Shown: positions 1 through 64,000 of the stretch, piece after piece
Layout of the letters: the number at the start of each line of letters is the position of its first letter
Position numbering within the stretch: position 1 is the stretch's first letter
Origin: Candidatus Latescibacterota bacterium
Lineage (GTDB): Bacteria; Latescibacterota; UBA2968; UBA8231
Assembly (NCBI GenBank): GCA_965261395.1
Contig: OZ253462.1
Location: 352,001-416,000 of the forward strand
DNA: 64,000 bases
Direction of reading: 5' to 3'
The notes under the pieces: model-generated
Databases searched by the model: none
Told to the model about the DNA's origin: nothing
The model's input: the letters and a program-made list of their open reading frames with translations, nothing else
Translations under genes and position numbers: made by a program

Positions 1-1369
1 ACAGCCAAAGACTCATGGTAGTGCTGCCCCCCACCAAGCCGATGACAGCGCTGCGGTACGACATAATCTCGTCGCTGTCGTCAACCTCCGGGGCCCGTCC
101 CAGGGCCTTGGCGAGGACGGCCTTGAGATGCGCTCGACCAGTCCAAAAACCCAGCAGCACCATGGCGATTAAGGCACCACCTCCCTGGTAGGCCAAAAGA
201 GCGTGTTCGTGGACCCCGTACACAAAGCGCTGGTCGGCCTGTATCCCGGTGACCAACAAGGTTTCGTATTCGACTTTGGACAGCAAGTGGAATAGCCACA
301 AACCCGCCGCCACCTGCGTATTGATCAGATAGGAAAAACCGACCATGGCAAAGCGAACGGAGAACTGCAACCTTTGCTGACCGACAAAGGGCGCGGTCCA
401 GTGCAAGTTTAAGGTGGGCACCGACGAATCGTAGTGGTGCAGGGCCGTCAGCGACCCGACCAGCAGCGGAACGGCCGCCCCACACCAAAAAGCCCGCTTG
501 CGGAACAAGCCGTTGACCAAGCCCGCTTTCTCCTCGCCGGCCACTAGGGCCAGTCCCACTTGGGTCAGCGGATAGGCCAAGCGTTCGCGCTCCATCCACT
601 GGCGCCGCAAGATCACCGCGGCCGAGACCATGACTGCGTACAGGGCCAGCAGGAAAATCGCCCACCAGCACAAAGGCTCGACCCAAGCTCCATAGTTGAT
701 TTCGAGCCCGGCTGCTCCTTCGTAAAAGGCCCTATTCTCCCCCCCGTCGTTGACCAACACTTGGTGCGGCGGCAGATGCGGCAGCAGCTTTTCCAGCCAT
801 TTATTTTCGGACGAGGCGTAGTAAAAGAAGGCTGTGATACCCGGCAGTAGCTGCTGGCTCATCCCCATAGTGCACAGGGCCGAAACCACTAACAGCATGA
901 TATATACCAGCACTAACTCGGCCCGGTTGAGGACTAGGGTGAGCCCGTTCCAGACTAAAGGCAGATTGATCAGGATGGAAGAGACGATAAACAGGTTGAA
1001 CAACAGGCCGGGCGAATGAAAGTCCAATTCGCCCCGGGGGCCGTACCAAACCAAGAACAGTCCCACAGCTCCCACTGCCGCGAACAAGGCTCGCTCCCGA
1101 CTGCGCCCCACTACCTTGAACAATACATTGAGCAGGCCGACCAACACCAAAAAGAGGAAAATGGCCCCCGGCGTATTGAAGTCGAAAGCCATGACCGTGG
1201 AACGCATAGCCATGCGTACATAAGGGGCCCCCACAGCCAGGTACAGACTTAAAAAAGCCCCCACCCAAAGACCGCGGGCCGACAGCCCGAAGCGGCCGTT
1301 TCTCTGGTCCAACAAAGAGCCCCGGTTTTTTAGGTATCTGTGGTATGTCCGGGAAATCTCTTTTTTCAA
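1..1369 (-). CDS. DUF6785/DUF6784-like polytopic membrane protein (putative peptide transporter), 3' end runs off window
   Basis: Not in the ORF track because there is no stop in the window. Manual translation gives FGLSARGLWVGAFLSLYLAVG..MAFDFNTPGAIFLFLVL..LNRAELVLVYIMLLVVSALCTMG..FFYYASSENKW..MSYRSAVIGL, collinear with the 19512-21452 protein. TTG at 1369 has AAGGA upstream. Confidence 0.8.
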   Translation of the reverse strand, partial: MKKEISRTYHRYLKNRGSLLDQRNGRFGLSARGLWVGAFLSLYLAVGAPYVRMAMRSTVMAFDFNTPGAIFLFLVLVGLLNVLFKVVGRSRERALFAAVGAVGLFLVWYGPRGELDFHSPGLLFNLFIVSSILINLPLVWNGLTLVLNRAELVLVYIMLLVVSALCTMGMSQQLLPGITAFFYYASSENKWLEKLLPHLPPHQVLVNDGGENRAFYEGAAGLEINYGAWVEPLCWWAIFLLALYAVMVSAAVILRRQWMERERLAYPLTQVGLALVAGEEKAGLVNGLFRKRAFWCGAAVPLLVGSLTALHHYDSSVPTLNLHWTAPFVGQQRLQFSVRFAMVGFSYLINTQVAAGLWLFHLLSKVEYETLLVTGIQADQRFVYGVHEHALLAYQGGGALIAMVLLGFWTGRAHLKAVLAKALGRAPEVDDSDEIMSYRSAVIGLVGGSTTMSLWL

Positions 1370-1586
1370 CGGGGATCCTTTCGGCCGGAAGAAGACCGCG
1401 CAATGTCCACAAATTTACTTCTAGGCTCGTGCGCGAACCCGGCTCACTCCCGCTTCCTCGCCAATTCAGATCGATGCTGGTATAGCCGTCAGGGTACTGC
1501 TGCAATTGTGAGGGACTATATGGTCTTATTATGAGGGACTCTGTTGAAAGCGAGTTCGAGCATTGGGGAGCGTAATGCCGACAAGA

Positions 1587-1644
1587 ATCAGCATCTTCTG
1601 CTGGTCGGTACCCGTTGCGCGGACTTTCTGCACGGAAGGGCCGT
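1587..1644. repeat. Degenerate direct-repeat copy of the 3' end of the PhyH gene (3308-3365)
   Basis: 31-bp exact match TTCTGCTGGTCGGTACCCGTTGCGCGGACTT at 1596-1626 and 3317-3347. Minus-strand translation is QKVRATGTDQQKML versus QQVRATGTDQQKML. Confidence 0.9.
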
Positions 1645-1650
1645 TCTCCT

Positions 1651-2052
1651 TTATAAATACTGATTGACGAAGGATCGAGGCGTGAGCACTTTGAGCCGCT
1701 TATAGCCGGATGCCCGCAGCAGAGCCTTGTCGCCGCTAACGATGATCGAAACTCTGCCGGCCAAGGCGCAGGCGAGGAATTTATCGTCGTCTGGATCGGT
1801 GCAGACCTGTTCTGCTAGGGGCGGTGCTGCTACTAAAATTGACTTGATGGCGAGTAGTTCCAGCCAAGGCTCCAGTTCAACTTCGGGAAAGTGAGCTGTC
1901 AGTTCTGTGCCGGTGTCGCGGTATTCAGTAAGAATTTCGGGTGCCACGACGATCTGGACCCTGCCGCGTCTCCAAGCATCGAGGATCTGATGCGGTGGGC
2001 CAGTGAAGAATACTCCCGATATAAAGACATTTGTGTCCACTACGACTTTCAC
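1651..2052 (-). CDS. vapC: PIN-domain toxin (VapC-like) of a type II TA system
   Basis: VVVDTNVFIS N-terminal motif, CTDPDDDKFLACA and IVSGDKALL motifs; 133 aa; GTGA overlap with the upstream antitoxin. Confidence 0.9.
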   Translation of the reverse strand: MKVVVDTNVFISGVFFTGPPHQILDAWRRGRVQIVVAPEILTEYRDTGTELTAHFPEVELEPWLELLAIKSILVAAPPLAEQVCTDPDDDKFLACALAGRVSIIVSGDKALLRASGYKRLKVLTPRSFVNQYL

Positions 2053-2312
2053 TTTATCGCTCGGACCCGGGAAACGGCGGCGGCAATATCCGATCGTTTC
2101 ATTCCAGCTTGCTTAGCTTGATGGCGTGCTTTGGCAATCATGCGGTCAAAATCGCGCATGGAGGGCGTCTGGATGGTCTTGAGAATGATGACGTCGTCTT
2201 CGCCCATGACGATGAACTGGGTACCCGATTCCAAGCCAAGCTGTTGGCGCAGGGATTCGGGAATGACGACTTGCCCTTTGGAGGACATGCGGGTGGTAGC
2301 GATCGACTCCAT
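2049..2312 (-). CDS. vapB: AbrB/MazE/SpoVT-family antitoxin (VapB-like)
   Basis: TRMSSKGQVVIPESLRQQLGLESG swapped-hairpin motif; 87 aa; GAAAGGAGAG RBS. Confidence 0.9.
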   Translation of the reverse strand: MESIATTRMSSKGQVVIPESLRQQLGLESGTQFIVMGEDDVIILKTIQTPSMRDFDRMIAKARHQAKQAGMKRSDIAAAVSRVRAIK

Positions 2313-2331
2313 AGACTCTCCTTTCGCTTAA

Positions 2332-2369
2332 TCTTACTGGTAAGAAATAAAATTCTGCCCCACTGTCAA
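2332..2369 (-). promoter_or_regulatory. Putative TA promoter/operator
   Basis: Palindrome TCTTAC-TG-GTAAGA (2332-2345) just upstream of the RBS. TTGACA lies on the minus strand at 2364-2369, but no well-spaced -10 element is evident. Confidence 0.55.
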
Positions 2370-2413
2370 ATGATTCCAAAACAAACTAAAAACGGAGCGT
2401 CAGTCTCGTCTTT

Positions 2414-3271
2414 CTATCCGGCCACCATCTCCCCTTGGCGCGAGCGCTCCTGCAAATCGTAGAGCGAGGAAATGGCGTCCTTGTACAGCGGGATGGGAAA
2501 GGTGCGGTCCTCGAAACGCGCTGTGTGCGCGAACCGGCCGCGCACTAGGCGCGCATTGGCCTCGGTCTTGTACGTCATCTCACCGGTGTAGATCGGGAAG
2601 GCATCGGCGGCGCGGTAGCTGAGAATCAGGGTGCGCCGCGGCTTGTCGGAGGCATTGGCGATGGAGGCATGAGGGGTCATCGCATGCATGAAGATGACCG
2701 TGCCCGCCGCACCGGGGATCGGCACGGCTAGGGACTGATCAACCGCTTCGGTAACCCGGCCTTGAAAAAAGCCGTCGGTGTTGTGCGACAGCAGGTCAGC
2801 CTGATGGCGGCGGGGAATGACTTGCAGGCAGCCGTTTTCAACGGTGGCGTCGTCGAGATAAAAGAGAATACTCACCGAGCCGCGATGGGTCAGCGGGTAG
2901 TAGGAAAGGTCTTGGTGCCACTCAACGGGCGAGCCGACGCCGGCCGGTTTCATGTTGATTTTGCTGTAGTGGAAGACCAAGTCCGGGCCGAGCAGGGCCT
3001 CGACCGCGTCGAGGAGCCGCTCCGATTGGGCGAATTCCCGGAATACCTCGTAGTGGCTGCAAGGCTCGTACAGACGGCGCACCTGCGTGCCATCGGGAGG
3101 CTGATTAGGCTCCATCTCCATCCGGGTGGCGTCGTGGTCGGTGAGCGTTTGGCCCGCGCTGACGACGTCCATCTCGCGCAGGAAGGCTGCGACCTCCTCG
3201 ACGTTGAGGAAGCCGGGGACAGCGACGTAGCCTTCGGTTTGGTAGTGTTCGACTTGTGCGGTGGTCAACAT
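2414..3271 (-). CDS. Phytanoyl-CoA dioxygenase (PhyH) family 2OG-Fe(II) enzyme
   Basis: LT..QVEHYQTEGY start, WHQD (HxD), ENGCLQVIP, PHAS..N.S...RR motifs. Start moved to ATG 3271 (GGAGG RBS). Confidence 0.9.
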   Translation of the reverse strand: MLTTAQVEHYQTEGYVAVPGFLNVEEVAAFLREMDVVSAGQTLTDHDATRMEMEPNQPPDGTQVRRLYEPCSHYEVFREFAQSERLLDAVEALLGPDLVFHYSKINMKPAGVGSPVEWHQDLSYYPLTHRGSVSILFYLDDATVENGCLQVIPRRHQADLLSHNTDGFFQGRVTEAVDQSLAVPIPGAAGTVIFMHAMTPHASIANASDKPRRTLILSYRAADAFPIYTGEMTYKTEANARLVRGRFAHTARFEDRTFPIPLYKDAISSLYDLQERSRQGEMVAG

Positions 3272-3285
3272 GGGTTGGTTCCTCC

Positions 3286-4029
3286 TTACCATTTCTCTAT
3301 GGCGCCCATCAGCATTTTCTGCTGGTCGGTACCCGTTGCGCGGACTTGCTGCGCGAAGGGACCGTCAAAGGGCTCGCGGGATTTCATCCAGGCGGTCTGG
3401 TAGCACATCAGGCAGACGCGGCGGCGCACCGACGAATGGTTGGCCGCGCCACGGTGGTAGAGGCAGCCATCGAACATCACCGCCTGACCCGGCCGAGCAA
3501 AGACCCACTTCTCTTCAGGAAAGCTCGGATGACCGGCGGGCGGGCGGAAGGGGGCGCGGTGGCTGCCGGGGACGACGACGATGGCACCGTTGTCCTCGTC
3601 TAATTCGTCCAAGTAGTAGCCGCAGTTGATCTGGCCGGGCAACGCGCCGTAGGGCGTGCCGTCGGGATCGATGGGCCAAGGCACGTCGCGGTGCCAATTC
3701 TGGTCCTCTTGCCCCGGCGCGGTGACGCGGGCCGTGGCACTGTGGAGCTGGACGCAGGTGCCCAGAATTGCCTGCATCCTCTCCAGCACGGGCGGGTTGT
3801 CGAGCAGGAAGGCGAAGGCCGCGTCCTCTTCTAAGAGCTGGTGGAGAAACTGTTCGCCGTTCCCGCGCGCAAAGGCCGCATCGAGTGCTGTACGCAGAGT
3901 CTCAATCTGCGCCTCGGTGATGGCATCCTCGACGACGAGATAACCCCACTTGCGGAAGAAGGCCACGTCCTCGGCGATTGCGGACGTCAGCTTGGGGTTG
4001 AGGTGCTGCGGGTAGGGCGGTTGCGTCAT
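3286..4029 (-). CDS. PhyH family 2OG-Fe(II) dioxygenase
   Basis: FFRKWGYLVV, WHRD, NGAIVVVPGSH, YHRGAAN.S..RR motifs. Start at ATG 4029 (AGGAG RBS). Confidence 0.9.
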   Translation of the reverse strand: MTQPPYPQHLNPKLTSAIAEDVAFFRKWGYLVVEDAITEAQIETLRTALDAAFARGNGEQFLHQLLEEDAAFAFLLDNPPVLERMQAILGTCVQLHSATARVTAPGQEDQNWHRDVPWPIDPDGTPYGALPGQINCGYYLDELDEDNGAIVVVPGSHRAPFRPPAGHPSFPEEKWVFARPGQAVMFDGCLYHRGAANHSSVRRRVCLMCYQTAWMKSREPFDGPFAQQVRATGTDQQKMLMGAIEKW

Positions 4030-4242
4030 GGTTTTCGCAGAACTCCTGTGTGCATTGCGGTCGCCAGAGGGCAAAGTGCCACCCGAATACATATTGCGCG
4101 GCAGGCTCTTTGTCAACGAAACGGGCAGCGGCGTTTGGTTGACCTTGCGCTAGCCATGACGCTCATTACGGGGCAACGGTTTGGCCGGTGCAAAATTGTC
4201 CCGGCAGACGCACACAGCCTTTTTACTACAAAGGAGCGATCC

Positions 4243-5994
4243 ATGAGCTATCTAAATCCCCGCGCCATCGCCATTGACACTCCAATGCCGCCGCCCGCTT
4301 GGGCGCTGCTGGAGTGGGAACTGATTCGGGCGCAAACTAGGGGATGCACAGAGTTTTTCGACAAGTACTTCGACGAGCGGGGCTATTTGGAGTGCATCCC
4401 GCGCTGGGGCGGCAACGACGGCCCGGACGACGCCATCGAGAACCTAGTCCACTGGCCCGTGCTCTACGTACTGGGAGGTGGGGCTCACCTGTACGATATG
4501 TGCCAGTTGGCTTGGGAGGGGCATCTCAAGCAATACACCGAGGCCAAAACCACGGAAGTGCCCTTTACCCGGGACGGGATGTACTATCGCGAATTTCCGG
4601 TGATGTTCGACTGGGTACACAACGGGGAGGGGCTGACGACGTTCAACCTACACGGGTTGATGAACCCACGCGAGCAGGCATTTGAACAGCGGGTGCGGCG
4701 CTACTCCGGATTTTACATGGGCGACGACCCCCAGGCACCCAACTACGACCCCGAACACAAGATCATCAAGAGTCTGTTCAACGGCAGCCGCGGACCGATG
4801 CTGCGCAAGGCCACGGCGCTCGACTGGGCCGGCGACCCGCTCGACGAGGTGCAGGAGCGCTTTATCCCCCTGCACGGGGAACGCAACTTCGAGGAGATGC
4901 TGGCCCACTTCAAAGACTACACCGATGTCGTCGGCGACCATCCGCAGAACATGGTGGCGACGGCCTTGGGGCTGAACGCGTACGCGCTGACAGGCGAGGA
5001 GCAATACAAGGACTGGGTGCTCGAATACGTCGAAGCCTGGCGGCAGCGCACGCTCGCCAACGACGGGATTATCCCGACCAACATCGGACTCGATGGGACC
5101 ATTGGCGGCGAGTGCGACGGCAAGTGGTACGGGGGGTGTTACGGCTGGGCCTTTACGGTCGAGGTGCCCCAGACTGGGAAGATGGCCAGCCGCAACTCGC
5201 ACGGGCTGGGGATTTCGGGCTTTGGCAACGCGCTGTTGCTGTCGGGCGAGCAAAAATTCGTCGATGTGTGGCGGCAGATGATCGACAAAATCAACGCCAA
5301 CGGCAAAGAAATCGATGGACAGATGATGTACCCGAATATGTACGGGGACGAGGGCTGGTACGAATTTCGGCCGGGCCGCTACGCGCAGGGAGCACAAGAG
5401 ATGTACTACTGGTCGATGGACCGGGCCGATTTGAGCCGGCTAAACGCGGACAGCGGCTGGTTCGGCTTCTTGGAGGGACGCGACCCCACCTACCCGGAAG
5501 CTGCTCTACAGGCCGACTTTGCCCGCCTCCGCGCGCAAATGGAGAAGGTGCGCCGCGATCCAACGACGCCAGACACCCGGCTCTCGGACAATCCCAACCC
5601 ATTCAACCCGGCCATCCCGGGCGGGCTAACCCAACTCATGTTGGGCGGGCTGACGCCGCGTCACGGCTCGCCGCTGCACTGCCGAGTGCGCTACTTCGAT
5701 CCGCAGGCTGGGCGGGCGGGGATGCCCGAGGGCGTGGGGGCGCTGGTGGAGCGGCTAGGCGCGGACTCCATGACGCTGACGCTGGTAAACACAGACCCAG
5801 TGGCCGGGCGCGAAGTAATCGTGCAAGGCGGAGCCTATGCCGAGCACCAGTTTACGAGCGTGCGCGTGGGCGGGAAGGAAACGACGATAGATGACTCGGC
5901 CTTTGCAGTCGAACTAGCGCCGGGAGCCGGGGAGACCCTAGAGATCGGCATGAGCAGATATGCCAATGGACCGACGTTTGCGTTTCCTTTATGA
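4243..5994 (+). CDS. Conserved hypothetical cytoplasmic protein, Trp/Tyr/Asp-rich, possibly an alpha/alpha-barrel enzyme
   Basis: Long ORF with strong coding-like codon usage. AAGGAG RBS precedes ATG 4243. WGGNDGPDDAIE, FDWVHNGEG and WYGGCYGW motifs; no signal peptide; divergent from the phyH pair. Confidence 0.75.
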   Translation: MSYLNPRAIAIDTPMPPPAWALLEWELIRAQTRGCTEFFDKYFDERGYLECIPRWGGNDGPDDAIENLVHWPVLYVLGGGAHLYDMCQLAWEGHLKQYTEAKTTEVPFTRDGMYYREFPVMFDWVHNGEGLTTFNLHGLMNPREQAFEQRVRRYSGFYMGDDPQAPNYDPEHKIIKSLFNGSRGPMLRKATALDWAGDPLDEVQERFIPLHGERNFEEMLAHFKDYTDVVGDHPQNMVATALGLNAYALTGEEQYKDWVLEYVEAWRQRTLANDGIIPTNIGLDGTIGGECDGKWYGGCYGWAFTVEVPQTGKMASRNSHGLGISGFGNALLLSGEQKFVDVWRQMIDKINANGKEIDGQMMYPNMYGDEGWYEFRPGRYAQGAQEMYYWSMDRADLSRLNADSGWFGFLEGRDPTYPEAALQADFARLRAQMEKVRRDPTTPDTRLSDNPNPFNPAIPGGLTQLMLGGLTPRHGSPLHCRVRYFDPQAGRAGMPEGVGALVERLGADSMTLTLVNTDPVAGREVIVQGGAYAEHQFTSVRVGGKETTIDDSAFAVELAPGAGETLEIGMSRYANGPTFAFPL

Positions 5995-6013
5995 GGAAAC
6001 AGCCTAGGGAGGC

Positions 6014-8317
6014 ATGGCAATGGACTTAGAGTCTCTATCAAAATCCGAGGGCGCGCCGCCTCGGAATGCGGGCGTCTCGCCGCCATACCTGCCTTATGTA
6101 CTGCCCTTTTTGTTCTTGTGCTTGTCCGCGATCTCGGCTAGCTACGCCGCCTCGCTCTCCGAAAAGGAAAGCCATCGAAAAATGGTGGCTCTTTTGGCGG
6201 AGGTTCGCGCACAAGATCTCGACGACAATCCCTATCAGGGCGAAGGTCGGCTACGGCAGCTAGAAGACCAGTTACAGGCACTGCCCGATGCAGCCCCCCT
6301 ACAAGACCGAATTCGCCTCCATTTTAGCTTAGGGATCGCCGAACTTTTCTTGGGACGAGAACGCCGCGCCCTAGACCATCTCGCCGCTGCCGAAAAGATG
6401 CTCGCGGCCCAACGCTCGGTCTCCTCCCATGTGGTCAATGAGATCCATTTTCGCCTAGGGCTGGCGTGGCTGCGCTTGGGGGAAACCCAAAACTGCGTCC
6501 TCAACCCCAACGCCGACCACTGCATCTTGCCCATTCGCCCCGGAGGCTTCCATACCCTTCCCGAAGGGTCGCGCCAAGCCATCCCCTACTTCCAAGCCGT
6601 ACTCGATAATACCGCCGCAGAGGAACGCTTGCATCTGAGCGCCCGCTGGCTGCTCAACATCGCCTATATGACCTTGGGGCAATATCCCGAGGAGGTGCCG
6701 CCCGCTCACCGGATTCCCCCCAAAGCCTTTGAGTCTCAAGCAGCGTTTCCGCGCTGGGTCAATGTGGCTCCTGCCCTCGGCTTGGACACCTTCAGCCTCT
6801 CTGGTGGGGCCGTGGCCGACGACTTCGACAGCGACGGGTACCTCGATTTCTTCGTCTCGACATCGGACTTGACCGGACAACTGCGCTTTTTCCGCAACGG
6901 GGGGGACGGCACTTTTGCGGACCGGACCGAGGCGGCCAACCTCAATGGGCTGTTGGGTGGACTCAACTTGGTGCAAGCCGACTACGACAACGACGGCCAC
7001 CTCGACCTGCTCGTCCTGCGCGGAGCTTGGTTCGGCGAGCATGGCCAGCATCCCAATTCGCTGCTGCGGAATGCGGGCGATGGTACTTTCCTCGACGCGA
7101 CCTTTGCCGCCGGTCTGGGACCGGACCACTACCCAACCCAAACCGCCGCCTGGGGCGACTACGATCTCGACGGCGATCTCGACCTTTACATCGGCAACGA
7201 AACCACCGAGACCTTTGTCGCCCCCGGCCAACTCTTTCAAAACCAAGGCGATGGCACCTTCACCGATGTGGCCCCCGCCGCCGGTGTTGACCAATACGCC
7301 CATGCCAAGGCCGTCGTCTGGGGCGACTACGACGGGGACCGCTGGCCGGATCTATATGTGTCCAATCTCGGACAGCCCAACCGGCTCTACCACAATCAAG
7401 GCGACGGAACCTTCCGGGATGTGGCCCCCGCTACCGGCGTCGTCGCCCCCCGGGCCAGCTTCCCAGCCTGGTTCTGGGACTTCGACAACGACGGTCACCT
7501 CGACTTGTTCGTCGCTGCATACTCGGCCACCGTCGCCGACATCGCCGCCGCGCACTTGGGCCATCCGGTGTCCGTGGAGCAGGCACGGCTGTATCGCGGC
7601 GATGGCCAAGGCGACTTTGCGGATGTGTCCCAAGACCGCCACCTCGCGCAGCCGACCAAACCTATGGGGGCCAACTTTGGCGATGTGGACCACGATGGAT
7701 TTTTGGATGTGTACTTGGGCACCGGCGATACCGATTACGCCGAGTTGATGCCCAATGTGCTGTATTGGAACCAATCGGGTCAGCGCTTTGCCGATGTGAC
7801 TTTTGCCAGCGGGTTGGGGCATCTGCAGAAGGGGCATGGGGTCGTATTTGCCGATGTGGACCACGACGGTGATGTGGACCTATTCGAGCAGATGGGCGGG
7901 GCCTATCGCGGCGACGGATTCGCCGATGTGCTATATGAGAACCCAGGGTTTGGGCACGGCTGGCTAGCGGTTGAGGTGGTGGGAGTGGAGTCGAATCGGT
8001 CGGGGATCGGGACCCAGCTACGGGTAGATGTGGTGGAGGGAGGCCAAAGGCGATCGCTGTACCGTTGGGTGGGCAGCGGCGGCAGCTTTGGCGGCAATCC
8101 GCTGCGTCAGTACGTGGGGTTGGGTTCAGCGGAGCGGGTGGCGCAGCTAGTGGTTTTTTGGCCGCAAAGTGGCAGCGAGCAGGTGTTCGATGAAGTGCCG
8201 GTGAACGCGATCATCCGGGTCACCGAGGGACGAGACCAACTGGAGATTTTAGCGTTGCCCGCTTTTAAGTTCGAGGTCGAACATCCAAAACGGGCTGAGC
8301 ACCATCTACATCAATAA
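6014..8317 (+). CDS. CRTAC1-family FG-GAP repeat/ASPIC-UnbV protein with N-terminal TPR-like helices
   Basis: Multiple D(Y/F)DxDGxLD repeats, ETQNC..C motif, C-terminal SNRSGIGT..GGSFGGN..VGLG..VFWP.SG; hydrophobic N-terminus. Confidence 0.88.
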   Translation: MAMDLESLSKSEGAPPRNAGVSPPYLPYVLPFLFLCLSAISASYAASLSEKESHRKMVALLAEVRAQDLDDNPYQGEGRLRQLEDQLQALPDAAPLQDRIRLHFSLGIAELFLGRERRALDHLAAAEKMLAAQRSVSSHVVNEIHFRLGLAWLRLGETQNCVLNPNADHCILPIRPGGFHTLPEGSRQAIPYFQAVLDNTAAEERLHLSARWLLNIAYMTLGQYPEEVPPAHRIPPKAFESQAAFPRWVNVAPALGLDTFSLSGGAVADDFDSDGYLDFFVSTSDLTGQLRFFRNGGDGTFADRTEAANLNGLLGGLNLVQADYDNDGHLDLLVLRGAWFGEHGQHPNSLLRNAGDGTFLDATFAAGLGPDHYPTQTAAWGDYDLDGDLDLYIGNETTETFVAPGQLFQNQGDGTFTDVAPAAGVDQYAHAKAVVWGDYDGDRWPDLYVSNLGQPNRLYHNQGDGTFRDVAPATGVVAPRASFPAWFWDFDNDGHLDLFVAAYSATVADIAAAHLGHPVSVEQARLYRGDGQGDFADVSQDRHLAQPTKPMGANFGDVDHDGFLDVYLGTGDTDYAELMPNVLYWNQSGQRFADVTFASGLGHLQKGHGVVFADVDHDGDVDLFEQMGGAYRGDGFADVLYENPGFGHGWLAVEVVGVESNRSGIGTQLRVDVVEGGQRRSLYRWVGSGGSFGGNPLRQYVGLGSAERVAQLVVFWPQSGSEQVFDEVPVNAIIRVTEGRDQLEILALPAFKFEVEHPKRAEHHLHQ

Positions 8318-8351
8318 AGGGAGGGTCCTATCGCCATCGAACTATGCGAGT

Positions 8352-9646
8352 CTAAGACGCGCGCTCGACCTGCACCGCAATGATGTCTAGGTCGTGGTAT
8401 TTCTGGTGCCGCACCGCAGCGGCGTAGTGCCGCAACAGACGAAACGAAATCTCGCGTTCGTCTATTATCTCGGGCTGTTCGCTCAGAAACGCCAGCCGGT
8501 CTTCGAAATTTTCCCCCGCCGCAGCCGCCAAAAACTCCAGCTCCACCGCCCCTTCGGCGGGCCATGCGGTGAGGATCAAGTGCCGTCCGTTATGGGCTGC
8601 ATTGTCCTCAGCTTGTTGTATCAGGGTCGCTAGGGTCTCTTCCCCTGCGGCGCACAGTCGCTCGGTCGCCGGATCGTCCCAGCCGACTCTCGCGGCAAAG
8701 GCGCGGAGGAATTCGTCGATTTTGGGCAGCGAGGCTACGTTTAACTCGACTTCTAGACGTCGGCGGCGCGGAGCCGTCAGCTCCATGAATGCGGTCAACA
8801 CAATCGCCGTAAGACAACCAGCGGTCATGCCGTTGCCGAGCAAGGTGCCCCACGTCCCGCCCAGCAAGTCGGCGAAGATCACCTGATAACGACCACAAAC
8901 GCCGGTAGCAGCGCCCAGAACTCTGCACTGAACGTCAGGTCCAATCCCGGCCACGCGCCATCGGGAAAACCGATCCAAGGCGCTTCGATCACGGGCTGAA
9001 TGTCGTACAGTCCGAAGGGGGCAGCCACCGCGCAGCCTACCACGATGCCGATGAGTGGTGCCCATAGTCGCCAAGTCACGGGGGCGCGCAGTGCCAACAC
9101 CACAAGGACAACGAGCGTCGCCCCAGCCGCAGTCGGAGCAGCGGCCGGCGACGTGCCCTCGGGTACATCCGCCAGCAAGCCGAAAACGATCGGCATGACC
9201 GTGACGGCGATCAGCATGATCACCGTGCCGGAGACGACCGGCGTGATAATCCGGCGCAGCAGTGAAAGCCGCGCGGCCAAAGCAAACTGAAACAGCGACG
9301 AGACGACGATCAAGCTCGCCATCAGGGGCGGTCCGCCCTTCACCAGGGCCGTGATGCAGACCGCGATGAAGGCACCAGAGGTGCCCATGATGAGCACGTG
9401 CCCGGCCCCGATCCGTCCGACCCGAACCGCTTGCAAGACCGTGCTCACTCCACTGATCAGCAGCGCCGCGAAGGCGATCCAAGTCAGGTAGCTCTCCGGC
9501 TGGTTGGCCGCCCGGCCAATAATGACCGCGCTGAGCACCACCGGCGCGATGATGACCACCGCGGCCTGAAAGCCAACCCCAACGGCAACGGAGTGGGGGG
9601 GCCGCTCGTCCGGCTCATAGCGGATGTTTTCATTTGCTTGCGCCAT
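8352..9646 (-). pseudogene. NCS2 (xanthine/uracil permease) family transporter with C-terminal soluble domain; internal deletion plus frameshift near 8890
   Basis: The N-half (YEPDERPP..LQAVRVGRIGAGH..ITPVVSGTVI..FWALLPAFVVV) stops at 8879. The last TM (QVIFADLLGG..LLGNGMTAG) resumes in another frame, and the intervening TMs with the NAT signature are absent. Confidence 0.8.
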
Positions 9647-9775
9647 TGTCAAATTCACTCTTTCAATCAGGTTGCACTGCAAAGCCTGCGAGGCTCTATA
9701 TCAGTGGGAAGAAAGTGCGACGGATCTGACCGATGCACCATGTCCTATACAACTCGCGTCAAAGCCTCGGCACCT

Positions 9776-10164
9776 TCAAAGACGCCATACCACCAGCAAC
9801 TGGGCCGTACTCTCGTCTTCGTCCGTTCCGAGCTTGTTGAGCCAGTACTATCCCTAATCGGGCCGACGCGCAATTCCTTGTTGGCCAGCTTGCCGAAACT
9901 CAGGGTTGGATACCATTCGCCATAGAAATCTCGGTCGTTGAAACCGTCGCGGGCGTCGTCATTGAGGTAGTCGATAAAAAAGAAGCTGTCCCCCAATTTC
10001 CACCCCGCAGCTTGTTGCACGGTAAATACAAAGGTCTGTTGTGCCGCTGCCGAGAATGGATTCTTGTGTTTGCCGTACTGCAGGTGAAACTCGGTTTGAG
10101 AAAACGCTGCGGCCTGGGTGGCCAGCAGTGCGACCAAGAAAATACCGGCGTATGCTGTTTTCAT
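9776..10164 (-). pseudogene. Tsx/OmpK-like nucleoside-specific outer-membrane channel; internal deletion plus frameshift near 9850
   Basis: Signal peptide plus TVQQAAGWKLGDSFFFID..FYGEWYPTLS..GPIRD, then the C-terminus YWLNKLGTDEDESTAQLLVVWRL* in a different frame. The central strands are missing. Confidence 0.7.
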
Positions 10165-10190
10165 TGCTATCCTCACTTCTTCGACCTGCT

Positions 10191-12173
10191 CTACTGGGAA
10201 TCTGCAAGTCGGGCTAATGCCTCTTGGGCGGCTTGGGTCAGGCGGGGATCGCCCCGCCATTGCGCGAGGAAATGCTGGTACGCGCGGATGGCTTGGCGGG
10301 GTTGCGCCGCCTCTTGGTAGAGAACGCCAAGTGCATAATGCGCTCTGGCATAGGTAGAATCCGCACGCAGGGCGGCTTGGTACTGGCGCACGGCCTTATC
10401 ACGGATCTCCTGTTGGGCGTAGAGGCGGCCCAGATTGTAGTGAGCTTCAGCAAAGTCGGGCGCTACCTCAAGTGCCTGTTGGTAGGCTGTCGCCGCCTGT
10501 TGGAGATCGTTTTTTTCTAGATGGATATTGCCCAGATTGTTATAGGCTTGCGCGTGGGCAGGCTCTAGTGCCAACGTGCGCTCTAAGGCGGCCTCGGCCT
10601 CCTCGATACGGCCCTGTGCGTGGTAGAGATGACCGAGCGTAAAGTAAATTTTATAGAGGGCAGAGTCCGGGGGGCTATGCGCTAGGGCCTCTTGGCATAC
10701 CCGCAGTGCGCTAGCGAGCTTGTCGCGCTGGGCGTAGAGGCCGCTTAGCTGGAGGCGCGCCTCCAAATGGGTGGGCGCAGAGGAGAGCAGCAACCGGTAC
10801 TGGGCTTCGGCCTTTCCCCACTGCCGGAGCATGAGGTAAGCGCGAGCCAGACGCAAGCGAGCTTCGACGTTGGCAGGAGCAGAGTCGAGGGCTTGCTGTA
10901 GCTGGTTGATGTGGTTGTGGAGGCGTCCGAGGCGTTCAAAGCGACTTTGTAGGCGCTCGGCCTCGGTCGCTTGGCCAAGAGCGAGGAGGACATTGGCCAA
11001 GTTGTAGAGGGCTTCCGGGTGCCAGGGATTGATTGCGAGAACTTGGCGCAGCATCTTGGCCGCTTCCTCGGGGCGATCCAAATCGCTATAGAGCAGACCC
11101 AACTGACGCCAAGATTCGCTGTGCTGCGGGTCCATTGCCACGGCTTCTTTTAAGAGGGCTTCGGCCTTTTGGTACTGGGTTTGGCGGATGTAGAGGGCAC
11201 CCAGTTCGCTGCGAGCTTCCATCAGGTTGGGATCGGTCTCAATGGCTTGCAGCAGGGCTTTTTCGGCCTTGTCGTAAAAGCCCTGGTTGACATACAGCCG
11301 CGACAAGAGCTGCAAGGCTGCCGTCTGAGTCGAATCTAGTGCGACGGCTTTTTCGGCCAAGGCTACTGCTTCGGGGATGCGCTGCTGAGTAGCGTAGATA
11401 GCCCCCAACTTATAGCGCGCTTCGGCGTTTTCCTTGTCCAACGCCATGGCGCTTGTGTACTCGCGGACCGCCTCGTCCAATTTTCCAACGCGGGTATAGA
11501 CATCTCCCAAGCGGATGTGGAGGTCGGTACTGGGCGCGATGCGGAGGGCCTCGCCGTACGCGGCTATCGCGGCTTCAACGCGCAAATCTTCGGCGTAAAG
11601 GTGGCCCAAGGCCGCGTGAACTTCCCGGGAAAATGGGTCGAGGTCAACGGCCCGCAACAGGGCCGCCACCGCTTGGTCGAGTTCCCGCAGATCGCGCAGG
11701 GCGCGGGCGAGATTGATGTAGAACGCGATGTGCTCTGGGGCTTGGCGCACGGCCGCTTGATACGCGGCCGCAGCTTTTTCCAATGCTCCATTCTGGTAGT
11801 GGATATTGCCCAAATTATTGCTCGCCGCAGCCAAGGTGGAGTCGAGGTCAAGGGCTTTTTGAAAGTGGGCCGCGGCCTCGTCCAGGGCACCGCGCCGCTG
11901 AGCCAAAAGCCCTAAGCCATCGTGAGCAAGAGCATAGTTTGGATCGAGATCGAGGGCTTTGGCGTAGTTGCGCTGGGCTTCGTCGTAGCGGCCGGCTTGC
12001 GTATAGGCCACGGCCAAGTTGTAGTAGGCGGGGGGCGCGGTGGGATTTTGGCGGGTGAGGCGGAGGTGCTTTTCTAAGGCGTCGCCATCGGGGTCTTGGG
12101 AGCAAGCCGCGCCCAGAATTAGAAGAGCAAATAGGCCGTACCGCGGTCGAGGTACGGGGGAGTTGGTGATCAT
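10191..12173 (-). CDS. Multi-TPR repeat protein, probable lipoprotein
   Basis: LGAAC lipobox; many AYYNLA/NNLGNI/ALxLDP TPR motifs; AAGGAG RBS before ATG 12173. Confidence 0.9.
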   Translation of the reverse strand: MITNSPVPRPRYGLFALLILGAACSQDPDGDALEKHLRLTRQNPTAPPAYYNLAVAYTQAGRYDEAQRNYAKALDLDPNYALAHDGLGLLAQRRGALDEAAAHFQKALDLDSTLAAASNNLGNIHYQNGALEKAAAAYQAAVRQAPEHIAFYINLARALRDLRELDQAVAALLRAVDLDPFSREVHAALGHLYAEDLRVEAAIAAYGEALRIAPSTDLHIRLGDVYTRVGKLDEAVREYTSAMALDKENAEARYKLGAIYATQQRIPEAVALAEKAVALDSTQTAALQLLSRLYVNQGFYDKAEKALLQAIETDPNLMEARSELGALYIRQTQYQKAEALLKEAVAMDPQHSESWRQLGLLYSDLDRPEEAAKMLRQVLAINPWHPEALYNLANVLLALGQATEAERLQSRFERLGRLHNHINQLQQALDSAPANVEARLRLARAYLMLRQWGKAEAQYRLLLSSAPTHLEARLQLSGLYAQRDKLASALRVCQEALAHSPPDSALYKIYFTLGHLYHAQGRIEEAEAALERTLALEPAHAQAYNNLGNIHLEKNDLQQAATAYQQALEVAPDFAEAHYNLGRLYAQQEIRDKAVRQYQAALRADSTYARAHYALGVLYQEAAQPRQAIRAYQHFLAQWRGDPRLTQAAQEALARLADSQ

Positions 12174-12189
12174 CTGCAACTCCTTGGCA

Positions 12190-14757
12190 TCAGGGTTTGG
12201 ATTGAACTATGTGCAGGATCTGATCGGCCGCCACTTCTTCCATTTTTTGCAACGTGCCGTCGGGCCAGCGGATTTCGACTGTGGCCCGGGTGGCCTCTCC
12301 TAGGCCAAAGTGGAGACGGGGATCGCTGCTCGAAAGATAGCTACCGCCCGCCTGGCGCTCCTTGACTTGGCGCTGCCCACCGGCCGTCACGGCGACGCGG
12401 GCGTGCTGCGAGGTGCCCCCTAACTGAATCGTCAGCCAGTGCTGCCGGTTGCCCCCGTCGTTGCGCAGGAGGTTGGGGGGGGCGGCAACATTGGTCACTA
12501 GCAGGTCTAAGTCGCCATCGTTGTCGTAGTCGGCCGTGGCCGAACCGCGGCTTACCGCCGCTGCCGCAAGCGCGGGACCGAGCCTAGTAGAAACATCGAC
12601 AAAGCGGGTCCCCCGCTGGTTGCAAAGCACCTGATTGGGCTGCGGGTAGGCATGGTCGGGATGCACTTGGGTGATTTTGTCCATGACGTGGCCATTAGCG
12701 ACAAAGAGGTCCAAGTCGCCATCGTTGTCGTAGTCGAGGAAATTGGTGCCAAAGCCCAGCGGCTTGTAGCTGCACTCGGCCAAGCCGGCGCGCAGGGTGA
12801 TGTCGTAGAATTGCCCTTGCCCATCGTTGCCGTACAAGGTATTGGTCTCTTGGGCGAAGTTGGTCACAAAAATATCTTGGAACCCGTCGTTGTCCCAATC
12901 CCCGAACTCCACCCCCATGCCGGCTTCGGCCAAGCCGTCCTCGTTGTAGCGCCCTCCGGCGTAGAGGCCGACCTCGGCAAAGCGGTTTCCTTGGTTTTGG
13001 TAAAGGAAGTTCATAGTGCCGTCGTTAGCCACGTAAATGTCGGTGTCGCCGTCGAGATCGTAATCCGCGAAGGCCACGCCTAAGCCGCGCCCCTTGTGGA
13101 TGATTCCCACCTCCGACGCCACATCGCGGAATTGGCCGTCTTCGTTGCGGTAGAGTACATCGCCTACCGGCTCGTAGAACTTCGGCTCGCAATAGGAGCG
13201 GATGCCGCCCTCGGCACAGACGATGTTTTTCTGCGGGTCAAAGTCCACGTAATTGGTCGCGTAGAGATCCAAATCGCCATCGAGGTCGTAGTCCAAGAAG
13301 CCGCAACTAGTGCCCCACCGGGCATCGGCTCCGCCCACGGCTGCGCTCGCGTCGGCAAAGCGTCCAGCGCCCTCGTTGCGCAACAGGAGGTTGGGGCCAA
13401 CGTTGGTCACGTAGAGATCCACGTCCCCATCGGCGTCGTAGTCGGCCGCGGCACAGCCCATGCCGTAGCCGGTGTGTCCGGCCCCCGAGGCAGCGGTCAC
13501 ATCGGCGAAGCCGCCAGCACCGGTGTTGTGGTACAGGCGATTGGCAGGGATTGGATCGGGGCGCTCGCCGCTTAGGGGGGCACCGTTGACCAGATAGAGA
13601 TCGAGCCAGCCATCGCCATCAACGTCGAGGAAGGCCGCCCCGGCACCAAAGGTTTCGACGTAGTAGTATTCGCCCGAAAAGCCGTTGTAGTGCGCAAAAT
13701 CGAGACCGGCCGCTTGGGTTACATCAACCAGTTGAATGAGGTTGCAGCTATAGTCGGCGTTGTCTGGCGGTGGAACTGGGCGGGCGGCGGCCTTGAGTCT
13801 TAGGTCTATGGAAGGAGCGGTCATATCTGCTAAGTCGGGGGCGACACTAAAATGGACACCGGGGTGGAACGGCTGGGCAAAGGTCGCGCCAGCAAAGGTG
13901 GCCTCCTGTTTGAAGCGGCTGTCAACAAAGAACGCCGAGTCGTGAAAGTGGGCACCGACAAAGCGGGCCGGGCCGACAAAGACGATTCGGCGGAAGGAGG
14001 TCGTAGCGAAAAAATTGGCTCGCGCGAAATGGGCTGTGCCGCGGAAGTAGGCCGCAGTGAACGTGGCGGCTCCCGCAAAACGGCTTTGCTCAAACAGGGC
14101 GTCCTCGCCAAAGCGAACGCCGGCAAATGAAACGGGCGATTGCCACACTGCCTCTTTGAAGGAGGCCAGATCTGCAAAGGAAGCATCCTGAAAATGGGAG
14201 GAGCGGGCGAACACCGCCTGGTCGAAATAGGTCGCGTCCTCAAATTGAGTGCGCTCAAAGGTGGTTTCTCCGCTAAAGTTGCTCTGCTGAAAAAAGGCCG
14301 CAGCGGAAAATTGGGTCGCCGAGAAATCTACTTTGTCGGCAAGCAAAGTCCTTTTGAAATTAGCCTTGCCCACGATGCGGCAGTCGCGGCAGGAAAATCC
14401 ACTTTCGCAGCGGGTTTCGAGCAGGGAGATACCCTGTTGGAAGTGGGCGCGAACAAAGTGCATCGATTGCAGAAAAACGGCGCGTTCTAAGACTACGGGG
14501 CTGGTAAAGCGCACGTCCTCAAAAGCGAGCGCCGTGCGCAGGGTGTCGCCGGTCAACTCAAGCGGCCCCTGCACCACAATGCGGTTGTATTCGAGTACGG
14601 TGTCGGCAGCGGCTCGCTGGATTGTTGCGACGAGGTCGCGGGCGAGGATGAGCTGGTAGGCTTTGCCTTCTATGGTCACTTCGTATTGAGCCATCGAGGG
14701 CAGGGGAACCATCAGGAATAGCAAGAGAAGACGATGGACAGATGAGTAGAAGACCAT
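12190..14757 (-). CDS. Pentapeptide-repeat domain fused to a CRTAC1 (FG-GAP/ASPIC-UnbV) domain
   Basis: Signal peptide; (A/T)xF...AxF repeats from about 14550 to 13870; then DVTQAAGLDFAH..GAAFLDVDGDG.. and YLSSSDPRLHFGLG..IRWPDG. Confidence 0.8.
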   Translation of the reverse strand: MVFYSSVHRLLLLFLMVPLPSMAQYEVTIEGKAYQLILARDLVATIQRAAADTVLEYNRIVVQGPLELTGDTLRTALAFEDVRFTSPVVLERAVFLQSMHFVRAHFQQGISLLETRCESGFSCRDCRIVGKANFKRTLLADKVDFSATQFSAAAFFQQSNFSGETTFERTQFEDATYFDQAVFARSSHFQDASFADLASFKEAVWQSPVSFAGVRFGEDALFEQSRFAGAATFTAAYFRGTAHFARANFFATTSFRRIVFVGPARFVGAHFHDSAFFVDSRFKQEATFAGATFAQPFHPGVHFSVAPDLADMTAPSIDLRLKAAARPVPPPDNADYSCNLIQLVDVTQAAGLDFAHYNGFSGEYYYVETFGAGAAFLDVDGDGWLDLYLVNGAPLSGERPDPIPANRLYHNTGAGGFADVTAASGAGHTGYGMGCAAADYDADGDVDLYVTNVGPNLLLRNEGAGRFADASAAVGGADARWGTSCGFLDYDLDGDLDLYATNYVDFDPQKNIVCAEGGIRSYCEPKFYEPVGDVLYRNEDGQFRDVASEVGIIHKGRGLGVAFADYDLDGDTDIYVANDGTMNFLYQNQGNRFAEVGLYAGGRYNEDGLAEAGMGVEFGDWDNDGFQDIFVTNFAQETNTLYGNDGQGQFYDITLRAGLAECSYKPLGFGTNFLDYDNDGDLDLFVANGHVMDKITQVHPDHAYPQPNQVLCNQRGTRFVDVSTRLGPALAAAAVSRGSATADYDNDGDLDLLVTNVAAPPNLLRNDGGNRQHWLTIQLGGTSQHARVAVTAGGQRQVKERQAGGSYLSSSDPRLHFGLGEATRATVEIRWPDGTLQKMEEVAADQILHIVQSKP

Positions 14758-14930
14758 AGTTTGCGAAAGCTCAGGACTTTGGCTTTTTGAGGGAGTCCAT
14801 AATATCCAACACAAGCGCGGGGCGGCAAGACGCATTCGCTTGACATAAGGGGTCCATGCTACTTGTTTAACGCCCATCTTAACACAAAATCACTCTCGTA
14901 AACGCCAAAACACGTCGAAAAGTATAGACC

Positions 14931-16886
14931 ATGCTGAACTGTCAGGCAGCTTTTCTCACTGCGCTGTGTATTCTTGCGTTCACGCCCCTAAAAATCGCCC
15001 ACGCTGAATCCAACGCCCCAGGGCCTGCAAAAATTCTCAAACCCTTTCCCGAGCCGGCCGCAATCGTCGAACCACCGTGGATGGCACGCCGCCAGCAAAC
15101 CCAATTGGAGGCGGCCCAAGCCTACGAGGTCTTTTGCGATTTCTCCTTTACCGACCAGCTTGAAGCCAGTGGCATTGCGTTTCGCAATAGGGTGGTGGAT
15201 GATTCGGGCAAGCACCACATCCCGGTCCACTACGACCATGGCAATGGGCTGGCGGTGGGGGATGTGGATGGCGATGGCCTCTACGACCTCTACTTTACGA
15301 CCCAAGTGGGAGGCAATCAGCTCTGGCGCAATCTCGGCGGAGCGCGCTTTGAGAATCACACCACTCCGAGTCTGGAATTGGCCGATAGGATCGGGGTAAG
15401 CGCGTCGTTTGGCGACATTGATAACGACGGCGATGTCGATCTGTATGCCACGGCGGTGCGGTTGGGCAACCGGCTCTTGGTCAACGACGGAACCGGCCGC
15501 TTCGAGGATATAACGGCGCATTCGGGCACGGGCTGGCAGGCGCACTCGTCGTCCGGTGAGTTCTTCGACTACGATAACGATGGGTTGCTGGATCTGTTTG
15601 TGACCAATGTGGGGGTCTATACCAAGGATGAAAAAAGGACCGCGGCGGTCGATCCGACGCAACTGGAGGAAGGGGCGACCTATCAGTACTACCGGGGTTT
15701 CAAGGATGCCTTCTCTGGGCATTTGAAGCCCGAGCGTGCCGAGCAGAGCGCGCTGTTCAAGAATCTCGGGCAGCGGGCTTTCGCCGAGGTCTCACACGAG
15801 GTGGGGTTGTTGGATTCGAGCTGGTCAGGAGACGCTAGTCCGGTAGATTTCAACGGCGATGGCTGGCAGGACCTCTACGTGCTCAATATGCAGGGGCACG
15901 ACGAATACTACGAGAATGTGGCAGGGCACTTCGTCAAAAAGAGCCGCGAGGTGTTCCCCAAAACGCCGTGGGGGTCGATGGGGATCAAGGCCCTCGACTA
16001 CGACAACGACAGCCGGATGGATCTCTTCATCTCCGATATGCACTCCGATATGGGTCAGGCGGTGGGTCCTTGGGACGAAAAAATCAAGGCGGATATCCAG
16101 TATCCAGAAGATTTTTTACAGAGCGAGGGATTGAGCATCTTCGGCAATGCCTTTTACCACCAAGTAGGCGAGGGGCAGTTCGAGGAAGTCTCCGACCTGA
16201 TCGGTGCTGAAAACTACTGGCCGTGGGGACTGAGCAGCGGCGATCTCAACGCCGATGGCTGGCAGGATGTGTTCTTGGCTTCAAGCATGAATTATCCCTT
16301 TCGCTATGGGGTCAACACCGTCTTGCTCAACGACCAAGGACGCGGCTTCCTCGACAGCGAGTTCGTCTTGGGAGTGGAGCCACGACGCGACGATCGGACC
16401 GCGCAGCCGTGGTTCGCCCTCGACTGCGACGAGGCGGATAGAGAGCACAAAAACTGCGAGGGCCAAGAGGGGGGACTGCTGGTGTACGGTGCCTTGGGGA
16501 CGCGCTCGTCGGCGCTGTTCGACGTGGAGGGCGATGGCGATCTCGACATTGTGACCAATGAGTTCAATGGGGTGCCGCTGGTCTTGCTCAGCGACCTGAG
16601 TCAGCGTCGGGCGGGGTTGCGCTACGTGGAAGTGGTACTGGTGGGGAAGGCGTCGAATCGGGATGGGTTGGGCGCAGTGGTCGCCGTGGAAGCCGGCGAT
16701 CAGGTATATACCCAAGTGCAGGATGGGCAGTCGGGGTATCTGTCGCAGAGTGTTTTTGGACTCTACTTTGGCTTGGGGGCGGCGGCGGCGGTGGATCGCC
16801 TAACGGTGCGCTGGCCTTCGGGTCAGACGCAGACTTTGGACGGCCCCATCCAGACCAACCAGCGACTCACGCTAGCAGAACCTTAG
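14931..16886 (+). CDS. CRTAC1-family FG-GAP/ASPIC-UnbV secreted protein
   Basis: Signal peptide (IAHA), DVDGDG/DYDNDG repeats, SNRDGLGA..SGYLSQS..YFGLG..VRWPSG. Confidence 0.9.
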   Translation: MLNCQAAFLTALCILAFTPLKIAHAESNAPGPAKILKPFPEPAAIVEPPWMARRQQTQLEAAQAYEVFCDFSFTDQLEASGIAFRNRVVDDSGKHHIPVHYDHGNGLAVGDVDGDGLYDLYFTTQVGGNQLWRNLGGARFENHTTPSLELADRIGVSASFGDIDNDGDVDLYATAVRLGNRLLVNDGTGRFEDITAHSGTGWQAHSSSGEFFDYDNDGLLDLFVTNVGVYTKDEKRTAAVDPTQLEEGATYQYYRGFKDAFSGHLKPERAEQSALFKNLGQRAFAEVSHEVGLLDSSWSGDASPVDFNGDGWQDLYVLNMQGHDEYYENVAGHFVKKSREVFPKTPWGSMGIKALDYDNDSRMDLFISDMHSDMGQAVGPWDEKIKADIQYPEDFLQSEGLSIFGNAFYHQVGEGQFEEVSDLIGAENYWPWGLSSGDLNADGWQDVFLASSMNYPFRYGVNTVLLNDQGRGFLDSEFVLGVEPRRDDRTAQPWFALDCDEADREHKNCEGQEGGLLVYGALGTRSSALFDVEGDGDLDIVTNEFNGVPLVLLSDLSQRRAGLRYVEVVLVGKASNRDGLGAVVAVEAGDQVYTQVQDGQSGYLSQSVFGLYFGLGAAAAVDRLTVRWPSGQTQTLDGPIQTNQRLTLAEP

Positions 16887-16892
16887 ACTAGC

Positions 16893-16935
16893 GGCTAGGG
16901 CGGAGAGGTTAGGGCATCCCTCCCCTAGCCCCTTT
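16893..16935 (+). terminator. Possible intrinsic terminator/hairpin after the CRTAC1 gene
   Basis: GGCTAGGG...CCCTAGCC inverted repeat followed by CCTTT; long loop and weak U-tract. Confidence 0.35.
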
Positions 16936-16973
16936 ACGCACGATTACAGTCTCTCAAAAACAGAGCACTCAGT

Positions 16974-19505
16974 GTGGAAGAACACAGCCAGGACTTGGAG
17001 CAGTCTGAACAGAAGGCGCTCTTGGTCCTGTTCTTTTTTTCGGGGGTCAGCAGTTTAGTCTATCAGGTCGTGTGGGCGCGGATGCTGACCGTGGTCTTCG
17101 GCACCACCCTACTGGCTACTAGCACTGTGCTCAGCGCCTTCATGGCTGGCCTAGCCTTGGGTAGCTGGGTTTTGGGGCGGCACATCGACCGCTGCAAACA
17201 CCCGCTGCGGATTTTTGCAGCGCTAGAAGTCGGCATCGGTCTTTTTGCCCTTTTCTTTCCCAGTATTAGTGCGAGTTTGGGCAATGCCTACGGGGGTTTG
17301 GTCGGGTTACAGGGGAACTTCTATCTCTTTTCCCTAGCCCGCTTCGGCCTTTGCTTTGCCTTGCTCCTGATTCCCACGGCGCTGATGGGGGGCACCCTAC
17401 CGGTCGTAGCCAAGTTTGCGGTGCGGCGACTGGGCGGATTGGGCAGTAGCGTGGGGCAGCTCTATGCAGTCAACACGCTGGGCGCGGTCGTCGGGGTGTT
17501 GGCGGCGACCTTCGGGCTGATGGAAGGGCTGGGTTTGCAGGGGACGACGCAAGCCATCGCCGTGGTGAATTTCTTGGTGGCGGGCGCGGCTTGGCTGTGG
17601 GGGGGGCAAAGAGCTGTCGATGTCGGCGCAGGGGCGGCAACAAAGACCTCGCATTCTGACCGCGTCCTGTGGGGTGTGCTGGCCGGCTTTGCACTCTCCG
17701 GTTTTGCGGCCTTGGGCTACGAAGTGGCGTGGATGCGGCTCTTGATGGTGAGTTTTTCCTTCAATTCACACTACGAATTCAGCATTGTCTTGGTGGCCTT
17801 TTTGAGTGGACTAGCCTTGGGGGGATGGCTGGGCAGTCGGCTGCTCACGCGACGGCCAGATTTGCTGTCGATTTTTGTCTGGGTCCAATTTTTGATCGGC
17901 GCGTGCGGTGCCCTGTCCGTGTTGGCCTTTGCCCATTTATCCGCTCTTGTGGAGCCGATCCAGCGGGCGGACTCGTGGTGGGTGTCGAGGACCGGCGTGT
18001 TTTTTACGGCCGTCGCCATCATGTTGCTGCCGACCTTGGCGATGGGGGTCATCTTTCCGCTGGTCGGCCAAATCTACACGCGACAACTGGCGCGTCTAGG
18101 GCGCGGCATAGGGGATATAGGCGCGGTCAACAGCTTCGGCGCGGTTGGGGGGGCCTTTGTGACGGGGTTTGTGCTGATTCCGCTGCTGGGGACTGAGTGG
18201 AGCGTCAAAGTGCTGGCGGCGTTGAACGGCTTGGTTGGCCTATCCATCGCCTTGATTAGCCAGCAACGCAAGCGGCTGGTCTGGGGCGGGGCGGCGGGTT
18301 TGGCCCTCCTGCTAGTCCTAGTACCCTCGGATGTGCTGCGGCGCATTGCGGAGCCAGCGGCCGCCAACCGGGAACTGGTATTTTACCAAGAGGGTGCCGA
18401 AGGCGTTATCACCGTCGAACAACAAACCGATGGTTTCCGCAAAATGGCGCTCAATGGGGGCGGGCAGGTTCCCACCGACTATAGCTCGCTGCAAATTTTC
18501 CGCCTCCTCGGCCATTTGCCCCTGCTTCTGCATCCCGACCCGCAGGAGGTGTTGGTCGTCTCCTTGGGCGGCGGGATCGCCTTGGGTGGCGCAGCCCAAT
18601 ACGAGCCGCGACGCATCACTTGCGTTGAGTTGGTGCCGGAGGTAATAGACGCGGCCCGGGCACACTTTGGCGAATTTAATCACCACGTGCTTGAGAATCC
18701 GACTGCGTGGAATATCGAATTAGTGATCGACGATGGCCGGAATTTTCTCCTCTCCAGCCGCGACACCTACCAAATCATCACCGGGGACGCCACCCATCCG
18801 ACGAGCGCCGATAGCTGGGTGCTCTACACAAAGGAATTTTACCAGTTGTGCCGGGGACGCCTAAGTGCCGACGGAATCATGGCCCAATGGTTGCCCTTTC
18901 ACGGCCTACCTCCAGACGACTACCAGACCATCGTGCGGACCTTTCAGCACGTCTTTCCCCACGCCACCTTGTGGCGCTCGAACAACTATTCGATCATGGT
19001 GGGGACCATGCAGCCATTGGCGATTGATTGGGAGAGGCTCAAAGAGAAGATGGCACCGCCGCGAGTACATCGCAGTCTGGAGGGCATTGATCTGGGAAAC
19101 GCATTTGCGCTTTTGAATAGCCTAGTGATGGACGAGGAGACCCTGCGACGCTATGTGGGAGAAGGCCCGCTCAACACCGACGATCATCCCTATATCAGCT
19201 TTGTCAGCCCGAAGGGCTACAGCAGCGGCTCGTGGGAAGTATTGGAGCATTTGGCTCCGCACCGCACCTCGGCTCTGTCGCTGCTGACGGCATCCTCTGC
19301 TACCATACGGGAAAAAATGGAGATCTATTTCAGGGCTGGAGAGCACGCGCTAGCGGGGGATGTCATGCGGCTGCAAAACCGCGACCGGGCCGCGGCAAGG
19401 GCTTATCAGCGCGCACTACAGGCGAATCCCGCGGATAGATCGTCGGCCTATTTTCTCGAACTACTGGCCGAGCAGCTCAATCGGCGATTGCCCCAAGACC
19501 AATAG
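16974..19505 (+). CDS. Fused MFS/spermidine synthase-like membrane methyltransferase with C-terminal TPR
   Basis: LFFFSGVSSLVYQVVW.R, LYAVNTLGA, duplicated membrane repeat, VLVVSLGGG, VELVPEV, DDGRNFL, LYTKEFY..L..DG...QW and NTDDHP motifs. Confidence 0.88.
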   Translation: MEEHSQDLEQSEQKALLVLFFFSGVSSLVYQVVWARMLTVVFGTTLLATSTVLSAFMAGLALGSWVLGRHIDRCKHPLRIFAALEVGIGLFALFFPSISASLGNAYGGLVGLQGNFYLFSLARFGLCFALLLIPTALMGGTLPVVAKFAVRRLGGLGSSVGQLYAVNTLGAVVGVLAATFGLMEGLGLQGTTQAIAVVNFLVAGAAWLWGGQRAVDVGAGAATKTSHSDRVLWGVLAGFALSGFAALGYEVAWMRLLMVSFSFNSHYEFSIVLVAFLSGLALGGWLGSRLLTRRPDLLSIFVWVQFLIGACGALSVLAFAHLSALVEPIQRADSWWVSRTGVFFTAVAIMLLPTLAMGVIFPLVGQIYTRQLARLGRGIGDIGAVNSFGAVGGAFVTGFVLIPLLGTEWSVKVLAALNGLVGLSIALISQQRKRLVWGGAAGLALLLVLVPSDVLRRIAEPAAANRELVFYQEGAEGVITVEQQTDGFRKMALNGGGQVPTDYSSLQIFRLLGHLPLLLHPDPQEVLVVSLGGGIALGGAAQYEPRRITCVELVPEVIDAARAHFGEFNHHVLENPTAWNIELVIDDGRNFLLSSRDTYQIITGDATHPTSADSWVLYTKEFYQLCRGRLSADGIMAQWLPFHGLPPDDYQTIVRTFQHVFPHATLWRSNNYSIMVGTMQPLAIDWERLKEKMAPPRVHRSLEGIDLGNAFALLNSLVMDEETLRRYVGEGPLNTDDHPYISFVSPKGYSSGSWEVLEHLAPHRTSALSLLTASSATIREKMEIYFRAGEHALAGDVMRLQNRDRAAARAYQRALQANPADRSSAYFLELLAEQLNRRLPQDQ

Positions 19506-19511
19506 GGGTCT

Positions 19512-21452
19512 ATGATCGCCAACGACAAAGGACGGGTGCCGTATCGGGCCTTGCTCGTCGGCGCTTTGATGGCCGTGGTGATCAACACGGTTTTTCCCTA
19601 TGGCCTTTTGGTGATGGGAACCCTCGATTGGACCGGGGACTTCATCGCCCTGAGTGCGATCTTCCTCCTCTTTCTCCTGTTATTGGTCAACATTCCGCTC
19701 AAATGGATCGGGCGCAAATGGAGCTTGTCGGCTCGGGAGCTGGTGGTGATCTACGCCATGATGGCCGCGGCTTCGGCGATTCCCTCCACTGGGGTCACGG
19801 CTCAATTGGTTCCCTTTTTGGCTGGGGTCTATTACTATGCCACGCCCGAAAACAACTGGGCCGAACTGCTCCACCCCTATATCCAGCCGTGGCTGGCACC
19901 GCAAGACCCGATGGCGGTCAAGTACTTCTACGAAGGGCTGCCCCAAGAGATGGCCATCCCCTGGGGAGTATGGTTGGTACCCCTGTTGGCGTGGGCTTCT
20001 TTTTTGGGGGCGCTCTATTTGATGATGATCGCCCTGTCGGCTCTGCTCCACCAACAATGGGCCCGCAACGAGCGCTTGATCTTCCCGCTCGTCCAGTTGC
20101 CGCTGTACATGATCCACGAGGACGATAGACCCTCGGCGGTCAACCCCTTTCTGAAGGAACCGCTGATGTGGTTGGGGTTTGCCATTCCCTTCGTCCTATT
20201 GGGAATCAATGCCCTGCACAAGTACTATCCCTTTGTGCCCCCCATCCAGTTGTCAACCCAATTGGCCGTCTTCCACGATATGCGGGGCGTCTTGTTCAAC
20301 TTGTGGTTTATCGTCCTTGGCCTGACGTACTTCCTGAGCCTGGAGGTCTCCTTTAGCCTGTGGTTTTTTTACTTGCTCAACTTCTTTCAGTTGGGCCTTT
20401 TCAACACCCTCGGGTTCAGCATTGCAGAAATCCGGCTGATGCACACCGAAGGGTCCATCGCCACCGCCCAGCAGGCTATTGGGGCGTTGATTGCCCTCGT
20501 GGCGGCCAGCTTGTGGACTGCCCGCCGGCACCTCAAAGAGGTGGTCGTCGGGGCGTGGAAAAAGAAGGAACCGGGAGAGGACACAGGGCAGATTCTCTCC
20601 TACCGCAAGGCCGTGTGGCTCCTGATCGGGGCCTTCCTCTACGCGGTTATATGGTTAAAAAGCGCGGGATTGCCCCTAGGGGCGGCGCTGCTGTTGCTCT
20701 TTATCGCCTTTGTGGTATTCGTCGGTTTGACGCGGATTGTCGCCGAAGGGGGCATGGGGTATGGCCGGACGCAGATGACGCCAACAGCCTTTGCGATCAA
20801 CGCGCTGGGCACGGCACCCATTGGGCCGCGAGGATTGATGGTGCTCGGGTTTGCCAATGGCTGGGCCGGGGATATCCGCACGACCGTTATGGCCGCAGCC
20901 TCCAACAGTACCCGGCTGGCCGAGGTCGTCGGGACGCGGCGGCCACCGCTCTTTTGGGCTTTGCTCATAGCCATCGCCGTAAGTCTGGTCGCCTCGGCTT
21001 GGACGGTACTTTCCATCGCCTACACCTACGGCGGGGTCAATCTACACTACTGGTTTTATAGCATCATGGGCCGCTGGACGTTTAACGATATGGCGACGAA
21101 TCAACTCAATCCGGTGGCCGCGTGGAATTTTTGGGGTCCACGCGGTGCGTTCACCGGCTTGGGAGCCGGGCTGATGTTTCTGTTGTTGTACTTGCGCCAC
21201 CGCTTCTTGTGGTGGCCCATCCACCCAATCGGCCTGCCGGTGGGGGGTACCTATGTAATGTTTTTCGCTTGGTCCAGTATGGCGTTGGGCTGGCTGGCGA
21301 AATGGATCGTATTGAAGTACGGTGGAGTTAAACTCTTCCGCCGGCTGCGGCCCTTTTTTCTCGGCATGGTGTTGGGCCAAGTCAGCAGTGCGGGTTTGTG
21401 GATGGCGGTGGATTTGATTGCAGGGTTGGATGCAGTGGTGACGCGATGGTAG
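19512..21452 (+). CDS. DUF6785/DUF6784-like polytopic membrane protein (putative peptide transporter)
   Basis: Highly hydrophobic; ELVVIYAMM, YYYATPENNW, QW..NERLIFPL.QLP, RIVAEGG, WWPIHPIG and LRPFFLGMVLG motifs. Confidence 0.8.
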   Translation: MIANDKGRVPYRALLVGALMAVVINTVFPYGLLVMGTLDWTGDFIALSAIFLLFLLLLVNIPLKWIGRKWSLSARELVVIYAMMAAASAIPSTGVTAQLVPFLAGVYYYATPENNWAELLHPYIQPWLAPQDPMAVKYFYEGLPQEMAIPWGVWLVPLLAWASFLGALYLMMIALSALLHQQWARNERLIFPLVQLPLYMIHEDDRPSAVNPFLKEPLMWLGFAIPFVLLGINALHKYYPFVPPIQLSTQLAVFHDMRGVLFNLWFIVLGLTYFLSLEVSFSLWFFYLLNFFQLGLFNTLGFSIAEIRLMHTEGSIATAQQAIGALIALVAASLWTARRHLKEVVVGAWKKKEPGEDTGQILSYRKAVWLLIGAFLYAVIWLKSAGLPLGAALLLLFIAFVVFVGLTRIVAEGGMGYGRTQMTPTAFAINALGTAPIGPRGLMVLGFANGWAGDIRTTVMAAASNSTRLAEVVGTRRPPLFWALLIAIAVSLVASAWTVLSIAYTYGGVNLHYWFYSIMGRWTFNDMATNQLNPVAAWNFWGPRGAFTGLGAGLMFLLLYLRHRFLWWPIHPIGLPVGGTYVMFFAWSSMALGWLAKWIVLKYGGVKLFRRLRPFFLGMVLGQVSSAGLWMAVDLIAGLDAVVTRW

Positions 21453-21475
21453 CTCATTCGGCCGGCTCCCAATTC

Positions 21476-23119
21476 CTAATCAGCCGGCTCGCGCACGGTC
21501 AGCACCTGATTGGCCGCCACATCGCGCAGCGTCTGGACTGTACCACTAGGCCAGTGGAGGACGACGCTTTCTACGATGGGAGCGGTTCCCAAGCCAAAAT
21601 GCACTTTGAGATCGCTGTGGGATAGGAAGCCGGTGCCGCTGCGTACCTCGGCGGTCTGGCGTTTACCTTGGGCGTTTATCTCGATCCAGGTGCCGATTCC
21701 GTCGCGGTTGCTGCGGGTGCCTACGGTGGCGATTTGCAAGTAGTTGCCCTCGTTGCCGCCATCGTTGCGCAGGAGGTTGGGAGTGCTGTTGAGATTTAAG
21801 ACGAAGAGGTCTATATCGCCGTCGCGATCGTAGTCGGCAAAGCTGGCACCTCGGCTCACCTCGACTAAGGCAAAGCCCGGGCCGGCGCGTGCGGCAACTT
21901 CGGCAAAGGTGCCGTCGCCCAAGTTTTGGTAGAGGAAGTTAGGCTCGGCATAGCTGCTGTTGGTATGGGGCAAATCGGCTTGGGGGTAGGTGTGGCCATT
22001 GGCCGCGAAGAGGTCTTGGTCGCCGTCGTTGTCAAAGTCGAAAAATCCTGTGCCCCACCCCACCTCGGGAATGCCCCACGCCGCAATGCGGGAGACGAAG
22101 GATACGTCGAGGAAAAATCCACCGCGCTGATTTTTGTAGAGGGTATTGTACTCGCCTTCAAAATTGGTGACAAAGATATCGAAGTAGCCATCGTTGTCGT
22201 AATCGCCGACCGCCGCGCCCATGCACCCCTGTTCGGTGCCGTCGCCGCTATAGGCCACGCCCGCACCGAGGCCCTCGTCTGCAAAGGTGCCGTCGCCTTG
22301 GTTTTGGTACAGATTGTTAGGGGCCGAGTCGTTGGCGACGAAAATATCGGGCCAGCCATTGCGGTCGAAATCGCCGAAGACGACCCCGTACCCATAGTAC
22401 TTTGCGCCGGCAATGCCGGCTTCCTCGCTGCGGTCGGCCAAGGTGCCGTCACCGCGGTTGTGATAGAATACATCGCCGGCGGGCAGCAAGCCGCGCGGAC
22501 CGCAAAAAATATCGACGGTCTTCCACACGCAGGGGACGGTAGAAGTATAGTCCCGCGAAAAGTCGATATAATTGGCCACGTACAGATCGACGTAGCCGTC
22601 TAGATCGGCATCGCCGAAAGCACAGCCGACGCCCCATCGCTTGTCCCCGACGCCGGCTTTTTCAGTAATATCCTCAAAGATACCATCGCCCTGATTCTGG
22701 TAGAAGGTATTGCGGCCATAGTTGGTCACATACAAGTCCAGATCGCCATCGTTGTCGTAGTCCGCGGCGGCGCAACCCATGGACCAACTCGTGTCGCCCA
22801 CCCCCGCGGCGGTAGTGATATCGACAAAGCGATCCCCTTGGTTGCGATAGAGATGATTGGTCGGTTCTTCGCCCGGTGGAAAGCCTTCAAAGCGGGAGCC
22901 GTTGGCGACGTATAGATCGACGTCGCCATCGCTGTCGTAGTCGAAAAAGGCCGTGCCCCCTATAGCCGTTTCAACGATGTATTCTTGGGTGCTGCCCGAG
23001 ACGTTCCGCGTAGTGATGCCGAGTGCGGCAGCTTGGTCGGTGAACTGAGTAGGCAGGGGTTGGGCTGAGAGGAGAGCCGTACACAGGAGGATGAAGATCC
23101 CGCTTACTAGCGCGTGCAT
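21476..23119 (-). CDS. CRTAC1-family FG-GAP/ASPIC-UnbV secreted protein
   Basis: Signal peptide LLSA|Q; FDYDSDGD.. repeats; SNRDGIGT..GFLSHSD..HFGLG..HWPSG. Start moved to ATG 23119. Confidence 0.9.
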   Translation of the reverse strand: MHALVSGIFILLCTALLSAQPLPTQFTDQAAALGITTRNVSGSTQEYIVETAIGGTAFFDYDSDGDVDLYVANGSRFEGFPPGEEPTNHLYRNQGDRFVDITTAAGVGDTSWSMGCAAADYDNDGDLDLYVTNYGRNTFYQNQGDGIFEDITEKAGVGDKRWGVGCAFGDADLDGYVDLYVANYIDFSRDYTSTVPCVWKTVDIFCGPRGLLPAGDVFYHNRGDGTLADRSEEAGIAGAKYYGYGVVFGDFDRNGWPDIFVANDSAPNNLYQNQGDGTFADEGLGAGVAYSGDGTEQGCMGAAVGDYDNDGYFDIFVTNFEGEYNTLYKNQRGGFFLDVSFVSRIAAWGIPEVGWGTGFFDFDNDGDQDLFAANGHTYPQADLPHTNSSYAEPNFLYQNLGDGTFAEVAARAGPGFALVEVSRGASFADYDRDGDIDLFVLNLNSTPNLLRNDGGNEGNYLQIATVGTRSNRDGIGTWIEINAQGKRQTAEVRSGTGFLSHSDLKVHFGLGTAPIVESVVLHWPSGTVQTLRDVAANQVLTVREPAD

Positions 23120-23165
23120 CGATTTTGCTGCGAGATCAAAGACGAAGGCAGGGTGGCCGTCATAG

Positions 23166-24869
23166 CTAGGGAGCTGAAATTTTTCCAGCAAAGAACTGAA
23201 GGTCGAAATAGTTCAAAGAACCATCGTCCACTTCCACGGTGGGTTGTAGAGGGCCGCCACGGTTCTGGGTGAGAAAAATATAGGACTTGTACCCTCGGTC
23301 TGAAAGGCGTTGCAACAGGCGCTCGTAGTGTCTGGGAGTAGCGACGTAAAAGAAGGGCCTTTGGTAAAATTCGCTGCACAGGGCGTGGGGAACCCAGCGC
23401 TGGTTGGTGATGACGACCTCTTCGCTGCGCTGGCGCATCTCGCTATTGAGGCGATAGGAGAAGGCCTTCTTCTCTGCGAGAATCGAAACTCCATACACTT
23501 GAGCGGCAAAGCTGAGCGCTATAACAGCACCCACAGCGAGGACGCCTATGCTGAAGTGGGGCCGCTGGCGTTCTAGCCAGTCAATCGCGTTTCCGGCTGC
23601 TAAGACTGCGAAGAGCGGGTAGAGGATCAGGAAATAGCGGTTGCCCCAGTGGATGCCCATGGAACCCACCTTGGGCGCGGCCAAGGCGTAGAGTGTGGCA
23701 AAGCTCAAGGCGACCAGCCAAATCCAGCGTCTAAGCGGCGCATCGGAATTGGCGGAACGCAAGAAGGCTAGGGCTACAAAGGGAGCCGAGGCAAAGAGGG
23801 CATTGGACGATTTGAGCATGTAGTCGATGGGGCTCGCGTAGAAGAAGTAGCCCCCGAGCGACAAACCGGCGCTTATCAGGGCCAAGGCACTGTACGCGGG
23901 TACGGCCTTTTGCAAAGCCGGGGGCGCAAAGCGCGGGCTAAGTACAAAGGCGAGCACGAACGGAAGGGCGAGCACGAGGGATAGCGAGGGGATCGGGTTG
24001 GACGCTATGAAGAGGTTGTAAAACACCCGAGGCCGCGCCTCAAGATGGTGGACCCAGTCGGCGGCAGTGGATAGGTGCGTACTCAAATGGTAACCGAAGG
24101 GATGGCCGATGGTCAGCCATTGGAAGAGCCAGAGCGGCAGGAGAGAAACGAAGAGGATCAGGGCCGACGAGACGAGGATTTTTAATCTGCCGGCGCTGGC
24201 ATAAAAGGCGGTGCATAGAGCCAGCACTAGGCAAAGCAAATAGAACTCGTCTCTGAAATAGACCGATAGTCCGGCGGCGACCATGCCCAAGAATAGGTAC
24301 TTGGGGGCGGAGTCTGCGAGAAATTGCAACAGATAGCGCACGCTCCAAATCCCCAAGCAGATCGCCGGGACGTGTTCCCATAAGACGAGACTGTAAAAAA
24401 ATACCGGCGTACAGAGTCCGGCCGTGAGGACGGCGACATGCGCGACCACAATTCGCGGGGTGACCAAACGCGCCACTTGGGCCAAGCCGGCCAGCATCGC
24501 CAGCGAGGAAAGCGCCGGCAACAGATAAAGACCCCAATGGCCTACATGGGTAAAGAAAAGGGCGGAGATAAGGGCGAAGACCGGCGAGAAGACGGAATAG
24601 AGTTTGCCGGACTCAACGCGCGTGAAATAGTAGGGCAGGGGATTGTAGATGAAGTCAGGATCGACGATTTGCCCCGGCCAAGGGATGGAAAAGTCGGTGT
24701 AGCGGCTGTTGGCTAAGGCTTGGACTTGGAGGAATTTGTTGGCGTTATCGGTAATCCAAAAGCCGCGTTTTTCGAGGACGCAGAGGGCTGCTACATAGCA
24801 GACTGAGACGGCGAGTAGAGAGCACAGGACCGATCTGCCGGGATGGAATCGGCGGAAGAGGACGACCAT
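23166..24869 (-). CDS. GT-C-fold putative membrane glycosyltransferase (LA_3751/LA_3752-like)
   Basis: About 12 TM segments; ITDNANKFLQ..DP..YNP..F...FALISA.F...G.WGLY, WEH, FRDE and HWGNRY motifs typical of lipid-linked-sugar transferases. Confidence 0.65.
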   Translation of the reverse strand: MVVLFRRFHPGRSVLCSLLAVSVCYVAALCVLEKRGFWITDNANKFLQVQALANSRYTDFSIPWPGQIVDPDFIYNPLPYYFTRVESGKLYSVFSPVFALISALFFTHVGHWGLYLLPALSSLAMLAGLAQVARLVTPRIVVAHVAVLTAGLCTPVFFYSLVLWEHVPAICLGIWSVRYLLQFLADSAPKYLFLGMVAAGLSVYFRDEFYLLCLVLALCTAFYASAGRLKILVSSALILFVSLLPLWLFQWLTIGHPFGYHLSTHLSTAADWVHHLEARPRVFYNLFIASNPIPSLSLVLALPFVLAFVLSPRFAPPALQKAVPAYSALALISAGLSLGGYFFYASPIDYMLKSSNALFASAPFVALAFLRSANSDAPLRRWIWLVALSFATLYALAAPKVGSMGIHWGNRYFLILYPLFAVLAAGNAIDWLERQRPHFSIGVLAVGAVIALSFAAQVYGVSILAEKKAFSYRLNSEMRQRSEEVVITNQRWVPHALCSEFYQRPFFYVATPRHYERLLQRLSDRGYKSYIFLTQNRGGPLQPTVEVDDGSLNYFDLQFFAGKISAP

Positions 24870-24914
24870 GTATGGGGTGCAGCGGAATTTAGAGGTGCGA
24901 CCAAGAAGAACGTT

Positions 24915-25949
24915 TTACGGCGAACTGGCCGATAAATTGTCGAAGACGATGAACTGATGCTCGGCCAATCCGAGTCGCTCGGCCAGTTCATAGCCAGCGC
25001 TCATGGGCAGCGAGGAGTTTAATTCCACAATCATCAAATCCCGCTCTCCGGTGCCGATCTGGCCCAACTTGGCCAGCCCGTCTAAGTTGCTCAGGAGGGG
25101 ATTGCCGCCAATATAGAGGCTTTTACCCACCTGCCTGAGATTGTCCAGTCCATCCAAGTTTTGCAGGGCTTGGTTGCGGTTTATGCTCAAAGCGCCTCCG
25201 ACCTCCGCCAGAGTATTTAACCCCTCCAAGCTCTTGAGGGCGGGATGTCCATCGATCATCAATCCGCCCTTAATAGTCGCAATCCCGTCCAAACCCCGCA
25301 GGTCTTTGAGCGCACCATTGAATATGAGCAGCAAATCCCCCTCTACCACGGAGAGGCTGCCCAGCCCCTTTAGGTCGCGCAGGGCCTTATTATCCCTGGT
25401 CTTGATACTGCCCCCTACGTGGGTCAGTCCGCTCAGACCATCTATGTGAATCAGCTCGGTCGTGGCATCGACAAAGAGATGGCCGCCTACGCGCCTGAGC
25501 GCTTTGAGCCCATCCAGATCCCGCAGCGAAAAATTACAGCTAATCTCGAAATTTCCCCCCACGCGTTCTAGCTGTTCCAACCCGTGCAGTGCAATCAATC
25601 CATTGGCGAGAATATAGAAATTCCCCTCTACATAGCCGAGATTGTGCAGCCCCTTCAAGTCCGTCAATGCCCCATTATTCCGAATTACTAAATCTCCCTC
25701 TACTCCCACCAGATTGTGCAGCGGCTCCATACTACTCAAGTACGCGTCCTCGAATAAAAAATCTCCCTGCACCACAAAGGCTCCCTTCTGCGCCCCCGCC
25801 CAAGCATCTAACTCCTCCTGCGACCCAATAGTTATCGCCCCAGTCCCACCAACAGCCAGCGGCTCTTCAGCCCCTCCATGACAGCCACCCCAAAGGGCGG
25901 CCCCCAAGACAGATACTCCAAAACCCAATCTCCAACTAGCCATACTCAT
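24915..25949 (-). CDS. Receptor-L-domain-like leucine-rich repeat protein, probable lipoprotein
   Basis: LWGGC lipobox-like motif; repeated ~25-aa L..L.GL..L..VGG.L.I..N units. Confidence 0.85.
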   Translation of the reverse strand: MSMASWRLGFGVSVLGAALWGGCHGGAEEPLAVGGTGAITIGSQEELDAWAGAQKGAFVVQGDFLFEDAYLSSMEPLHNLVGVEGDLVIRNNGALTDLKGLHNLGYVEGNFYILANGLIALHGLEQLERVGGNFEISCNFSLRDLDGLKALRRVGGHLFVDATTELIHIDGLSGLTHVGGSIKTRDNKALRDLKGLGSLSVVEGDLLLIFNGALKDLRGLDGIATIKGGLMIDGHPALKSLEGLNTLAEVGGALSINRNQALQNLDGLDNLRQVGKSLYIGGNPLLSNLDGLAKLGQIGTGERDLMIVELNSSLPMSAGYELAERLGLAEHQFIVFDNLSASSP

Positions 25950-27616
25950 CCCCCCTGCACGGCTTCCTCCCCTTCCTGAATTTTCAACAAATTCTCCTCG
26001 AAAATTTCGACCGAGTACTTCTTGTGTAACCCGCGCATATACTGCACGTACGCCTTTTGCGACCGGGCAATTTGTACGTAAGCCCGCGCCCGCCGTTGCG
26101 AAAAAACATGGTAGGGCTTCTTGGGGGGTGGCTGCTTCTCCACCACCTTGAACACCGAATACCCCCCTCTCACCTTTACCGGTCCCCCCACATCCCCCAC
26201 CTGCAGATCTTTGGCTACTTTGTACAGATCTTGGTACAGCCCCACCGGACTCAAGACCAACCGTCCCTCGTGGTGCGCCCGCTCCTTGCGAATCGTATAG
26301 TCCCTAGCCAATTGCACCGCGTCGGCATCGCCCATCAACTCCTCTTGCAGACTGTGGGCCTGCTCCTTAAAGGCCACCAGAATCTCGGTCGCGATAATAT
26401 TCTCAAAGCCCTGAAATTTCTCGGGATTTTGATCGTAAAAGACTCGCGCCTCTGCATCGGTGATCGGTGGCAGCCGCTCCTCAACCTCTCGCTTTCTCAA
26501 CGCGCTCACCAGCATATCGCTGCGCTTATTGGCCACCGCTGCGAGGATCATCTGATTTTTGTCCAGTCCCTTGCCGCGGGCCTCTGCCAAAAACATCCGA
26601 TTGGGGATGACCGAATCCTGTAGATAATCGACGATCCAGTCTCGCTCATAATCGCGCGAATAGCCCTCTTCTTTCTCCGGTACGCTCAGGACGAGATCGT
26701 CAATAGTGAGCGTGCCGCCTTTGTAGCGGCACAATACCTCTTCACCCTCCTCGGGCGACGCTACCCGTTCTTCAGGCGACAGCGCTAGGCGCATCAGCAC
26801 ATGGTCTATCTTGTCGTAGTGAATTTGCGGCGCGTACTGGTCGTTGAGCGAATCGCGCAGAGCTTGGGCGCGCTGTAGGCGCTTTTGGCCGAAGACCTCC
26901 TCCCTGACAAACTGGGCTACCTCCCGAACGGCGACAGGAGCATCGTCTAAAACCTTGACGATCACATAGCGCTGCGGGTCGCCACCCCACGACAGTGGCT
27001 CGGAGATCTCGCCGACCTGCATGGAAAAGATACTCCGGAGCGGTGGAGCCGTATCGTCAATCGTATAGTACTTTTCCACATCCCCGCCTTGGTCCCGCGT
27101 CGCCTCGTAGAGCGAGTACTCTCTGGCCAGTTGGCGGAAATCAGCGCCGGCCTCTAGTTCGTCGAGCAGTTCAAAGGCCTCGTCCCGGGTCGCCACCAAA
27201 ATACCCGCATAGCGCAGCGCTCGGTCTCGGTGTGAATCCCGGTAGTGCTGCATCAACTCCTCTTCGGCAATGGAAATCTGCTGACCAATCTCCATACTTT
27301 TGTAGAGTCTGACGGTCTGATCCTCAGCGAATTGCTCGACCTTGCGCTTAAACTCCAGTTCGTCGCCAATGCCAGCTCGTTCCGCTTCGGCGAGCAATAG
27401 TTTTTTGTCGATTAGTCCGTTGAGTAGAATCCGGTCGGCCTCGATACCGGTCTTACCCATCTGGTAGGCTTTGGGAATATTCGCGGCATAGGCTCTGAAT
27501 TCGCTGACGGCGATGGGTTGATCTTCTATCTGGGCGAGTACTAGCTCGTCTTGGGCTGCACAAGGAAGCGAGATCCCTAGGATGCAAACGCCTGAGCGCA
27601 GTAGTCCATTCTTCAT
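25946..27616 (-). CDS. SurA/PrsA-like parvulin (PpiC) peptidyl-prolyl isomerase with two rotamase modules
   Basis: Signal peptide; LIDKKLLLAEA, ILV.T..EA..L..GADF.QLAREYS..GGD and GEISEP motifs; second module ILV..LARDY..VGDVGGPV..GYSVFKV. Confidence 0.85.
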   Translation of the reverse strand: MKNGLLRSGVCILGISLPCAAQDELVLAQIEDQPIAVSEFRAYAANIPKAYQMGKTGIEADRILLNGLIDKKLLLAEAERAGIGDELEFKRKVEQFAEDQTVRLYKSMEIGQQISIAEEELMQHYRDSHRDRALRYAGILVATRDEAFELLDELEAGADFRQLAREYSLYEATRDQGGDVEKYYTIDDTAPPLRSIFSMQVGEISEPLSWGGDPQRYVIVKVLDDAPVAVREVAQFVREEVFGQKRLQRAQALRDSLNDQYAPQIHYDKIDHVLMRLALSPEERVASPEEGEEVLCRYKGGTLTIDDLVLSVPEKEEGYSRDYERDWIVDYLQDSVIPNRMFLAEARGKGLDKNQMILAAVANKRSDMLVSALRKREVEERLPPITDAEARVFYDQNPEKFQGFENIIATEILVAFKEQAHSLQEELMGDADAVQLARDYTIRKERAHHEGRLVLSPVGLYQDLYKVAKDLQVGDVGGPVKVRGGYSVFKVVEKQPPPKKPYHVFSQRRARAYVQIARSQKAYVQYMRGLHKKYSVEIFEENLLKIQEGEEAVQGG

Positions 27617-27641
27617 AAATATAAAACCATTGTTTGTAGGG

Positions 27642-29564
27642 TTAATAAATCAGCCGGACGATCGCGACTTCGACATCCTTGGCCTTGTCCGAGTCCACTT
27701 CGAGACGCAAGAGGTAAAGCCCTGGAGGCAGCAGGTTGCCCGCATCGTCCACGCCCTCCCAAGCGACCGAGAACCGGCCACTGGCCGCTGTACTATGGGC
27801 CACCTTGCATCGCTTCACTCCCGCCAGATCGTAGAGATCAATCGCCACGGGCACAGCACCGCTGAGGTTTACCAGATCGTATTCAATCTGTAGCACATCG
27901 TTGACGCCGTCGCCGTTGGGCGTGAAGACCTGTGGCGAAAGCCACAATGCCTTGACCGCCGCATTGGCCACCGTACCCAATCCCACGCTCAGGGTATTGC
28001 TCTCGGCCAGATCATCGGCGTTCCCCGCAGTGATACGCTGGCGCACTTCATGGGGACGCTGGCTGTCGAAGACCCGGCCCGAAAACACCGTACCCACCTG
28101 AAAGACCTCGGCCTGAAATTCGACCTCGACCAACTCGCCCGTGCGGTTGAGATCAATCCGCGGTACTTGTACCACAAAGCTTTTGGCGTCCTTTTCCACG
28201 ATGGTAAAATTCTGCTCTTCGCCGCCGATATACACTGCGTCAATGCTCGTGACTTCTATGGGGGTGTCGATCTCAATGCTGTCGAAGCCGAGATCATTCT
28301 GCTCTAAGTTGGGCAGGATTTTGTAGGTGAATTGGACGATCTCGCCCACCTCGACTTGGTGCGGCACGATCTCGGCCAGCACTTGGCTAGCCACCGGCGG
28401 CTGGGAGACGCTAAACTGCAAGTACTCCATGCGTCCGGCCGCAAGGGATAGCTCCGAGAGGAAGTCCGCCTTGAACTGCAAGTAGCGCCGAGGCCGTGAA
28501 CCCACTAATTCGGAATGCCCCCTATCGAAATCGAGCGGCGGCGTCCAGAACTCCCAACTTTCGTTGTCTGGGCTGATCCCGGCTTTCTCGCCTGCCTCTA
28601 GTCTTTTATAGCGGTCTAGGGTGAGCGGCTCGCCGCTGGTTGCAAAGCGGGAGCGCTCATCGCCTCTGAACGTGAAGCGCCAGTAGAAATTGGGATCCGT
28701 GTCGTCGCCGCTGCGCATACTCAGATTGACCGTTGCGCCCTGATCTCGGCTGCCCGACCAAGTCAACTCGCCTAGACTAGAAGCCGTACCTAAATCAATG
28801 ACATTAGATACATAGCTGGCCTGCGAGGCAAAGCCATCCCCGAAGATCTCAAATTCGGCGATCTCCCAATTGCCGACTGGTGCCTTAAAAAGAATTTCAG
28901 CAATGGGGCGATCTGGCAGTTCCAAATCGAGAAAGGGTTCCAAATTATTGGCGACCTTGAACGCGATATCGTAATCGAGAAATGCCCCGCGCCAATAGTA
29001 CTGCCCCTCTCGGGTTCCCTTTTTGCGCGAATCGCCATCGTTAGTGCCTATCTCGAACACCTCGATGAAGCGCTGGTGAGCAAAGCGCTCCGTGGTAGAA
29101 ATTTTGATGCGCCGTATGGGAAACAGTCCGTTCAACTCAAACCAGATGCCCTTTTTGCACGGCGAGCAGTCGGCCGACTGGCTGCGGCCGCTACCCAAAT
29201 AAGCAGTGGTCAGATCGCCGTCCATCAGATTGTCCAAGAGGGCTTCCGATTGCCAACCGTAGGAATTGTTCGAGCGTATGCCGCCGCCCCGCCCCCGGAT
29301 CAGAGGCGTCAGATTGACGGTGGGATCTAGGCGCTGAGGCTCGATAGAATGGGTCGCTACCTCCAAGAGGTCTATCCTACCGAGCTGTTTTTCGTCCACA
29401 TCAGCCCAAGATAGCTGGACAAATTCAAAATCCCCTTCCACTTCCGGCGGCGGCAACTCCTCGCCGCCAATGCGATACACGGTGAGCGCCTCTACCTCAG
29501 CTAGCCCATAGCAAAAGCTCCCGACTAGAGCAGCCGACAAAAGTCGCAGCAAATTCCCTCTCAT
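27642..29564 (-). CDS. Secreted protein with discoidin-like N-region and C-terminal TPNGDG.ND/FlgD-Ig domain (subtype A)
   Basis: Signal peptide; YRIGG; DGDLTT; SNVIDLG..W..RSGDD; PQVFTPNGDGVND..YDLAG..WEGVDDAG..LPPGLY..LIY*. Confidence 0.8.
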   Translation of the reverse strand: MRGNLLRLLSAALVGSFCYGLAEVEALTVYRIGGEELPPPEVEGDFEFVQLSWADVDEKQLGRIDLLEVATHSIEPQRLDPTVNLTPLIRGRGGGIRSNNSYGWQSEALLDNLMDGDLTTAYLGSGRSQSADCSPCKKGIWFELNGLFPIRRIKISTTERFAHQRFIEVFEIGTNDGDSRKKGTREGQYYWRGAFLDYDIAFKVANNLEPFLDLELPDRPIAEILFKAPVGNWEIAEFEIFGDGFASQASYVSNVIDLGTASSLGELTWSGSRDQGATVNLSMRSGDDTDPNFYWRFTFRGDERSRFATSGEPLTLDRYKRLEAGEKAGISPDNESWEFWTPPLDFDRGHSELVGSRPRRYLQFKADFLSELSLAAGRMEYLQFSVSQPPVASQVLAEIVPHQVEVGEIVQFTYKILPNLEQNDLGFDSIEIDTPIEVTSIDAVYIGGEEQNFTIVEKDAKSFVVQVPRIDLNRTGELVEVEFQAEVFQVGTVFSGRVFDSQRPHEVRQRITAGNADDLAESNTLSVGLGTVANAAVKALWLSPQVFTPNGDGVNDVLQIEYDLVNLSGAVPVAIDLYDLAGVKRCKVAHSTAASGRFSVAWEGVDDAGNLLPPGLYLLRLEVDSDKAKDVEVAIVRLIY

Positions 29565-29600
29565 TATCTACCTCCTACACCGGTAGATGATCCAGATAGT

Positions 29601-29640
29601 AAATAAAAGGAGGGGAGGAATAGAATTCCCCCCCTCCTTT
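29601..29640 (-). terminator. Rho-independent terminator downstream of the TWGxIK-tailed protein gene
   Basis: Minus strand reads AAAGGAGGGGGGGAAT-TCT-ATTCCTCCCCTCCTTT-TATTT: a long stem with one G-U pair followed by a U-tract. Confidence 0.8.
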
Positions 29641-29669
29641 ATGAGGCGCTTATGCGGTGCAAAAACCGC

Positions 29670-30590
29670 TTATTTGCCGAATGAAGCCTTGATCTGGCCC
29701 CAAGTGTTGTCTTCGACGGCTGTGGGAGCGACACCTTCAAAGGCGGACTCGTCAACGCCCAGCAGCACCCAGTCAGCCAAGAAATCGGCGTCGCCGAAGG
29801 ATTCGATGTTGGGACTGATGGCCCAGCGCGAATGGCAGTTACAATCGTCGGATAGCTCGGCATCGGTATCGAAGACGTGCCCTGTAAGGCCGATGATCTC
29901 GTCCTGCTGGAAGTCGTGGAGCACGCTCCCTTGGGGGTCTTCCCAGTTGAAGTCGTCCCAATAGACGCTCCACCACTCGCCCCGTTGGCGCATCTCCTCA
30001 AAGGAATTGGGAGCCGTGCCGCTAAACCAATACGAATGGTCGGAATACGGCGGCGTGTCGTACCAGGTAGCCTGGGTCATCCAGAACCAGTTCCACTCTC
30101 CCTCGCGGGCTTGGCCATTGTCGAACCAATAGTGGCTGATTTGCGCATGGCGACCGCGCTGACGTGCCACCTCTTCTTCGGTCTGGCCTTCCAGATCCCA
30201 AAAGGAGCCACCCGAGTGATCGGCGTCCACAGTCGTTTCGACCGACTCATTGCCCAACTGGTACTTGTCGTCGAAGCGCTCGTAGGCCCAGTAGATGCGG
30301 TTGGTTTCCTCGTTCCAAGTGGGAATCCAGCGGAAGGAAATCGAGGACACGTCCAGATCGCCGGTGTAGATCCACGGCCGGGCCGTGCTCTGTACGACGC
30401 TCTGCTCGGTGATCCAAAATTCCTCGGGAATGATATCCCATTCGCTCAGATCGGCATCTAAGACCGGAAGATGAGTCTCGGGCCATTGCCACACCGCGCC
30501 GATAAAATCGGGCGGATCGTGGGCTTGGACCTTGGTGCTCAGGCCGAGCAAAAGCGCAGTGGCAAATAAAGCGGATAAAACTTTCTTCAA
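29670..30590 (-). CDS. Acidic, Trp-rich secreted protein (CBM9/DOMON-like) with C-terminal TAVE..TWGxIK tail
   Basis: TTG start with AGGAGGT RBS; signal peptide VQA|H; P.LDADLSEWD and DADHSGG motifs; ends PTAVEDNTWGQIKASFGK. Confidence 0.8.
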   Translation of the reverse strand: MKKVLSALFATALLLGLSTKVQAHDPPDFIGAVWQWPETHLPVLDADLSEWDIIPEEFWITEQSVVQSTARPWIYTGDLDVSSISFRWIPTWNEETNRIYWAYERFDDKYQLGNESVETTVDADHSGGSFWDLEGQTEEEVARQRGRHAQISHYWFDNGQAREGEWNWFWMTQATWYDTPPYSDHSYWFSGTAPNSFEEMRQRGEWWSVYWDDFNWEDPQGSVLHDFQQDEIIGLTGHVFDTDAELSDDCNCHSRWAISPNIESFGDADFLADWVLLGVDESAFEGVAPTAVEDNTWGQIKASFGK

Positions 30591-30701
30591 AGCGAAACCT
30601 CCTTTTTGAGGTGTGAGGTTTTGAAGGCGAGAAACAGGAAGTCGATAGTTAGCTTCTACGCTCTGTAATTAATAAAAATAGATTGTGAGGTCAAGCAAAA
30701 A

Positions 30702-33620
30702 TCACTTTAAGCCGGCGATGATCGACAGAAAACTCAAGCCCGAGGTCTCGATCTCTCGGCTCCGATCAACTACCTCCAACGAGCGGCGATCGAGGCGGAT
30801 GCCCACCTGAGTGGTTAGCTCATAGCCTAGGTATTGGCTGATATTGGTGAGTTGCAACGCCAAAACCGAGCCGCGAAAATCTCCGGTGAAAAGCCCCGCC
30901 GCCGGTTCGTCTTCTCCTCCTTTGAGGTCGAAAAAAGAGCGCTGCTCCAAGCCGAACTCTAACTCGGTGGTCTCGAGCACTGGCACACTGCCAACAAAGA
31001 AGAAGAGGCCGTCCCAAGAGCGCCGCTTGTCGAATGCTCGGCTAAAGGGCACCTCGCGCAGGAATTCGCTCTTGAGTTTGGGCCTGAAACTCAGCGACCG
31101 CCAGCAAAAGACATATTCGATCTTATTGATCAGCCCGACAAAGCCCGAGGTCCGCCGCCCGTTGCGCCCCTCGGGGCCTAGCGGATCAAAGGCCACCACA
31201 GGATCGCCGGCCTCGTCTGATGCATCGCGCAAAAATTCGACCTCGCTGTCGCGCTGCCGCCAAGTCTCCCATTTGAAGCGATGCAAAGTCCGCCACAAAC
31301 GCGGGCTGGCGTACTCCCAGTCGGCGTAAAACGTGTTGATCCAAGTGTCCGTCGCGGCCAAGGGGTCCAATACCGGCACATTGCTGCCAGCCGACTCGGC
31401 CGCCGCGCCAAATGCACTTCTAGGAATGATCCACTGAACCAAGTGGTCGGCGATCGCGTCCTCGGCCTTCTTAACCATGTCGAAAACCCGCAGACGGCCC
31501 CACCTCGATCCGCTCTGCTCCAAGACGAACATTCCATAGCTAGTCAGGTTGCGGCGGTCGCTCGCCAAGCGGATCTGCCGCAACTGACCCACCCGGAGCC
31601 GGATACCCGGTGCCACTTCGATCCCGCCGAAGAGATTGTAGCCCCAGTGGTCTCGCTTGTAGGGATAGTCCGGCTCTTGGTCGTTTTCAAAGCGCTCCAC
31701 CCACCCATTGTTGTTGAGATCGATGCCGAAGAGAAATTCCGGGCGATCCGCGGCATAGCGCAAAAAAGGCTCGTCGTAGTCGGGGAAAAAATTCACCCGA
31801 TCGACAGTGCTATTCTGGTTGAAATCCGAGATAAAGTCGCGATTCTCGTCATAACCGGGGAAAACCGCCGGATCAGCCACGCCGCGAACCTCGATTTCGC
31901 TGCGGCGCTCGGTGGGGACAAAGCTGCCCTCGCCCACCCGCAGCCAGTCGGGCTGCCGGTCGTTGTCGTCGTTGTCATCTACAAACTCGTAGTGCAGGTT
32001 GGTGGCCTCGGGGGCGTAGTCCGACACCCCGTCTCGGTTTACCGTCAGGACGCTGGTGCGGTACCCGTCTTCCATGCCGAATCCCTCGCCCATAAAGCTC
32101 CAAGGCCCCTCCCGGAAGGCCAAATTGACCAACCAGCCTACCTCGTGGCGGTTCCCCGCGATGCCGTTGATCGCACGGTGCGAATCGCGCCCTATGCTGG
32201 GATATTTTCGGTACTGGGTATTGAGGTTTACTTCCCCGTAAAAATCGAAGCCGTGAAAATCCCGCACCTCGGCCGTCAGACCAACGATCTGGTTGGCCGT
32301 AGGCAGTCCATAATCGAAGACGACCTCGCGCTGGTTCAACTGGTTCTTGATATTGCCATCGGCCCGCGCCACGGGTAAAAATTGAGGCACGCTAAATTCG
32401 TCCGTCTGCCTATTGGAACTGACCTCGACGCGATAGTCGTTGGCTAGCACGAGGCGGAAGCGCACGTCCCGAATGGCGCTAACCGCGGCCGCGGCCTCAG
32501 ATAGGGTGAGATCTAAGTGTTGCTGGAAGAGCGCACGCAAGGTTCCCTCTTCCCCCGTCGTCTCCCTAGGGGCCAAGGAATATTGCAAAATGATCTGGTC
32601 CGCTCCATCGGCCGTTAGAAACCCCCGGTCTCGCCGCCCCCCCGCAATGGTCGGTCTAAAGCCGATACTGCTGCTGAGGATGACGGTATCCCGCTCCACG
32701 TGGACTAGCTGGTCCCGAATCATCTCTTGACGGCTTAGGGTGGTGCGGATTTCGATCTCCTCGCTGACCAAGACGGCACCACCTTCGCCATCTTCTGGCG
32801 AGTCGTCCGAGAGCCGCACCAAAAGCTGGTCAACCCGCTGGGCCAGTTGTCCCGCCGTCAGGGCACCCTTGAACACATTCCCTTGGAAGCTCTCGTTGCT
32901 GCCAGTGTTGTTGTGGCTGTTGACGAAGTTCATCCCCAAGGTAAAAGAATCGGTCAAATCGGCTTCTAGTCGGCCCGCGGTGAGGTTGGTGGCGTACTGG
33001 AAGCGCGCGGTGCCCCCCGAAAGGAGAGGAAACGAAACCCGCGAAAAAAGCCCAGTAGCGCGAAAGCGGTCTGCGGCAAAGTCAGCTACCACCCCGTTGA
33101 ATCCCGCCTTGCGGAAGGTCATCGGCGTTAGGGTAGTCCATATCTCGTCTCCGACCATGACCGAATAGCGGTACTGGCCCTTGGTGTCCCCGGATATGAC
33201 CAAGCGGCTAAACCAGTTGTTGTACTGGCCACCTTTTCTGACGGAGGAACTCTCGGCGATCAGTGGTTTCGTCTGGCGCCAGTCGTACACTAGCCAGCCC
33301 CGCGTAATGAGGCGACCGAAGGGATCGTAGAAGAGATCCCCCTCTGATGCGGGGTTGATATAGCGCTTGTGGGCTTGGCGGGCGTAGTTGGTGTACTCCC
33401 ACTGATTGCGGCCGAATTCGCCAAAGAGGGGGGCCGGCATGTACCAGCGCTGCACGGTCGGGTCCAGTGCCTCTATATAGGTGGTCACGCCGGGCACGTG
33501 GTAAATGACGCGGTCTCCCACCCGATCCCCCAGACGACCCCCATAGTCGATTTGAGCAGCGGCTACCCCCCACAGACTCAACCCGGCCAGAGCAGCCAAT
33601 GTGATGTGACGCGCCCTCAT
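30702..33620 (-). CDS. Large uncharacterised secreted, probable outer-membrane protein (paralog 2)
   Basis: 972 aa; signal peptide AAA|QIDYG; DDNDDNDRQPD, DENRDFISD and DLNNNGW loops; amphipathic beta-strand-like C-region ending SFLSIIAGLK. Confidence 0.75.
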   Translation of the reverse strand: MRARHITLAALAGLSLWGVAAAQIDYGGRLGDRVGDRVIYHVPGVTTYIEALDPTVQRWYMPAPLFGEFGRNQWEYTNYARQAHKRYINPASEGDLFYDPFGRLITRGWLVYDWRQTKPLIAESSSVRKGGQYNNWFSRLVISGDTKGQYRYSVMVGDEIWTTLTPMTFRKAGFNGVVADFAADRFRATGLFSRVSFPLLSGGTARFQYATNLTAGRLEADLTDSFTLGMNFVNSHNNTGSNESFQGNVFKGALTAGQLAQRVDQLLVRLSDDSPEDGEGGAVLVSEEIEIRTTLSRQEMIRDQLVHVERDTVILSSSIGFRPTIAGGRRDRGFLTADGADQIILQYSLAPRETTGEEGTLRALFQQHLDLTLSEAAAAVSAIRDVRFRLVLANDYRVEVSSNRQTDEFSVPQFLPVARADGNIKNQLNQREVVFDYGLPTANQIVGLTAEVRDFHGFDFYGEVNLNTQYRKYPSIGRDSHRAINGIAGNRHEVGWLVNLAFREGPWSFMGEGFGMEDGYRTSVLTVNRDGVSDYAPEATNLHYEFVDDNDDNDRQPDWLRVGEGSFVPTERRSEIEVRGVADPAVFPGYDENRDFISDFNQNSTVDRVNFFPDYDEPFLRYAADRPEFLFGIDLNNNGWVERFENDQEPDYPYKRDHWGYNLFGGIEVAPGIRLRVGQLRQIRLASDRRNLTSYGMFVLEQSGSRWGRLRVFDMVKKAEDAIADHLVQWIIPRSAFGAAAESAGSNVPVLDPLAATDTWINTFYADWEYASPRLWRTLHRFKWETWRQRDSEVEFLRDASDEAGDPVVAFDPLGPEGRNGRRTSGFVGLINKIEYVFCWRSLSFRPKLKSEFLREVPFSRAFDKRRSWDGLFFFVGSVPVLETTELEFGLEQRSFFDLKGGEDEPAAGLFTGDFRGSVLALQLTNISQYLGYELTTQVGIRLDRRSLEVVDRSREIETSGLSFLSIIAGLK

Positions 33621-33625
33621 CCCTA

Positions 33626-36433
33626 TTACAATCCGGCGTAGATGGTGATAAAGCTAGTGGTCTCGGTCCGGCCTTTGATGCGCTTGTCGAAGACCCGAGG
33701 TTCTACCTCCCGCACCTCCTCGGTGAAGGTGCGGCCGATGCGTAAGCCGAGTTGCATCGTCATCCTGTAGCCCAAATAGTTCGAGTTGTTGGTTAGCTGC
33801 ACCGCAAAAACCGCGGAGCGCAAATCCCCGGTCTCTTCGGCGATGCCCTGCTCGACCATATCCTCCTCCTGCTGTACCAGTTCGTTGAACTGGGCCAACT
33901 CCACCCCGAAGTCAAATACGCTGCTGTTGAGTAGGGGCACTTGGGCCAAAAGCGAGACAATCCCAGTCCATTGTTTTAGGTCTTCTTCGACCTGCACAAA
34001 GGCGTCTTGGCGGAAGTACTCACTTTTGAGCCTAGGCTGTAGGATAAAATGACCTAGATGGAGCTTGTACTCGAATTTGTTGATCAGGCCCAAGAGGAAG
34101 GGCGAACTGGCCAATTTCCGGCCGTCGATGTCGCGGGCCTCGTCTTGGACTTGGTTGTAGCGCTCGTATTTGAGTTTGTTGACGATCTCGAAATTGGCAA
34201 TGGCTGTGTAGTCCACCCCCAGCCACGCGGTGTTGATCCAGGTATCGGGAAAGACCAGCATATCCGCCACCAGCGGCGGCGTGGGCGCGTCGAGGAAGGG
34301 CAGCGGTGCCCGCCGGGCGTCGGGGATGGTGTCCACGACCCGCTTGAGCATATCGAAGACCCGTACCCGCCCCAAACCGGGGTAGTCTTTGTCGAGGGTG
34401 AACATGGCATACGCGGTTTGGTTGTCCCGATCATCCGAGAGCATGCGCTCGTCGAGCCGCCCTACCAGTAAGCGCGCCTCGGGGAAAAGGTGAAAGCCAA
34501 AAAAGACGTTGTACCCGCGCCGGTCGGGCTTGTAGGGATAGTCGGCCAACTCGTCGTCCTCAAAACGGTCGATCCAGCCGTTGTTGTTGAGGTCAATGCC
34601 AAAGAGGAGTTCGGGCCGATCGACGTGGTAGCGCAAAAACGGCTCTTCGTAGTCGGGAATGGAATTGGGCACCGAGCGGTTGTCGTTCTGGTTGAAATCC
34701 GAAATGAAGTCGAGGTTTTCGTCCCAGCCGGGAAACACCTCCCGGTCATTCGACTGCGAGCCTACCCGAGCCCAGTCGGGCTGGCGGTCTTGGTCGTCAT
34801 TGTCGGCGACAAATTCGTAAACCGAGCGTATGGGATCGTCGTAGTAAACGTCACCTCCGGGCAGGGAGACAAACGCCGAGGTCGAATAGTCGGCATCCAC
34901 CGAATAGGCTTCACCATAAGCAAAAAACGGATAGGCCTCTTTGGACAGGTTGAAGATGGTAGCTTGGCCGCTCTCCGCAGAGATCTCGTGCCCTTCGTTG
35001 GCGTTGAACAGGGCGGCATTAGGGTACTGGAAATAGCGCAGGTTGTTGTTCCATTCACCGTAGAAATCAAAGCCCCACACGTTCTTGCCCTCAATGGTCA
35101 ATCCGGCGATCATATTGGCCGAGGGCAAGCCGTAGTTAAAAAGAACCCGCTGGGCGTTGGATATATCCTTTATATTGCCAGATGCCTGCCGTATGTCGAT
35201 GAGCACCGGCTCGGCTTCTGCAATGACTTGGTTGGTCAGCGGCGGAGGCGGCACCGGGCGCGTGCCAGTTTGCAGATTGGACCACATCTCGACCTTGAAA
35301 TCATTGGCTAGCACATAGTCGAATTCCACCTCGACTATGGCGGTTAAATCCGGTCCTACATACGCCGGGTCCGTAAAGTCGTAATTGAGGATGATCCGCT
35401 CGGTCCCGTCGGCGGCCAAAAAGCCAGTGCGCGGAAAGCCGCCGAATACGGTCGGCCATTCCGCCCCCTCGCGCACCACCTCGTCCAACGTCGAGACAGT
35501 CTCTAGTCCGGTCTCAAAATCGCGGCTCCTGATGCGTATATCGTGGCTGAAAAGGGCCGCGCCGCCCTCTTCGTCCTCCGGGCTGTCGTCGCTGAGGACG
35601 ATAGCGATGGCCGTAACCGGCGTACTGGTCTGGCCCGAGGTGAGGTTGCCCGCTAGGAGATTGCCTTCGAACATGTCCAAGGCGGTATTGGCGTTGTGGG
35701 CGTTGACCACGGTCCCGCCCAAAGTGATAAAGTCGCCCACCTGAGCGATGGCCCGGCCACCGAACAGGGAGGTCGAATTGGATTGCCGTCTAGGATTGAT
35801 GGTCACGCCCACGGCCGGATCATTGATCCGCGAGGCTAGCACAGTGGCGGCGTATTTGTCCGAGGCGAAGTCGATCTGGACTCCGTTGAAATTCGGCTTG
35901 GAAAAGGTCATCGGCGTGAGGGTGGTGCGGATCGAGTTGCCCACGGTAATGGCGTAGGAGTACTGGCCCCTGGAGTCGCCGCTTACGGTCACCGAACTAA
36001 AGAACTGATCGAATTGACGACCCTTGAAGATACCGCTGCCCAACTCTTGGGGCTGGTCTTGGCGCCAGTCGTACACCAGCCAGCCGCGGTTGATATAGTT
36101 GCCGAAAAAGTCGTAGAAGTAGTCGCCCTCTAGGTTGGTGTTGATATAGCGCTGGTACTGGTCGCGGGCGTAGTTGGAGTACTCCCATTGGCGCCACCTG
36201 AACTCGTAGTAGAGTTCTTGGGGAACGTACCACTTCTGTACGGCAGGATCGAGCGCTCCAAAGAGTACGCCTGGGCCCCGGGGCTCAAAACTGACTTCGC
36301 CGCCGCGCTGAATCCCTAGGCGGGTGCCGTAGTCTTGGGCGTGGAGCACGGTTTGAAACGCGACCAACAGTGCCAGCCCAATCGTTAAATTCGCTCCGCG
36401 GACATTCAATGCCGCACCCTCCCAATTCTGCAT
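33626..36433 (-). CDS. Large uncharacterised secreted, probable outer-membrane protein (paralog 1)
   Basis: 935 aa; LHA|QDYG; collinear with 30702-33620 (ALDP.VQ.WY.P, RGWLVYDWRQ, TTLTPMTF.K..FNG, LSDDSPED.EGGA, PDY.EPFLRY); ends SFITIYAGL. Confidence 0.75.
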   Translation of the reverse strand: MQNWEGAALNVRGANLTIGLALLVAFQTVLHAQDYGTRLGIQRGGEVSFEPRGPGVLFGALDPAVQKWYVPQELYYEFRWRQWEYSNYARDQYQRYINTNLEGDYFYDFFGNYINRGWLVYDWRQDQPQELGSGIFKGRQFDQFFSSVTVSGDSRGQYSYAITVGNSIRTTLTPMTFSKPNFNGVQIDFASDKYAATVLASRINDPAVGVTINPRRQSNSTSLFGGRAIAQVGDFITLGGTVVNAHNANTALDMFEGNLLAGNLTSGQTSTPVTAIAIVLSDDSPEDEEGGAALFSHDIRIRSRDFETGLETVSTLDEVVREGAEWPTVFGGFPRTGFLAADGTERIILNYDFTDPAYVGPDLTAIVEVEFDYVLANDFKVEMWSNLQTGTRPVPPPPLTNQVIAEAEPVLIDIRQASGNIKDISNAQRVLFNYGLPSANMIAGLTIEGKNVWGFDFYGEWNNNLRYFQYPNAALFNANEGHEISAESGQATIFNLSKEAYPFFAYGEAYSVDADYSTSAFVSLPGGDVYYDDPIRSVYEFVADNDDQDRQPDWARVGSQSNDREVFPGWDENLDFISDFNQNDNRSVPNSIPDYEEPFLRYHVDRPELLFGIDLNNNGWIDRFEDDELADYPYKPDRRGYNVFFGFHLFPEARLLVGRLDERMLSDDRDNQTAYAMFTLDKDYPGLGRVRVFDMLKRVVDTIPDARRAPLPFLDAPTPPLVADMLVFPDTWINTAWLGVDYTAIANFEIVNKLKYERYNQVQDEARDIDGRKLASSPFLLGLINKFEYKLHLGHFILQPRLKSEYFRQDAFVQVEEDLKQWTGIVSLLAQVPLLNSSVFDFGVELAQFNELVQQEEDMVEQGIAEETGDLRSAVFAVQLTNNSNYLGYRMTMQLGLRIGRTFTEEVREVEPRVFDKRIKGRTETTSFITIYAGL

Positions 36434-36472
36434 GGTAAAAATTCATCACGAGGGAATTCCCCTCGCCCAATA

Positions 36473-38758
36473 TCAATACGCTACCCCGACAAGCCCCACC
36501 CGCTTCTCCTCTCCGGTCCCCGCATCCAAAGCGACAGCAAAGATATAGTGGCCCGGCGGCACCGCGTTGTCCCCATCGTCGCGCCCGTCCCAGAAGCGGG
36601 GGAATCGACCGCTCATATCCAAGCCTTCGTAGAGGTTGCGGATCAGCCGGCCACTCAAATCGTAGATCCTGAGCCGCACCCGGGTCGGGTGGGCTATATT
36701 GGTAATATCATAAGTAATGGCCGCCCGCTCGTTGACCCCGTCGCCATTGGGGGTAAAAACGCTGGGGGAGGCCGCCACATTCACTAGTAGTTCGTCGGTG
36801 ATCGGCACGTTGACAAAGAGGTTTTCTGGATCGAGGGTGCCCACGGCTTTGCGGTCGGGATCATCCATGCCCTCCCGGCTCAAATCCGCGGCATTACCGG
36901 CCAACACCACTTGACCCAGCACCTCGTTGTCGGCTGTGAGCGCCCGGCCGGCAAAGCGAGTTCCTAGGCGCAGGACCGTATTTTCAAATTCTAAGGTCAA
37001 GAGTACCCCATTCTCCTCAATCCGCGGAAAGGCCATGACAAAGCCGTCGTCGCGCACTGCCACCACGCTAAAGCCATTCTGCTCGACCGGTAGCGCTGCA
37101 AGGGACAAGCCGGAAAAATCCGCAGTTTCCGCCGTGCCGTCAGGCCGGCGTATTTCCACTCGGCCCATCGACTCCGTGCGCAGCGGTGTGCTGATTTCAA
37201 AGCGGTCAAAGCCCGCATTCTGGGGAGTGGATTTGACCAGTACGCCATACGTGAAGCGGGTGGCTTGGCCTAAGATGGCGGTGCGGGGCAGAATCTCGGC
37301 GATGAGGGAGTCGGCGAAGACGGGCTGGAAAACATCCCAAGCCATCCCGCCGATGCCAGTAGCCGCATCGACATCGGCGTTGAAGAATTCGATCATAACT
37401 TGAAAATAGCGCCGCGGGCTAGGCGATACGATCAGCGTCCCCGATCCCTGCACCTGAAGTTGGTCTGGGACGACAATTCCCTCGGGCGAATAGGGAGGGG
37501 ACCAAGGGCTCCAATTGGTGAGGTCTTCGCGAATCACCGATTTTTGGTCGCTCGCCAACTTGTTGTAGTCCGCCTCGTCGAGGGTGATCTGGGACCGCTG
37601 TTCAAAAGGCAACTGGCCAAAGGTCAAAAGCGCCTCGCGCCCGTCCATCTCTTCGTTGTCGAGGAGGTTGGCGATCAGGCTGTTGAGTTCGCTGTCTTCT
37701 ACATCTTCGGCCTTCTTCCAAGGCGCGTCGATGGGGATGTCAAAAACGGTATCGCCCCGCTGTTCAAGTCGGCCAGAGGATTGCTTGCCGATCCGGGTGA
37801 ACTCGACCGGCTGGGGATCGCCCCCAGTGCGGGTGCGGATCTGCACCCTAGAGCGGGTTGGATCGCCCACCTGCTCTTCAACCCAGCGCAAACGGCCCAA
37901 AAGCGCCCGGTCGCCAAAATCGAATACATTGGAAATGTACACGGCCTGCGGCACAAAGCCCTCGCTGAACACTTGGAACTCGGCGATCTCAAAGTCCGCA
38001 GCCGTCAGAGACTTGAGCCGCAAAAAGCGCACGAAGCGGGTGGGGATTCGCACATCCACCACCGCTTCTTGGTTCTGCCCCTCAAAGGCGACAGTCTCCC
38101 AGATCAGACTGCCCTCGCGGCGCGATTCGGGTTGGCCGTCATTGACGAAAATTTCGTAGCCCTTCAAAAAGTCGTCTTGGGACTGGAAATCGGGAGCTGG
38201 AAAGGCCGGATCGGCGTTGCGCGGAAAAAACTTGAACCGATTGATGCCAAAGATGGCCCCCAAGTCGAATTCGATGAGCAGGCCAAAAGCCCCGGTACCC
38301 CCCGTGCCCGAGGATTGCAGCGCTAAGGCGGTATTTCCGTCGTCGTCGAACATCTGGGGAAAGTCGGCTTCTAGAAAGCGGAAGGAGGGGATGGGCGTGA
38401 TGACGCTGCCACCGCGCTCCTTCGAGTTGACGCCGATCAATATGTTGTCCGTCGTATCGGCCTGCTGCGGGAAGATCCAATGGGCGCGCTCAAAGGGAGC
38501 AAAGTCGATGACGCCGCCGGGCGCGTTGGATTGATCGACAGTCGCCGGGCCGAGGATTACCGTAGCCGGGATCTCCCCGCCACCACTCTCCCAAGACAAC
38601 CCACCCTCGCCCCCCAGTTGGACGACCTCGATTTGGGCACCAACCGGTGCCTGATAACTCAATCCTCCGAGAATAGAGAACAGGAGCAGAGCCCTAAGCG
38701 CGATCCGTCGTCGCCTGTGGTCCTTTTGACCTGCCTGGGATTGTAGCATGGTTGGCAT
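36473..38758 (-). CDS. Secreted protein with C-terminal TPNGDG/FlgD-Ig domain (subtype A)
   Basis: VGA|QIEVVQLGGEGGLSW; SNVFDFG..W..RTRTG; WSPWSPPY..SPSPRRYFQ; SPSVFTPNGDGVNE..WDGRDD..PPGHY..GVAY*. The start is uncertain (38749, 38758 or 38827). Confidence 0.8.
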   Translation of the reverse strand: MPTMLQSQAGQKDHRRRRIALRALLLFSILGGLSYQAPVGAQIEVVQLGGEGGLSWESGGGEIPATVILGPATVDQSNAPGGVIDFAPFERAHWIFPQQADTTDNILIGVNSKERGGSVITPIPSFRFLEADFPQMFDDDGNTALALQSSGTGGTGAFGLLIEFDLGAIFGINRFKFFPRNADPAFPAPDFQSQDDFLKGYEIFVNDGQPESRREGSLIWETVAFEGQNQEAVVDVRIPTRFVRFLRLKSLTAADFEIAEFQVFSEGFVPQAVYISNVFDFGDRALLGRLRWVEEQVGDPTRSRVQIRTRTGGDPQPVEFTRIGKQSSGRLEQRGDTVFDIPIDAPWKKAEDVEDSELNSLIANLLDNEEMDGREALLTFGQLPFEQRSQITLDEADYNKLASDQKSVIREDLTNWSPWSPPYSPEGIVVPDQLQVQGSGTLIVSPSPRRYFQVMIEFFNADVDAATGIGGMAWDVFQPVFADSLIAEILPRTAILGQATRFTYGVLVKSTPQNAGFDRFEISTPLRTESMGRVEIRRPDGTAETADFSGLSLAALPVEQNGFSVVAVRDDGFVMAFPRIEENGVLLTLEFENTVLRLGTRFAGRALTADNEVLGQVVLAGNAADLSREGMDDPDRKAVGTLDPENLFVNVPITDELLVNVAASPSVFTPNGDGVNERAAITYDITNIAHPTRVRLRIYDLSGRLIRNLYEGLDMSGRFPRFWDGRDDGDNAVPPGHYIFAVALDAGTGEEKRVGLVGVAY

Positions 38759-38847
38759 ATCTTCTAACTCGACTCCTCTGGGCCAAGGCAAGTAACTGTA
38801 TGAAATACAAAAAGACACAGCAACCAAAATCCGTCAACGCATAGCCG

Positions 38848-40553
38848 CTAGGGTTGGTTGGCTTCAATCCGGGTCTCGCCCATAAACCCACCGGCGATCA
38901 AACGTTCCGCTAGGGCCTTAGCCGCGCTACTCGGCAAGTTTCTATTGGCCCTAATGCCTAGCCGACCACCTACTCTTTCTAGCATTGCCAAGCCCGCCAA
39001 ACTCTGCAATTTCTCGTTAAATTGGACAAATAAATGGCCTTCGATGGTCCTGAGTTCGCCTAATCCAGCCGCGCTGATCAAGGCACCGTTCCGCTCCAAG
39101 AGCAGGTTCCCGCGCACCACTTTGAGGGCCTGCAATCCGCTTAGCGTCTTTAGTGCGTTGTTATTGCGGATAATCAGATCGCCTCCTAGGCGGGATAGGG
39201 CACCCAAGCCCTCGACGCTAGCCAACGCCTCGTTGCCTTCGAGCAGTAGTCCATCCTCCACGATTTTGAGGCGGCGCAAGCCCTGCAAATCGACCAGCAA
39301 CCCATTGCCAACAATCGCCAGTTTACCCCCGACGCTTTCCACCTTGTGCAGCCCCTCCAACGTCGTCAGTGAAGGATTGTTCTCAACCCGCAGAAACTCA
39401 TCTACGATGCCCAAACGGCGCAGCCCAACCAGATCAGTCAGGGCACCATTGCCGAAGATGGATAGGATTCCCCTTATCCGGCTCAGGCGGTGCAGCCCTG
39501 CCAAACTGATCAGCGCTCCATTATCGACGATCAGCAAATCCCCGCCGACGTAGTCTAGACGGCGCAGACCCGCCAAACTTTGCAGCGCGCTATTGCCGAT
39601 GATCAAGAGGAGTCCCTCAATGCGGGCCAAGCCGGCCAAGCCCTCGAGATCGGGCAGAACGCTATTGGCCTGAATCAGCAAATCGCCCCAATGCTCTGGC
39701 ACCCGGCCAAGCCCGCCAAAGATACCAGCGCATCGTTTTTCTCGACTCTCAGACTACCCCCGATCTGGCGCAGGCTACCCAAGCTCGCCAAACGCTCCAA
39801 ACGGGGGTTGCCGATTACCAACACATTCCCAGCGACGCGCGCGAGTTGCTCTAGGCCCGCTAGCTCGACCAAGGCTCTATTTTTCCTAATCCGCAAAAAA
39901 CCGCCCACGTCTTCCAATCGCCGCAGTCCCCCCAAGGCTTGCAACGCCCGATTGCGCTCTATAGCCAACCCGCCCTTTAGGCGTTTGATTCCCTCTAGGC
40001 CGACCAGGCTTTTTAGCGATCCATTGCCGACGACGAGTACCTGCCCCTCTATCGCCTCCAATCGCTCCAGCCCCTCAATGCGGACGAGTTGGCGATTGAA
40101 TTGAATCCTGAGCGACCCGCCCATACGACTAACCCGACGCAACCCCCTCAGACCCACCAAGGCATCGTTGCGCTCGACTATTAAGCTGCCCCCCAATTCC
40201 TCCAGAGACCGCAATCCCTCCAAATCCACGAGTTTGGGGTTGCGCCGGATCCTCAGACTGCCCCCAATCCGCTTTACGTGGTGCAGGCCCGCCAAACTTT
40301 CCAACGAGTCACTATGCTCAATGCTCAGATCGCCTCCTATATACTCGAGTCGCTCCAACCCGTGCAGCGTTTTCAGTTGGTCGCTCTGCACGAGCAAATG
40401 TCCTTCAATAGACCGGGTCGTCAAAGCACCTAGGTCGGCTGCCGAATCAATGACCAATCCTTCTGCTGGTTTGTTCGACTCAGTCGCTTTTATCGGGCCA
40501 ACACTCCAACACAACACCCCAATCAGCGGTGCGAGCAGGGCGCTGTGATTCAT
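38848..40553 (-). pseudogene. Receptor-L-domain-like leucine-rich repeat protein split by a 1-nt frameshift at 39686-39689
   Basis: Both ORFs (39675-40553 and 38848-39702) carry the same repeat. Adding one G to the G4 run restores CQSIGGDLLIQANS, matching the repeat consensus. Confidence 0.85.
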
Positions 40554-40573
40554 TATGTGGTCCCTAGGCTAAA

Positions 40574-40598
40574 GTTTCCCCGCTCAAAGCGGGGGAAC
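40574..40598 (-). terminator. Intergenic hairpin, possible terminator
   Basis: Minus strand reads GTTCCCCCGCT-TTG-AGCGGGGAAAC then TTT, directly after the stop at 40605. Confidence 0.5.
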
Positions 40599-40604
40599 GC
40601 AAAG

Positions 40605-41484
40605 TCAATGAGTAGGTTGGACTACCCGTACAATCTGATTGGAGTCAATAGCGGCCAACGTCTGAACTTGGCCATCGGGCCAGCGAATCGTTATATCCGC
40701 CTTCGTCGCCTGACCGAGGCCAAAATGAAGGCGGGGATCGTGGCCGGATAGATAGCTCCCCCCGGACTGGCGCTCCCGCACCTGACGCGCACCGCCAGCC
40801 GTAACGGTGACGCGGGCACCCAACGCATCCCGCTGACCGGCACCGACCAAGAGGAGCTCGATCCAGTGCTGGCGATTGCCCCCATCGTTGCGCAACAGGC
40901 GCGGCCGGCCGGCCACAGTGGTCGCCAGTAGATCCAGATCGCCGTCGTTGTCAAAATCGGCCGCCGCCGCGCCGCGAACCGCGCGCTCAACGACAAAGTC
41001 GGTGCCCAGTTGATCGGAGACCTCTTCAAAATGAGCACCGTCTTGGTTGCGCAGCATAAGGTCGGGCTGGGCGTAGCGGAGGTCGGCGTCGAGTTGCTCG
41101 ATATTATCCACCACGTGCCCGTTGCCGACAAATAAATCGAGGTCGCCATCGTTGTCGTAGTCCATGAATTTGGTCCCGAACCCCAAGGACAGATAACTGG
41201 GTGCCCCCAAGCCGAGGTGGGCGGTAAAATCGGCAAAGCGCCCCCGGCCATCGTTCCAGTAGAGGGTGTTGGTTTCGCGCGAGTAATTGGTTACGAAAAG
41301 ATCGGCGTACCCGTCGTTGTCAAAATCGCCGAAGTCCACCCCCATACCGGCTTCGGCGTGCCCATCTTCATTTATAGTGCTGGAAATCAATCCCGGCTTC
41401 TTGGGCGACTTCCCGGTATCGCACCTGCGCCTCTGCCGCGACCACACAAGCGCACAAGATGGACAATCCTACGTATCTTCTCAT
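40605..41484 (-). pseudogene. CRTAC1-family protein with internal deletion plus frameshift near 41372
   Basis: ATG 41484 gives MRRYVGLSILCACVVAAEA|QVRYREVAQEAGIDFQHYK*. The C-half NEDGHAEAGMGVDFGD..YLSGHDPRLHFGLG resumes in another frame. Confidence 0.85.
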
Positions 41485-41544
41485 ATACTAATTGCTCGGT
41501 TTATTTGACCGACAATCTAACCGCATCAACAAACCGGGACACTC

Positions 41545-43101
41545 GTGCATTTGTACCTAAAAAACGGGCGATCAATAGCCCGCTTTCACCTGCCCTTACA
41601 AAAGGCCTTGGCTTGGCTCACGGCCACCTTTTGTCTCCTCCTCTGTGCCTGTGGCCCCAAGGAGCGCGACCCCTTGGTCAACGCCGGGATGTACGCCTTG
41701 GCTCAGGAGCGCTACAGCGAAGCCATCGTCGCCTTTCACAAGGCGCTGGCCTCACACCCCGACGATCACGAGGTTCACCACTACCTCGCCCGCTCTTATT
41801 TAGCACTGGGCAAATTTCCCCAAGCTCTGCGCGCGATCGAACACGCGATTGAACTAGCCCCGCAAAAAAACCAGACGCGCGCCGAATTGTACGAAATCCT
41901 CGGCATCATCCACACGGCCCGATACACCTCCAGAGCGTATAGCCAAGACCATTACCGCGATGTCGAAGCAGCGCGAGCCGCCTTTGAGCAATCGACCGCG
42001 CTCGATCCCCACCGAGCAACGGCGTACTACAACCTGGGCTTATTGCACGGCTATCGCAAAGAAGTAGATCAGGCCCAAGCAGCGTACACTGCGGCCTTGG
42101 AGGCGGATTCCACCTTGGCGCCGGCCTACAAGAAATTGGGCAAAATCCACCGCGAAAAGGGGTTTCCGCCCGAGGCGGCTGGGGCCTTCAAAAAAGCGGT
42201 GCGCTTCGACCCGCAGGACGCCGAAGCGCACTTTCTCTTGGGACTAGCTCATCGCGATATGGGCGACAATGAGGCGGCTTTGCAGGCACTACTCAAGGCC
42301 ACCGAGCTCAACCCCGACTCGCCCAAGCTCCGCCTCAACCTCGGCAATATCTATCTCCGCCTAGGTCGCCGCGAAGAGGGCAAGCGGGAAATGGCGCGTT
42401 CCGAAAGCCTGCGCCAGCAGCATCGGGGCCTGCACTCCGAAATCTCCCCGCCGACGCACAAATCGCTCCCCATCGGCTCGGCGCGGGATCGCTACAATAT
42501 GGGTTTGAAGCACCAGATGGTCGGCGAAACCGACCAAGCGCTGTTAGAGTTTCGTCGCGCAGTCGAAATCAAACCCGATCACAAAGACGCCCATATCGGC
42601 CTCGGCCTCCTCCTCGCCGAACAAGGCCGGCACAAACTGGCGGCCCGATATTTCCAGCGGGCTATTGAGCTAGATCCAGAAAATCCCGTTCTCTACGTGC
42701 ATCTAGGCAATGCTCTCCATCAATCGGGATTACTCGAAAGGGCGGCCCAAACCTTGGCCAAGGCGAGCCAACTCGACACCGCCCTCGTCGAGCCTCCCTA
42801 TTCGCTCGGTTTGATCGCCGCCCAGAAGCGCCAGTTCAAAGAAGCTACGCGATTTTTCGCCCAAGCCACGGCCCTCGCCCCCCAATACGCCAAGGCCCAC
42901 TTCAACCTAGGGGTAGCCCATGCTCAGCTCGGAGACTTTGCTGCGGCCCGCACCGCCTACCAACGCTTTGTCGAGTTGGAGCCCGGAGATGGGCGCGGGC
43001 ACCTCTACTTGGGCGATGCCTGCGAAGCACTCGGTCTGCTCGCAGAGAGTCAAAAGCATCGAGCGCGTGGTCAGCAGCTTTTAGAACCGGACGAACGCTA
43101 G
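41545..43101 (+). CDS. Multi-TPR repeat protein, probable lipoprotein
   Basis: LLCAC lipobox; repeated AYYNLG/AHFNLG TPR motifs; start uncertain. Confidence 0.85.
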   Translation: MHLYLKNGRSIARFHLPLQKALAWLTATFCLLLCACGPKERDPLVNAGMYALAQERYSEAIVAFHKALASHPDDHEVHHYLARSYLALGKFPQALRAIEHAIELAPQKNQTRAELYEILGIIHTARYTSRAYSQDHYRDVEAARAAFEQSTALDPHRATAYYNLGLLHGYRKEVDQAQAAYTAALEADSTLAPAYKKLGKIHREKGFPPEAAGAFKKAVRFDPQDAEAHFLLGLAHRDMGDNEAALQALLKATELNPDSPKLRLNLGNIYLRLGRREEGKREMARSESLRQQHRGLHSEISPPTHKSLPIGSARDRYNMGLKHQMVGETDQALLEFRRAVEIKPDHKDAHIGLGLLLAEQGRHKLAARYFQRAIELDPENPVLYVHLGNALHQSGLLERAAQTLAKASQLDTALVEPPYSLGLIAAQKRQFKEATRFFAQATALAPQYAKAHFNLGVAHAQLGDFAAARTAYQRFVELEPGDGRGHLYLGDACEALGLLAESQKHRARGQQLLEPDER

Positions 43102-45686
43102 TAGGCCACGGCCAGGGTGCGGACTAATTCCTCTTGGCGCAATTCAGCTCCCGACGTATTGGCATCCAGTCGCAAATGCATTACGTACACCCCCGGCGGC
43201 ACGAGCGTTCCCTTTTCGTTCCTTCCGTCCCACCTCATTTCGTACATTCCCGAGGCAAAATCCCGCTGCTCGGCTAGCTGGCGCACCAAGCGGCCCTGCA
43301 AATCGTAGATAGTCGCCTCAACCCGCTGACTGCCCTCCACCAGCACCACTGAAAAGCGCAACGCCACCTCGTCGTTGACCCCATCCCCATTCGGCGTCAA
43401 TACCGCTGGCTCGACCACTAAATCCGCAAAAATCGAGCGACGCTGCGGCTGCCCCACCACCAAGAGCCGATTGCTATCGACAGTCCCCACAGCATCCCCT
43501 GGATCGACGCGCTGCCAGATCCCCTCCCCATCTTCTCCTCGTCGTAGCTGCACTTTTAGAGGTCCACCGCGGGAAAACAGACGCCCCGCAAAGTCTATCC
43601 GCAGCACGGCCACCTCACTCCCCGGCTCCATCGGGGCAAAGGACACATGCACCCGGTCCGCCGCTGCGGCCAACACCTCCGCCGCCAATGGTGAAAAATC
43701 CTCCCCGTCCGCACTCCCCAACAACCCTTCGTACGTCAGCTCCATGCCCGCCGGTGCTTCCAACAACAACTCGTTGAACCCCCTATCTCCTGCGCCAAAC
43801 TCGGGTCGCACATACACCGAAAAAGGGGCCTCGACCCCCAACCGATCCACCTGATTGGGCACCGCCTCCCCCAAGAGCCGCCGCGCCACCGGCTCGGCGA
43901 AGTGCAGCCGCAGCCCTGACAACCTCGCCGCCACATCCGGTACGGCCGAACGCAACGTCGCCCGCACCTTGAGAAACTCCCGCGGCGACGGCGAAGTGAT
44001 GGGACTACCTTCCGGCTCGTCGTAGGGCACACTCCACGGCTCCCAGTCTGCGCCAGCGACTTCCACGGACACAGTCTCGCCGCGAAAAATGCTCAATAGT
44101 TTGTTGTAGGCCGCTTCGGAGATTTCGGTCCCATCCTTTTTGAAGTAGTGCACGATCTCGCCCAAGGTGTCGCCGGTGCGAGTCTGAAGCTGCACCTCGG
44201 TGCCGGGAGGAGTGTGAGCGTCCCACTCGAGGGAGACCAAGTTGCGGCTACCCCCCAACCGGATCAGGTCCGACTCGAGCTGCACCTCTGGCAAAAACCC
44301 CTCGCCAAAAAGTTGTATCTCGCTCAACCTGGTAGCGCTCCGGTTGGGCCGGCGCACGTGTTCTACTTCAAACACCAAGCGAAAAAAGCGCCCCTTTATC
44401 GGGTCGAAGTCATTGCCATCGACGGTGAGGCCCCCCGCGACGCTCCGCTTTACTTGCTCGCGCCGCACGGCAGTGTCCCACTTGAGTCCCCCGTCCACCT
44501 CCCGCGAACCGTCCGAAAATTCCAACCGATGGTTCCCAAGGGCGTACTCTACGAAACTCATCCTGTGGCTATGGACCCAGAAGAACGAGCCCAAGTCAAT
44601 GAACAACTCGTCCTCTAACCGATTCTCGATGTTGAATAGGGGCAACCCCTCTACGCTGGTCACATCACCGTCGATCATCAATTGAGGATTGATACTGCCG
44701 GGCACCGTAGTAGAAATGGAGCCATTGCGCCGCAAGGCCCCACTGGCCAAATCGTCGCCTTGGGTCCAGACTTCGAGTTCGGCCAACCGGGGCCGCTCGC
44801 GCCGAAAGTAGCGTATCGCCCCCCGCCGCTGAGGATCGAGGGCCTCGTACACTGCCTGTTTGACCACGATCTCCCGCCCGTCGACTTGGCGCTTGCTATA
44901 TTCGATAATTCCTCGGTCTTCAGAAGGTAGCTGATCGTATTCCTCTGGGGAGACTTCTCGGCCGCGGCCAAAATCGCTGGCCTGCACCACCACTTGGACA
45001 AAGCGTCCCACAGCCCGGCGCTGGTCGAGCCCCACAGGGTCGAGTTCGACCTCAAAGGTTCGCTGGCTTTTGTTGGGTTTTAGCGTCTGTAGCACTGGAA
45101 AGAACTCGATGCTTGACCCGCCGATTGCCTGTACTGGCTTCTGCCCGTCCGACACCAGTACATCAAATAAAAGAAAGGGATCGCCCATTCCCTCCTCGAC
45201 GAATCTCAGCGCGATTTTGTTGATGAAGACAACGCGGCCCAAATCCACGGTAAACCACCACTGAGACGACAGCTCTACATTCTCAGCGACCGGATCAGGT
45301 TCCCAGTACGTGGTCATATCGCCATCTAGGGCGGCGACGACCCCTGCGCGGTTGGAGCCACCCTGAATGGCGTCGAGGAGGACGATGGCTTCAGGCTCTT
45401 TCTTGGAGAGGTAATCTGGCGGGTTATAGCGCAGAAAATCGACGATGTCCAGCGCGGCGTTGGTGTTTTTGCGGACGCGATTGGGCTGCACCTCTCCGAG
45501 GGGGGAAATCTGGATAGTACCGGGCGCAAATTTCCAGTGGTCCCAGTGGTCAGGTCCGACGACGACTTGGTTCGCACTGCGGTCGATCCGATGACCTGCT
45601 TGAGCCAGCAAATTCTCGGCCCCATTCGACCACAGCACTGCGCTGACCACCACAAATCGCGAGAAGAGTTTCGTGCGGATATTCAT
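43098..45686 (-). CDS. Secreted protein with discoidin-like domains and C-terminal TPNGDG/FlgD-Ig domain (subtype B)
   Basis: LLA|Q; DGDMTTYWEPD..WWFTVDLGR; SDLIRLG..QTRTG; SPSPREF; PAVLTPNGDGVND..WDGRNE..PPGVY..AVAY*. Confidence 0.8.
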   Translation of the reverse strand: MNIRTKLFSRFVVVSAVLWSNGAENLLAQAGHRIDRSANQVVVGPDHWDHWKFAPGTIQISPLGEVQPNRVRKNTNAALDIVDFLRYNPPDYLSKKEPEAIVLLDAIQGGSNRAGVVAALDGDMTTYWEPDPVAENVELSSQWWFTVDLGRVVFINKIALRFVEEGMGDPFLLFDVLVSDGQKPVQAIGGSSIEFFPVLQTLKPNKSQRTFEVELDPVGLDQRRAVGRFVQVVVQASDFGRGREVSPEEYDQLPSEDRGIIEYSKRQVDGREIVVKQAVYEALDPQRRGAIRYFRRERPRLAELEVWTQGDDLASGALRRNGSISTTVPGSINPQLMIDGDVTSVEGLPLFNIENRLEDELFIDLGSFFWVHSHRMSFVEYALGNHRLEFSDGSREVDGGLKWDTAVRREQVKRSVAGGLTVDGNDFDPIKGRFFRLVFEVEHVRRPNRSATRLSEIQLFGEGFLPEVQLESDLIRLGGSRNLVSLEWDAHTPPGTEVQLQTRTGDTLGEIVHYFKKDGTEISEAAYNKLLSIFRGETVSVEVAGADWEPWSVPYDEPEGSPITSPSPREFLKVRATLRSAVPDVAARLSGLRLHFAEPVARRLLGEAVPNQVDRLGVEAPFSVYVRPEFGAGDRGFNELLLEAPAGMELTYEGLLGSADGEDFSPLAAEVLAAAADRVHVSFAPMEPGSEVAVLRIDFAGRLFSRGGPLKVQLRRGEDGEGIWQRVDPGDAVGTVDSNRLLVVGQPQRRSIFADLVVEPAVLTPNGDGVNDEVALRFSVVLVEGSQRVEATIYDLQGRLVRQLAEQRDFASGMYEMRWDGRNEKGTLVPPGVYVMHLRLDANTSGAELRQEELVRTLAVAY

Positions 45687-45830
45687 CGGGGGCACCTTTC
45701 AAAACCGTGGCAAATCCGAGTTCTAAGGGTCCATATTTGGAAAATCTAACGCCCCTTTGGTCGAGGAACAACATTTGCCTATCCTATGTGGACGCATAGA
45801 GGACTTGGCAAATCTAAAGTAAGGAACGCG

Positions 45831-47198
45831 ATGGGACTGAATTGGCGAGAAATCGACCGCTGGATTTTTGGCGAAGCTTGGACTAGCTCGCGGATCGGCG
45901 AGCACGTGGAGGTGTTGTGCGAGCAGATCGGGCCGCGCTGGGCTTCTTCGGAGGGGGAGCGCCAAGCGGTGGAGTACCTACGGGAGCAATTTGCGCAGGC
46001 GGGACTGGCCGATGCGGCGCTGGAGGAGTTTGCGCTGGATACCTGGGCGTACAAAGGGGCCGAAGCCACGGTGGGGGATATGGAGATTGACCTCTTGCCC
46101 TACAATCGCTGTCCGCCGTGCGATCTCGAAGCACCGATCGTCAATGCAGGATATGGTACGGAGCACGAAATCGACCGGGTGCGCGGCCAGCTCAAAGGAA
46201 GCATCGCGGTGATGCACCTAGCGCTGGAGCCTTTTACCACGCCCTCTCCGCCCAATGTGCGGCTCGCAGCGCTATGCAATGCTGGCGCAGTGGCGGTGGT
46301 GGCGATTGATCCAAAGGACGGGCGGCGGGTGGAGTACCACAACGGCGGAGATTGGCGCGAGCCGGAGACCGCTGAGTTGCCCATTCCGGCGGTGACGACC
46401 TCGCGGGAACACGGGGCCTTGCTGCAGAAGTGGGCCGGCGAGGGCAAGCGGCTCAAGCTATCCGTTGAGAGCCGGTTTTACCAAGCAGCGGCGCACAATG
46501 TGGTCGCCTCGATTCCCGGGGCGCGGTGGCCTGGGGAACGGCTGATATTGGGTGGGCACCACGACACGGTGTACGGCGCACCAGGGGGCAACGACAATGC
46601 CTCGGGGACCATTGCAGTGCTGGAGACGGCGCGGGTATTGGCCGGGCTGAAATCAGCGTTGGGAGTCGAGCCGGGGATAAGCCTGTGCTTTGCGACGTAC
46701 AGCGCCGAGGAGCAGACGTTCCAAGGGTCAATCGAGTACGTGCGGCAACATTGCGTCGCCAAGCCGCGGCTGGCGATCAATCTCGACGAGCTATCGACCG
46801 GGCCGATCAGGGGGGTGGTGCTGGGGTTTGGGCATTTGCGCGACTTGGTGCAGGCCCAGTTCAATGCGATGGGCGACGGGCTAAAGTGCCACGTGATGTC
46901 CCAACTCGACGCGACTTCAGACCACTTTCCCTTTTTGCGTGCGGGCATTGACGCGGCGCATTTGTGGCGCTGGCGCTTTAGCGGCCGACACGCCGATTCC
47001 AACTACCACCACGAGCCAGCCGACACCGCCGACAAGCTCAACGTGCGGGAGTTAAAAGAATACGTCGGGCAGTTAGCGCGACTGTTGTTGCGGCTGTCGC
47101 ACGTAGCACCCGAGGAGTGGCCGGAGAATCCGGTGACCAAGGAGGCGGTAGCAGAAAGGCTGGAAACGGAGCGCGGGACGGTGGTGCGGGTGTTTTAA
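45831..47198 (+). CDS. M28 family metallopeptidase with PA domain
   Basis: GHHDT, GGNDNASG, SAEEQ, NLDE, SDHFPF and YHH..DT zinc-ligand motifs; AAGGA RBS before ATG 45831; no signal peptide. Confidence 0.88.
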   Translation: MGLNWREIDRWIFGEAWTSSRIGEHVEVLCEQIGPRWASSEGERQAVEYLREQFAQAGLADAALEEFALDTWAYKGAEATVGDMEIDLLPYNRCPPCDLEAPIVNAGYGTEHEIDRVRGQLKGSIAVMHLALEPFTTPSPPNVRLAALCNAGAVAVVAIDPKDGRRVEYHNGGDWREPETAELPIPAVTTSREHGALLQKWAGEGKRLKLSVESRFYQAAAHNVVASIPGARWPGERLILGGHHDTVYGAPGGNDNASGTIAVLETARVLAGLKSALGVEPGISLCFATYSAEEQTFQGSIEYVRQHCVAKPRLAINLDELSTGPIRGVVLGFGHLRDLVQAQFNAMGDGLKCHVMSQLDATSDHFPFLRAGIDAAHLWRWRFSGRHADSNYHHEPADTADKLNVRELKEYVGQLARLLLRLSHVAPEEWPENPVTKEAVAERLETERGTVVRVF

Positions 47199-47205
47199 TC
47201 GGGCA

Positions 47206-48039
47206 TCAAGACCAGACGTAGATCTCGTCGTCGTCCGGGGACATGGCAAAGAAGATGGCCAGCACCGCCCGGGGCTGGTCGCCGACGACAGCGGGCACCT
47301 CGTGGATGTTTTCACTAAAGAAAAAGTAGAGGTCGCCGGGTTCGAGTTGGACTTGCACGCGCTCGATACCCTCGCGGGCGACGTAGGCAGCAAATCGCTC
47401 GCGTCCCAGATGCTCTGTTAGCTCGGGGCGAAAGGGGCAGTTGTACAGGTACGGCTCACCGGTGCCGCCTTCTTTGGTGCTGTTCTGGAAGCAGAGGACC
47501 CCAGCAAACTGGTATTTGAAGCGCGAAATCTGGTACTCGAAGGCCTGCGTGCGCTTGGCAACGGAGTCGTAGTGCGGGCCGTGGCCGGTTTCCCGGTGAT
47601 AGACGCGGAAGATGGCCGGGCCGTAGAGGCGACCGTCCGGCTCGCGCGCGGTCTTGACTTCTTTGCCGGGCGCTAGCTGGGCGAGGGCGTCGTACATAGT
47701 GCGGACCGGATCGTCATAGCCGTCGAAGAGGGCCTCAAACAACGCCAGCGTCGCTGCGGAGTGAGTGTGGAATTGGTCGCGCTCGCGGTGATGGTGGCCA
47801 AAACTAGTGCCAATATCGACGCGACGCGCTTGGCCCTCGCCGACCTCGTGGGGATCGTAGAGCAGGCTGCGCTCGTAGAAGCGCCGCATCAGCGCTCGGC
47901 AATGGGCGGGGTTGTAGTGCTGGCGTAGCACGAAGGCCGGGACCTCGCCGCGGGCCAAAGCTAACAGCGGCTCGGGATGCTGGGCGAGGATCTCGGGGAT
48001 GGGGGCTTCGAATGGGGTCCAGGTTTGGGAGGTTGTCAT
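47206..48039 (-). CDS. 2OG-Fe(II) oxygenase superfamily protein
   Basis: AIFRVY..GPHYD (HxD) and LEPGDLYFF..NIHEV..V.G..PR motifs. Confidence 0.75.
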   Translation of the reverse strand: MTTSQTWTPFEAPIPEILAQHPEPLLALARGEVPAFVLRQHYNPAHCRALMRRFYERSLLYDPHEVGEGQARRVDIGTSFGHHHRERDQFHTHSAATLALFEALFDGYDDPVRTMYDALAQLAPGKEVKTAREPDGRLYGPAIFRVYHRETGHGPHYDSVAKRTQAFEYQISRFKYQFAGVLCFQNSTKEGGTGEPYLYNCPFRPELTEHLGRERFAAYVAREGIERVQVQLEPGDLYFFFSENIHEVPAVVGDQPRAVLAIFFAMSPDDDEIYVWS

Positions 48040-48151
48040 GGCGGGGAATTTAATATGCGTCGCGGGCTGAGTCCACATGGACTATCCGCTTTACATCAAA
48101 TCCAGACTGTGTTAGTGTCCTTTGTCAATCACCCAGCCTAGAGGTGTCACC

Positions 48152-49045
48152 GTGTCCGCAACCGCCGATCTGACCCCGGTCACAGCTTTCGATTCACCGC
48201 ATTTGGATTTTGATTTTCCCGGTCTGAAAATTGGCTGCGCCGAATACGAGGAAGGTCCCACCGGATGCACGGTTTTTGCTTTTGCGGGCGGGGTCGTGAC
48301 CGCGGTCGATATTCGCGGGGGAATGGTCGGTCAGGTCGAGTCGGAGTATCACTTTCACCACGCCCTTTGCTTTGCCGGCGGCTCCTTGCACGGTCTCGAG
48401 GCGGTATCCGGGGTGCGCGCGGCTTTGACTGCTATGGAAAAACCGCAGAGTCCACCGCCGATTCCGCTAGTGGCAGGGGCGATTATTTACGATTGGTTTG
48501 GGCGCGAGAATATGGTCTATCCAGACAAGGTGCTGGGAGCGGCGGCCATGGCAACGGCGGCGGAAGGGCGTTTTTTCTTTGGCCAATGCGGTGCCGGGCG
48601 TTGGGCCGGAGTCGGTCAGGGCGGCGCGTACCGACAGCTCGGCGCAACGAAAATAGCAGTGTTCACGGTGGTCAACGCGCTGGGCGATATCGTCGATCGC
48701 GACCGGAAGGTGCGGACCCGGGACAAACGCCATCCGCTCGAAAAACTGGAGGCACGTCTCGCCGGGCAGGCGATTGCTCCGGCTGATCAGACGGGCAAGC
48801 ACACGACGCTCACGCTCGTCGCGACCAACCAGCAGTGGAGCCAGCGCGAACTCGATCAGATCGGACGGCAGGTCCATTCCTCGATGGCGCGGGCGATCCA
48901 GCCTTTTCACACGATACAGGACGGGGACATCCTGTTTACGGCGACCACGGGCGCGGTCGAGAACGAGGCGTTGCAGAGCACGACTGATTTTGGGCTAGTC
49001 GCTTCCGAGTTGGCGTGGGACGCGGTGTTGAATAGCCTTGGCTAA
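48152..49045 (+). CDS. nylC: P1/S58 (DmpA-like) Ntn hydrolase, NylC (6-aminohexanoate oligomer endohydrolase)-like
   Basis: FDFPG, YEEGPTG, AVDIRGG, VYPDKVLG, QVHSSMARAIQPFHT..DGD.LF and ASE..WDAVL match NylC as I recall it. Orthology is not proven. Confidence 0.75.
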   Translation: MSATADLTPVTAFDSPHLDFDFPGLKIGCAEYEEGPTGCTVFAFAGGVVTAVDIRGGMVGQVESEYHFHHALCFAGGSLHGLEAVSGVRAALTAMEKPQSPPPIPLVAGAIIYDWFGRENMVYPDKVLGAAAMATAAEGRFFFGQCGAGRWAGVGQGGAYRQLGATKIAVFTVVNALGDIVDRDRKVRTRDKRHPLEKLEARLAGQAIAPADQTGKHTTLTLVATNQQWSQRELDQIGRQVHSSMARAIQPFHTIQDGDILFTATTGAVENEALQSTTDFGLVASELAWDAVLNSLG

Positions 49046-49136
49046 TAAAGAGATAGGCCAGACTGTGGGTCGCCGCGTCGGACAGCAATGCCACAAATGC
49101 GGTGGGGTGAATATTTGAAGTATAGGGGCTTGTAAC

Positions 49137-49771
49137 GTGGAATATCGAAAATTGGGCACTACGGATATCGAAGTATCAGTAATGGCGCTCGGCTGTTGGC
49201 CTTTCGCCGGTGGTGTCGTCTGGGGTGAGCAGGACGACGAGCAGTCGATTGCGACGGTGCACGCGGCGCTCGACGCGGGGATCAACTTCTTCGACACGGC
49301 CGAGGGCTATGAGGAGGGGCACTCCGAACGCGTGCTCGGACGCGGTCTGGCCGGTCAGCGCCAGCAGGCGGTCATCGCCAGCAAGGTGAGCCCGAATCAC
49401 CTGACCCCGGAAGGGGTCGCGGCCACCTGCGAGCAGAGTTTAGAGAATTTGCAGACGGGCCGCTGGCCAAACACGGCGAGCCTGGCTGTGAAGAGGCCGT
49501 GTTTCACGCCATCGCGGGGATTCGCGATGGCAGCGAACGGGTCGGCGCGCCGCTGGCGAGCGTGGCGCTGGCGTGGGTGCTCAAGCAGCGGGGGGTGACA
49601 TCGCTATTGGTGGGGGCGCGGAATCCGGATGAACTCGCACGCAATCTGCCGGCGCTGGCGCTGGATTTGGACGCGGCGACAATGGCCGAACTGGAGCGGC
49701 TGACCGAGCCGGTCAAAGAGGCGCTCGGGCGAAATCTGGATATGTGGTTTGCGGAGTCGCGGATGCGGTGA
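49137..49771 (+). pseudogene. Aldo/keto reductase with internal deletion plus frameshift near 49458
   Basis: The N-half (GINFFDTAEGY..SE..ASKV..SLENLQT) joins directly to PLAKHGEPGCEEAVF..VALAWVL..LVGARN in another frame. The usual DYIDLY.IHWP..GVSN segment is absent. Confidence 0.85.
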
Positions 49772-49779
49772 AGCGGGCG

Positions 49780-52134
49780 TCAGTATGCCAGCCCGATCAG
49801 ACGCACGGCATCGTCCTCGCCGGTCTGAGCGCCCAGATCAATGCGGCAGAGGTAGATCCCCGGCGGCACGACCACGCCCTGTATATCGACTCCATTCCAC
49901 AGATAGGATCGTAAACTGCCCGCCGATGACGGGCTCAGCCGTGCCACCTGGTGCCCGCTCAGGTCGAAGATCTCCACTTGCGGTGCGGGCGCGGCGACCT
50001 TCAAGACGGCAAAGCGGATCGCGACCTGGTCGTTGATCCCGTCGCCATTGGGGGTGAAGACCGGTGGGTCTATCGCGAGGTCGTCGATGAGCCATCGGCT
50101 TCCAGTCAGTTCGGGCAAGAGCACAATATTGGCGCGGCGGGTCATGGCCTCCACCGATTGCCACAGACCCGGTCGCTCGTTGGTGCCGAGGTCGAGGGCG
50201 AAGAGGGCGGCGTTTTGCAGGACGCGGGTAGTAAAGCTGACTTTGAGCGAGTCGGCGGCGATCGCCTCTGGCAGGGCGATGAAGAGCGAGTCGCCCCGCG
50301 CTTCCACCGCCACGGGATCAATGGGTGCTGCTCCCGCGCTCACCTCGACGCCAGCCTCGAGGTCGACCGGCCCAGGCAGGGTAAAGCGCAAGAGGTCGAA
50401 GCCGCTGTCTGCGGGCAACGCGCGCGTCGCCAGGGCGTAGGTGAAGCGGGTGGCCTCGTTGGGGGGCGCCTCGCGCGGCTCAATGCGGCCCAAGGCCTCC
50501 TGCACCAAAGCCTCCTCAAACTCGATCGCTAGCGAGTGGACCGTCGGCGCGAACTCGGGGTCGTCGGTGGCGAAGATCAGTTCCAATTGCACAAAGCGGC
50601 GCGGACTCTCCGACTTGAAGGGATCGCCCGAGGACTGGTACTCGTTGCTCCACGCGCCCCAGTCCTCGCCCACCACCAAGGCGGTGTCGATGGAGCCTTT
50701 GAGAACCTTGGGGATACTATTGTATTTCTCCTCGGTGACCTCGTCCCCCTTCCTGTCGTAGAAGGTGTATTGCTCGCTGAGCGCGTTGCCCGAACGCGAG
50801 CGCAATTGGATGCGGGTGTCGGCAGGCAGTCCGGCGTCCCAGGAGAGTGCGTTGATGACCTTGGGGCGGCCGTCTGCGGCACCCAGATCGATAAAGTCGG
50901 ATCGCAGCACGACCTGGGCGGGATAGCCGGGTGAGAAGACCATGAACTCCCCCCACTTGGCCTGGCCCCAGCCGCTATCGGTGACGCCGTGCCAGAACAA
51001 ATAGCGCATTTTGCGCGGTCTGAAGAGATAGCGGATATAGAGCAGGCGGTCGGTGCCGGGGTTGAGGTGGGTGAGCAGTTCGGCGTAGTCGAAGGGCTCC
51101 GCCACCGGCAGGCCGCTGCCCAGGGCGCGGGTGCCGTCCGAAAAGAGGATGGTGTGGCCGGGACCGGTGCCGCCGACGCCAAAGCCCAGAGTACCCTCCT
51201 GCTGGCGCATCGAATAGATGAACATCTCGTCGACGAAAAACACCGCGCCCAAGTCGACTCCGAACCACACGCCGCCGTCCTTCCAACCCAGTTCGCCAAC
51301 GCCTGAGGAAATGGAGTTGTTGGTGTTGAGATTAGCGTCGAAGAGGTTGGCGGTGGCGGTGGCGCGGAACCCGTCGGTGAAGGAGCCGCGCCGATCGGTG
51401 CCGATGGCGATATTGTCACCGATGGCGATGACCTCAATCTCGGCGAGGGCCCCGTCCGCGCTCTGTTCCTCGGCCATGATACTGATGTACTGGATGAGCT
51501 GGTAGTGGTCGCGGCGATCCGGCTCTACCCGCAGGCCGGCGTCGACTACCAAGGTGCTGTCGTTGCCGGAAAATCCGAGGGGTATGGCGATGGAGGTCGC
51601 CTCATTAGGTCGGGTGGTGCGATAGACCGAGCGAAAGAGAAAGACGTCCTGGGTGGCGACGATGCGCACGCCGGTATTGACCAGCACGGTAAACTGCCTG
51701 AAGGGACGGGCCCCTTCCCGGTCGGGAAAGATCAGGCGGATTTCGCGAGCGAGTACGGCGCGACCTAGGTCGATGGTGATAAACCAGTCTTCGGGTGCCG
51801 CACCGGGATCGGGCTGCCAGAAGGTCTCGGGATCGCCGTCGATGGCCAGCGTGGCCGTCTCTGGGCTGGAGCCCACTTCCCAGATGCCACCGAAAACCGA
51901 GTCGCCGCGCTCTTTGGTCTCGTGTGCGAACAGGTGGGCGTCCCGCACCGCGTTGATATCCTTGCGGAATTTGACCAGTTGTAATTGTCCCTCGGTCCCG
52001 ACCTGCGTCAGGCCGAAGGGCTTTTCCCAGGTCGCCCATTCTGCGGCGCTGTCGAAGACCAGTTGGTCGGCGCAGACCGGGACGGCGCACAGCAGTAAGG
52101 CGCAGATGGCGAGGTGCTTGCTCGACATAGCCAT
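49780..52134 (-). CDS. Secreted protein with discoidin-like domains and C-terminal TPNGDG/FlgD-Ig domain (subtype B)
   Basis: Signal peptide; DGDPETFWQPD..WFITIDLGR; SDFIDLG..RSRSG; SESPRRFVQ; PPVFTPNGDGIND..WNG.D..PPGIY..GLAY*. Confidence 0.8.
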   Translation of the reverse strand: MAMSSKHLAICALLLCAVPVCADQLVFDSAAEWATWEKPFGLTQVGTEGQLQLVKFRKDINAVRDAHLFAHETKERGDSVFGGIWEVGSSPETATLAIDGDPETFWQPDPGAAPEDWFITIDLGRAVLAREIRLIFPDREGARPFRQFTVLVNTGVRIVATQDVFLFRSVYRTTRPNEATSIAIPLGFSGNDSTLVVDAGLRVEPDRRDHYQLIQYISIMAEEQSADGALAEIEVIAIGDNIAIGTDRRGSFTDGFRATATANLFDANLNTNNSISSGVGELGWKDGGVWFGVDLGAVFFVDEMFIYSMRQQEGTLGFGVGGTGPGHTILFSDGTRALGSGLPVAEPFDYAELLTHLNPGTDRLLYIRYLFRPRKMRYLFWHGVTDSGWGQAKWGEFMVFSPGYPAQVVLRSDFIDLGAADGRPKVINALSWDAGLPADTRIQLRSRSGNALSEQYTFYDRKGDEVTEEKYNSIPKVLKGSIDTALVVGEDWGAWSNEYQSSGDPFKSESPRRFVQLELIFATDDPEFAPTVHSLAIEFEEALVQEALGRIEPREAPPNEATRFTYALATRALPADSGFDLLRFTLPGPVDLEAGVEVSAGAAPIDPVAVEARGDSLFIALPEAIAADSLKVSFTTRVLQNAALFALDLGTNERPGLWQSVEAMTRRANIVLLPELTGSRWLIDDLAIDPPVFTPNGDGINDQVAIRFAVLKVAAPAPQVEIFDLSGHQVARLSPSSAGSLRSYLWNGVDIQGVVVPPGIYLCRIDLGAQTGEDDAVRLIGLAY

Positions 52135-52140
52135 TACCTC

Positions 52141-54192
52141 TTAGTAGGCGATACCCAGAGGGTGGATCTGTGCCGAGGTGGCAAATTCGGCATTGGGGGC
52201 GACACTCAGGAGGTAGACTCCGGGCGGTAGCAGCTCGCCGCTCTCGTCGCGTCCGTCCCATTCGGTTTCCTGCGGGCCGGCGGTCTGCCGCCCGGCGTCA
52301 ATGCGGGCCAGTCTGCGTCCGTCGAGGGCGTAGATCTCCAGCACTACTGGCACCAATTCGGGCAGGCGAAAAAGCGTGTAGCGGATCTGCAGGCGATCGT
52401 GGACGCCGTCGCCGTTGGGGGTCAGCACCGGGGTCGAGACGCTCAGTTCCTGGACCACGCTGGGGACAGAGTCCGCCGCCCCCAACACGTGCAGGCTATT
52501 GGTCGACAGCGCTTGGCCTGCGTCGCCGCCGACGACCGGCTGTGGCAAGACCTCGCGCTCACTGTCGGAGACCTCGCCGGTGAACGTGGTGGCGAAGGAG
52601 AATAGCGCGGTTGAGAAGAACAGGCGCAGCGGCGGGTTGTCGGCGCGGGTGACGCGGGCGGGCAGGCGGACGAGCAGGCCATCTTCTGACTCGATAATCT
52701 CGGCGGGTGCGACTATTGCGAGCGGCTGGCCCATCTCCAAGCCGGCGAAGCGGGTGCGGCTGCCAGTGCGGATGCGCAGCACGTCGAAGCCCGGGGCGTC
52801 GACCTGCGAAAAATCGGCGCGCAGGTCGTAGACGAAGTCGGTCTCCTGCCCCAGGGAGACCTCGGTGAAACCGCGCGCCGGTTGCGGGTCGGTGCGCAGG
52901 GCGACCTCGCCGATAATGTCGCCAGCCAAAAGCGGGGCGGTCTCGATCCACAGCGAGTCGAGGCGGACGAAATCGTCGAAGGACCGGCTTTCGAGCGCAA
53001 TCCGCAATTGCAAATAAGAACCGCTACGCAGGTTGAGCGGCAGGCCCGGTTGGGTGAAGGGCACCGACCAGAAAGTCCAGTTCTCGTCGTCATAGCTGAT
53101 GGAGGCGCGCAGGCCGGGGCGCGGATCCAGGGTGACGATGGGTGCCTCGAGGTTGGGGCGGAACTGGCGGGTGCGCAGCTCGTTTTCGTAGCGCTCGCGC
53201 GAGACGACGCGTTCAAAACCCGTCTCCATGTACTCGTGGTAGACGGCGGGGTCCCCGTCGCGGCCGGTGCGCACCTCGATCTTGACTCCGACCGCCGCGT
53301 CGGGCGTCTCCACGGGCGTTCCGTCGACCATGCGCAAGGGCGTGGTCCGCCAGAACAGCCGCCCGAAGTTCACCGACTGGCCGAGGTCGGTGATGCTGGT
53401 TTTGTAGATGGCCTTGCGGGGCACGCCCTCAGCGAAGAGCTCGAACTCGGCAACGGTGCCGGGTGGGGCGTCCCGGTATTGGCCGCGGACGAAGGAAGCG
53501 AGAAAGTCCTCGTCGAGGACCGAGACCTGCCGCCGATAGCGCACGTAGCGCACGTAGCGGCGGGGGAAGGGGATCGCGACGCGGGGCTCGAAATTCTCGT
53601 CGACGTCGGCGATGATATGTGAGAGAGGCTCCAGCGTGCCTTCGACGACGGGCCGCTCGGATTCGCTGGCGACCGACACGTCGTAGCCGGGAATTGCGTC
53701 GGTCTTGAGGGGCGTGCCGTCGGAGCGAAAGCCCTGGCTGGGGGTGGTAAAGCCGAAGGAGACGGCCGGCACGGCGACGGCCAGATCCATGGTGTAGACC
53801 TCGCGTTCGAGCGGCACGGCGCGGGGCGGGTAATAGGTGGCGTCGTCGCCGTCGATAAGCAGGCTACCGCTGGGGGCAGCCAGGCCGTCGCTCCACTTCC
53901 AGGTGCGCGGGGTCGCGCCGTCGACATAGCCGAGGACGATATCGCTGGGGTCGCGCCAGAAAACCCAATTGTCGAGGTGGGAAAAAACCGTTTTTTCAGG
54001 CGTCAGGTAGATGGGCTGGATGGAGCCGGGCGCGCTGACGAAGTCGATGAACAGACGCGTGGTGTCGCTTTCGCTCCACGACAGGCCAGCGCCGCCCAGC
54101 TTCCACGCCGAGATCTGGGCGGGGGCCGGCTGCGCCATCAGCACCAGCGCGAATAACAATACGCGGCCGAATGAGGACTGCTTCAGAGCCAT
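52141..54192 (-). CDS. Secreted protein with C-terminal TPNGDG/FlgD-Ig domain (subtype A)
   Basis: AAGGAG RBS; APA|QISAWKLGGAGLSW; TSITDLG..W..VRTGRD; VLTPNGDGVHD..WDGRDE..PPGVY..GIAY*. Confidence 0.8.
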   Translation of the reverse strand: MALKQSSFGRVLLFALVLMAQPAPAQISAWKLGGAGLSWSESDTTRLFIDFVSAPGSIQPIYLTPEKTVFSHLDNWVFWRDPSDIVLGYVDGATPRTWKWSDGLAAPSGSLLIDGDDATYYPPRAVPLEREVYTMDLAVAVPAVSFGFTTPSQGFRSDGTPLKTDAIPGYDVSVASESERPVVEGTLEPLSHIIADVDENFEPRVAIPFPRRYVRYVRYRRQVSVLDEDFLASFVRGQYRDAPPGTVAEFELFAEGVPRKAIYKTSITDLGQSVNFGRLFWRTTPLRMVDGTPVETPDAAVGVKIEVRTGRDGDPAVYHEYMETGFERVVSRERYENELRTRQFRPNLEAPIVTLDPRPGLRASISYDDENWTFWSVPFTQPGLPLNLRSGSYLQLRIALESRSFDDFVRLDSLWIETAPLLAGDIIGEVALRTDPQPARGFTEVSLGQETDFVYDLRADFSQVDAPGFDVLRIRTGSRTRFAGLEMGQPLAIVAPAEIIESEDGLLVRLPARVTRADNPPLRLFFSTALFSFATTFTGEVSDSEREVLPQPVVGGDAGQALSTNSLHVLGAADSVPSVVQELSVSTPVLTPNGDGVHDRLQIRYTLFRLPELVPVVLEIYALDGRRLARIDAGRQTAGPQETEWDGRDESGELLPPGVYLLSVAPNAEFATSAQIHPLGIAY

Positions 54193-54247
54193 AGAGTGCT
54201 CCTTCAATACGCATAATAAATAACAATTGTACGGCGCAAAGCGAATC

Positions 54248-55870
54248 CTACTCGTCCTCTCCGTCCTCTATCGCCTCGATATCAAAAGCCGCCGCGATCA
54301 ACGCTCTTGTATAAGCCTCTTTTGGCGCGGCGAAAACCTCCTGCGTCGGCCCCTGTTCGACTACCAACCCTTCCTTCATCACGATTAGCTCGCTAGCCAA
54401 GGCGCGGACGACCTTGAGGTCGTGGCTGATGAACAAATAGGCCAGACCGTGGTCCGCCTGGAGTTGGAGCAGGAGTTCGACTATTTGGGCCTGCACCGTT
54501 TTGTCTAAGGCGCTGGTCGGTTCGTCGAGGATCACCAAGCGCGGCTTGAGGGCCATGGCGCGGGCGATGGCGATGCGCTGGCGTTGGCCGCCGGAGAACT
54601 CGTGCGGGTAGCGGTCCATGGTCAACGGGTCCAGATCGACTTCAGCCATGGTCTCGGCGACTAGCTGCCGGCGCTGGTGGTAGTCGCCGCCGATTGCGTG
54701 AATCAGCAGGCCCTCCTCAATGATCTGAAAAGCCGAGAGGCGCGGGCTCAGCGAGGCGAAGGGATCCTGGAAGACGATCTGCATCTGCCGCCGTAGCGGG
54801 CGGATCTGCTTTTGCTGCCAGCCCTGGATATCGCGGCCGTCAAATTCGATCGGCCCCGCGCTGGCGACTAGCCGCAAGAGCGCCTGACCGAGGGTGGTCT
54901 TGCCCGAGCCGGATTCGCCGACGATGCCGACGGTCTGCCCCGCGCGGATGGTGAGCGAAATTCCGTCGACTGCTTTTACATGGCCCACAGTGCGGCGCAG
55001 CAGACCGCGCTTGATGGGAAAGTGGACCTTGAGACTGTGGGTGCGGATAACTTCGGGCGCGGTCTCGTCCATCGGGGCCGGTTCGCCCTCGGGCTCGGCG
55101 GCTAGGAGCGTGCGGGTATAGGGGTGTTGCGGAGCGGTGAAGAGAGCCTCGGCGGTATTGTGTTCGACGATCTCGCCGTTGGTCATCACATAGACGCGAT
55201 CGGCCATGTGGCGGACGATGCCCAGATCGTGGGTGATTAGCAGAATCGCCATGCCTAACCGGGCCTGCAAGTCCTTGAGCAGGGCGAGGATCTGCGCCTG
55301 GATCGTCACATCGAGCGCGGTGGTCGGCTCGTCGGCGATGAGCAGGTCGGGTTCGTTGGCCAAGGCCATGGCGATCATCACCCGCTGGCGCTGACCGCCC
55401 GAGAGCTGGTGCGGCCAAGCGTCTAGGCGCTCCTCGACATTGGGGAGGCCAACCAGCCCTAAAAGCTCTATCGCGCGGGCGCGAGCTTCCGCGCGGCTCA
55501 GGCCCCGATGCAAGATGAGCGTTTCGCACAGTTGCTTTTCGATGGAGTGCAGTGGGTTGAGCGAGGTCATCGGCTCCTGGAAGACCATTGCGACGCGATT
55601 TCCGCGCAGCTCCTGCAACCGCGCCGCCGCCGCGCCCAACAGCTCCTCGCCGTCGAGGCGGACGCTGCCGTGGGGGTGGCTGGCGCGCGGGTAGGGCAAC
55701 AGTTGCAGCACCGAGAGCGCGGTCACCGACTTGCCCGAGCCGGATTCGCCGACCAGCGCCACGGTCTCGCCGCGTTCGATCTTAAGCGAGGCGCTGCGCA
55801 CCGCTTCGATATCGCCTTCGTCCCCAAGGTGAAAACGCACGCCCAGATCTTCGATCGCCAACAAACTCAT
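54248..55870 (-). CDS. yejF: Peptide ABC transporter ATP-binding protein with duplicated ATPase domains
   Basis: Two GESGSGK(S/T) Walker A motifs, [16 protein letters not shown] and DEPT. The true start MSLLAIEDL overlaps the yejE stop. Confidence 0.92.
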
Positions 55871-56955
55871 GCGCCTTCCTCCCCAGCGTAGGTCTTGCGC
55901 GGATCGAACGCGTCGCGCACCGCCTCGCCGATAAAGACCAACAGCGACAGCATCACCGCCAGCGCGAAAAAGGCCGTAAAACCCAGCCACGGGGCTTGGA
56001 GATTGCGCTTGCCTTGGTTGAGCAGTTCGCCCAGCGACGGCGAGCCGGGCGGAAGGCCAAAGCCGAGGAAGTCGAGCGAGGTCAGCACTGCTACCGAGCC
56101 GGTGAGCACAAAGGGCAAAAAGGTCAGAGTAGAGACCATGGCGTTGGGCAGCACGTGCCGCCACATGATGCGGCGATCGCTCTGGCCGAGGGCGCGGGCG
56201 GCTTTGACGAAGTCGAAGTTGCGCGCCCGCAAGAATTCGGCGCGCACGACCCCGACCAAGCCCATCCAGCGAAACAGCAGTAACAAGCCGAGCAACCACC
56301 AGAAATTCGGCGCGACGACGCTGGCGAGGATGATCAGCAGGTAGAGCAGCGGCAAGCCCTGCCAGATCTCGATAAAGCGCTGGAAGAGCAGGTCAATCCA
56401 GCCGCCGAAATACCCTTGGACCGCGCCGGCGGCAATGCCGACCGCGGCGCTGAACAGCGTCAGCAGCAGGCCGAAGAGCACGGAGATGCGATAGCCGTAG
56501 AGGACTCGCGCCACCACGTCGCGCGCTTGGTCGTCCGTGCCGAGCCAGTTTTCGGTGTCGGGCGGGGAAGGAGCCGGATGCTTGAGGTCGTAGTTGACGG
56601 TGTCGTAGCTATAGGACACCGGCGGCCACAAGATCCAGCCCTTTTCTTCGATTAGCTCCTCGACGAAGGGGTCGCGGTATTCGGCCTCGGTCGCGAAATC
56701 GCCGCCAAAGGTCGTTTCAGGGTGCGTCACAAAGACCGGGAAGTAATAGCTGCCGTCGAAGTGGACGAGCAGCGGGCGGTCGTTGGCGATGAACTCAGCC
56801 GGCAGGCTCAGGACGAAGAGGCACCAAAAGATCCAGAAACTCCAAAAGCCACGGCGGTTGCGGCGAAAATTGGCCAGCCGGCGTTGATTGAGCCGCGACA
56901 ACTGCATGCCCATAAAGCGCGGCGGAGCGGGCGGCGGAGCGGATACGGCACTCAT
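55867..56955 (-). CDS. yejE: Peptide ABC transporter permease
   Basis: [38 protein letters not shown] and [11 protein letters not shown] motifs. Confidence 0.92.
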
Positions 56956-58055
56956 GACTCGCGGCTTTCAAAGTCGATGCGGCGGTCAACCAGCGTGTAG
57001 GTCAGATCGCCTAACAACTGCATCAGCATGCCTAGCAACGTGAAGAAGTACAGCGTGGCGAACATCACCGGGTAATCGCGGCCAATAGCCGCCTCGTAGC
57101 CCAACAAGCCCAACCCGTCCAACGAGAAGATGATTTCCGTCAGCAGCGCACCAGTGAAGAAGATATCGACGAAAGCGCTGGGAAAGCCGGCGATGACGAT
57201 CAGCATGGCGTTGCGAAAGACGTGGCCGTAGAGCACCCGGTTTTCGCTCAGGCCCTTGGCGCGAGCGGTGGTGACGTAGAGCTTGTTGATCTCGTCTAGG
57301 AAGGAATTTTTGGTCAGCAAAGTCAGCCCGGCGAAGCCGCCGATGACCATCGCCGTGACCGGCAGCGCTAGGTGCCAAAAGTAGTCGGCTATCTTAGCGA
57401 AGAGGGTCAGTTCATCCCAGTTAGACGAGGTCAAACCGCGCAGCGGAAACCAGTCGAGATAATGCCCACCGGCAAAGACCACGATCAGCAGAATGGCAAA
57501 GAGGAAGCTGGGGATGGCGTAGCCGACGATGACCAGCCCCGAGGTCCAGATATCGAACCGCGAGCCATCGCGTACGGCTTTGGCGATCCCCAGGGGAATG
57601 GAAATGAAATAGACCAGCAGCGTGGTCCACAGCCCCAGCGAAATCGACACCGGCATCTTCTCCTTGACCAAGTCAACGACCCGCTGGTCGCGGTAAAAGC
57701 TCTCGCCGAAGTCGAAGCGCACGTACTGGCCGATCATCTGCAAGAAGCGCTCGTGTACCGGCTTGTCGAAGCCGTACATGCGTTCGAGCTCGGCGATCAA
57801 CTCGGGATCGAGTCCTTGGGCACCGCGATATTTGCTGCTGATCTCGCTGCCTTGACCCGCGTCGGTGTCGAGGGTCTCGCCCATGCCCGAGCCGCTGACC
57901 CGCTCGGTGGCGTCGGTGCCAAAGCCCTGAATCACCGCGATAGTGCGCTCGACTGGGCCGCCCGGTGCCGCTTGGATGATGAGGAAGTTGATGGTCATAA
58001 TGCCGAACAGGGTCGGCACCATCAACAGCAGGCGGCGGAGGATATAAGCGCCCAT
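56952..58055 (-). CDS. yejB: Peptide (microcin C-type) ABC transporter permease
   Basis: [40 protein letters not shown] and TARAKGL motifs. Confidence 0.93.
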
Positions 58056-58064
58056 AAAAGCGGG

Positions 58065-59891
58065 CTAACGGGCCTGTTCCAACTGCGCCGCCTTCTCTTC
58101 GTCGTACCACCAAGTGTAGGGCATGACAAAGTAATCTGCGGTGTGGGGGGCGGAGAAGGCGGGTTTGCCGAACTTGTCCCAATGGACCACGCGGAAGTGG
58201 TCGCTGTACCAGTGCGGGATAGTGTAGTGTCCCCACAACAATATCCGGTCCAATGCCCGAGTCGTCGCCACCAGTTCGGCGCGGCTAGGGGCCTGAATCA
58301 ATCGTTCGACTAGCGCATCGACGACCGGATCTTTGATGCCAGCGACGTTGCCGCTGCCCGGCTGGTCCGCAGTGGTGCTGGTCCAGTGGTTGCGTTGCTC
58401 ATTGCCGGGACTATGGCTCTGGCCTCGGACTAGGACGATGATGTCGTAGTCAAATGTCTGGAGCCTGTTTTGATACTGAGTCTGATCGACAATGCGGATC
58501 GTCGCTTTGACGCCGAGGCGTTCGAGGTTGGGCAGCATCGGCGCGACAATGCGTTCCCACGACGAGCTGGAGAGCAAAAATTCGATTTCCAGGACCTCGC
58601 CGGTCTCGGCGTGGGTCAAGACATCATCGACAACTACCCAGCCCGCCGCTTGCAATAGCTTTTGGGCGGTGCGCAAGTTTTGGCGGATCTGGACCGAGCC
58701 GTCGGTGGTGGGTAGCTGAAACTCAGTAGTGAAGAGTTCGTCGGGGATGCGACTTCGGTATTCCTCTAGCATTTCTAGCTCCCGGCCCGAGGGCAGCCCC
58801 GTAGAGGCCAACTCCGAATTGGCGAAGTAGCTCTTACTGCGGGTATAGAGACCGTAGAACAAATTCTTGTTGGTCCACTCAAAGTCAAAGGCGTAGCCGA
58901 GGGCTTGCCGCACTCGGGGATCTGCAAATTTAGCGCGGCGCGTGTTGAACCAAAAAGCCTGCATACCAGCGCCGCGCCGATGGGGCAGTGGATCCTTGAC
59001 CAGCTTGCCAGTGGCTACGGCTTCTCCCTCGTAGGCTGTTGACCAGTCCTTGGACGAGCTTTCGCGGCGGTAGTCGAATTCACCGGCCTTGAGCGCTTCG
59101 ATGGCCACGGTCTGGTCGCGGTAGTAGTCGAAGTGGATGCGGTCGAAGTTGAAGCGGCCCTTGTTGACGGGCAGGTCGCGGCCCCAGTAGTCCTCGACGC
59201 GCTCGTAAGTTATGGAGCGCCCGGCCTCGACCGCGGCGATTCGGTAGGGGCCGCTGCCCAGCGGTGGGTCGAGCGTGGTTTCCTCAAAGTTGCGGCCCTC
59301 CCAGTAGTGTTTGGGCAGGATGGACATCTGGCCGGCGATTAGCGGCAACTCTTTGTTGGTCTCTCCACTGAAGATAAACCGGACCTGGCGCATTCCGACT
59401 TTTTCGGCTGTCTCGATGGCCGCAAAATAGCTGCGCCATCTAGGATGCCCCTTGGTCTTATAGGTCTCTAGCGAGAAGATCACGTCCTCGGGGGTTACGG
59501 ACCTGCCGTCGTGCCAACGCGCCTCCGGCCTCAAGGTGTAGAGCACCCAAGAATTGTCGGGAGGAACTTCGATGCGCTCGGCGAGGCGACCGTATTCGGA
59601 GAAAATTTCGTCCTCAGCGTGCTCGGTGAGGGTGTCGTAGATCAAGCTACCCAGGCGCGGCGGCTCAAGGCCCTTGAGGATATGGGGGTTGAGATTGTCA
59701 AAGGTTCCAACCCAACCCAGGCGCAGCGTACCGCCCTTCGGAGCATCGGGGTTGGCATATTCAAAATGGGCAAAGTCGGGACCGTATTTGAACTCGCCGT
59801 AGAGAGAGATGCCGTGGCCGACATAGTTGTCGGCATGGACGGGAAGCGCCGTCAGGATGGCGACTAGAAGGAGTGCGATGCTCCTTGACAT
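58065..59891 (-). CDS. yejA: Peptide ABC transporter substrate-binding protein (family 5), copy 1
   Basis: KYGPDFAHFEYANPDAPKGG, GTFDNLNP, PPLGSGPY, FDFEWTNK and SPGNEQR motifs. Confidence 0.9.
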   Translation of the reverse strand: MSRSIALLLVAILTALPVHADNYVGHGISLYGEFKYGPDFAHFEYANPDAPKGGTLRLGWVGTFDNLNPHILKGLEPPRLGSLIYDTLTEHAEDEIFSEYGRLAERIEVPPDNSWVLYTLRPEARWHDGRSVTPEDVIFSLETYKTKGHPRWRSYFAAIETAEKVGMRQVRFIFSGETNKELPLIAGQMSILPKHYWEGRNFEETTLDPPLGSGPYRIAAVEAGRSITYERVEDYWGRDLPVNKGRFNFDRIHFDYYRDQTVAIEALKAGEFDYRRESSSKDWSTAYEGEAVATGKLVKDPLPHRRGAGMQAFWFNTRRAKFADPRVRQALGYAFDFEWTNKNLFYGLYTRSKSYFANSELASTGLPSGRELEMLEEYRSRIPDELFTTEFQLPTTDGSVQIRQNLRTAQKLLQAAGWVVVDDVLTHAETGEVLEIEFLLSSSSWERIVAPMLPNLERLGVKATIRIVDQTQYQNRLQTFDYDIIVLVRGQSHSPGNEQRNHWTSTTADQPGSGNVAGIKDPVVDALVERLIQAPSRAELVATTRALDRILLWGHYTIPHWYSDHFRVVHWDKFGKPAFSAPHTADYFVMPYTWWYDEEKAAQLEQAR

Positions 59892-59971
59892 GGGCTAGCT
59901 TTCCTTTGGGGAGTTGGGAGCTGTCAGAATGGCGATTAAAGCAAGTGCTATGTACGACTTCTGTTGGACGT

Positions 59972-61792
59972 TCATTCGGCTTCTAAACGCGCCGCTTTTT
60001 CCGCGTCCCACCACCAAGTGTCGGGAAAGCCCAGCCCATTGGGGGCCGGCTTTGGCATCCGTCCGAATTTGTTCCAGTACGCCAAGCGATAGGAGCGGCT
60101 GTGCGAGTCGGGGATTACGTAGTGGCTCCAGAGCAAGATGCGGTCGAGGGCGCGGGTTATCGCGACCTGCGTTGGACGATCGGGGGCGGCGATCTGGCGC
60201 TCGATCAGCCCGTCGATAACCAGGTCGGCGATGCCGACGTAATTGCGGCTGCCCGCAGATTGCGCCGCGGTACTCGACCAGAAGTTGCGCTGCTCATTGC
60301 CCGGGCTCAAGGTCTGACGCCACGAGGCGACGATAATGTCGAAGTCGAAGTCCTGGACGCGGTTTTGGTACTGGGCCGCGTCAACGGTGCGGATGGTCGC
60401 CTCAATGCCGAGGCGTTCGAGGTTTTGCACGAGGGGGCTGAGGACGCGCTCGTACGACGAGGACCCGAGCAAGAATTCAAAGCGCATTACCTCGCCAGTC
60501 TCAGCGCGAGTCAGCGCCCCATCGACGACGGTCCAGCCAGCTTCGGCGAGCAGGTTTTTAGCCGTGCGCAAGTTTTGCCGAAGCTGTCCCGAGCCGTTGG
60601 TAGCCGGCGGCACATAGGCAGTGGTAAACACCTCGTCGGGGATCCGCCCCCGGTATGCTTCCAGGATTTCCAACTCTCTGCCCGAGGGTAGCCCCGACGA
60701 CCCAAGGTCTGAGTTGCCCCAATAGCTGCGGCTACGGGTGAGGAGACCGTAGAACAAATTCTTGTTGGTCCATTCAAAGTCGTAGGCGTAGGCAAGGGCC
60801 TGCCGCACCTTGGGGTCTTTGAACTTGCCGCGCCGAGTGTTGAAGGCAAAGGCCGACATGCCGCGGATGAGCTGGTGCGGGATCTGCACCTTGATCATCC
60901 GTTCCTCGGCGATCGGCGCAAAGTCCTCGTAGTTAGTGGCCCATTCCTTGGAATTGCTCAACAGGCGATAGTCGTACCCCCCCGTCTTGAAGGCTTCGAT
61001 GGCCACGGTCTGGTCGCGGTAGTACTCGTAGCGGATGCGGTCGAAGTTGTGGCGGCCCTTGTGCACGGGCAGGTCGCGGCCCCAGTAGTCTGCGACGCGC
61101 TCGTAGGTAATTGAGCGGCCCGGCTCGAACTCGACGATCTTGTACGGCCCGCTACCCAAAGGCGGCTCGAGCGTGGTGGCGGCGAATTCGCGCCCTTGCC
61201 AATAGTGCTTGGGCAATACGCGCAACTGGCCAATGATCAGCGGCATTTCGCGGTTGGTGCCCTCTTTGAACTCGAACTTCACTTGGCGCTCGTCGAGGGC
61301 GAAGACGGTGTCAACGTCGGCGTAGAAGGTGCGAAAGAACGGGATGCCCTTGGTGGTGAGGATCTCAAAGCTGAAGATCACGTCGGCCGCGGTCACAGGG
61401 ACGCCATCGTGCCAGCGCGCTTCAGGGTGCAGCTCAAAGACGACCCAAGAGCGGTCCTCCGACATCTGCATCTGCGCGGCAAGCTGGCCGTATTCGGTGA
61501 ACGGCTCGTCCTTGGACTTGGTGCAGAGCCGGTTGTAGAGCATCAGCGAACCGGCCGCGGCGACGCCCTTGAGGGTGAAGGGATTGAGATTGTCGTAGGT
61601 GCCGATGGCGGCGAGGCGGATTTCGCCGCCTTTGGGGGCGCTGGGATTGACGTAGTCGAAGTGGGTGAAATCAGGTCCGTACTTGGGATCGCCGTAGAGC
61701 GTGAGGGCGTGGGCGCGGAGAATCGTGTCGTCGGCGGCATGGGCCACTGAGGCGAGGATAAAGCATAGAACTAGTGAGCGCATGGTCTGCAT
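59972..61792 (-). CDS. yejA: Peptide ABC transporter substrate-binding protein (family 5), copy 2
   Basis: Same motifs (KYGPDFTHFDYVNPSAPKGG, PPLGSGPY, SPGNEQR); tandem paralog. Confidence 0.9.
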   Translation of the reverse strand: MQTMRSLVLCFILASVAHAADDTILRAHALTLYGDPKYGPDFTHFDYVNPSAPKGGEIRLAAIGTYDNLNPFTLKGVAAAGSLMLYNRLCTKSKDEPFTEYGQLAAQMQMSEDRSWVVFELHPEARWHDGVPVTAADVIFSFEILTTKGIPFFRTFYADVDTVFALDERQVKFEFKEGTNREMPLIIGQLRVLPKHYWQGREFAATTLEPPLGSGPYKIVEFEPGRSITYERVADYWGRDLPVHKGRHNFDRIRYEYYRDQTVAIEAFKTGGYDYRLLSNSKEWATNYEDFAPIAEERMIKVQIPHQLIRGMSAFAFNTRRGKFKDPKVRQALAYAYDFEWTNKNLFYGLLTRSRSYWGNSDLGSSGLPSGRELEILEAYRGRIPDEVFTTAYVPPATNGSGQLRQNLRTAKNLLAEAGWTVVDGALTRAETGEVMRFEFLLGSSSYERVLSPLVQNLERLGIEATIRTVDAAQYQNRVQDFDFDIIVASWRQTLSPGNEQRNFWSSTAAQSAGSRNYVGIADLVIDGLIERQIAAPDRPTQVAITRALDRILLWSHYVIPDSHSRSYRLAYWNKFGRMPKPAPNGLGFPDTWWWDAEKAARLEAE

Positions 61793-61954
61793 CAGAATCG
61801 TCGTTTAGTGTGAGGGCGATAAAACGGAAAATTAGCGAGTGCATGGACTATAAAATTAACCTGAAAAGGCATTTACGGCCACCGACGCGGTTGGCCACAG
61901 CGCGGCTCTTTTCTATCTTGCCGACTTATAATCGCTACCCGAGGAGGACTGCCG

Positions 61955-62752
61955 ATGCTGACGCCCAAACAAAAAGAGCACTTTGACGTCTTTGGCTTTC
62001 TCTGCCTGCGCCAAGCGTTTTCCCCAGCCGAGATGGCCGAGATTACCCAGGCCGCCGACCAAGTGTGGCGCGAAGATCGGGGCGGCCTACCCGACGACGG
62101 CCAGCACCAGGGCCTTGCGCCTTTTGCCGAGCGCAACCCCCGGCTTTTGGACCTAGCCGAGGACGACCGCGTTTTCGAGGTAGTCGCCGACCTCTTAGGA
62201 GACGATTTCTTGTGGTCGGGATCGGAGGGCAACAAGGAGGGGCATACCGAGAAGGGGGAGCACAACTGGCACGCGGATCGGCCAGGGGCCGCAGAGACCG
62301 AGTATCGGCGGCTCAAGGTGATGATTTACCTGACGCCCACCACCAAAGAGCAGGGCGCGCTGCGGGTGATCCCCGGTTCGCACCGCATGCCCTTCCACGA
62401 GTGGTTGTGGCCCTTACAGGCCCACCACTTCAAGGACGGCACGATCGGCGACAGCTTCGGGGCCAAAGGCGAGGACATCCCTTTCTGCGCGCTGGAAATA
62501 ATGCCCGGCGACGTGGTCTTTTTCCACCACAGCCTCTTTCACGCGGCCTACGGCAAGTTCCCCGAGCGGCGCTACGTTGCCTTCAAGTTCGTCACCCGGC
62601 CCGACACCGAGGCCAAGCTGCGGTCCATGCAGCACTACGCAGCCGGGGCCTTCGACGTCGATCCGGCGCTCTTAGCAAGGCCCCGACTGCGCTCCATTGC
62701 AGAGGATTTGATCGCATTGGGGCAGCAGGCGAAGGCTTTAACAGGTCGATAG
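61955..62752 (+). CDS. PhyH family 2OG-Fe(II) dioxygenase
   Basis: MLTPKQKEHFDVFGF, WHAD, GALRVIPGSH and PGDVVFFHHSLFHA motifs; GAGGAGG RBS. Confidence 0.9.
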   Translation: MLTPKQKEHFDVFGFLCLRQAFSPAEMAEITQAADQVWREDRGGLPDDGQHQGLAPFAERNPRLLDLAEDDRVFEVVADLLGDDFLWSGSEGNKEGHTEKGEHNWHADRPGAAETEYRRLKVMIYLTPTTKEQGALRVIPGSHRMPFHEWLWPLQAHHFKDGTIGDSFGAKGEDIPFCALEIMPGDVVFFHHSLFHAAYGKFPERRYVAFKFVTRPDTEAKLRSMQHYAAGAFDVDPALLARPRLRSIAEDLIALGQQAKALTGR

Positions 62753-62766
62753 AGGCATCTTAGGCG

Positions 62767-62795
62767 TTGACAGGGTTCTCCCGTTCCGCTAGCTT
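62767..62795 (+). promoter_or_regulatory. Putative sigma70 promoter upstream of the methyltransferase
   Basis: TTGACA-N17-TAGCTT. Confidence 0.5.
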
Positions 62796-62905
62796 CAAAA
62801 TTTATCCTTTAAGTCTGTCCACTGCCGACGCAACCCAATGTGGCTCAGTCAATTAGGACACTGGGGAAATTGGCCTGCCCAACAAAGTGAAGTGAGAAAA
62901 AGCAC

Positions 62906-63664
62906 ATGGACGCGAGTCAGTCAGAGCTTGACTTTGGCATGAGCGAAGGCAGGACGCCATCTGGCCGGAAAAGCCCAGATGGAAACGCCACGACGAACCT
63001 AGTTTTCTCCGCTCATACCGGAAATAACGCGGATGTGTTCCCGGCTGTTTTAAGGCTGCACATCGAGGAAGGCTCCAAAATCGCCGATGTGACATTTGGC
63101 AAGGGCGTCTTCTGGCGCAACGTCGACACTTCAAAGTACGACTTACATCCCTCAGATATCGCGGACGGCACAGACTGTCGCAATCTCCCGTATGAAAGTG
63201 AGTCATTCGATGCGATCGTCCTCGACCCGCCCTATATGGAAGGGTTCTTTCGCAGTGGAAACGCGATCAAAGCAGGCGCGGGGACACATAATGCCTTTCG
63301 AGATCATTATTCCAACGGACATGAGGAACCAAGGCGCGGCGGCGGGAAGTGGCACGCTGCGGTTGTAGAACTTTATGAGGATAGCGGTCGTGAGGCCCAC
63401 CGAGTGCTGCGAGACCGAGGCGCATTGATCGTGAAGTGTCAAGATGAGGTCAGCGCGAACCGCCAGAACTTGACCCACGTTGAGATCATCAACGCCTACG
63501 CCGAGCTTGGATTCTTCTGCAAAGATCTGTTCGTTGTCGTTCGCTCAAACAAACCTGGAATAAGCCGCGTCCTCAAACAGGTCCACGCGAGAAAGAACCA
63601 CTCCTACTTTCTTGTATTTGTAAAAGTCCCCAAGGGAAAGACCGCGGATCAGATGCGCTTCTGA
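62906..63664 (+). CDS. Amino (N6A/N4C) DNA methyltransferase
   Basis: SAM-binding IADVTFGKG followed by catalytic IVLDPPY; HRVL...G.LIVKCQD and [12 protein letters not shown] motifs. Confidence 0.8.
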
Positions 63665-64000
63665 ATAATCTCATTCATAAGCGTGAAAGGCTCGTCGCTG
63701 AATGGCGGTCTCGGGGGCCAATGGACGGTTACAAGGGTCGCCAAAAGATGCTGGCGCTGATATGGAGTGTACTTCCGATAACTAGACGTCGGAATATCTG
63801 AGTTCTTGGCGAAGACAAACCGCCACTTCTCTTCAAAAGCAAATACGTTGACGGCGAGAATATCGAACTCCCCCTTTAGCAGACACGTTGTCGTCACGCG
63901 GCTATTGTCTGGAAGCACTATCTCCCGGCGATCACTCGCATCGACTTGAGCCTTGCCTATCCATCCTTCTTCGGTCTTCTCGATCATCGCGCTTTGTAGC
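63649..64000 (-). CDS. Putative type II restriction endonuclease, C-terminal part (5' end outside window)
   Basis: Open to the window edge; [13 protein letters not shown] motif; convergent with the MTase with a 16-bp overlap; codon usage differs from flanking genes. Confidence 0.55.

Follow-up and report, generated by a model that had tools for sequence, protein, structure and literature searches.

A modular cell-surface cassette of predicted giant barrels and type-B-like CTD proteins in part of the phylum Latescibacterota

The gene run and its composition

The window, that is, the whole stretch of 64,000 nucleotides from a Latescibacterota genome that was analysed, carries one copy of a modular cassette of cell-surface genes that is restricted to a part of the phylum Latescibacterota. 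The core of the cassette consists of a gene for a secreted lectin-like CTD protein, directly followed by one or two genes for predicted barrels of ~930 amino acids, and this core is accompanied by a TWGxIK-tagged, CBM9-like protein and a double-parvulin PPIase. The co-oriented run of genes on the minus strand, as first described in a sequence-only reading, was recovered from the ORF list and the Pfam and NCBIfam searches (Table 1), and the two paralogous proteins of ~950 amino acids that it reported to be 5 bp apart, here named BigA and BigB, are indeed separated by positions 33621-33625. Signal-peptide-like segments are discernible by eye in the printed N-termini of the window proteins. A third type-B-like CTD protein, of 865 amino acids, is separated from the run by a TPR gene on the plus strand.

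Two genes upstream of cargo 1 differ from their counterparts at the orthologous locus L024 in a close relative. The two overlapping Recep_L_domain ORFs correspond to a single ORF of 494 amino acids at that locus, and from their sequences they look like one gene that has been split here. Of the 539-residue orthologue of the FG-GAP/ASPIC ORF, only residues 285-538 are matched by this ORF of 280 residues, and residues 1-38 are found in another frame.

Table 1. Genes in and around the cassette copy in the window, with profile matches.
Feature	Length (aa)	Coordinates	Strand	Matches and remarks
CTD protein	865	43098-45695	-	Pfam FlgD_ig 32.3, CHU_C 31.2, F5_F8_type_C 31.0 bits; third type-B-like CTD protein
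TPR gene	518	41545-43101	+	Pfam TPR
Shortened FG-GAP/UnbV_ASPIC ORF	280	40605-41447	-	Pfam FG-GAP_3 and UnbV_ASPIC
Recep_L_domain ORF	292	39675-40553	-	Pfam Recep_L_domain
Recep_L_domain ORF	284	38848-39702	-	Pfam Recep_L_domain
Cargo 1	784	36473-38827	-	CHU_C 34.5 bits, FlgD_ig 29.0 bits, residues 688-777
BigA, predicted giant barrel (head)	935	33626-36433	-	no Pfam/NCBIfam match at E <= 0.01
BigB, predicted giant barrel (tail)	972	30702-33620	-	no Pfam/NCBIfam match at E <= 0.01
TWG protein	306	29670-30590	-	no Pfam/NCBIfam match
Cargo 2	640	27642-29564	-	CHU_C 30.8 bits, FlgD_ig 25.4 bits, residues 544-628
Double-parvulin PPIase	556	25946-27616	-	Pfam Rotamase 142-208, Rotamase_2 385-502
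L-domain protein	344	24915-25949	-	Pfam PF01030 Recep_L_domain 48.4 bits
GT-C-like membrane protein	567	23166-24869	-	NF047440 LA_3751/LA_3752 putative glycosyltransferase, 190.4 bits
FG-GAP_3 + UnbV_ASPIC (CRTAC1-like) protein	571	21476-23191	-	Pfam; end of the co-oriented run

Structure of the barrels, the cargo and their companions

BigA and BigB show 39% identity over their whole length (396/1004). In the AF2 model of BigA (pLDDT 66.8, pTM 0.63), residues 148-934 form ~28-30 long antiparallel strands, and the large proteins are predicted to be outer-membrane barrels of this size. Two conserved parts were modelled poorly, the N-terminal region (residues ~33-145) and a segment that is Asp-rich and EF-hand-like (residues ~543-636). 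Every structural neighbour retrieved in the fold searches was an outer-membrane barrel, among them LptD, SlpA, MtrB and other generic barrels identified by Foldseek, for which the best TM score was at most 0.28 when normalized by query length and up to 0.38 when target length was used. By this search (TM <= 0.28), the fold of the large proteins is not that of SprA, a TonB-dependent receptor or a soluble enzyme, and neither the modelling nor the Foldseek comparison placed them in a known family.

The sequence comparisons gave a similar picture. A search of the PDB with the large protein yielded no matches at E <= 1, none of the 120 best of 850 homologues contains a Pfam domain, all names given to them are "hypothetical protein", and the 30 nearest ESM Atlas clusters are without any Pfam family. 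Literature searches found no published description of the barrel/CTD cassette. By these comparisons, the giant barrels appear to be an undescribed family with no Pfam, NCBIfam or PDB relative. In the barrel tree, a clade of eight head barrels, in which BigA is placed, and a clade of eight tail barrels are sisters, and the branching order of one mirrors that of the other; where barrels are doubled, they represent an ancient head/tail pair whose two members were duplicated together.

Cargo 1, which is encoded directly upstream of BigA, is lectin-like and secreted, and combines a CBM32/F5-8C-like domain with Ig-like sandwiches and a type-B-like T9SS CTD. Its longest ORF encodes 784 amino acids while the homologues are ~750 amino acids long, so the true start is probably located further in. 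In the AF2 model (pLDDT 77.3), residues 678-784 match the CTD of PorU (6za2_B; Z 12.4, rmsd 2.4, 99 aligned residues) and also that of PorZ (Z 10.1), and residues 125-290 match CBM32 modules (Z ~10.5-11). No enzyme fold was seen in the structure comparison of the model, and the protein resembles the SusE-like protein BT2857 (Z 9.5). Relatives of cargo 1 are named "T9SS type B sorting domain-containing protein" by NCBI. Three CTDs in the window scored 16.3, 24.8 and 20.7 bits against the NCBIfam type-B model TIGR04131, below its cut-off of 35 bits, and in the tails a type-B start is followed by a sequence resembling FlgD_ig. Two orphan CTD proteins, also in the window, close an Opp-type ABC importer operon.

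The TWG protein contains a putative signal peptide, a CBM9-like body and, a few residues before its C-terminus, the tag AVE..(S/T)WGxIK..F. The resemblance to CBM9 is a lead provided by the nearest ESM Atlas clusters, in which PF06452 (CBM9_1) is present in 13-100% of the members. The protein of 556 amino acids is a periplasmic double-parvulin PPIase. It had been called SurA-like, and while two PPIC-type parvulin stretches are present, the Pfam search detected no SurA_N domain and the nearest solved sequences are PrsA-type parvulin foldases (E 7e-8).

Distribution within the genome and across Latescibacterota

Among the 5121 ORFs identified with a crude longest-ORF caller, there are 46 giant barrels in 37 loci. 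The CTD family, to which cargo 2 belongs, comprises 148 of the called ORFs (2.9%), and yet a member of this family is located directly upstream of, and co-oriented with, 31 of the 37 barrel heads, which is far beyond chance. Genes were considered near a barrel if they were within four genes of it, a neighbourhood of 314 of the 5121 genes. The CTD-family genes near barrels number 86, and the remaining 62 are more than four genes away from any barrel. The TWG family has 29 paralogues in the genome, 17 of which are near barrels, and the PPIase family has 30, of which 20 are. The TWG-tailed protein and the parvulin are thus recurrent companions of the core, and the description of the PPIase as dedicated suits these 20 paralogues and is limited to them.

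The link to the barrels is specific to one class of CTD. A C-terminal CTD match was found in 211 proteins, 140 of which have a TPNGD-type start; 82 of these 140 are near barrels, as compared to 5 of the 71 proteins without such a start, which are mostly of the PNPFN...LLR type. The type-A-like CTD class of the genome is not linked to barrels. Furthermore, the distances between barrels correlate with those between their upstream cargo proteins, over 30 pairs (CTD, r = 0.43; passenger, r = 0.59), and none of 2000 permutations gave a correlation as high. Any unit whose parts are linked in function is expected to co-diverge and co-occur, and these patterns are not evidence for anchoring in particular.

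The same neighbourhood is conserved beyond this genome, as a CTD gene is located directly upstream of 63 of the 80 barrel heads in 78 loci fetched from other Latescibacterota. In a survey of 168 Latescibacterota genomes, sorted by taxonomic family (f1, f2 and so on), barrels were identified in all 75 genomes of f1 and in none of the 56 genomes of f2-f4; f5, f6, f9 and f11 were all positive, as were 12/13 genomes in f10 and 5/6 in f12. The TWG family showed the same pattern in f1 (75/75) and f2-f4 (0/56). The best scores of the CTD-B profile were 1e-26 to 1e-37 in f1, f5-f7, f9 and f11-f13, with the exception of G028 in f12 (1.9e-12), which is also without a barrel match, and only 1e-11 to 1e-16 in f2-f4. 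In genome G032 (f14, 75% complete), the CTD-B profile matches strongly and no barrel match was obtained. The family-level distributions of the barrel, the CTD class and the TWG family are nearly identical. SprA, on the other hand, was identified in 160 of the 168 genomes irrespective of barrels, including 55/56 in f2-f4 and 104/112 in the other families, and consequently a genome with barrels that clearly lacks SprA was not encountered.

These patterns bear on the possibility that the barrels have no joint function with the cargo and are ordinary structural outer-membrane proteins or porins that happen to adjoin the abundant genes for T9SS cargo. As both families have many members, chance adjacency would sometimes arise, but this explanation is highly improbable in view of the position of the barrel heads directly downstream of such a small fraction of the genes, the same order in other genomes, the class-specific link, the matching phyletic patterns and the co-divergence of barrel and cargo. 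That the gene order is an artefact of ORF calling is contradicted by independent tblastn coordinates. The lineage-specific envelope system that had been proposed is real, with the type-B-like CTD cargo and the paired giant outer-membrane proteins as its core.

The GT-C-like, L-domain and CRTAC1-like genes, which had been counted among its parts, are not core parts of the cassette. The FG-GAP/ASPIC family has 51 members in the genome, of which 9 are near barrels, and the L-domain protein downstream of the PPIase, which has a lipoprotein-like N-terminus and seven tblastn matches in the genome, is co-oriented and not recurrent in cassettes. The GT-C-like gene encodes a polytopic membrane protein whose NF047440 score is just below the cut-off of 200 bits, and its one tblastn match in the genome makes it specific to this copy. 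Since it is single-copy and the other two are not cassette-specific, a glycosylation enzyme is not an established part of this copy. Another PMT_2-like/TPR membrane protein recurs in a different cassette subtype.

The T9SS core and the role of the barrels

T9SS genes are absent from the window, as had been stated, but present elsewhere in the genome. An ORF of 2164 amino acids, the single SprA homologue, matches SprA_N (78 bits, above cut-off), and PorU (618 bits, above the cut-off of 420 bits) is adjoined by a PorV-like gene (150 bits, below the cut-off of the model). The GldL and GldM models matched nothing in the genome, and the same searches matched no control genome either. [quoted passage not shown] The analogy to a type-B CTD cargo with its cognate barrel directly downstream agrees with this rule. 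However, while gene order and logic are alike, the giant barrels are unrelated to PorP/SprF, and the Pfam search gave no PF11751 match in them. PorP/SprF proteins are about one-third the size of the giant barrels.

The best explanation, to which we assign a probability of about one half, is that the giant barrels are cognate shuttle or anchor partners of T9SS cargo, similar to PorP/SprF in role, and build a sugar-binding surface platform. The sequence-only reading had suggested a translocon or an anchoring platform, and the translocon is the less likely half, because SprA, PorU and the PorV-like gene are encoded elsewhere and SprA occurs with or without barrels. A translocon or usher dedicated to the adjacent CTD proteins, formed by each giant barrel or pair with the parvulin as chaperone and independent of SprA, would account for the near one-to-one linkage of cargo, barrel and periplasmic foldase genes, a linkage reminiscent of chaperone-usher and two-partner secretion. 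The structural neighbours also include FimD ushers and FhaC/TamA barrels, and the GldL/GldM models, which matched no control genome either, gave no match in this genome. Nevertheless, such self-contained secretion is quite improbable, as the fold of the cargo tail is that of a T9SS CTD, SprA, PorU and the PorV-like gene are all retained in the genome, and the survey offered no clear instance of barrels in the absence of SprA. The structural matches are also generic, those of Z 12-14 spanning only ~260 residues, and 62/148 CTD proteins have no nearby barrel.

Alternatively, the giant barrel may mainly be a wide channel for the uptake of glycans or other polymers captured by CBM32-type CTD proteins and CBM9-like TWG proteins at the surface, a Latescibacterota counterpart of SusC/SusD/SusE-F loci made of unrelated parts. 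This would fit the SusE-like cargo, which has Ig-like spacers and a CBM32-like domain but lacks an enzyme fold, the CBM9 lead for the TWG protein, and the ~37 diversified loci per genome, which resemble polysaccharide utilisation loci in multiplicity. The barrel is wide and could be gated by its conserved N-terminal region and acidic segment, and the importer operon in the window points in the same direction. We consider uptake unlikely, however, since the barrels have no Plug domain or TonB-dependent receptor match, while 22 Plug-bearing ORFs, presumably such receptors, are present elsewhere in the genome. Moreover, the cassettes seldom contain hydrolases or inner-membrane transporters, an ExbD gene is located beside only one of those sampled, the link to an ABC importer was seen just once, for 2 of the 62 orphan CTD proteins, and the exclusive link of the type-B-like CTD class to the barrels is left unexplained.

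If the barrels are shuttle or anchor partners, the cargo, barrels and companions would reach the periplasm via Sec, where the parvulin may keep either the cargo or the barrel, which is very large, competent for assembly. The cargo would cross the outer membrane via the single SprA translocon, and its type-B-like CTD would then pass to its own giant barrel, which would keep the cargo on the surface, just as PorP/SprF barrels in Bacteroidota gather type-B cargo and anchor it. With its 28-30 strands, conserved N-terminal domain and conserved acidic segment, the barrel seems to exceed the needs of a simple anchor. The cell surface would in the end display ~37 sugar-binding platforms, each tuned differently.

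The gene run and its cargo proteins

The sequence-only reading had described a run of co-oriented genes on the minus strand, and the ORF list together with Pfam and NCBIfam scans confirmed this arrangement. The run encodes two large paralogous proteins, here called BigA and BigB, two proteins with a T9SS (type IX secretion system) C-terminal domain (CTD), referred to as cargo, a protein tailed by a TWGxIK tag (the TWG protein), and a peptidyl-prolyl isomerase (PPIase). By eye, the N-termini of the proteins resemble signal peptides.

Genes of the run, in transcription order, followed by other features of the window
Feature	Position	Strand	Matches and remarks
Shortened FG-GAP/UnbV_ASPIC ORF	40605-41447	-	Pfam; first in transcription order
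Two overlapping Recep_L_domain ORFs	39675-40553, 38848-39702	-	Pfam
Cargo 1, 784 aa	36473-38827	-	sole Pfam matches CHU_C and FlgD_ig, at the extreme C-terminus
BigA, 935 aa	33626-36433	-	no family match
BigB, 972 aa	30702-33620	-	5 bp from BigA; no family match
TWG protein, 306 aa	29670-30590	-	no family match; C-terminus at 29670-29720
Cargo 2, 640 aa	27642-29564	-	same C-terminal domain as cargo 1
Double-parvulin PPIase, 556 aa	25946-27616	-	two parvulin domains
Recep_L_domain protein	24915-25949	-	Pfam
Polytopic membrane protein	23166-24869	-	NF047440 (putative glycosyltransferase family), 190.4 bits, below the 200-bit cut-off
FG-GAP/UnbV_ASPIC protein	21476-23191	-	Pfam; last in transcription order
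Third CTD protein, with F5/8 type C domain	43098-45695		separated from the run by a TPR gene on the plus strand
Two orphan type-B-like CTD proteins	49780-52134, 52141-54207		downstream end of the importer operon
Opp/Dpp-type ABC importer operon	49780-61792	-	two SBP_bac_5 genes, a permease and a fused double ATPase
DUF6785+DUF6784 membrane protein	16974-21452		follows a protein of 843 aa that has a spermine/spermidine synthase domain
Two PhyH-type dioxygenase genes and one WelO5-like Fe/2OG halogenase-family gene	2414-3292, 47206-48078, 61955-62752		scattered

The three cargo proteins in the window match Pfam CHU_C (PF13585) with scores of 30.8, 34.5 and 31.2 bits, all above the 27-bit cut-off, and NCBIfam TIGR04131 with 16.3, 24.8 and 20.7 bits, all below the 35-bit cut-off, while FlgD_ig matches the same C-terminal stretch as CHU_C. 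Relatives are named “T9SS type B sorting domain-containing protein” by NCBI. In the AlphaFold2 model of cargo 1 (pLDDT 77.3), the C-terminal domain adopts the Ig-like beta-sandwich fold of solved T9SS CTDs: residues 678-784 align with the CTD of PorU (6za2_B) at a Z-score of 12.4 (rmsd 2.4 Å, 99 aligned residues, 18% identity), and the domain aligns with the CTD of PorZ (5m11) at a Z-score of 10.1. Residues 125-290 are modeled as a CBM32/F5-8C-type domain, with Z-scores of about 10.5-11 to several galactose-binding CBM32 modules, and are followed by Ig-like sandwiches at approximately residues 470-680; no enzyme-like domain was seen in the model. Pfam matches to F5/8 type C domains are also present in several paralogs of the cargo in other cassettes (described below).

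A few genes in the window deserve separate mention. Compared to the orthologous locus of a close relative (L024), the FG-GAP/ASPIC gene in the region 38848-41447 lacks about residues 39-284, its initial 38 codons are read in a different frame, and the L-domain gene of L024 is represented by two overlapping ORFs; these alterations could be decay or an assembly error. Two orphan CTD proteins are located at the end of an ABC importer operon, and a general link between CTD proteins and Opp-type importers was considered and rejected because this is the only such case in the genome. The membrane protein with DUF6785 and DUF6784 domains belongs to a 53-member family that is found at 52 other places in the genome, with nine members near the large proteins described below. 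The stretch is covered, with a likeness of 90-99%, by RNA-library contigs from four studies, which span the junctions TWG/BigB, BigB/BigA and BigA/cargo. Since such libraries may contain DNA and a contig does not equal a single transcript, we consider these contigs compatible with expression and do not count them as proof of expression or of an operon.

A family of giant barrels

BigA and BigB are 39% identical over their full length, and neither has a match in Pfam or NCBIfam at E ≤ 0.01, nor does BigA have a sequence match in the PDB at E ≤ 1. A word-indexed search identified 850 relatives, and among the best 120 of these none has a Pfam domain and the sole name is “hypothetical protein”. 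An exhaustive HMMER search of 1.84 billion cluster representatives identified 671 clusters at E ≤ 0.001. None of the 30 ESM Atlas clusters nearest to BigA is assigned to a Pfam family, and the nearest named cluster, DUF6029, has a score of 0.89, which is under the level at which the tool provides more than a lead.

The AlphaFold2 model of BigA, built from a 33-sequence alignment (pLDDT 66.8, pTM 0.63), has long antiparallel strands, about 28-30 in number, between residue 148 and the C-terminus. Two parts are strongly conserved but poorly modeled, an N-terminal region at approximately residues 33-145 and an acidic segment at approximately residues 543-636, and the latter includes a 12-residue stretch with the pattern of an EF-hand calcium loop. 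The structural neighbors identified with Foldseek and VIA-align are all outer-membrane barrels, namely LptD, Deinococcus SlpA, MtrB, FimD, TonB-dependent receptors and FhaC/TamA, with TM-scores of at most 0.28 by query length and up to 0.38 by target length, and the matches with Z-scores of 12-14 span only about 260 residues. As these are matches to generic outer-membrane barrels only, the predicted fold class is clear, and membership in a known family is excluded at the level of the model. Specifically, the barrels have no match to SprA_N (PF14349) in Pfam at E ≤ 0.01, and SprA structures have TM-scores of at most 0.20 by query length. Likewise, there is no Pfam match to Plug or TonB_dep_Rec, and TonB-dependent transporters are only weak generic structural neighbors. 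The idea that the two large proteins are neither TonB-dependent receptors nor SprA nor another known family held, for both in sequence comparisons and for BigA in structure comparisons.

Cassettes in the genome and across the phylum

The genome consists of a single 6.55-Mb contig with 50 tblastn-type matches to BigA. A search with a profile of the barrel alignment over 5121 ORFs, called with a simple longest-ORF script, identified 46 barrels. We grouped the neighboring genes into families by BLAST and defined genes within four genes of a barrel as near, which corresponds to 314 of the 5121 genes. Near barrels are 86 of the 148 CTD proteins, 20 of the 30 parvulin PPIases, 17 of the 29 TWG proteins, eight of 13 members of a family of about 700 aa with a weak PMT_2 match and TPR repeats (F15), and nine of 12 members of a family of lipobox-containing lipoproteins of about 255 aa (F16). 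The other 62 CTD proteins are orphan cargo, located more than four genes from any barrel. Together, the six linked families add up to 576 kb or 8.8% of the genome, with 1.95% for the barrels and 5.08% for the CTD proteins.

The genes are arranged in cassettes: in 31 of 37 loci, the first barrel is immediately preceded by a CTD-family gene on the same strand. Three layouts recur. One consists of a TWG gene, one to three CTD genes, one or two barrels and a PPIase, another of a PPIase, a CTD gene of about 1020-1080 aa, a barrel, F15, two CTD genes of about 700 aa and a TWG gene, and the third is that of the window itself. There is also a divergent branch of the barrel family: in the locus at 3543176-3551957 (L022), a single CTD protein is followed by three barrels in tandem (917, 976 and 1060 aa), and the locus at 5305048-5314935 (L023) has two further divergent barrels, next to which are large TPR proteins, F16 lipoproteins and a gene for ExbD (positions 4602-5066 of the locus).

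In a quick maximum-likelihood tree of the 46 barrels, with SH-aLRT values as the only support measure, eight head barrels, that is the first in their loci, form one clade (94) and eight tail barrels its sister clade (99), with the same branching order in both. The pair therefore has a single origin, after which the two genes were multiplied together. The distances between barrels and between their upstream cargo proteins are correlated for 30 pairs, with r = 0.43 when the cargo's last 100 residues are used and r = 0.59 when the remaining part of the cargo is used, and none of 2000 permutations gave values as high. At the level of sequence distances, the correlation shows a stable association of cargo and barrel through duplication, and it says nothing about binding.

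The CTDs can be sorted into two classes. Of 211 proteins with a C-terminal match to a profile built from the tails, 140 are class B-like with a TPNGD-type start and an ending in VAY, and 71 are class A-like, mostly with a PNPFN start and an ending in LLR, and resemble the tail of PorU itself. Three of 25 listed tails without TPNGD look by eye like variants of class B. While 82 of the 140 class B-like proteins are near barrels, this is the case for only five of the 71 class A-like proteins, and the linkage to barrels is thus specific to one of the two classes.

The 29 paralogs of the TWG protein share a signal peptide, a body and the tail AVE..(S/T)WGxIK..F. The protein has no Pfam match at E ≤ 0.01, including to PF06452 (CBM9). 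The ESM Atlas clusters nearest to the body (scores 0.92-0.97) contain PF06452 in 13%, 37% and 100% of their members, which serves as a lead only. The core pattern of the tag occurs at 52 sites in the proteome, 47 of them no more than 25 residues from a C-terminus, and the tag ends 3-15 residues ahead of the stop codon; 26 of these 47 belong to the TWG family, and 21 are other small proteins, most with signal-peptide-like N-termini by eye. We rejected the tag as a specific recognition signal for the barrel, as only one of the 21 other tagged proteins is located near a barrel, compared to 17 of the 26 family members. This indicates that the tag is general and that the cassette member is the CBM9-like family rather than the tag.

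In a scan with one genome per species, at least 643 stretches encode relatives of the barrels. We kept 78 loci, nearly all with record titles that refer to Latescibacterota, and the synteny recurred: a class B-like CTD gene is located directly upstream of 63 of the 80 barrel heads for which the upstream gene lies inside the locus. Second barrels number 56 in the 78 loci, and PPIase genes and TWG genes are present in 47 loci each. Among the heads without an adjoining CTD gene are some separated from it by a small ORF that is probably spurious, and some in a barrel-PPIase-barrel layout. Eight close relatives (L024-L030 and L084) retain the layout of the window.

Distribution of the cassette components and SprA in 168 genomes of the phylum, sorted into 14 taxonomic families (f1-f14)
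Component	All genomes	f1	f2-f4	Other families
Barrels	105/168	75/75	0/56	f5-f9, f11, f13 all positive; f10 12/13; f12 5/6; f14 0/5
Best class B-like CTD profile score		1e-26 to 1e-37	1e-11 to 1e-16	f5-f7, f9, f11-f13 1e-26 to 1e-37, except one genome (G028); f8, f10 intermediate
TWG family	103/168	75/75	0/56	f5, f6, f9, f10, f11 all positive; f12 5/6; f7, f8, f13, f14 none
SprA	160/168	74/75	55/56	most positive

Since related genomes are not independent, we present the distribution as patterns at the level of families rather than as statistics. Judged from the profile scores, the weak CTD matches in f2-f4 have the strength of cross-matches to the second CTD class. The barrel matches of f8 and f10 are weak, too. 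The exception is a genome in f14 (G032, 75% complete), which has a CTD profile score of 2e-32 and no barrel match. Four loci (L060, L061, L064 and L086) are titled Gemmatimonas phototrophica, Gemmatimonadetes, Planctomycetota and Gemmatimonadaceae, with 15-28 barrel matches per genome. A wider range of the barrels based on these titles was rejected, as coordinates and scores are identical to those of genomes from the same Latescibacterota family as the window, and the four titles look like mislabeled MAGs. The check covered these four loci, and the range outside of the Latescibacterota rests on the record titles and the phylum scan.

Proposed secretion through the T9SS and possible roles of the barrels

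No T9SS genes had been noticed in the window by the sequence-only reading, but the rest of the genome does contain SprA, PorU and a PorV-like gene. There is one match to SprA_N above the cut-off in the genome (SprA at 2067989-2069440), in a 2164-aa ORF, and PorU was identified with 618 bits versus a cut-off of 420 (5607643-5610810). The PorV-like gene adjoins PorU, with a score of 150 bits that is below the curated cut-off. About 70 proteins in the genome have type-A-like CTDs. For GldK, the model matched only with its C-terminal FGE-type part in 12 ORFs and with short N-terminal fragments in four. Genome-wide searches for PorP_SprF (PF11751), GldM and GldL gave no match, and as they were silent in the control genomes too, this does not show that they are absent from the genome. 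In addition, 22 ORFs outside the barrel family contain a Plug domain, which indicates that ordinary TonB-dependent receptors coexist with the new barrels.

By analogy, the closest published system appears to be that of the type-B CTD cargo and PorP/SprF-like barrels of the Bacteroidota. [quoted passage not shown] The examples given in these sources include SprB-SprF, Fjoh_3952-Fjoh_3951 and PG1035-PorP-PorE, and for F. johnsoniae they list 12 type-B substrates, three of which are orphans (PMC12618676, PMC9143113). The cassettes resemble these systems in that the cargo CTD has a TPNGDG.ND start and the T9SS CTD fold, the barrel gene sits directly downstream of the gene for the cargo, cargo-barrel pairs are numerous in each genome and orphan cargo occurs too, and the type-A-like class is handled separately, with PorU and a PorV-like gene present. 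They differ in several respects. PorP/SprF barrels are small, whereas the Latescibacterota barrel has about 930 aa and about 28-30 strands, and neither of the two barrels in the window matches PF11751 in Pfam at E ≤ 0.01. The barrels often occur as co-diverging head and tail pairs, and the companions are not PorE but a parvulin PPIase, a CBM9-like tagged protein and, elsewhere, a lipoprotein or a PMT_2/TPR membrane protein. Furthermore, there are about 37 loci and 148 cargo genes, compared to the 12 type-B substrates in F. johnsoniae, and the host phylum is not Bacteroidota.

These similarities suggest that lectin-like cargo would be exported through SprA and then be received and anchored by the neighboring giant barrel. 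We prefer this reading, with a probability of roughly one half, because the gene-order rule, the split into CTD classes and the orphan cargo are the same as in the Bacteroidota. Two other readings stay alive because the size of the barrels, their conserved N-terminal and acidic parts, the pairing of heads and tails and the private parvulin are not explained by it.

The first takes the barrel for an uptake channel, exclusively or in addition, with the binding proteins serving it; we consider this unlikely but worth retaining. As in SusC/SusD polysaccharide utilization loci with SusE/F, there are tens of diversified loci per genome that combine a large barrel with CBM- and Ig-like surface proteins. 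Unlike those loci, the cassettes lack Plug and TonB-dependent receptor domains as well as a SusD-like protein, the binding proteins carry T9SS CTDs instead of being lipoproteins, and hydrolases and regulators are mostly missing.

The second, which is less probable still, makes the barrel a dedicated translocon and the parvulin the chaperone of that translocon.

Two further comparisons concern the PPIase and the barrel themselves. Like the parvulin chaperones SurA and PrsA, the PPIase carries two parvulin domains, begins with what resembles a signal peptide by eye, and is encoded beside genes for outer-membrane proteins. It differs from SurA by the absence of a SurA_N match in Pfam at E ≤ 0.01, by having PrsA foldases as its nearest solved sequences, and by its 30 paralogs per genome, two thirds of which are in cassettes, whereas SurA is a single housekeeping gene in model bacteria. 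The best structural neighbors of the barrel, LptD-LptE, MtrB-MtrA/C, Deinococcus SlpA and the FimD usher, are comparable in strand number and size, and several of these enclose or hold a partner protein. However, the TM-scores are only 0.18-0.28 by query length with no sequence similarity, and none of these barrels is linked to T9SS cargo.

The literature searches gave no paper that combines Latescibacteria with type IX secretion, and none of the other papers listed describes the cassettes, as far as titles and abstracts show. In Youssef et al. 2015, the outer-membrane passages name non-specific porins and TonB receptors only (PMC4454575). Under the preferred reading, in which the barrel receives and anchors its cargo, the new element is a T9SS pair of cargo and partner whose barrel belongs to a new family. 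A more speculative and rather improbable extension is that the head and tail barrels form a gated surface machine, which would receive lectin-like cargo from the T9SS, display these binding proteins and also let captured polymers through to the inside, with the N-terminal domain and the EF-hand-like segment as the closure. If so, the Sus principle would have been invented independently in the Latescibacterota, with a new barrel family, with T9SS delivery replacing lipoprotein export, and with a private parvulin chaperone per locus.

The TWGxIK tag, which unrelated secreted proteins of small size have in common, may be one more sorting or anchoring signal so far undescribed. In the Bacteroidota, the way in which a type-B CTD finds its partner is described as an open question (PMC12618676), and the hundreds of natural cargo-barrel gene pairs would be a very good dataset for studying this by co-variation. 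With 8.8% of the genome in six families and barrels that have no informative names among the best 120 of 850 relatives, the phylum, which is widespread and uncultured, has an envelope biology that is in large part unexplained. If the barrels partner the type-B-like cargo, the handling of T9SS cargo outside the Bacteroidota would use a wholly different and much larger outer-membrane component.
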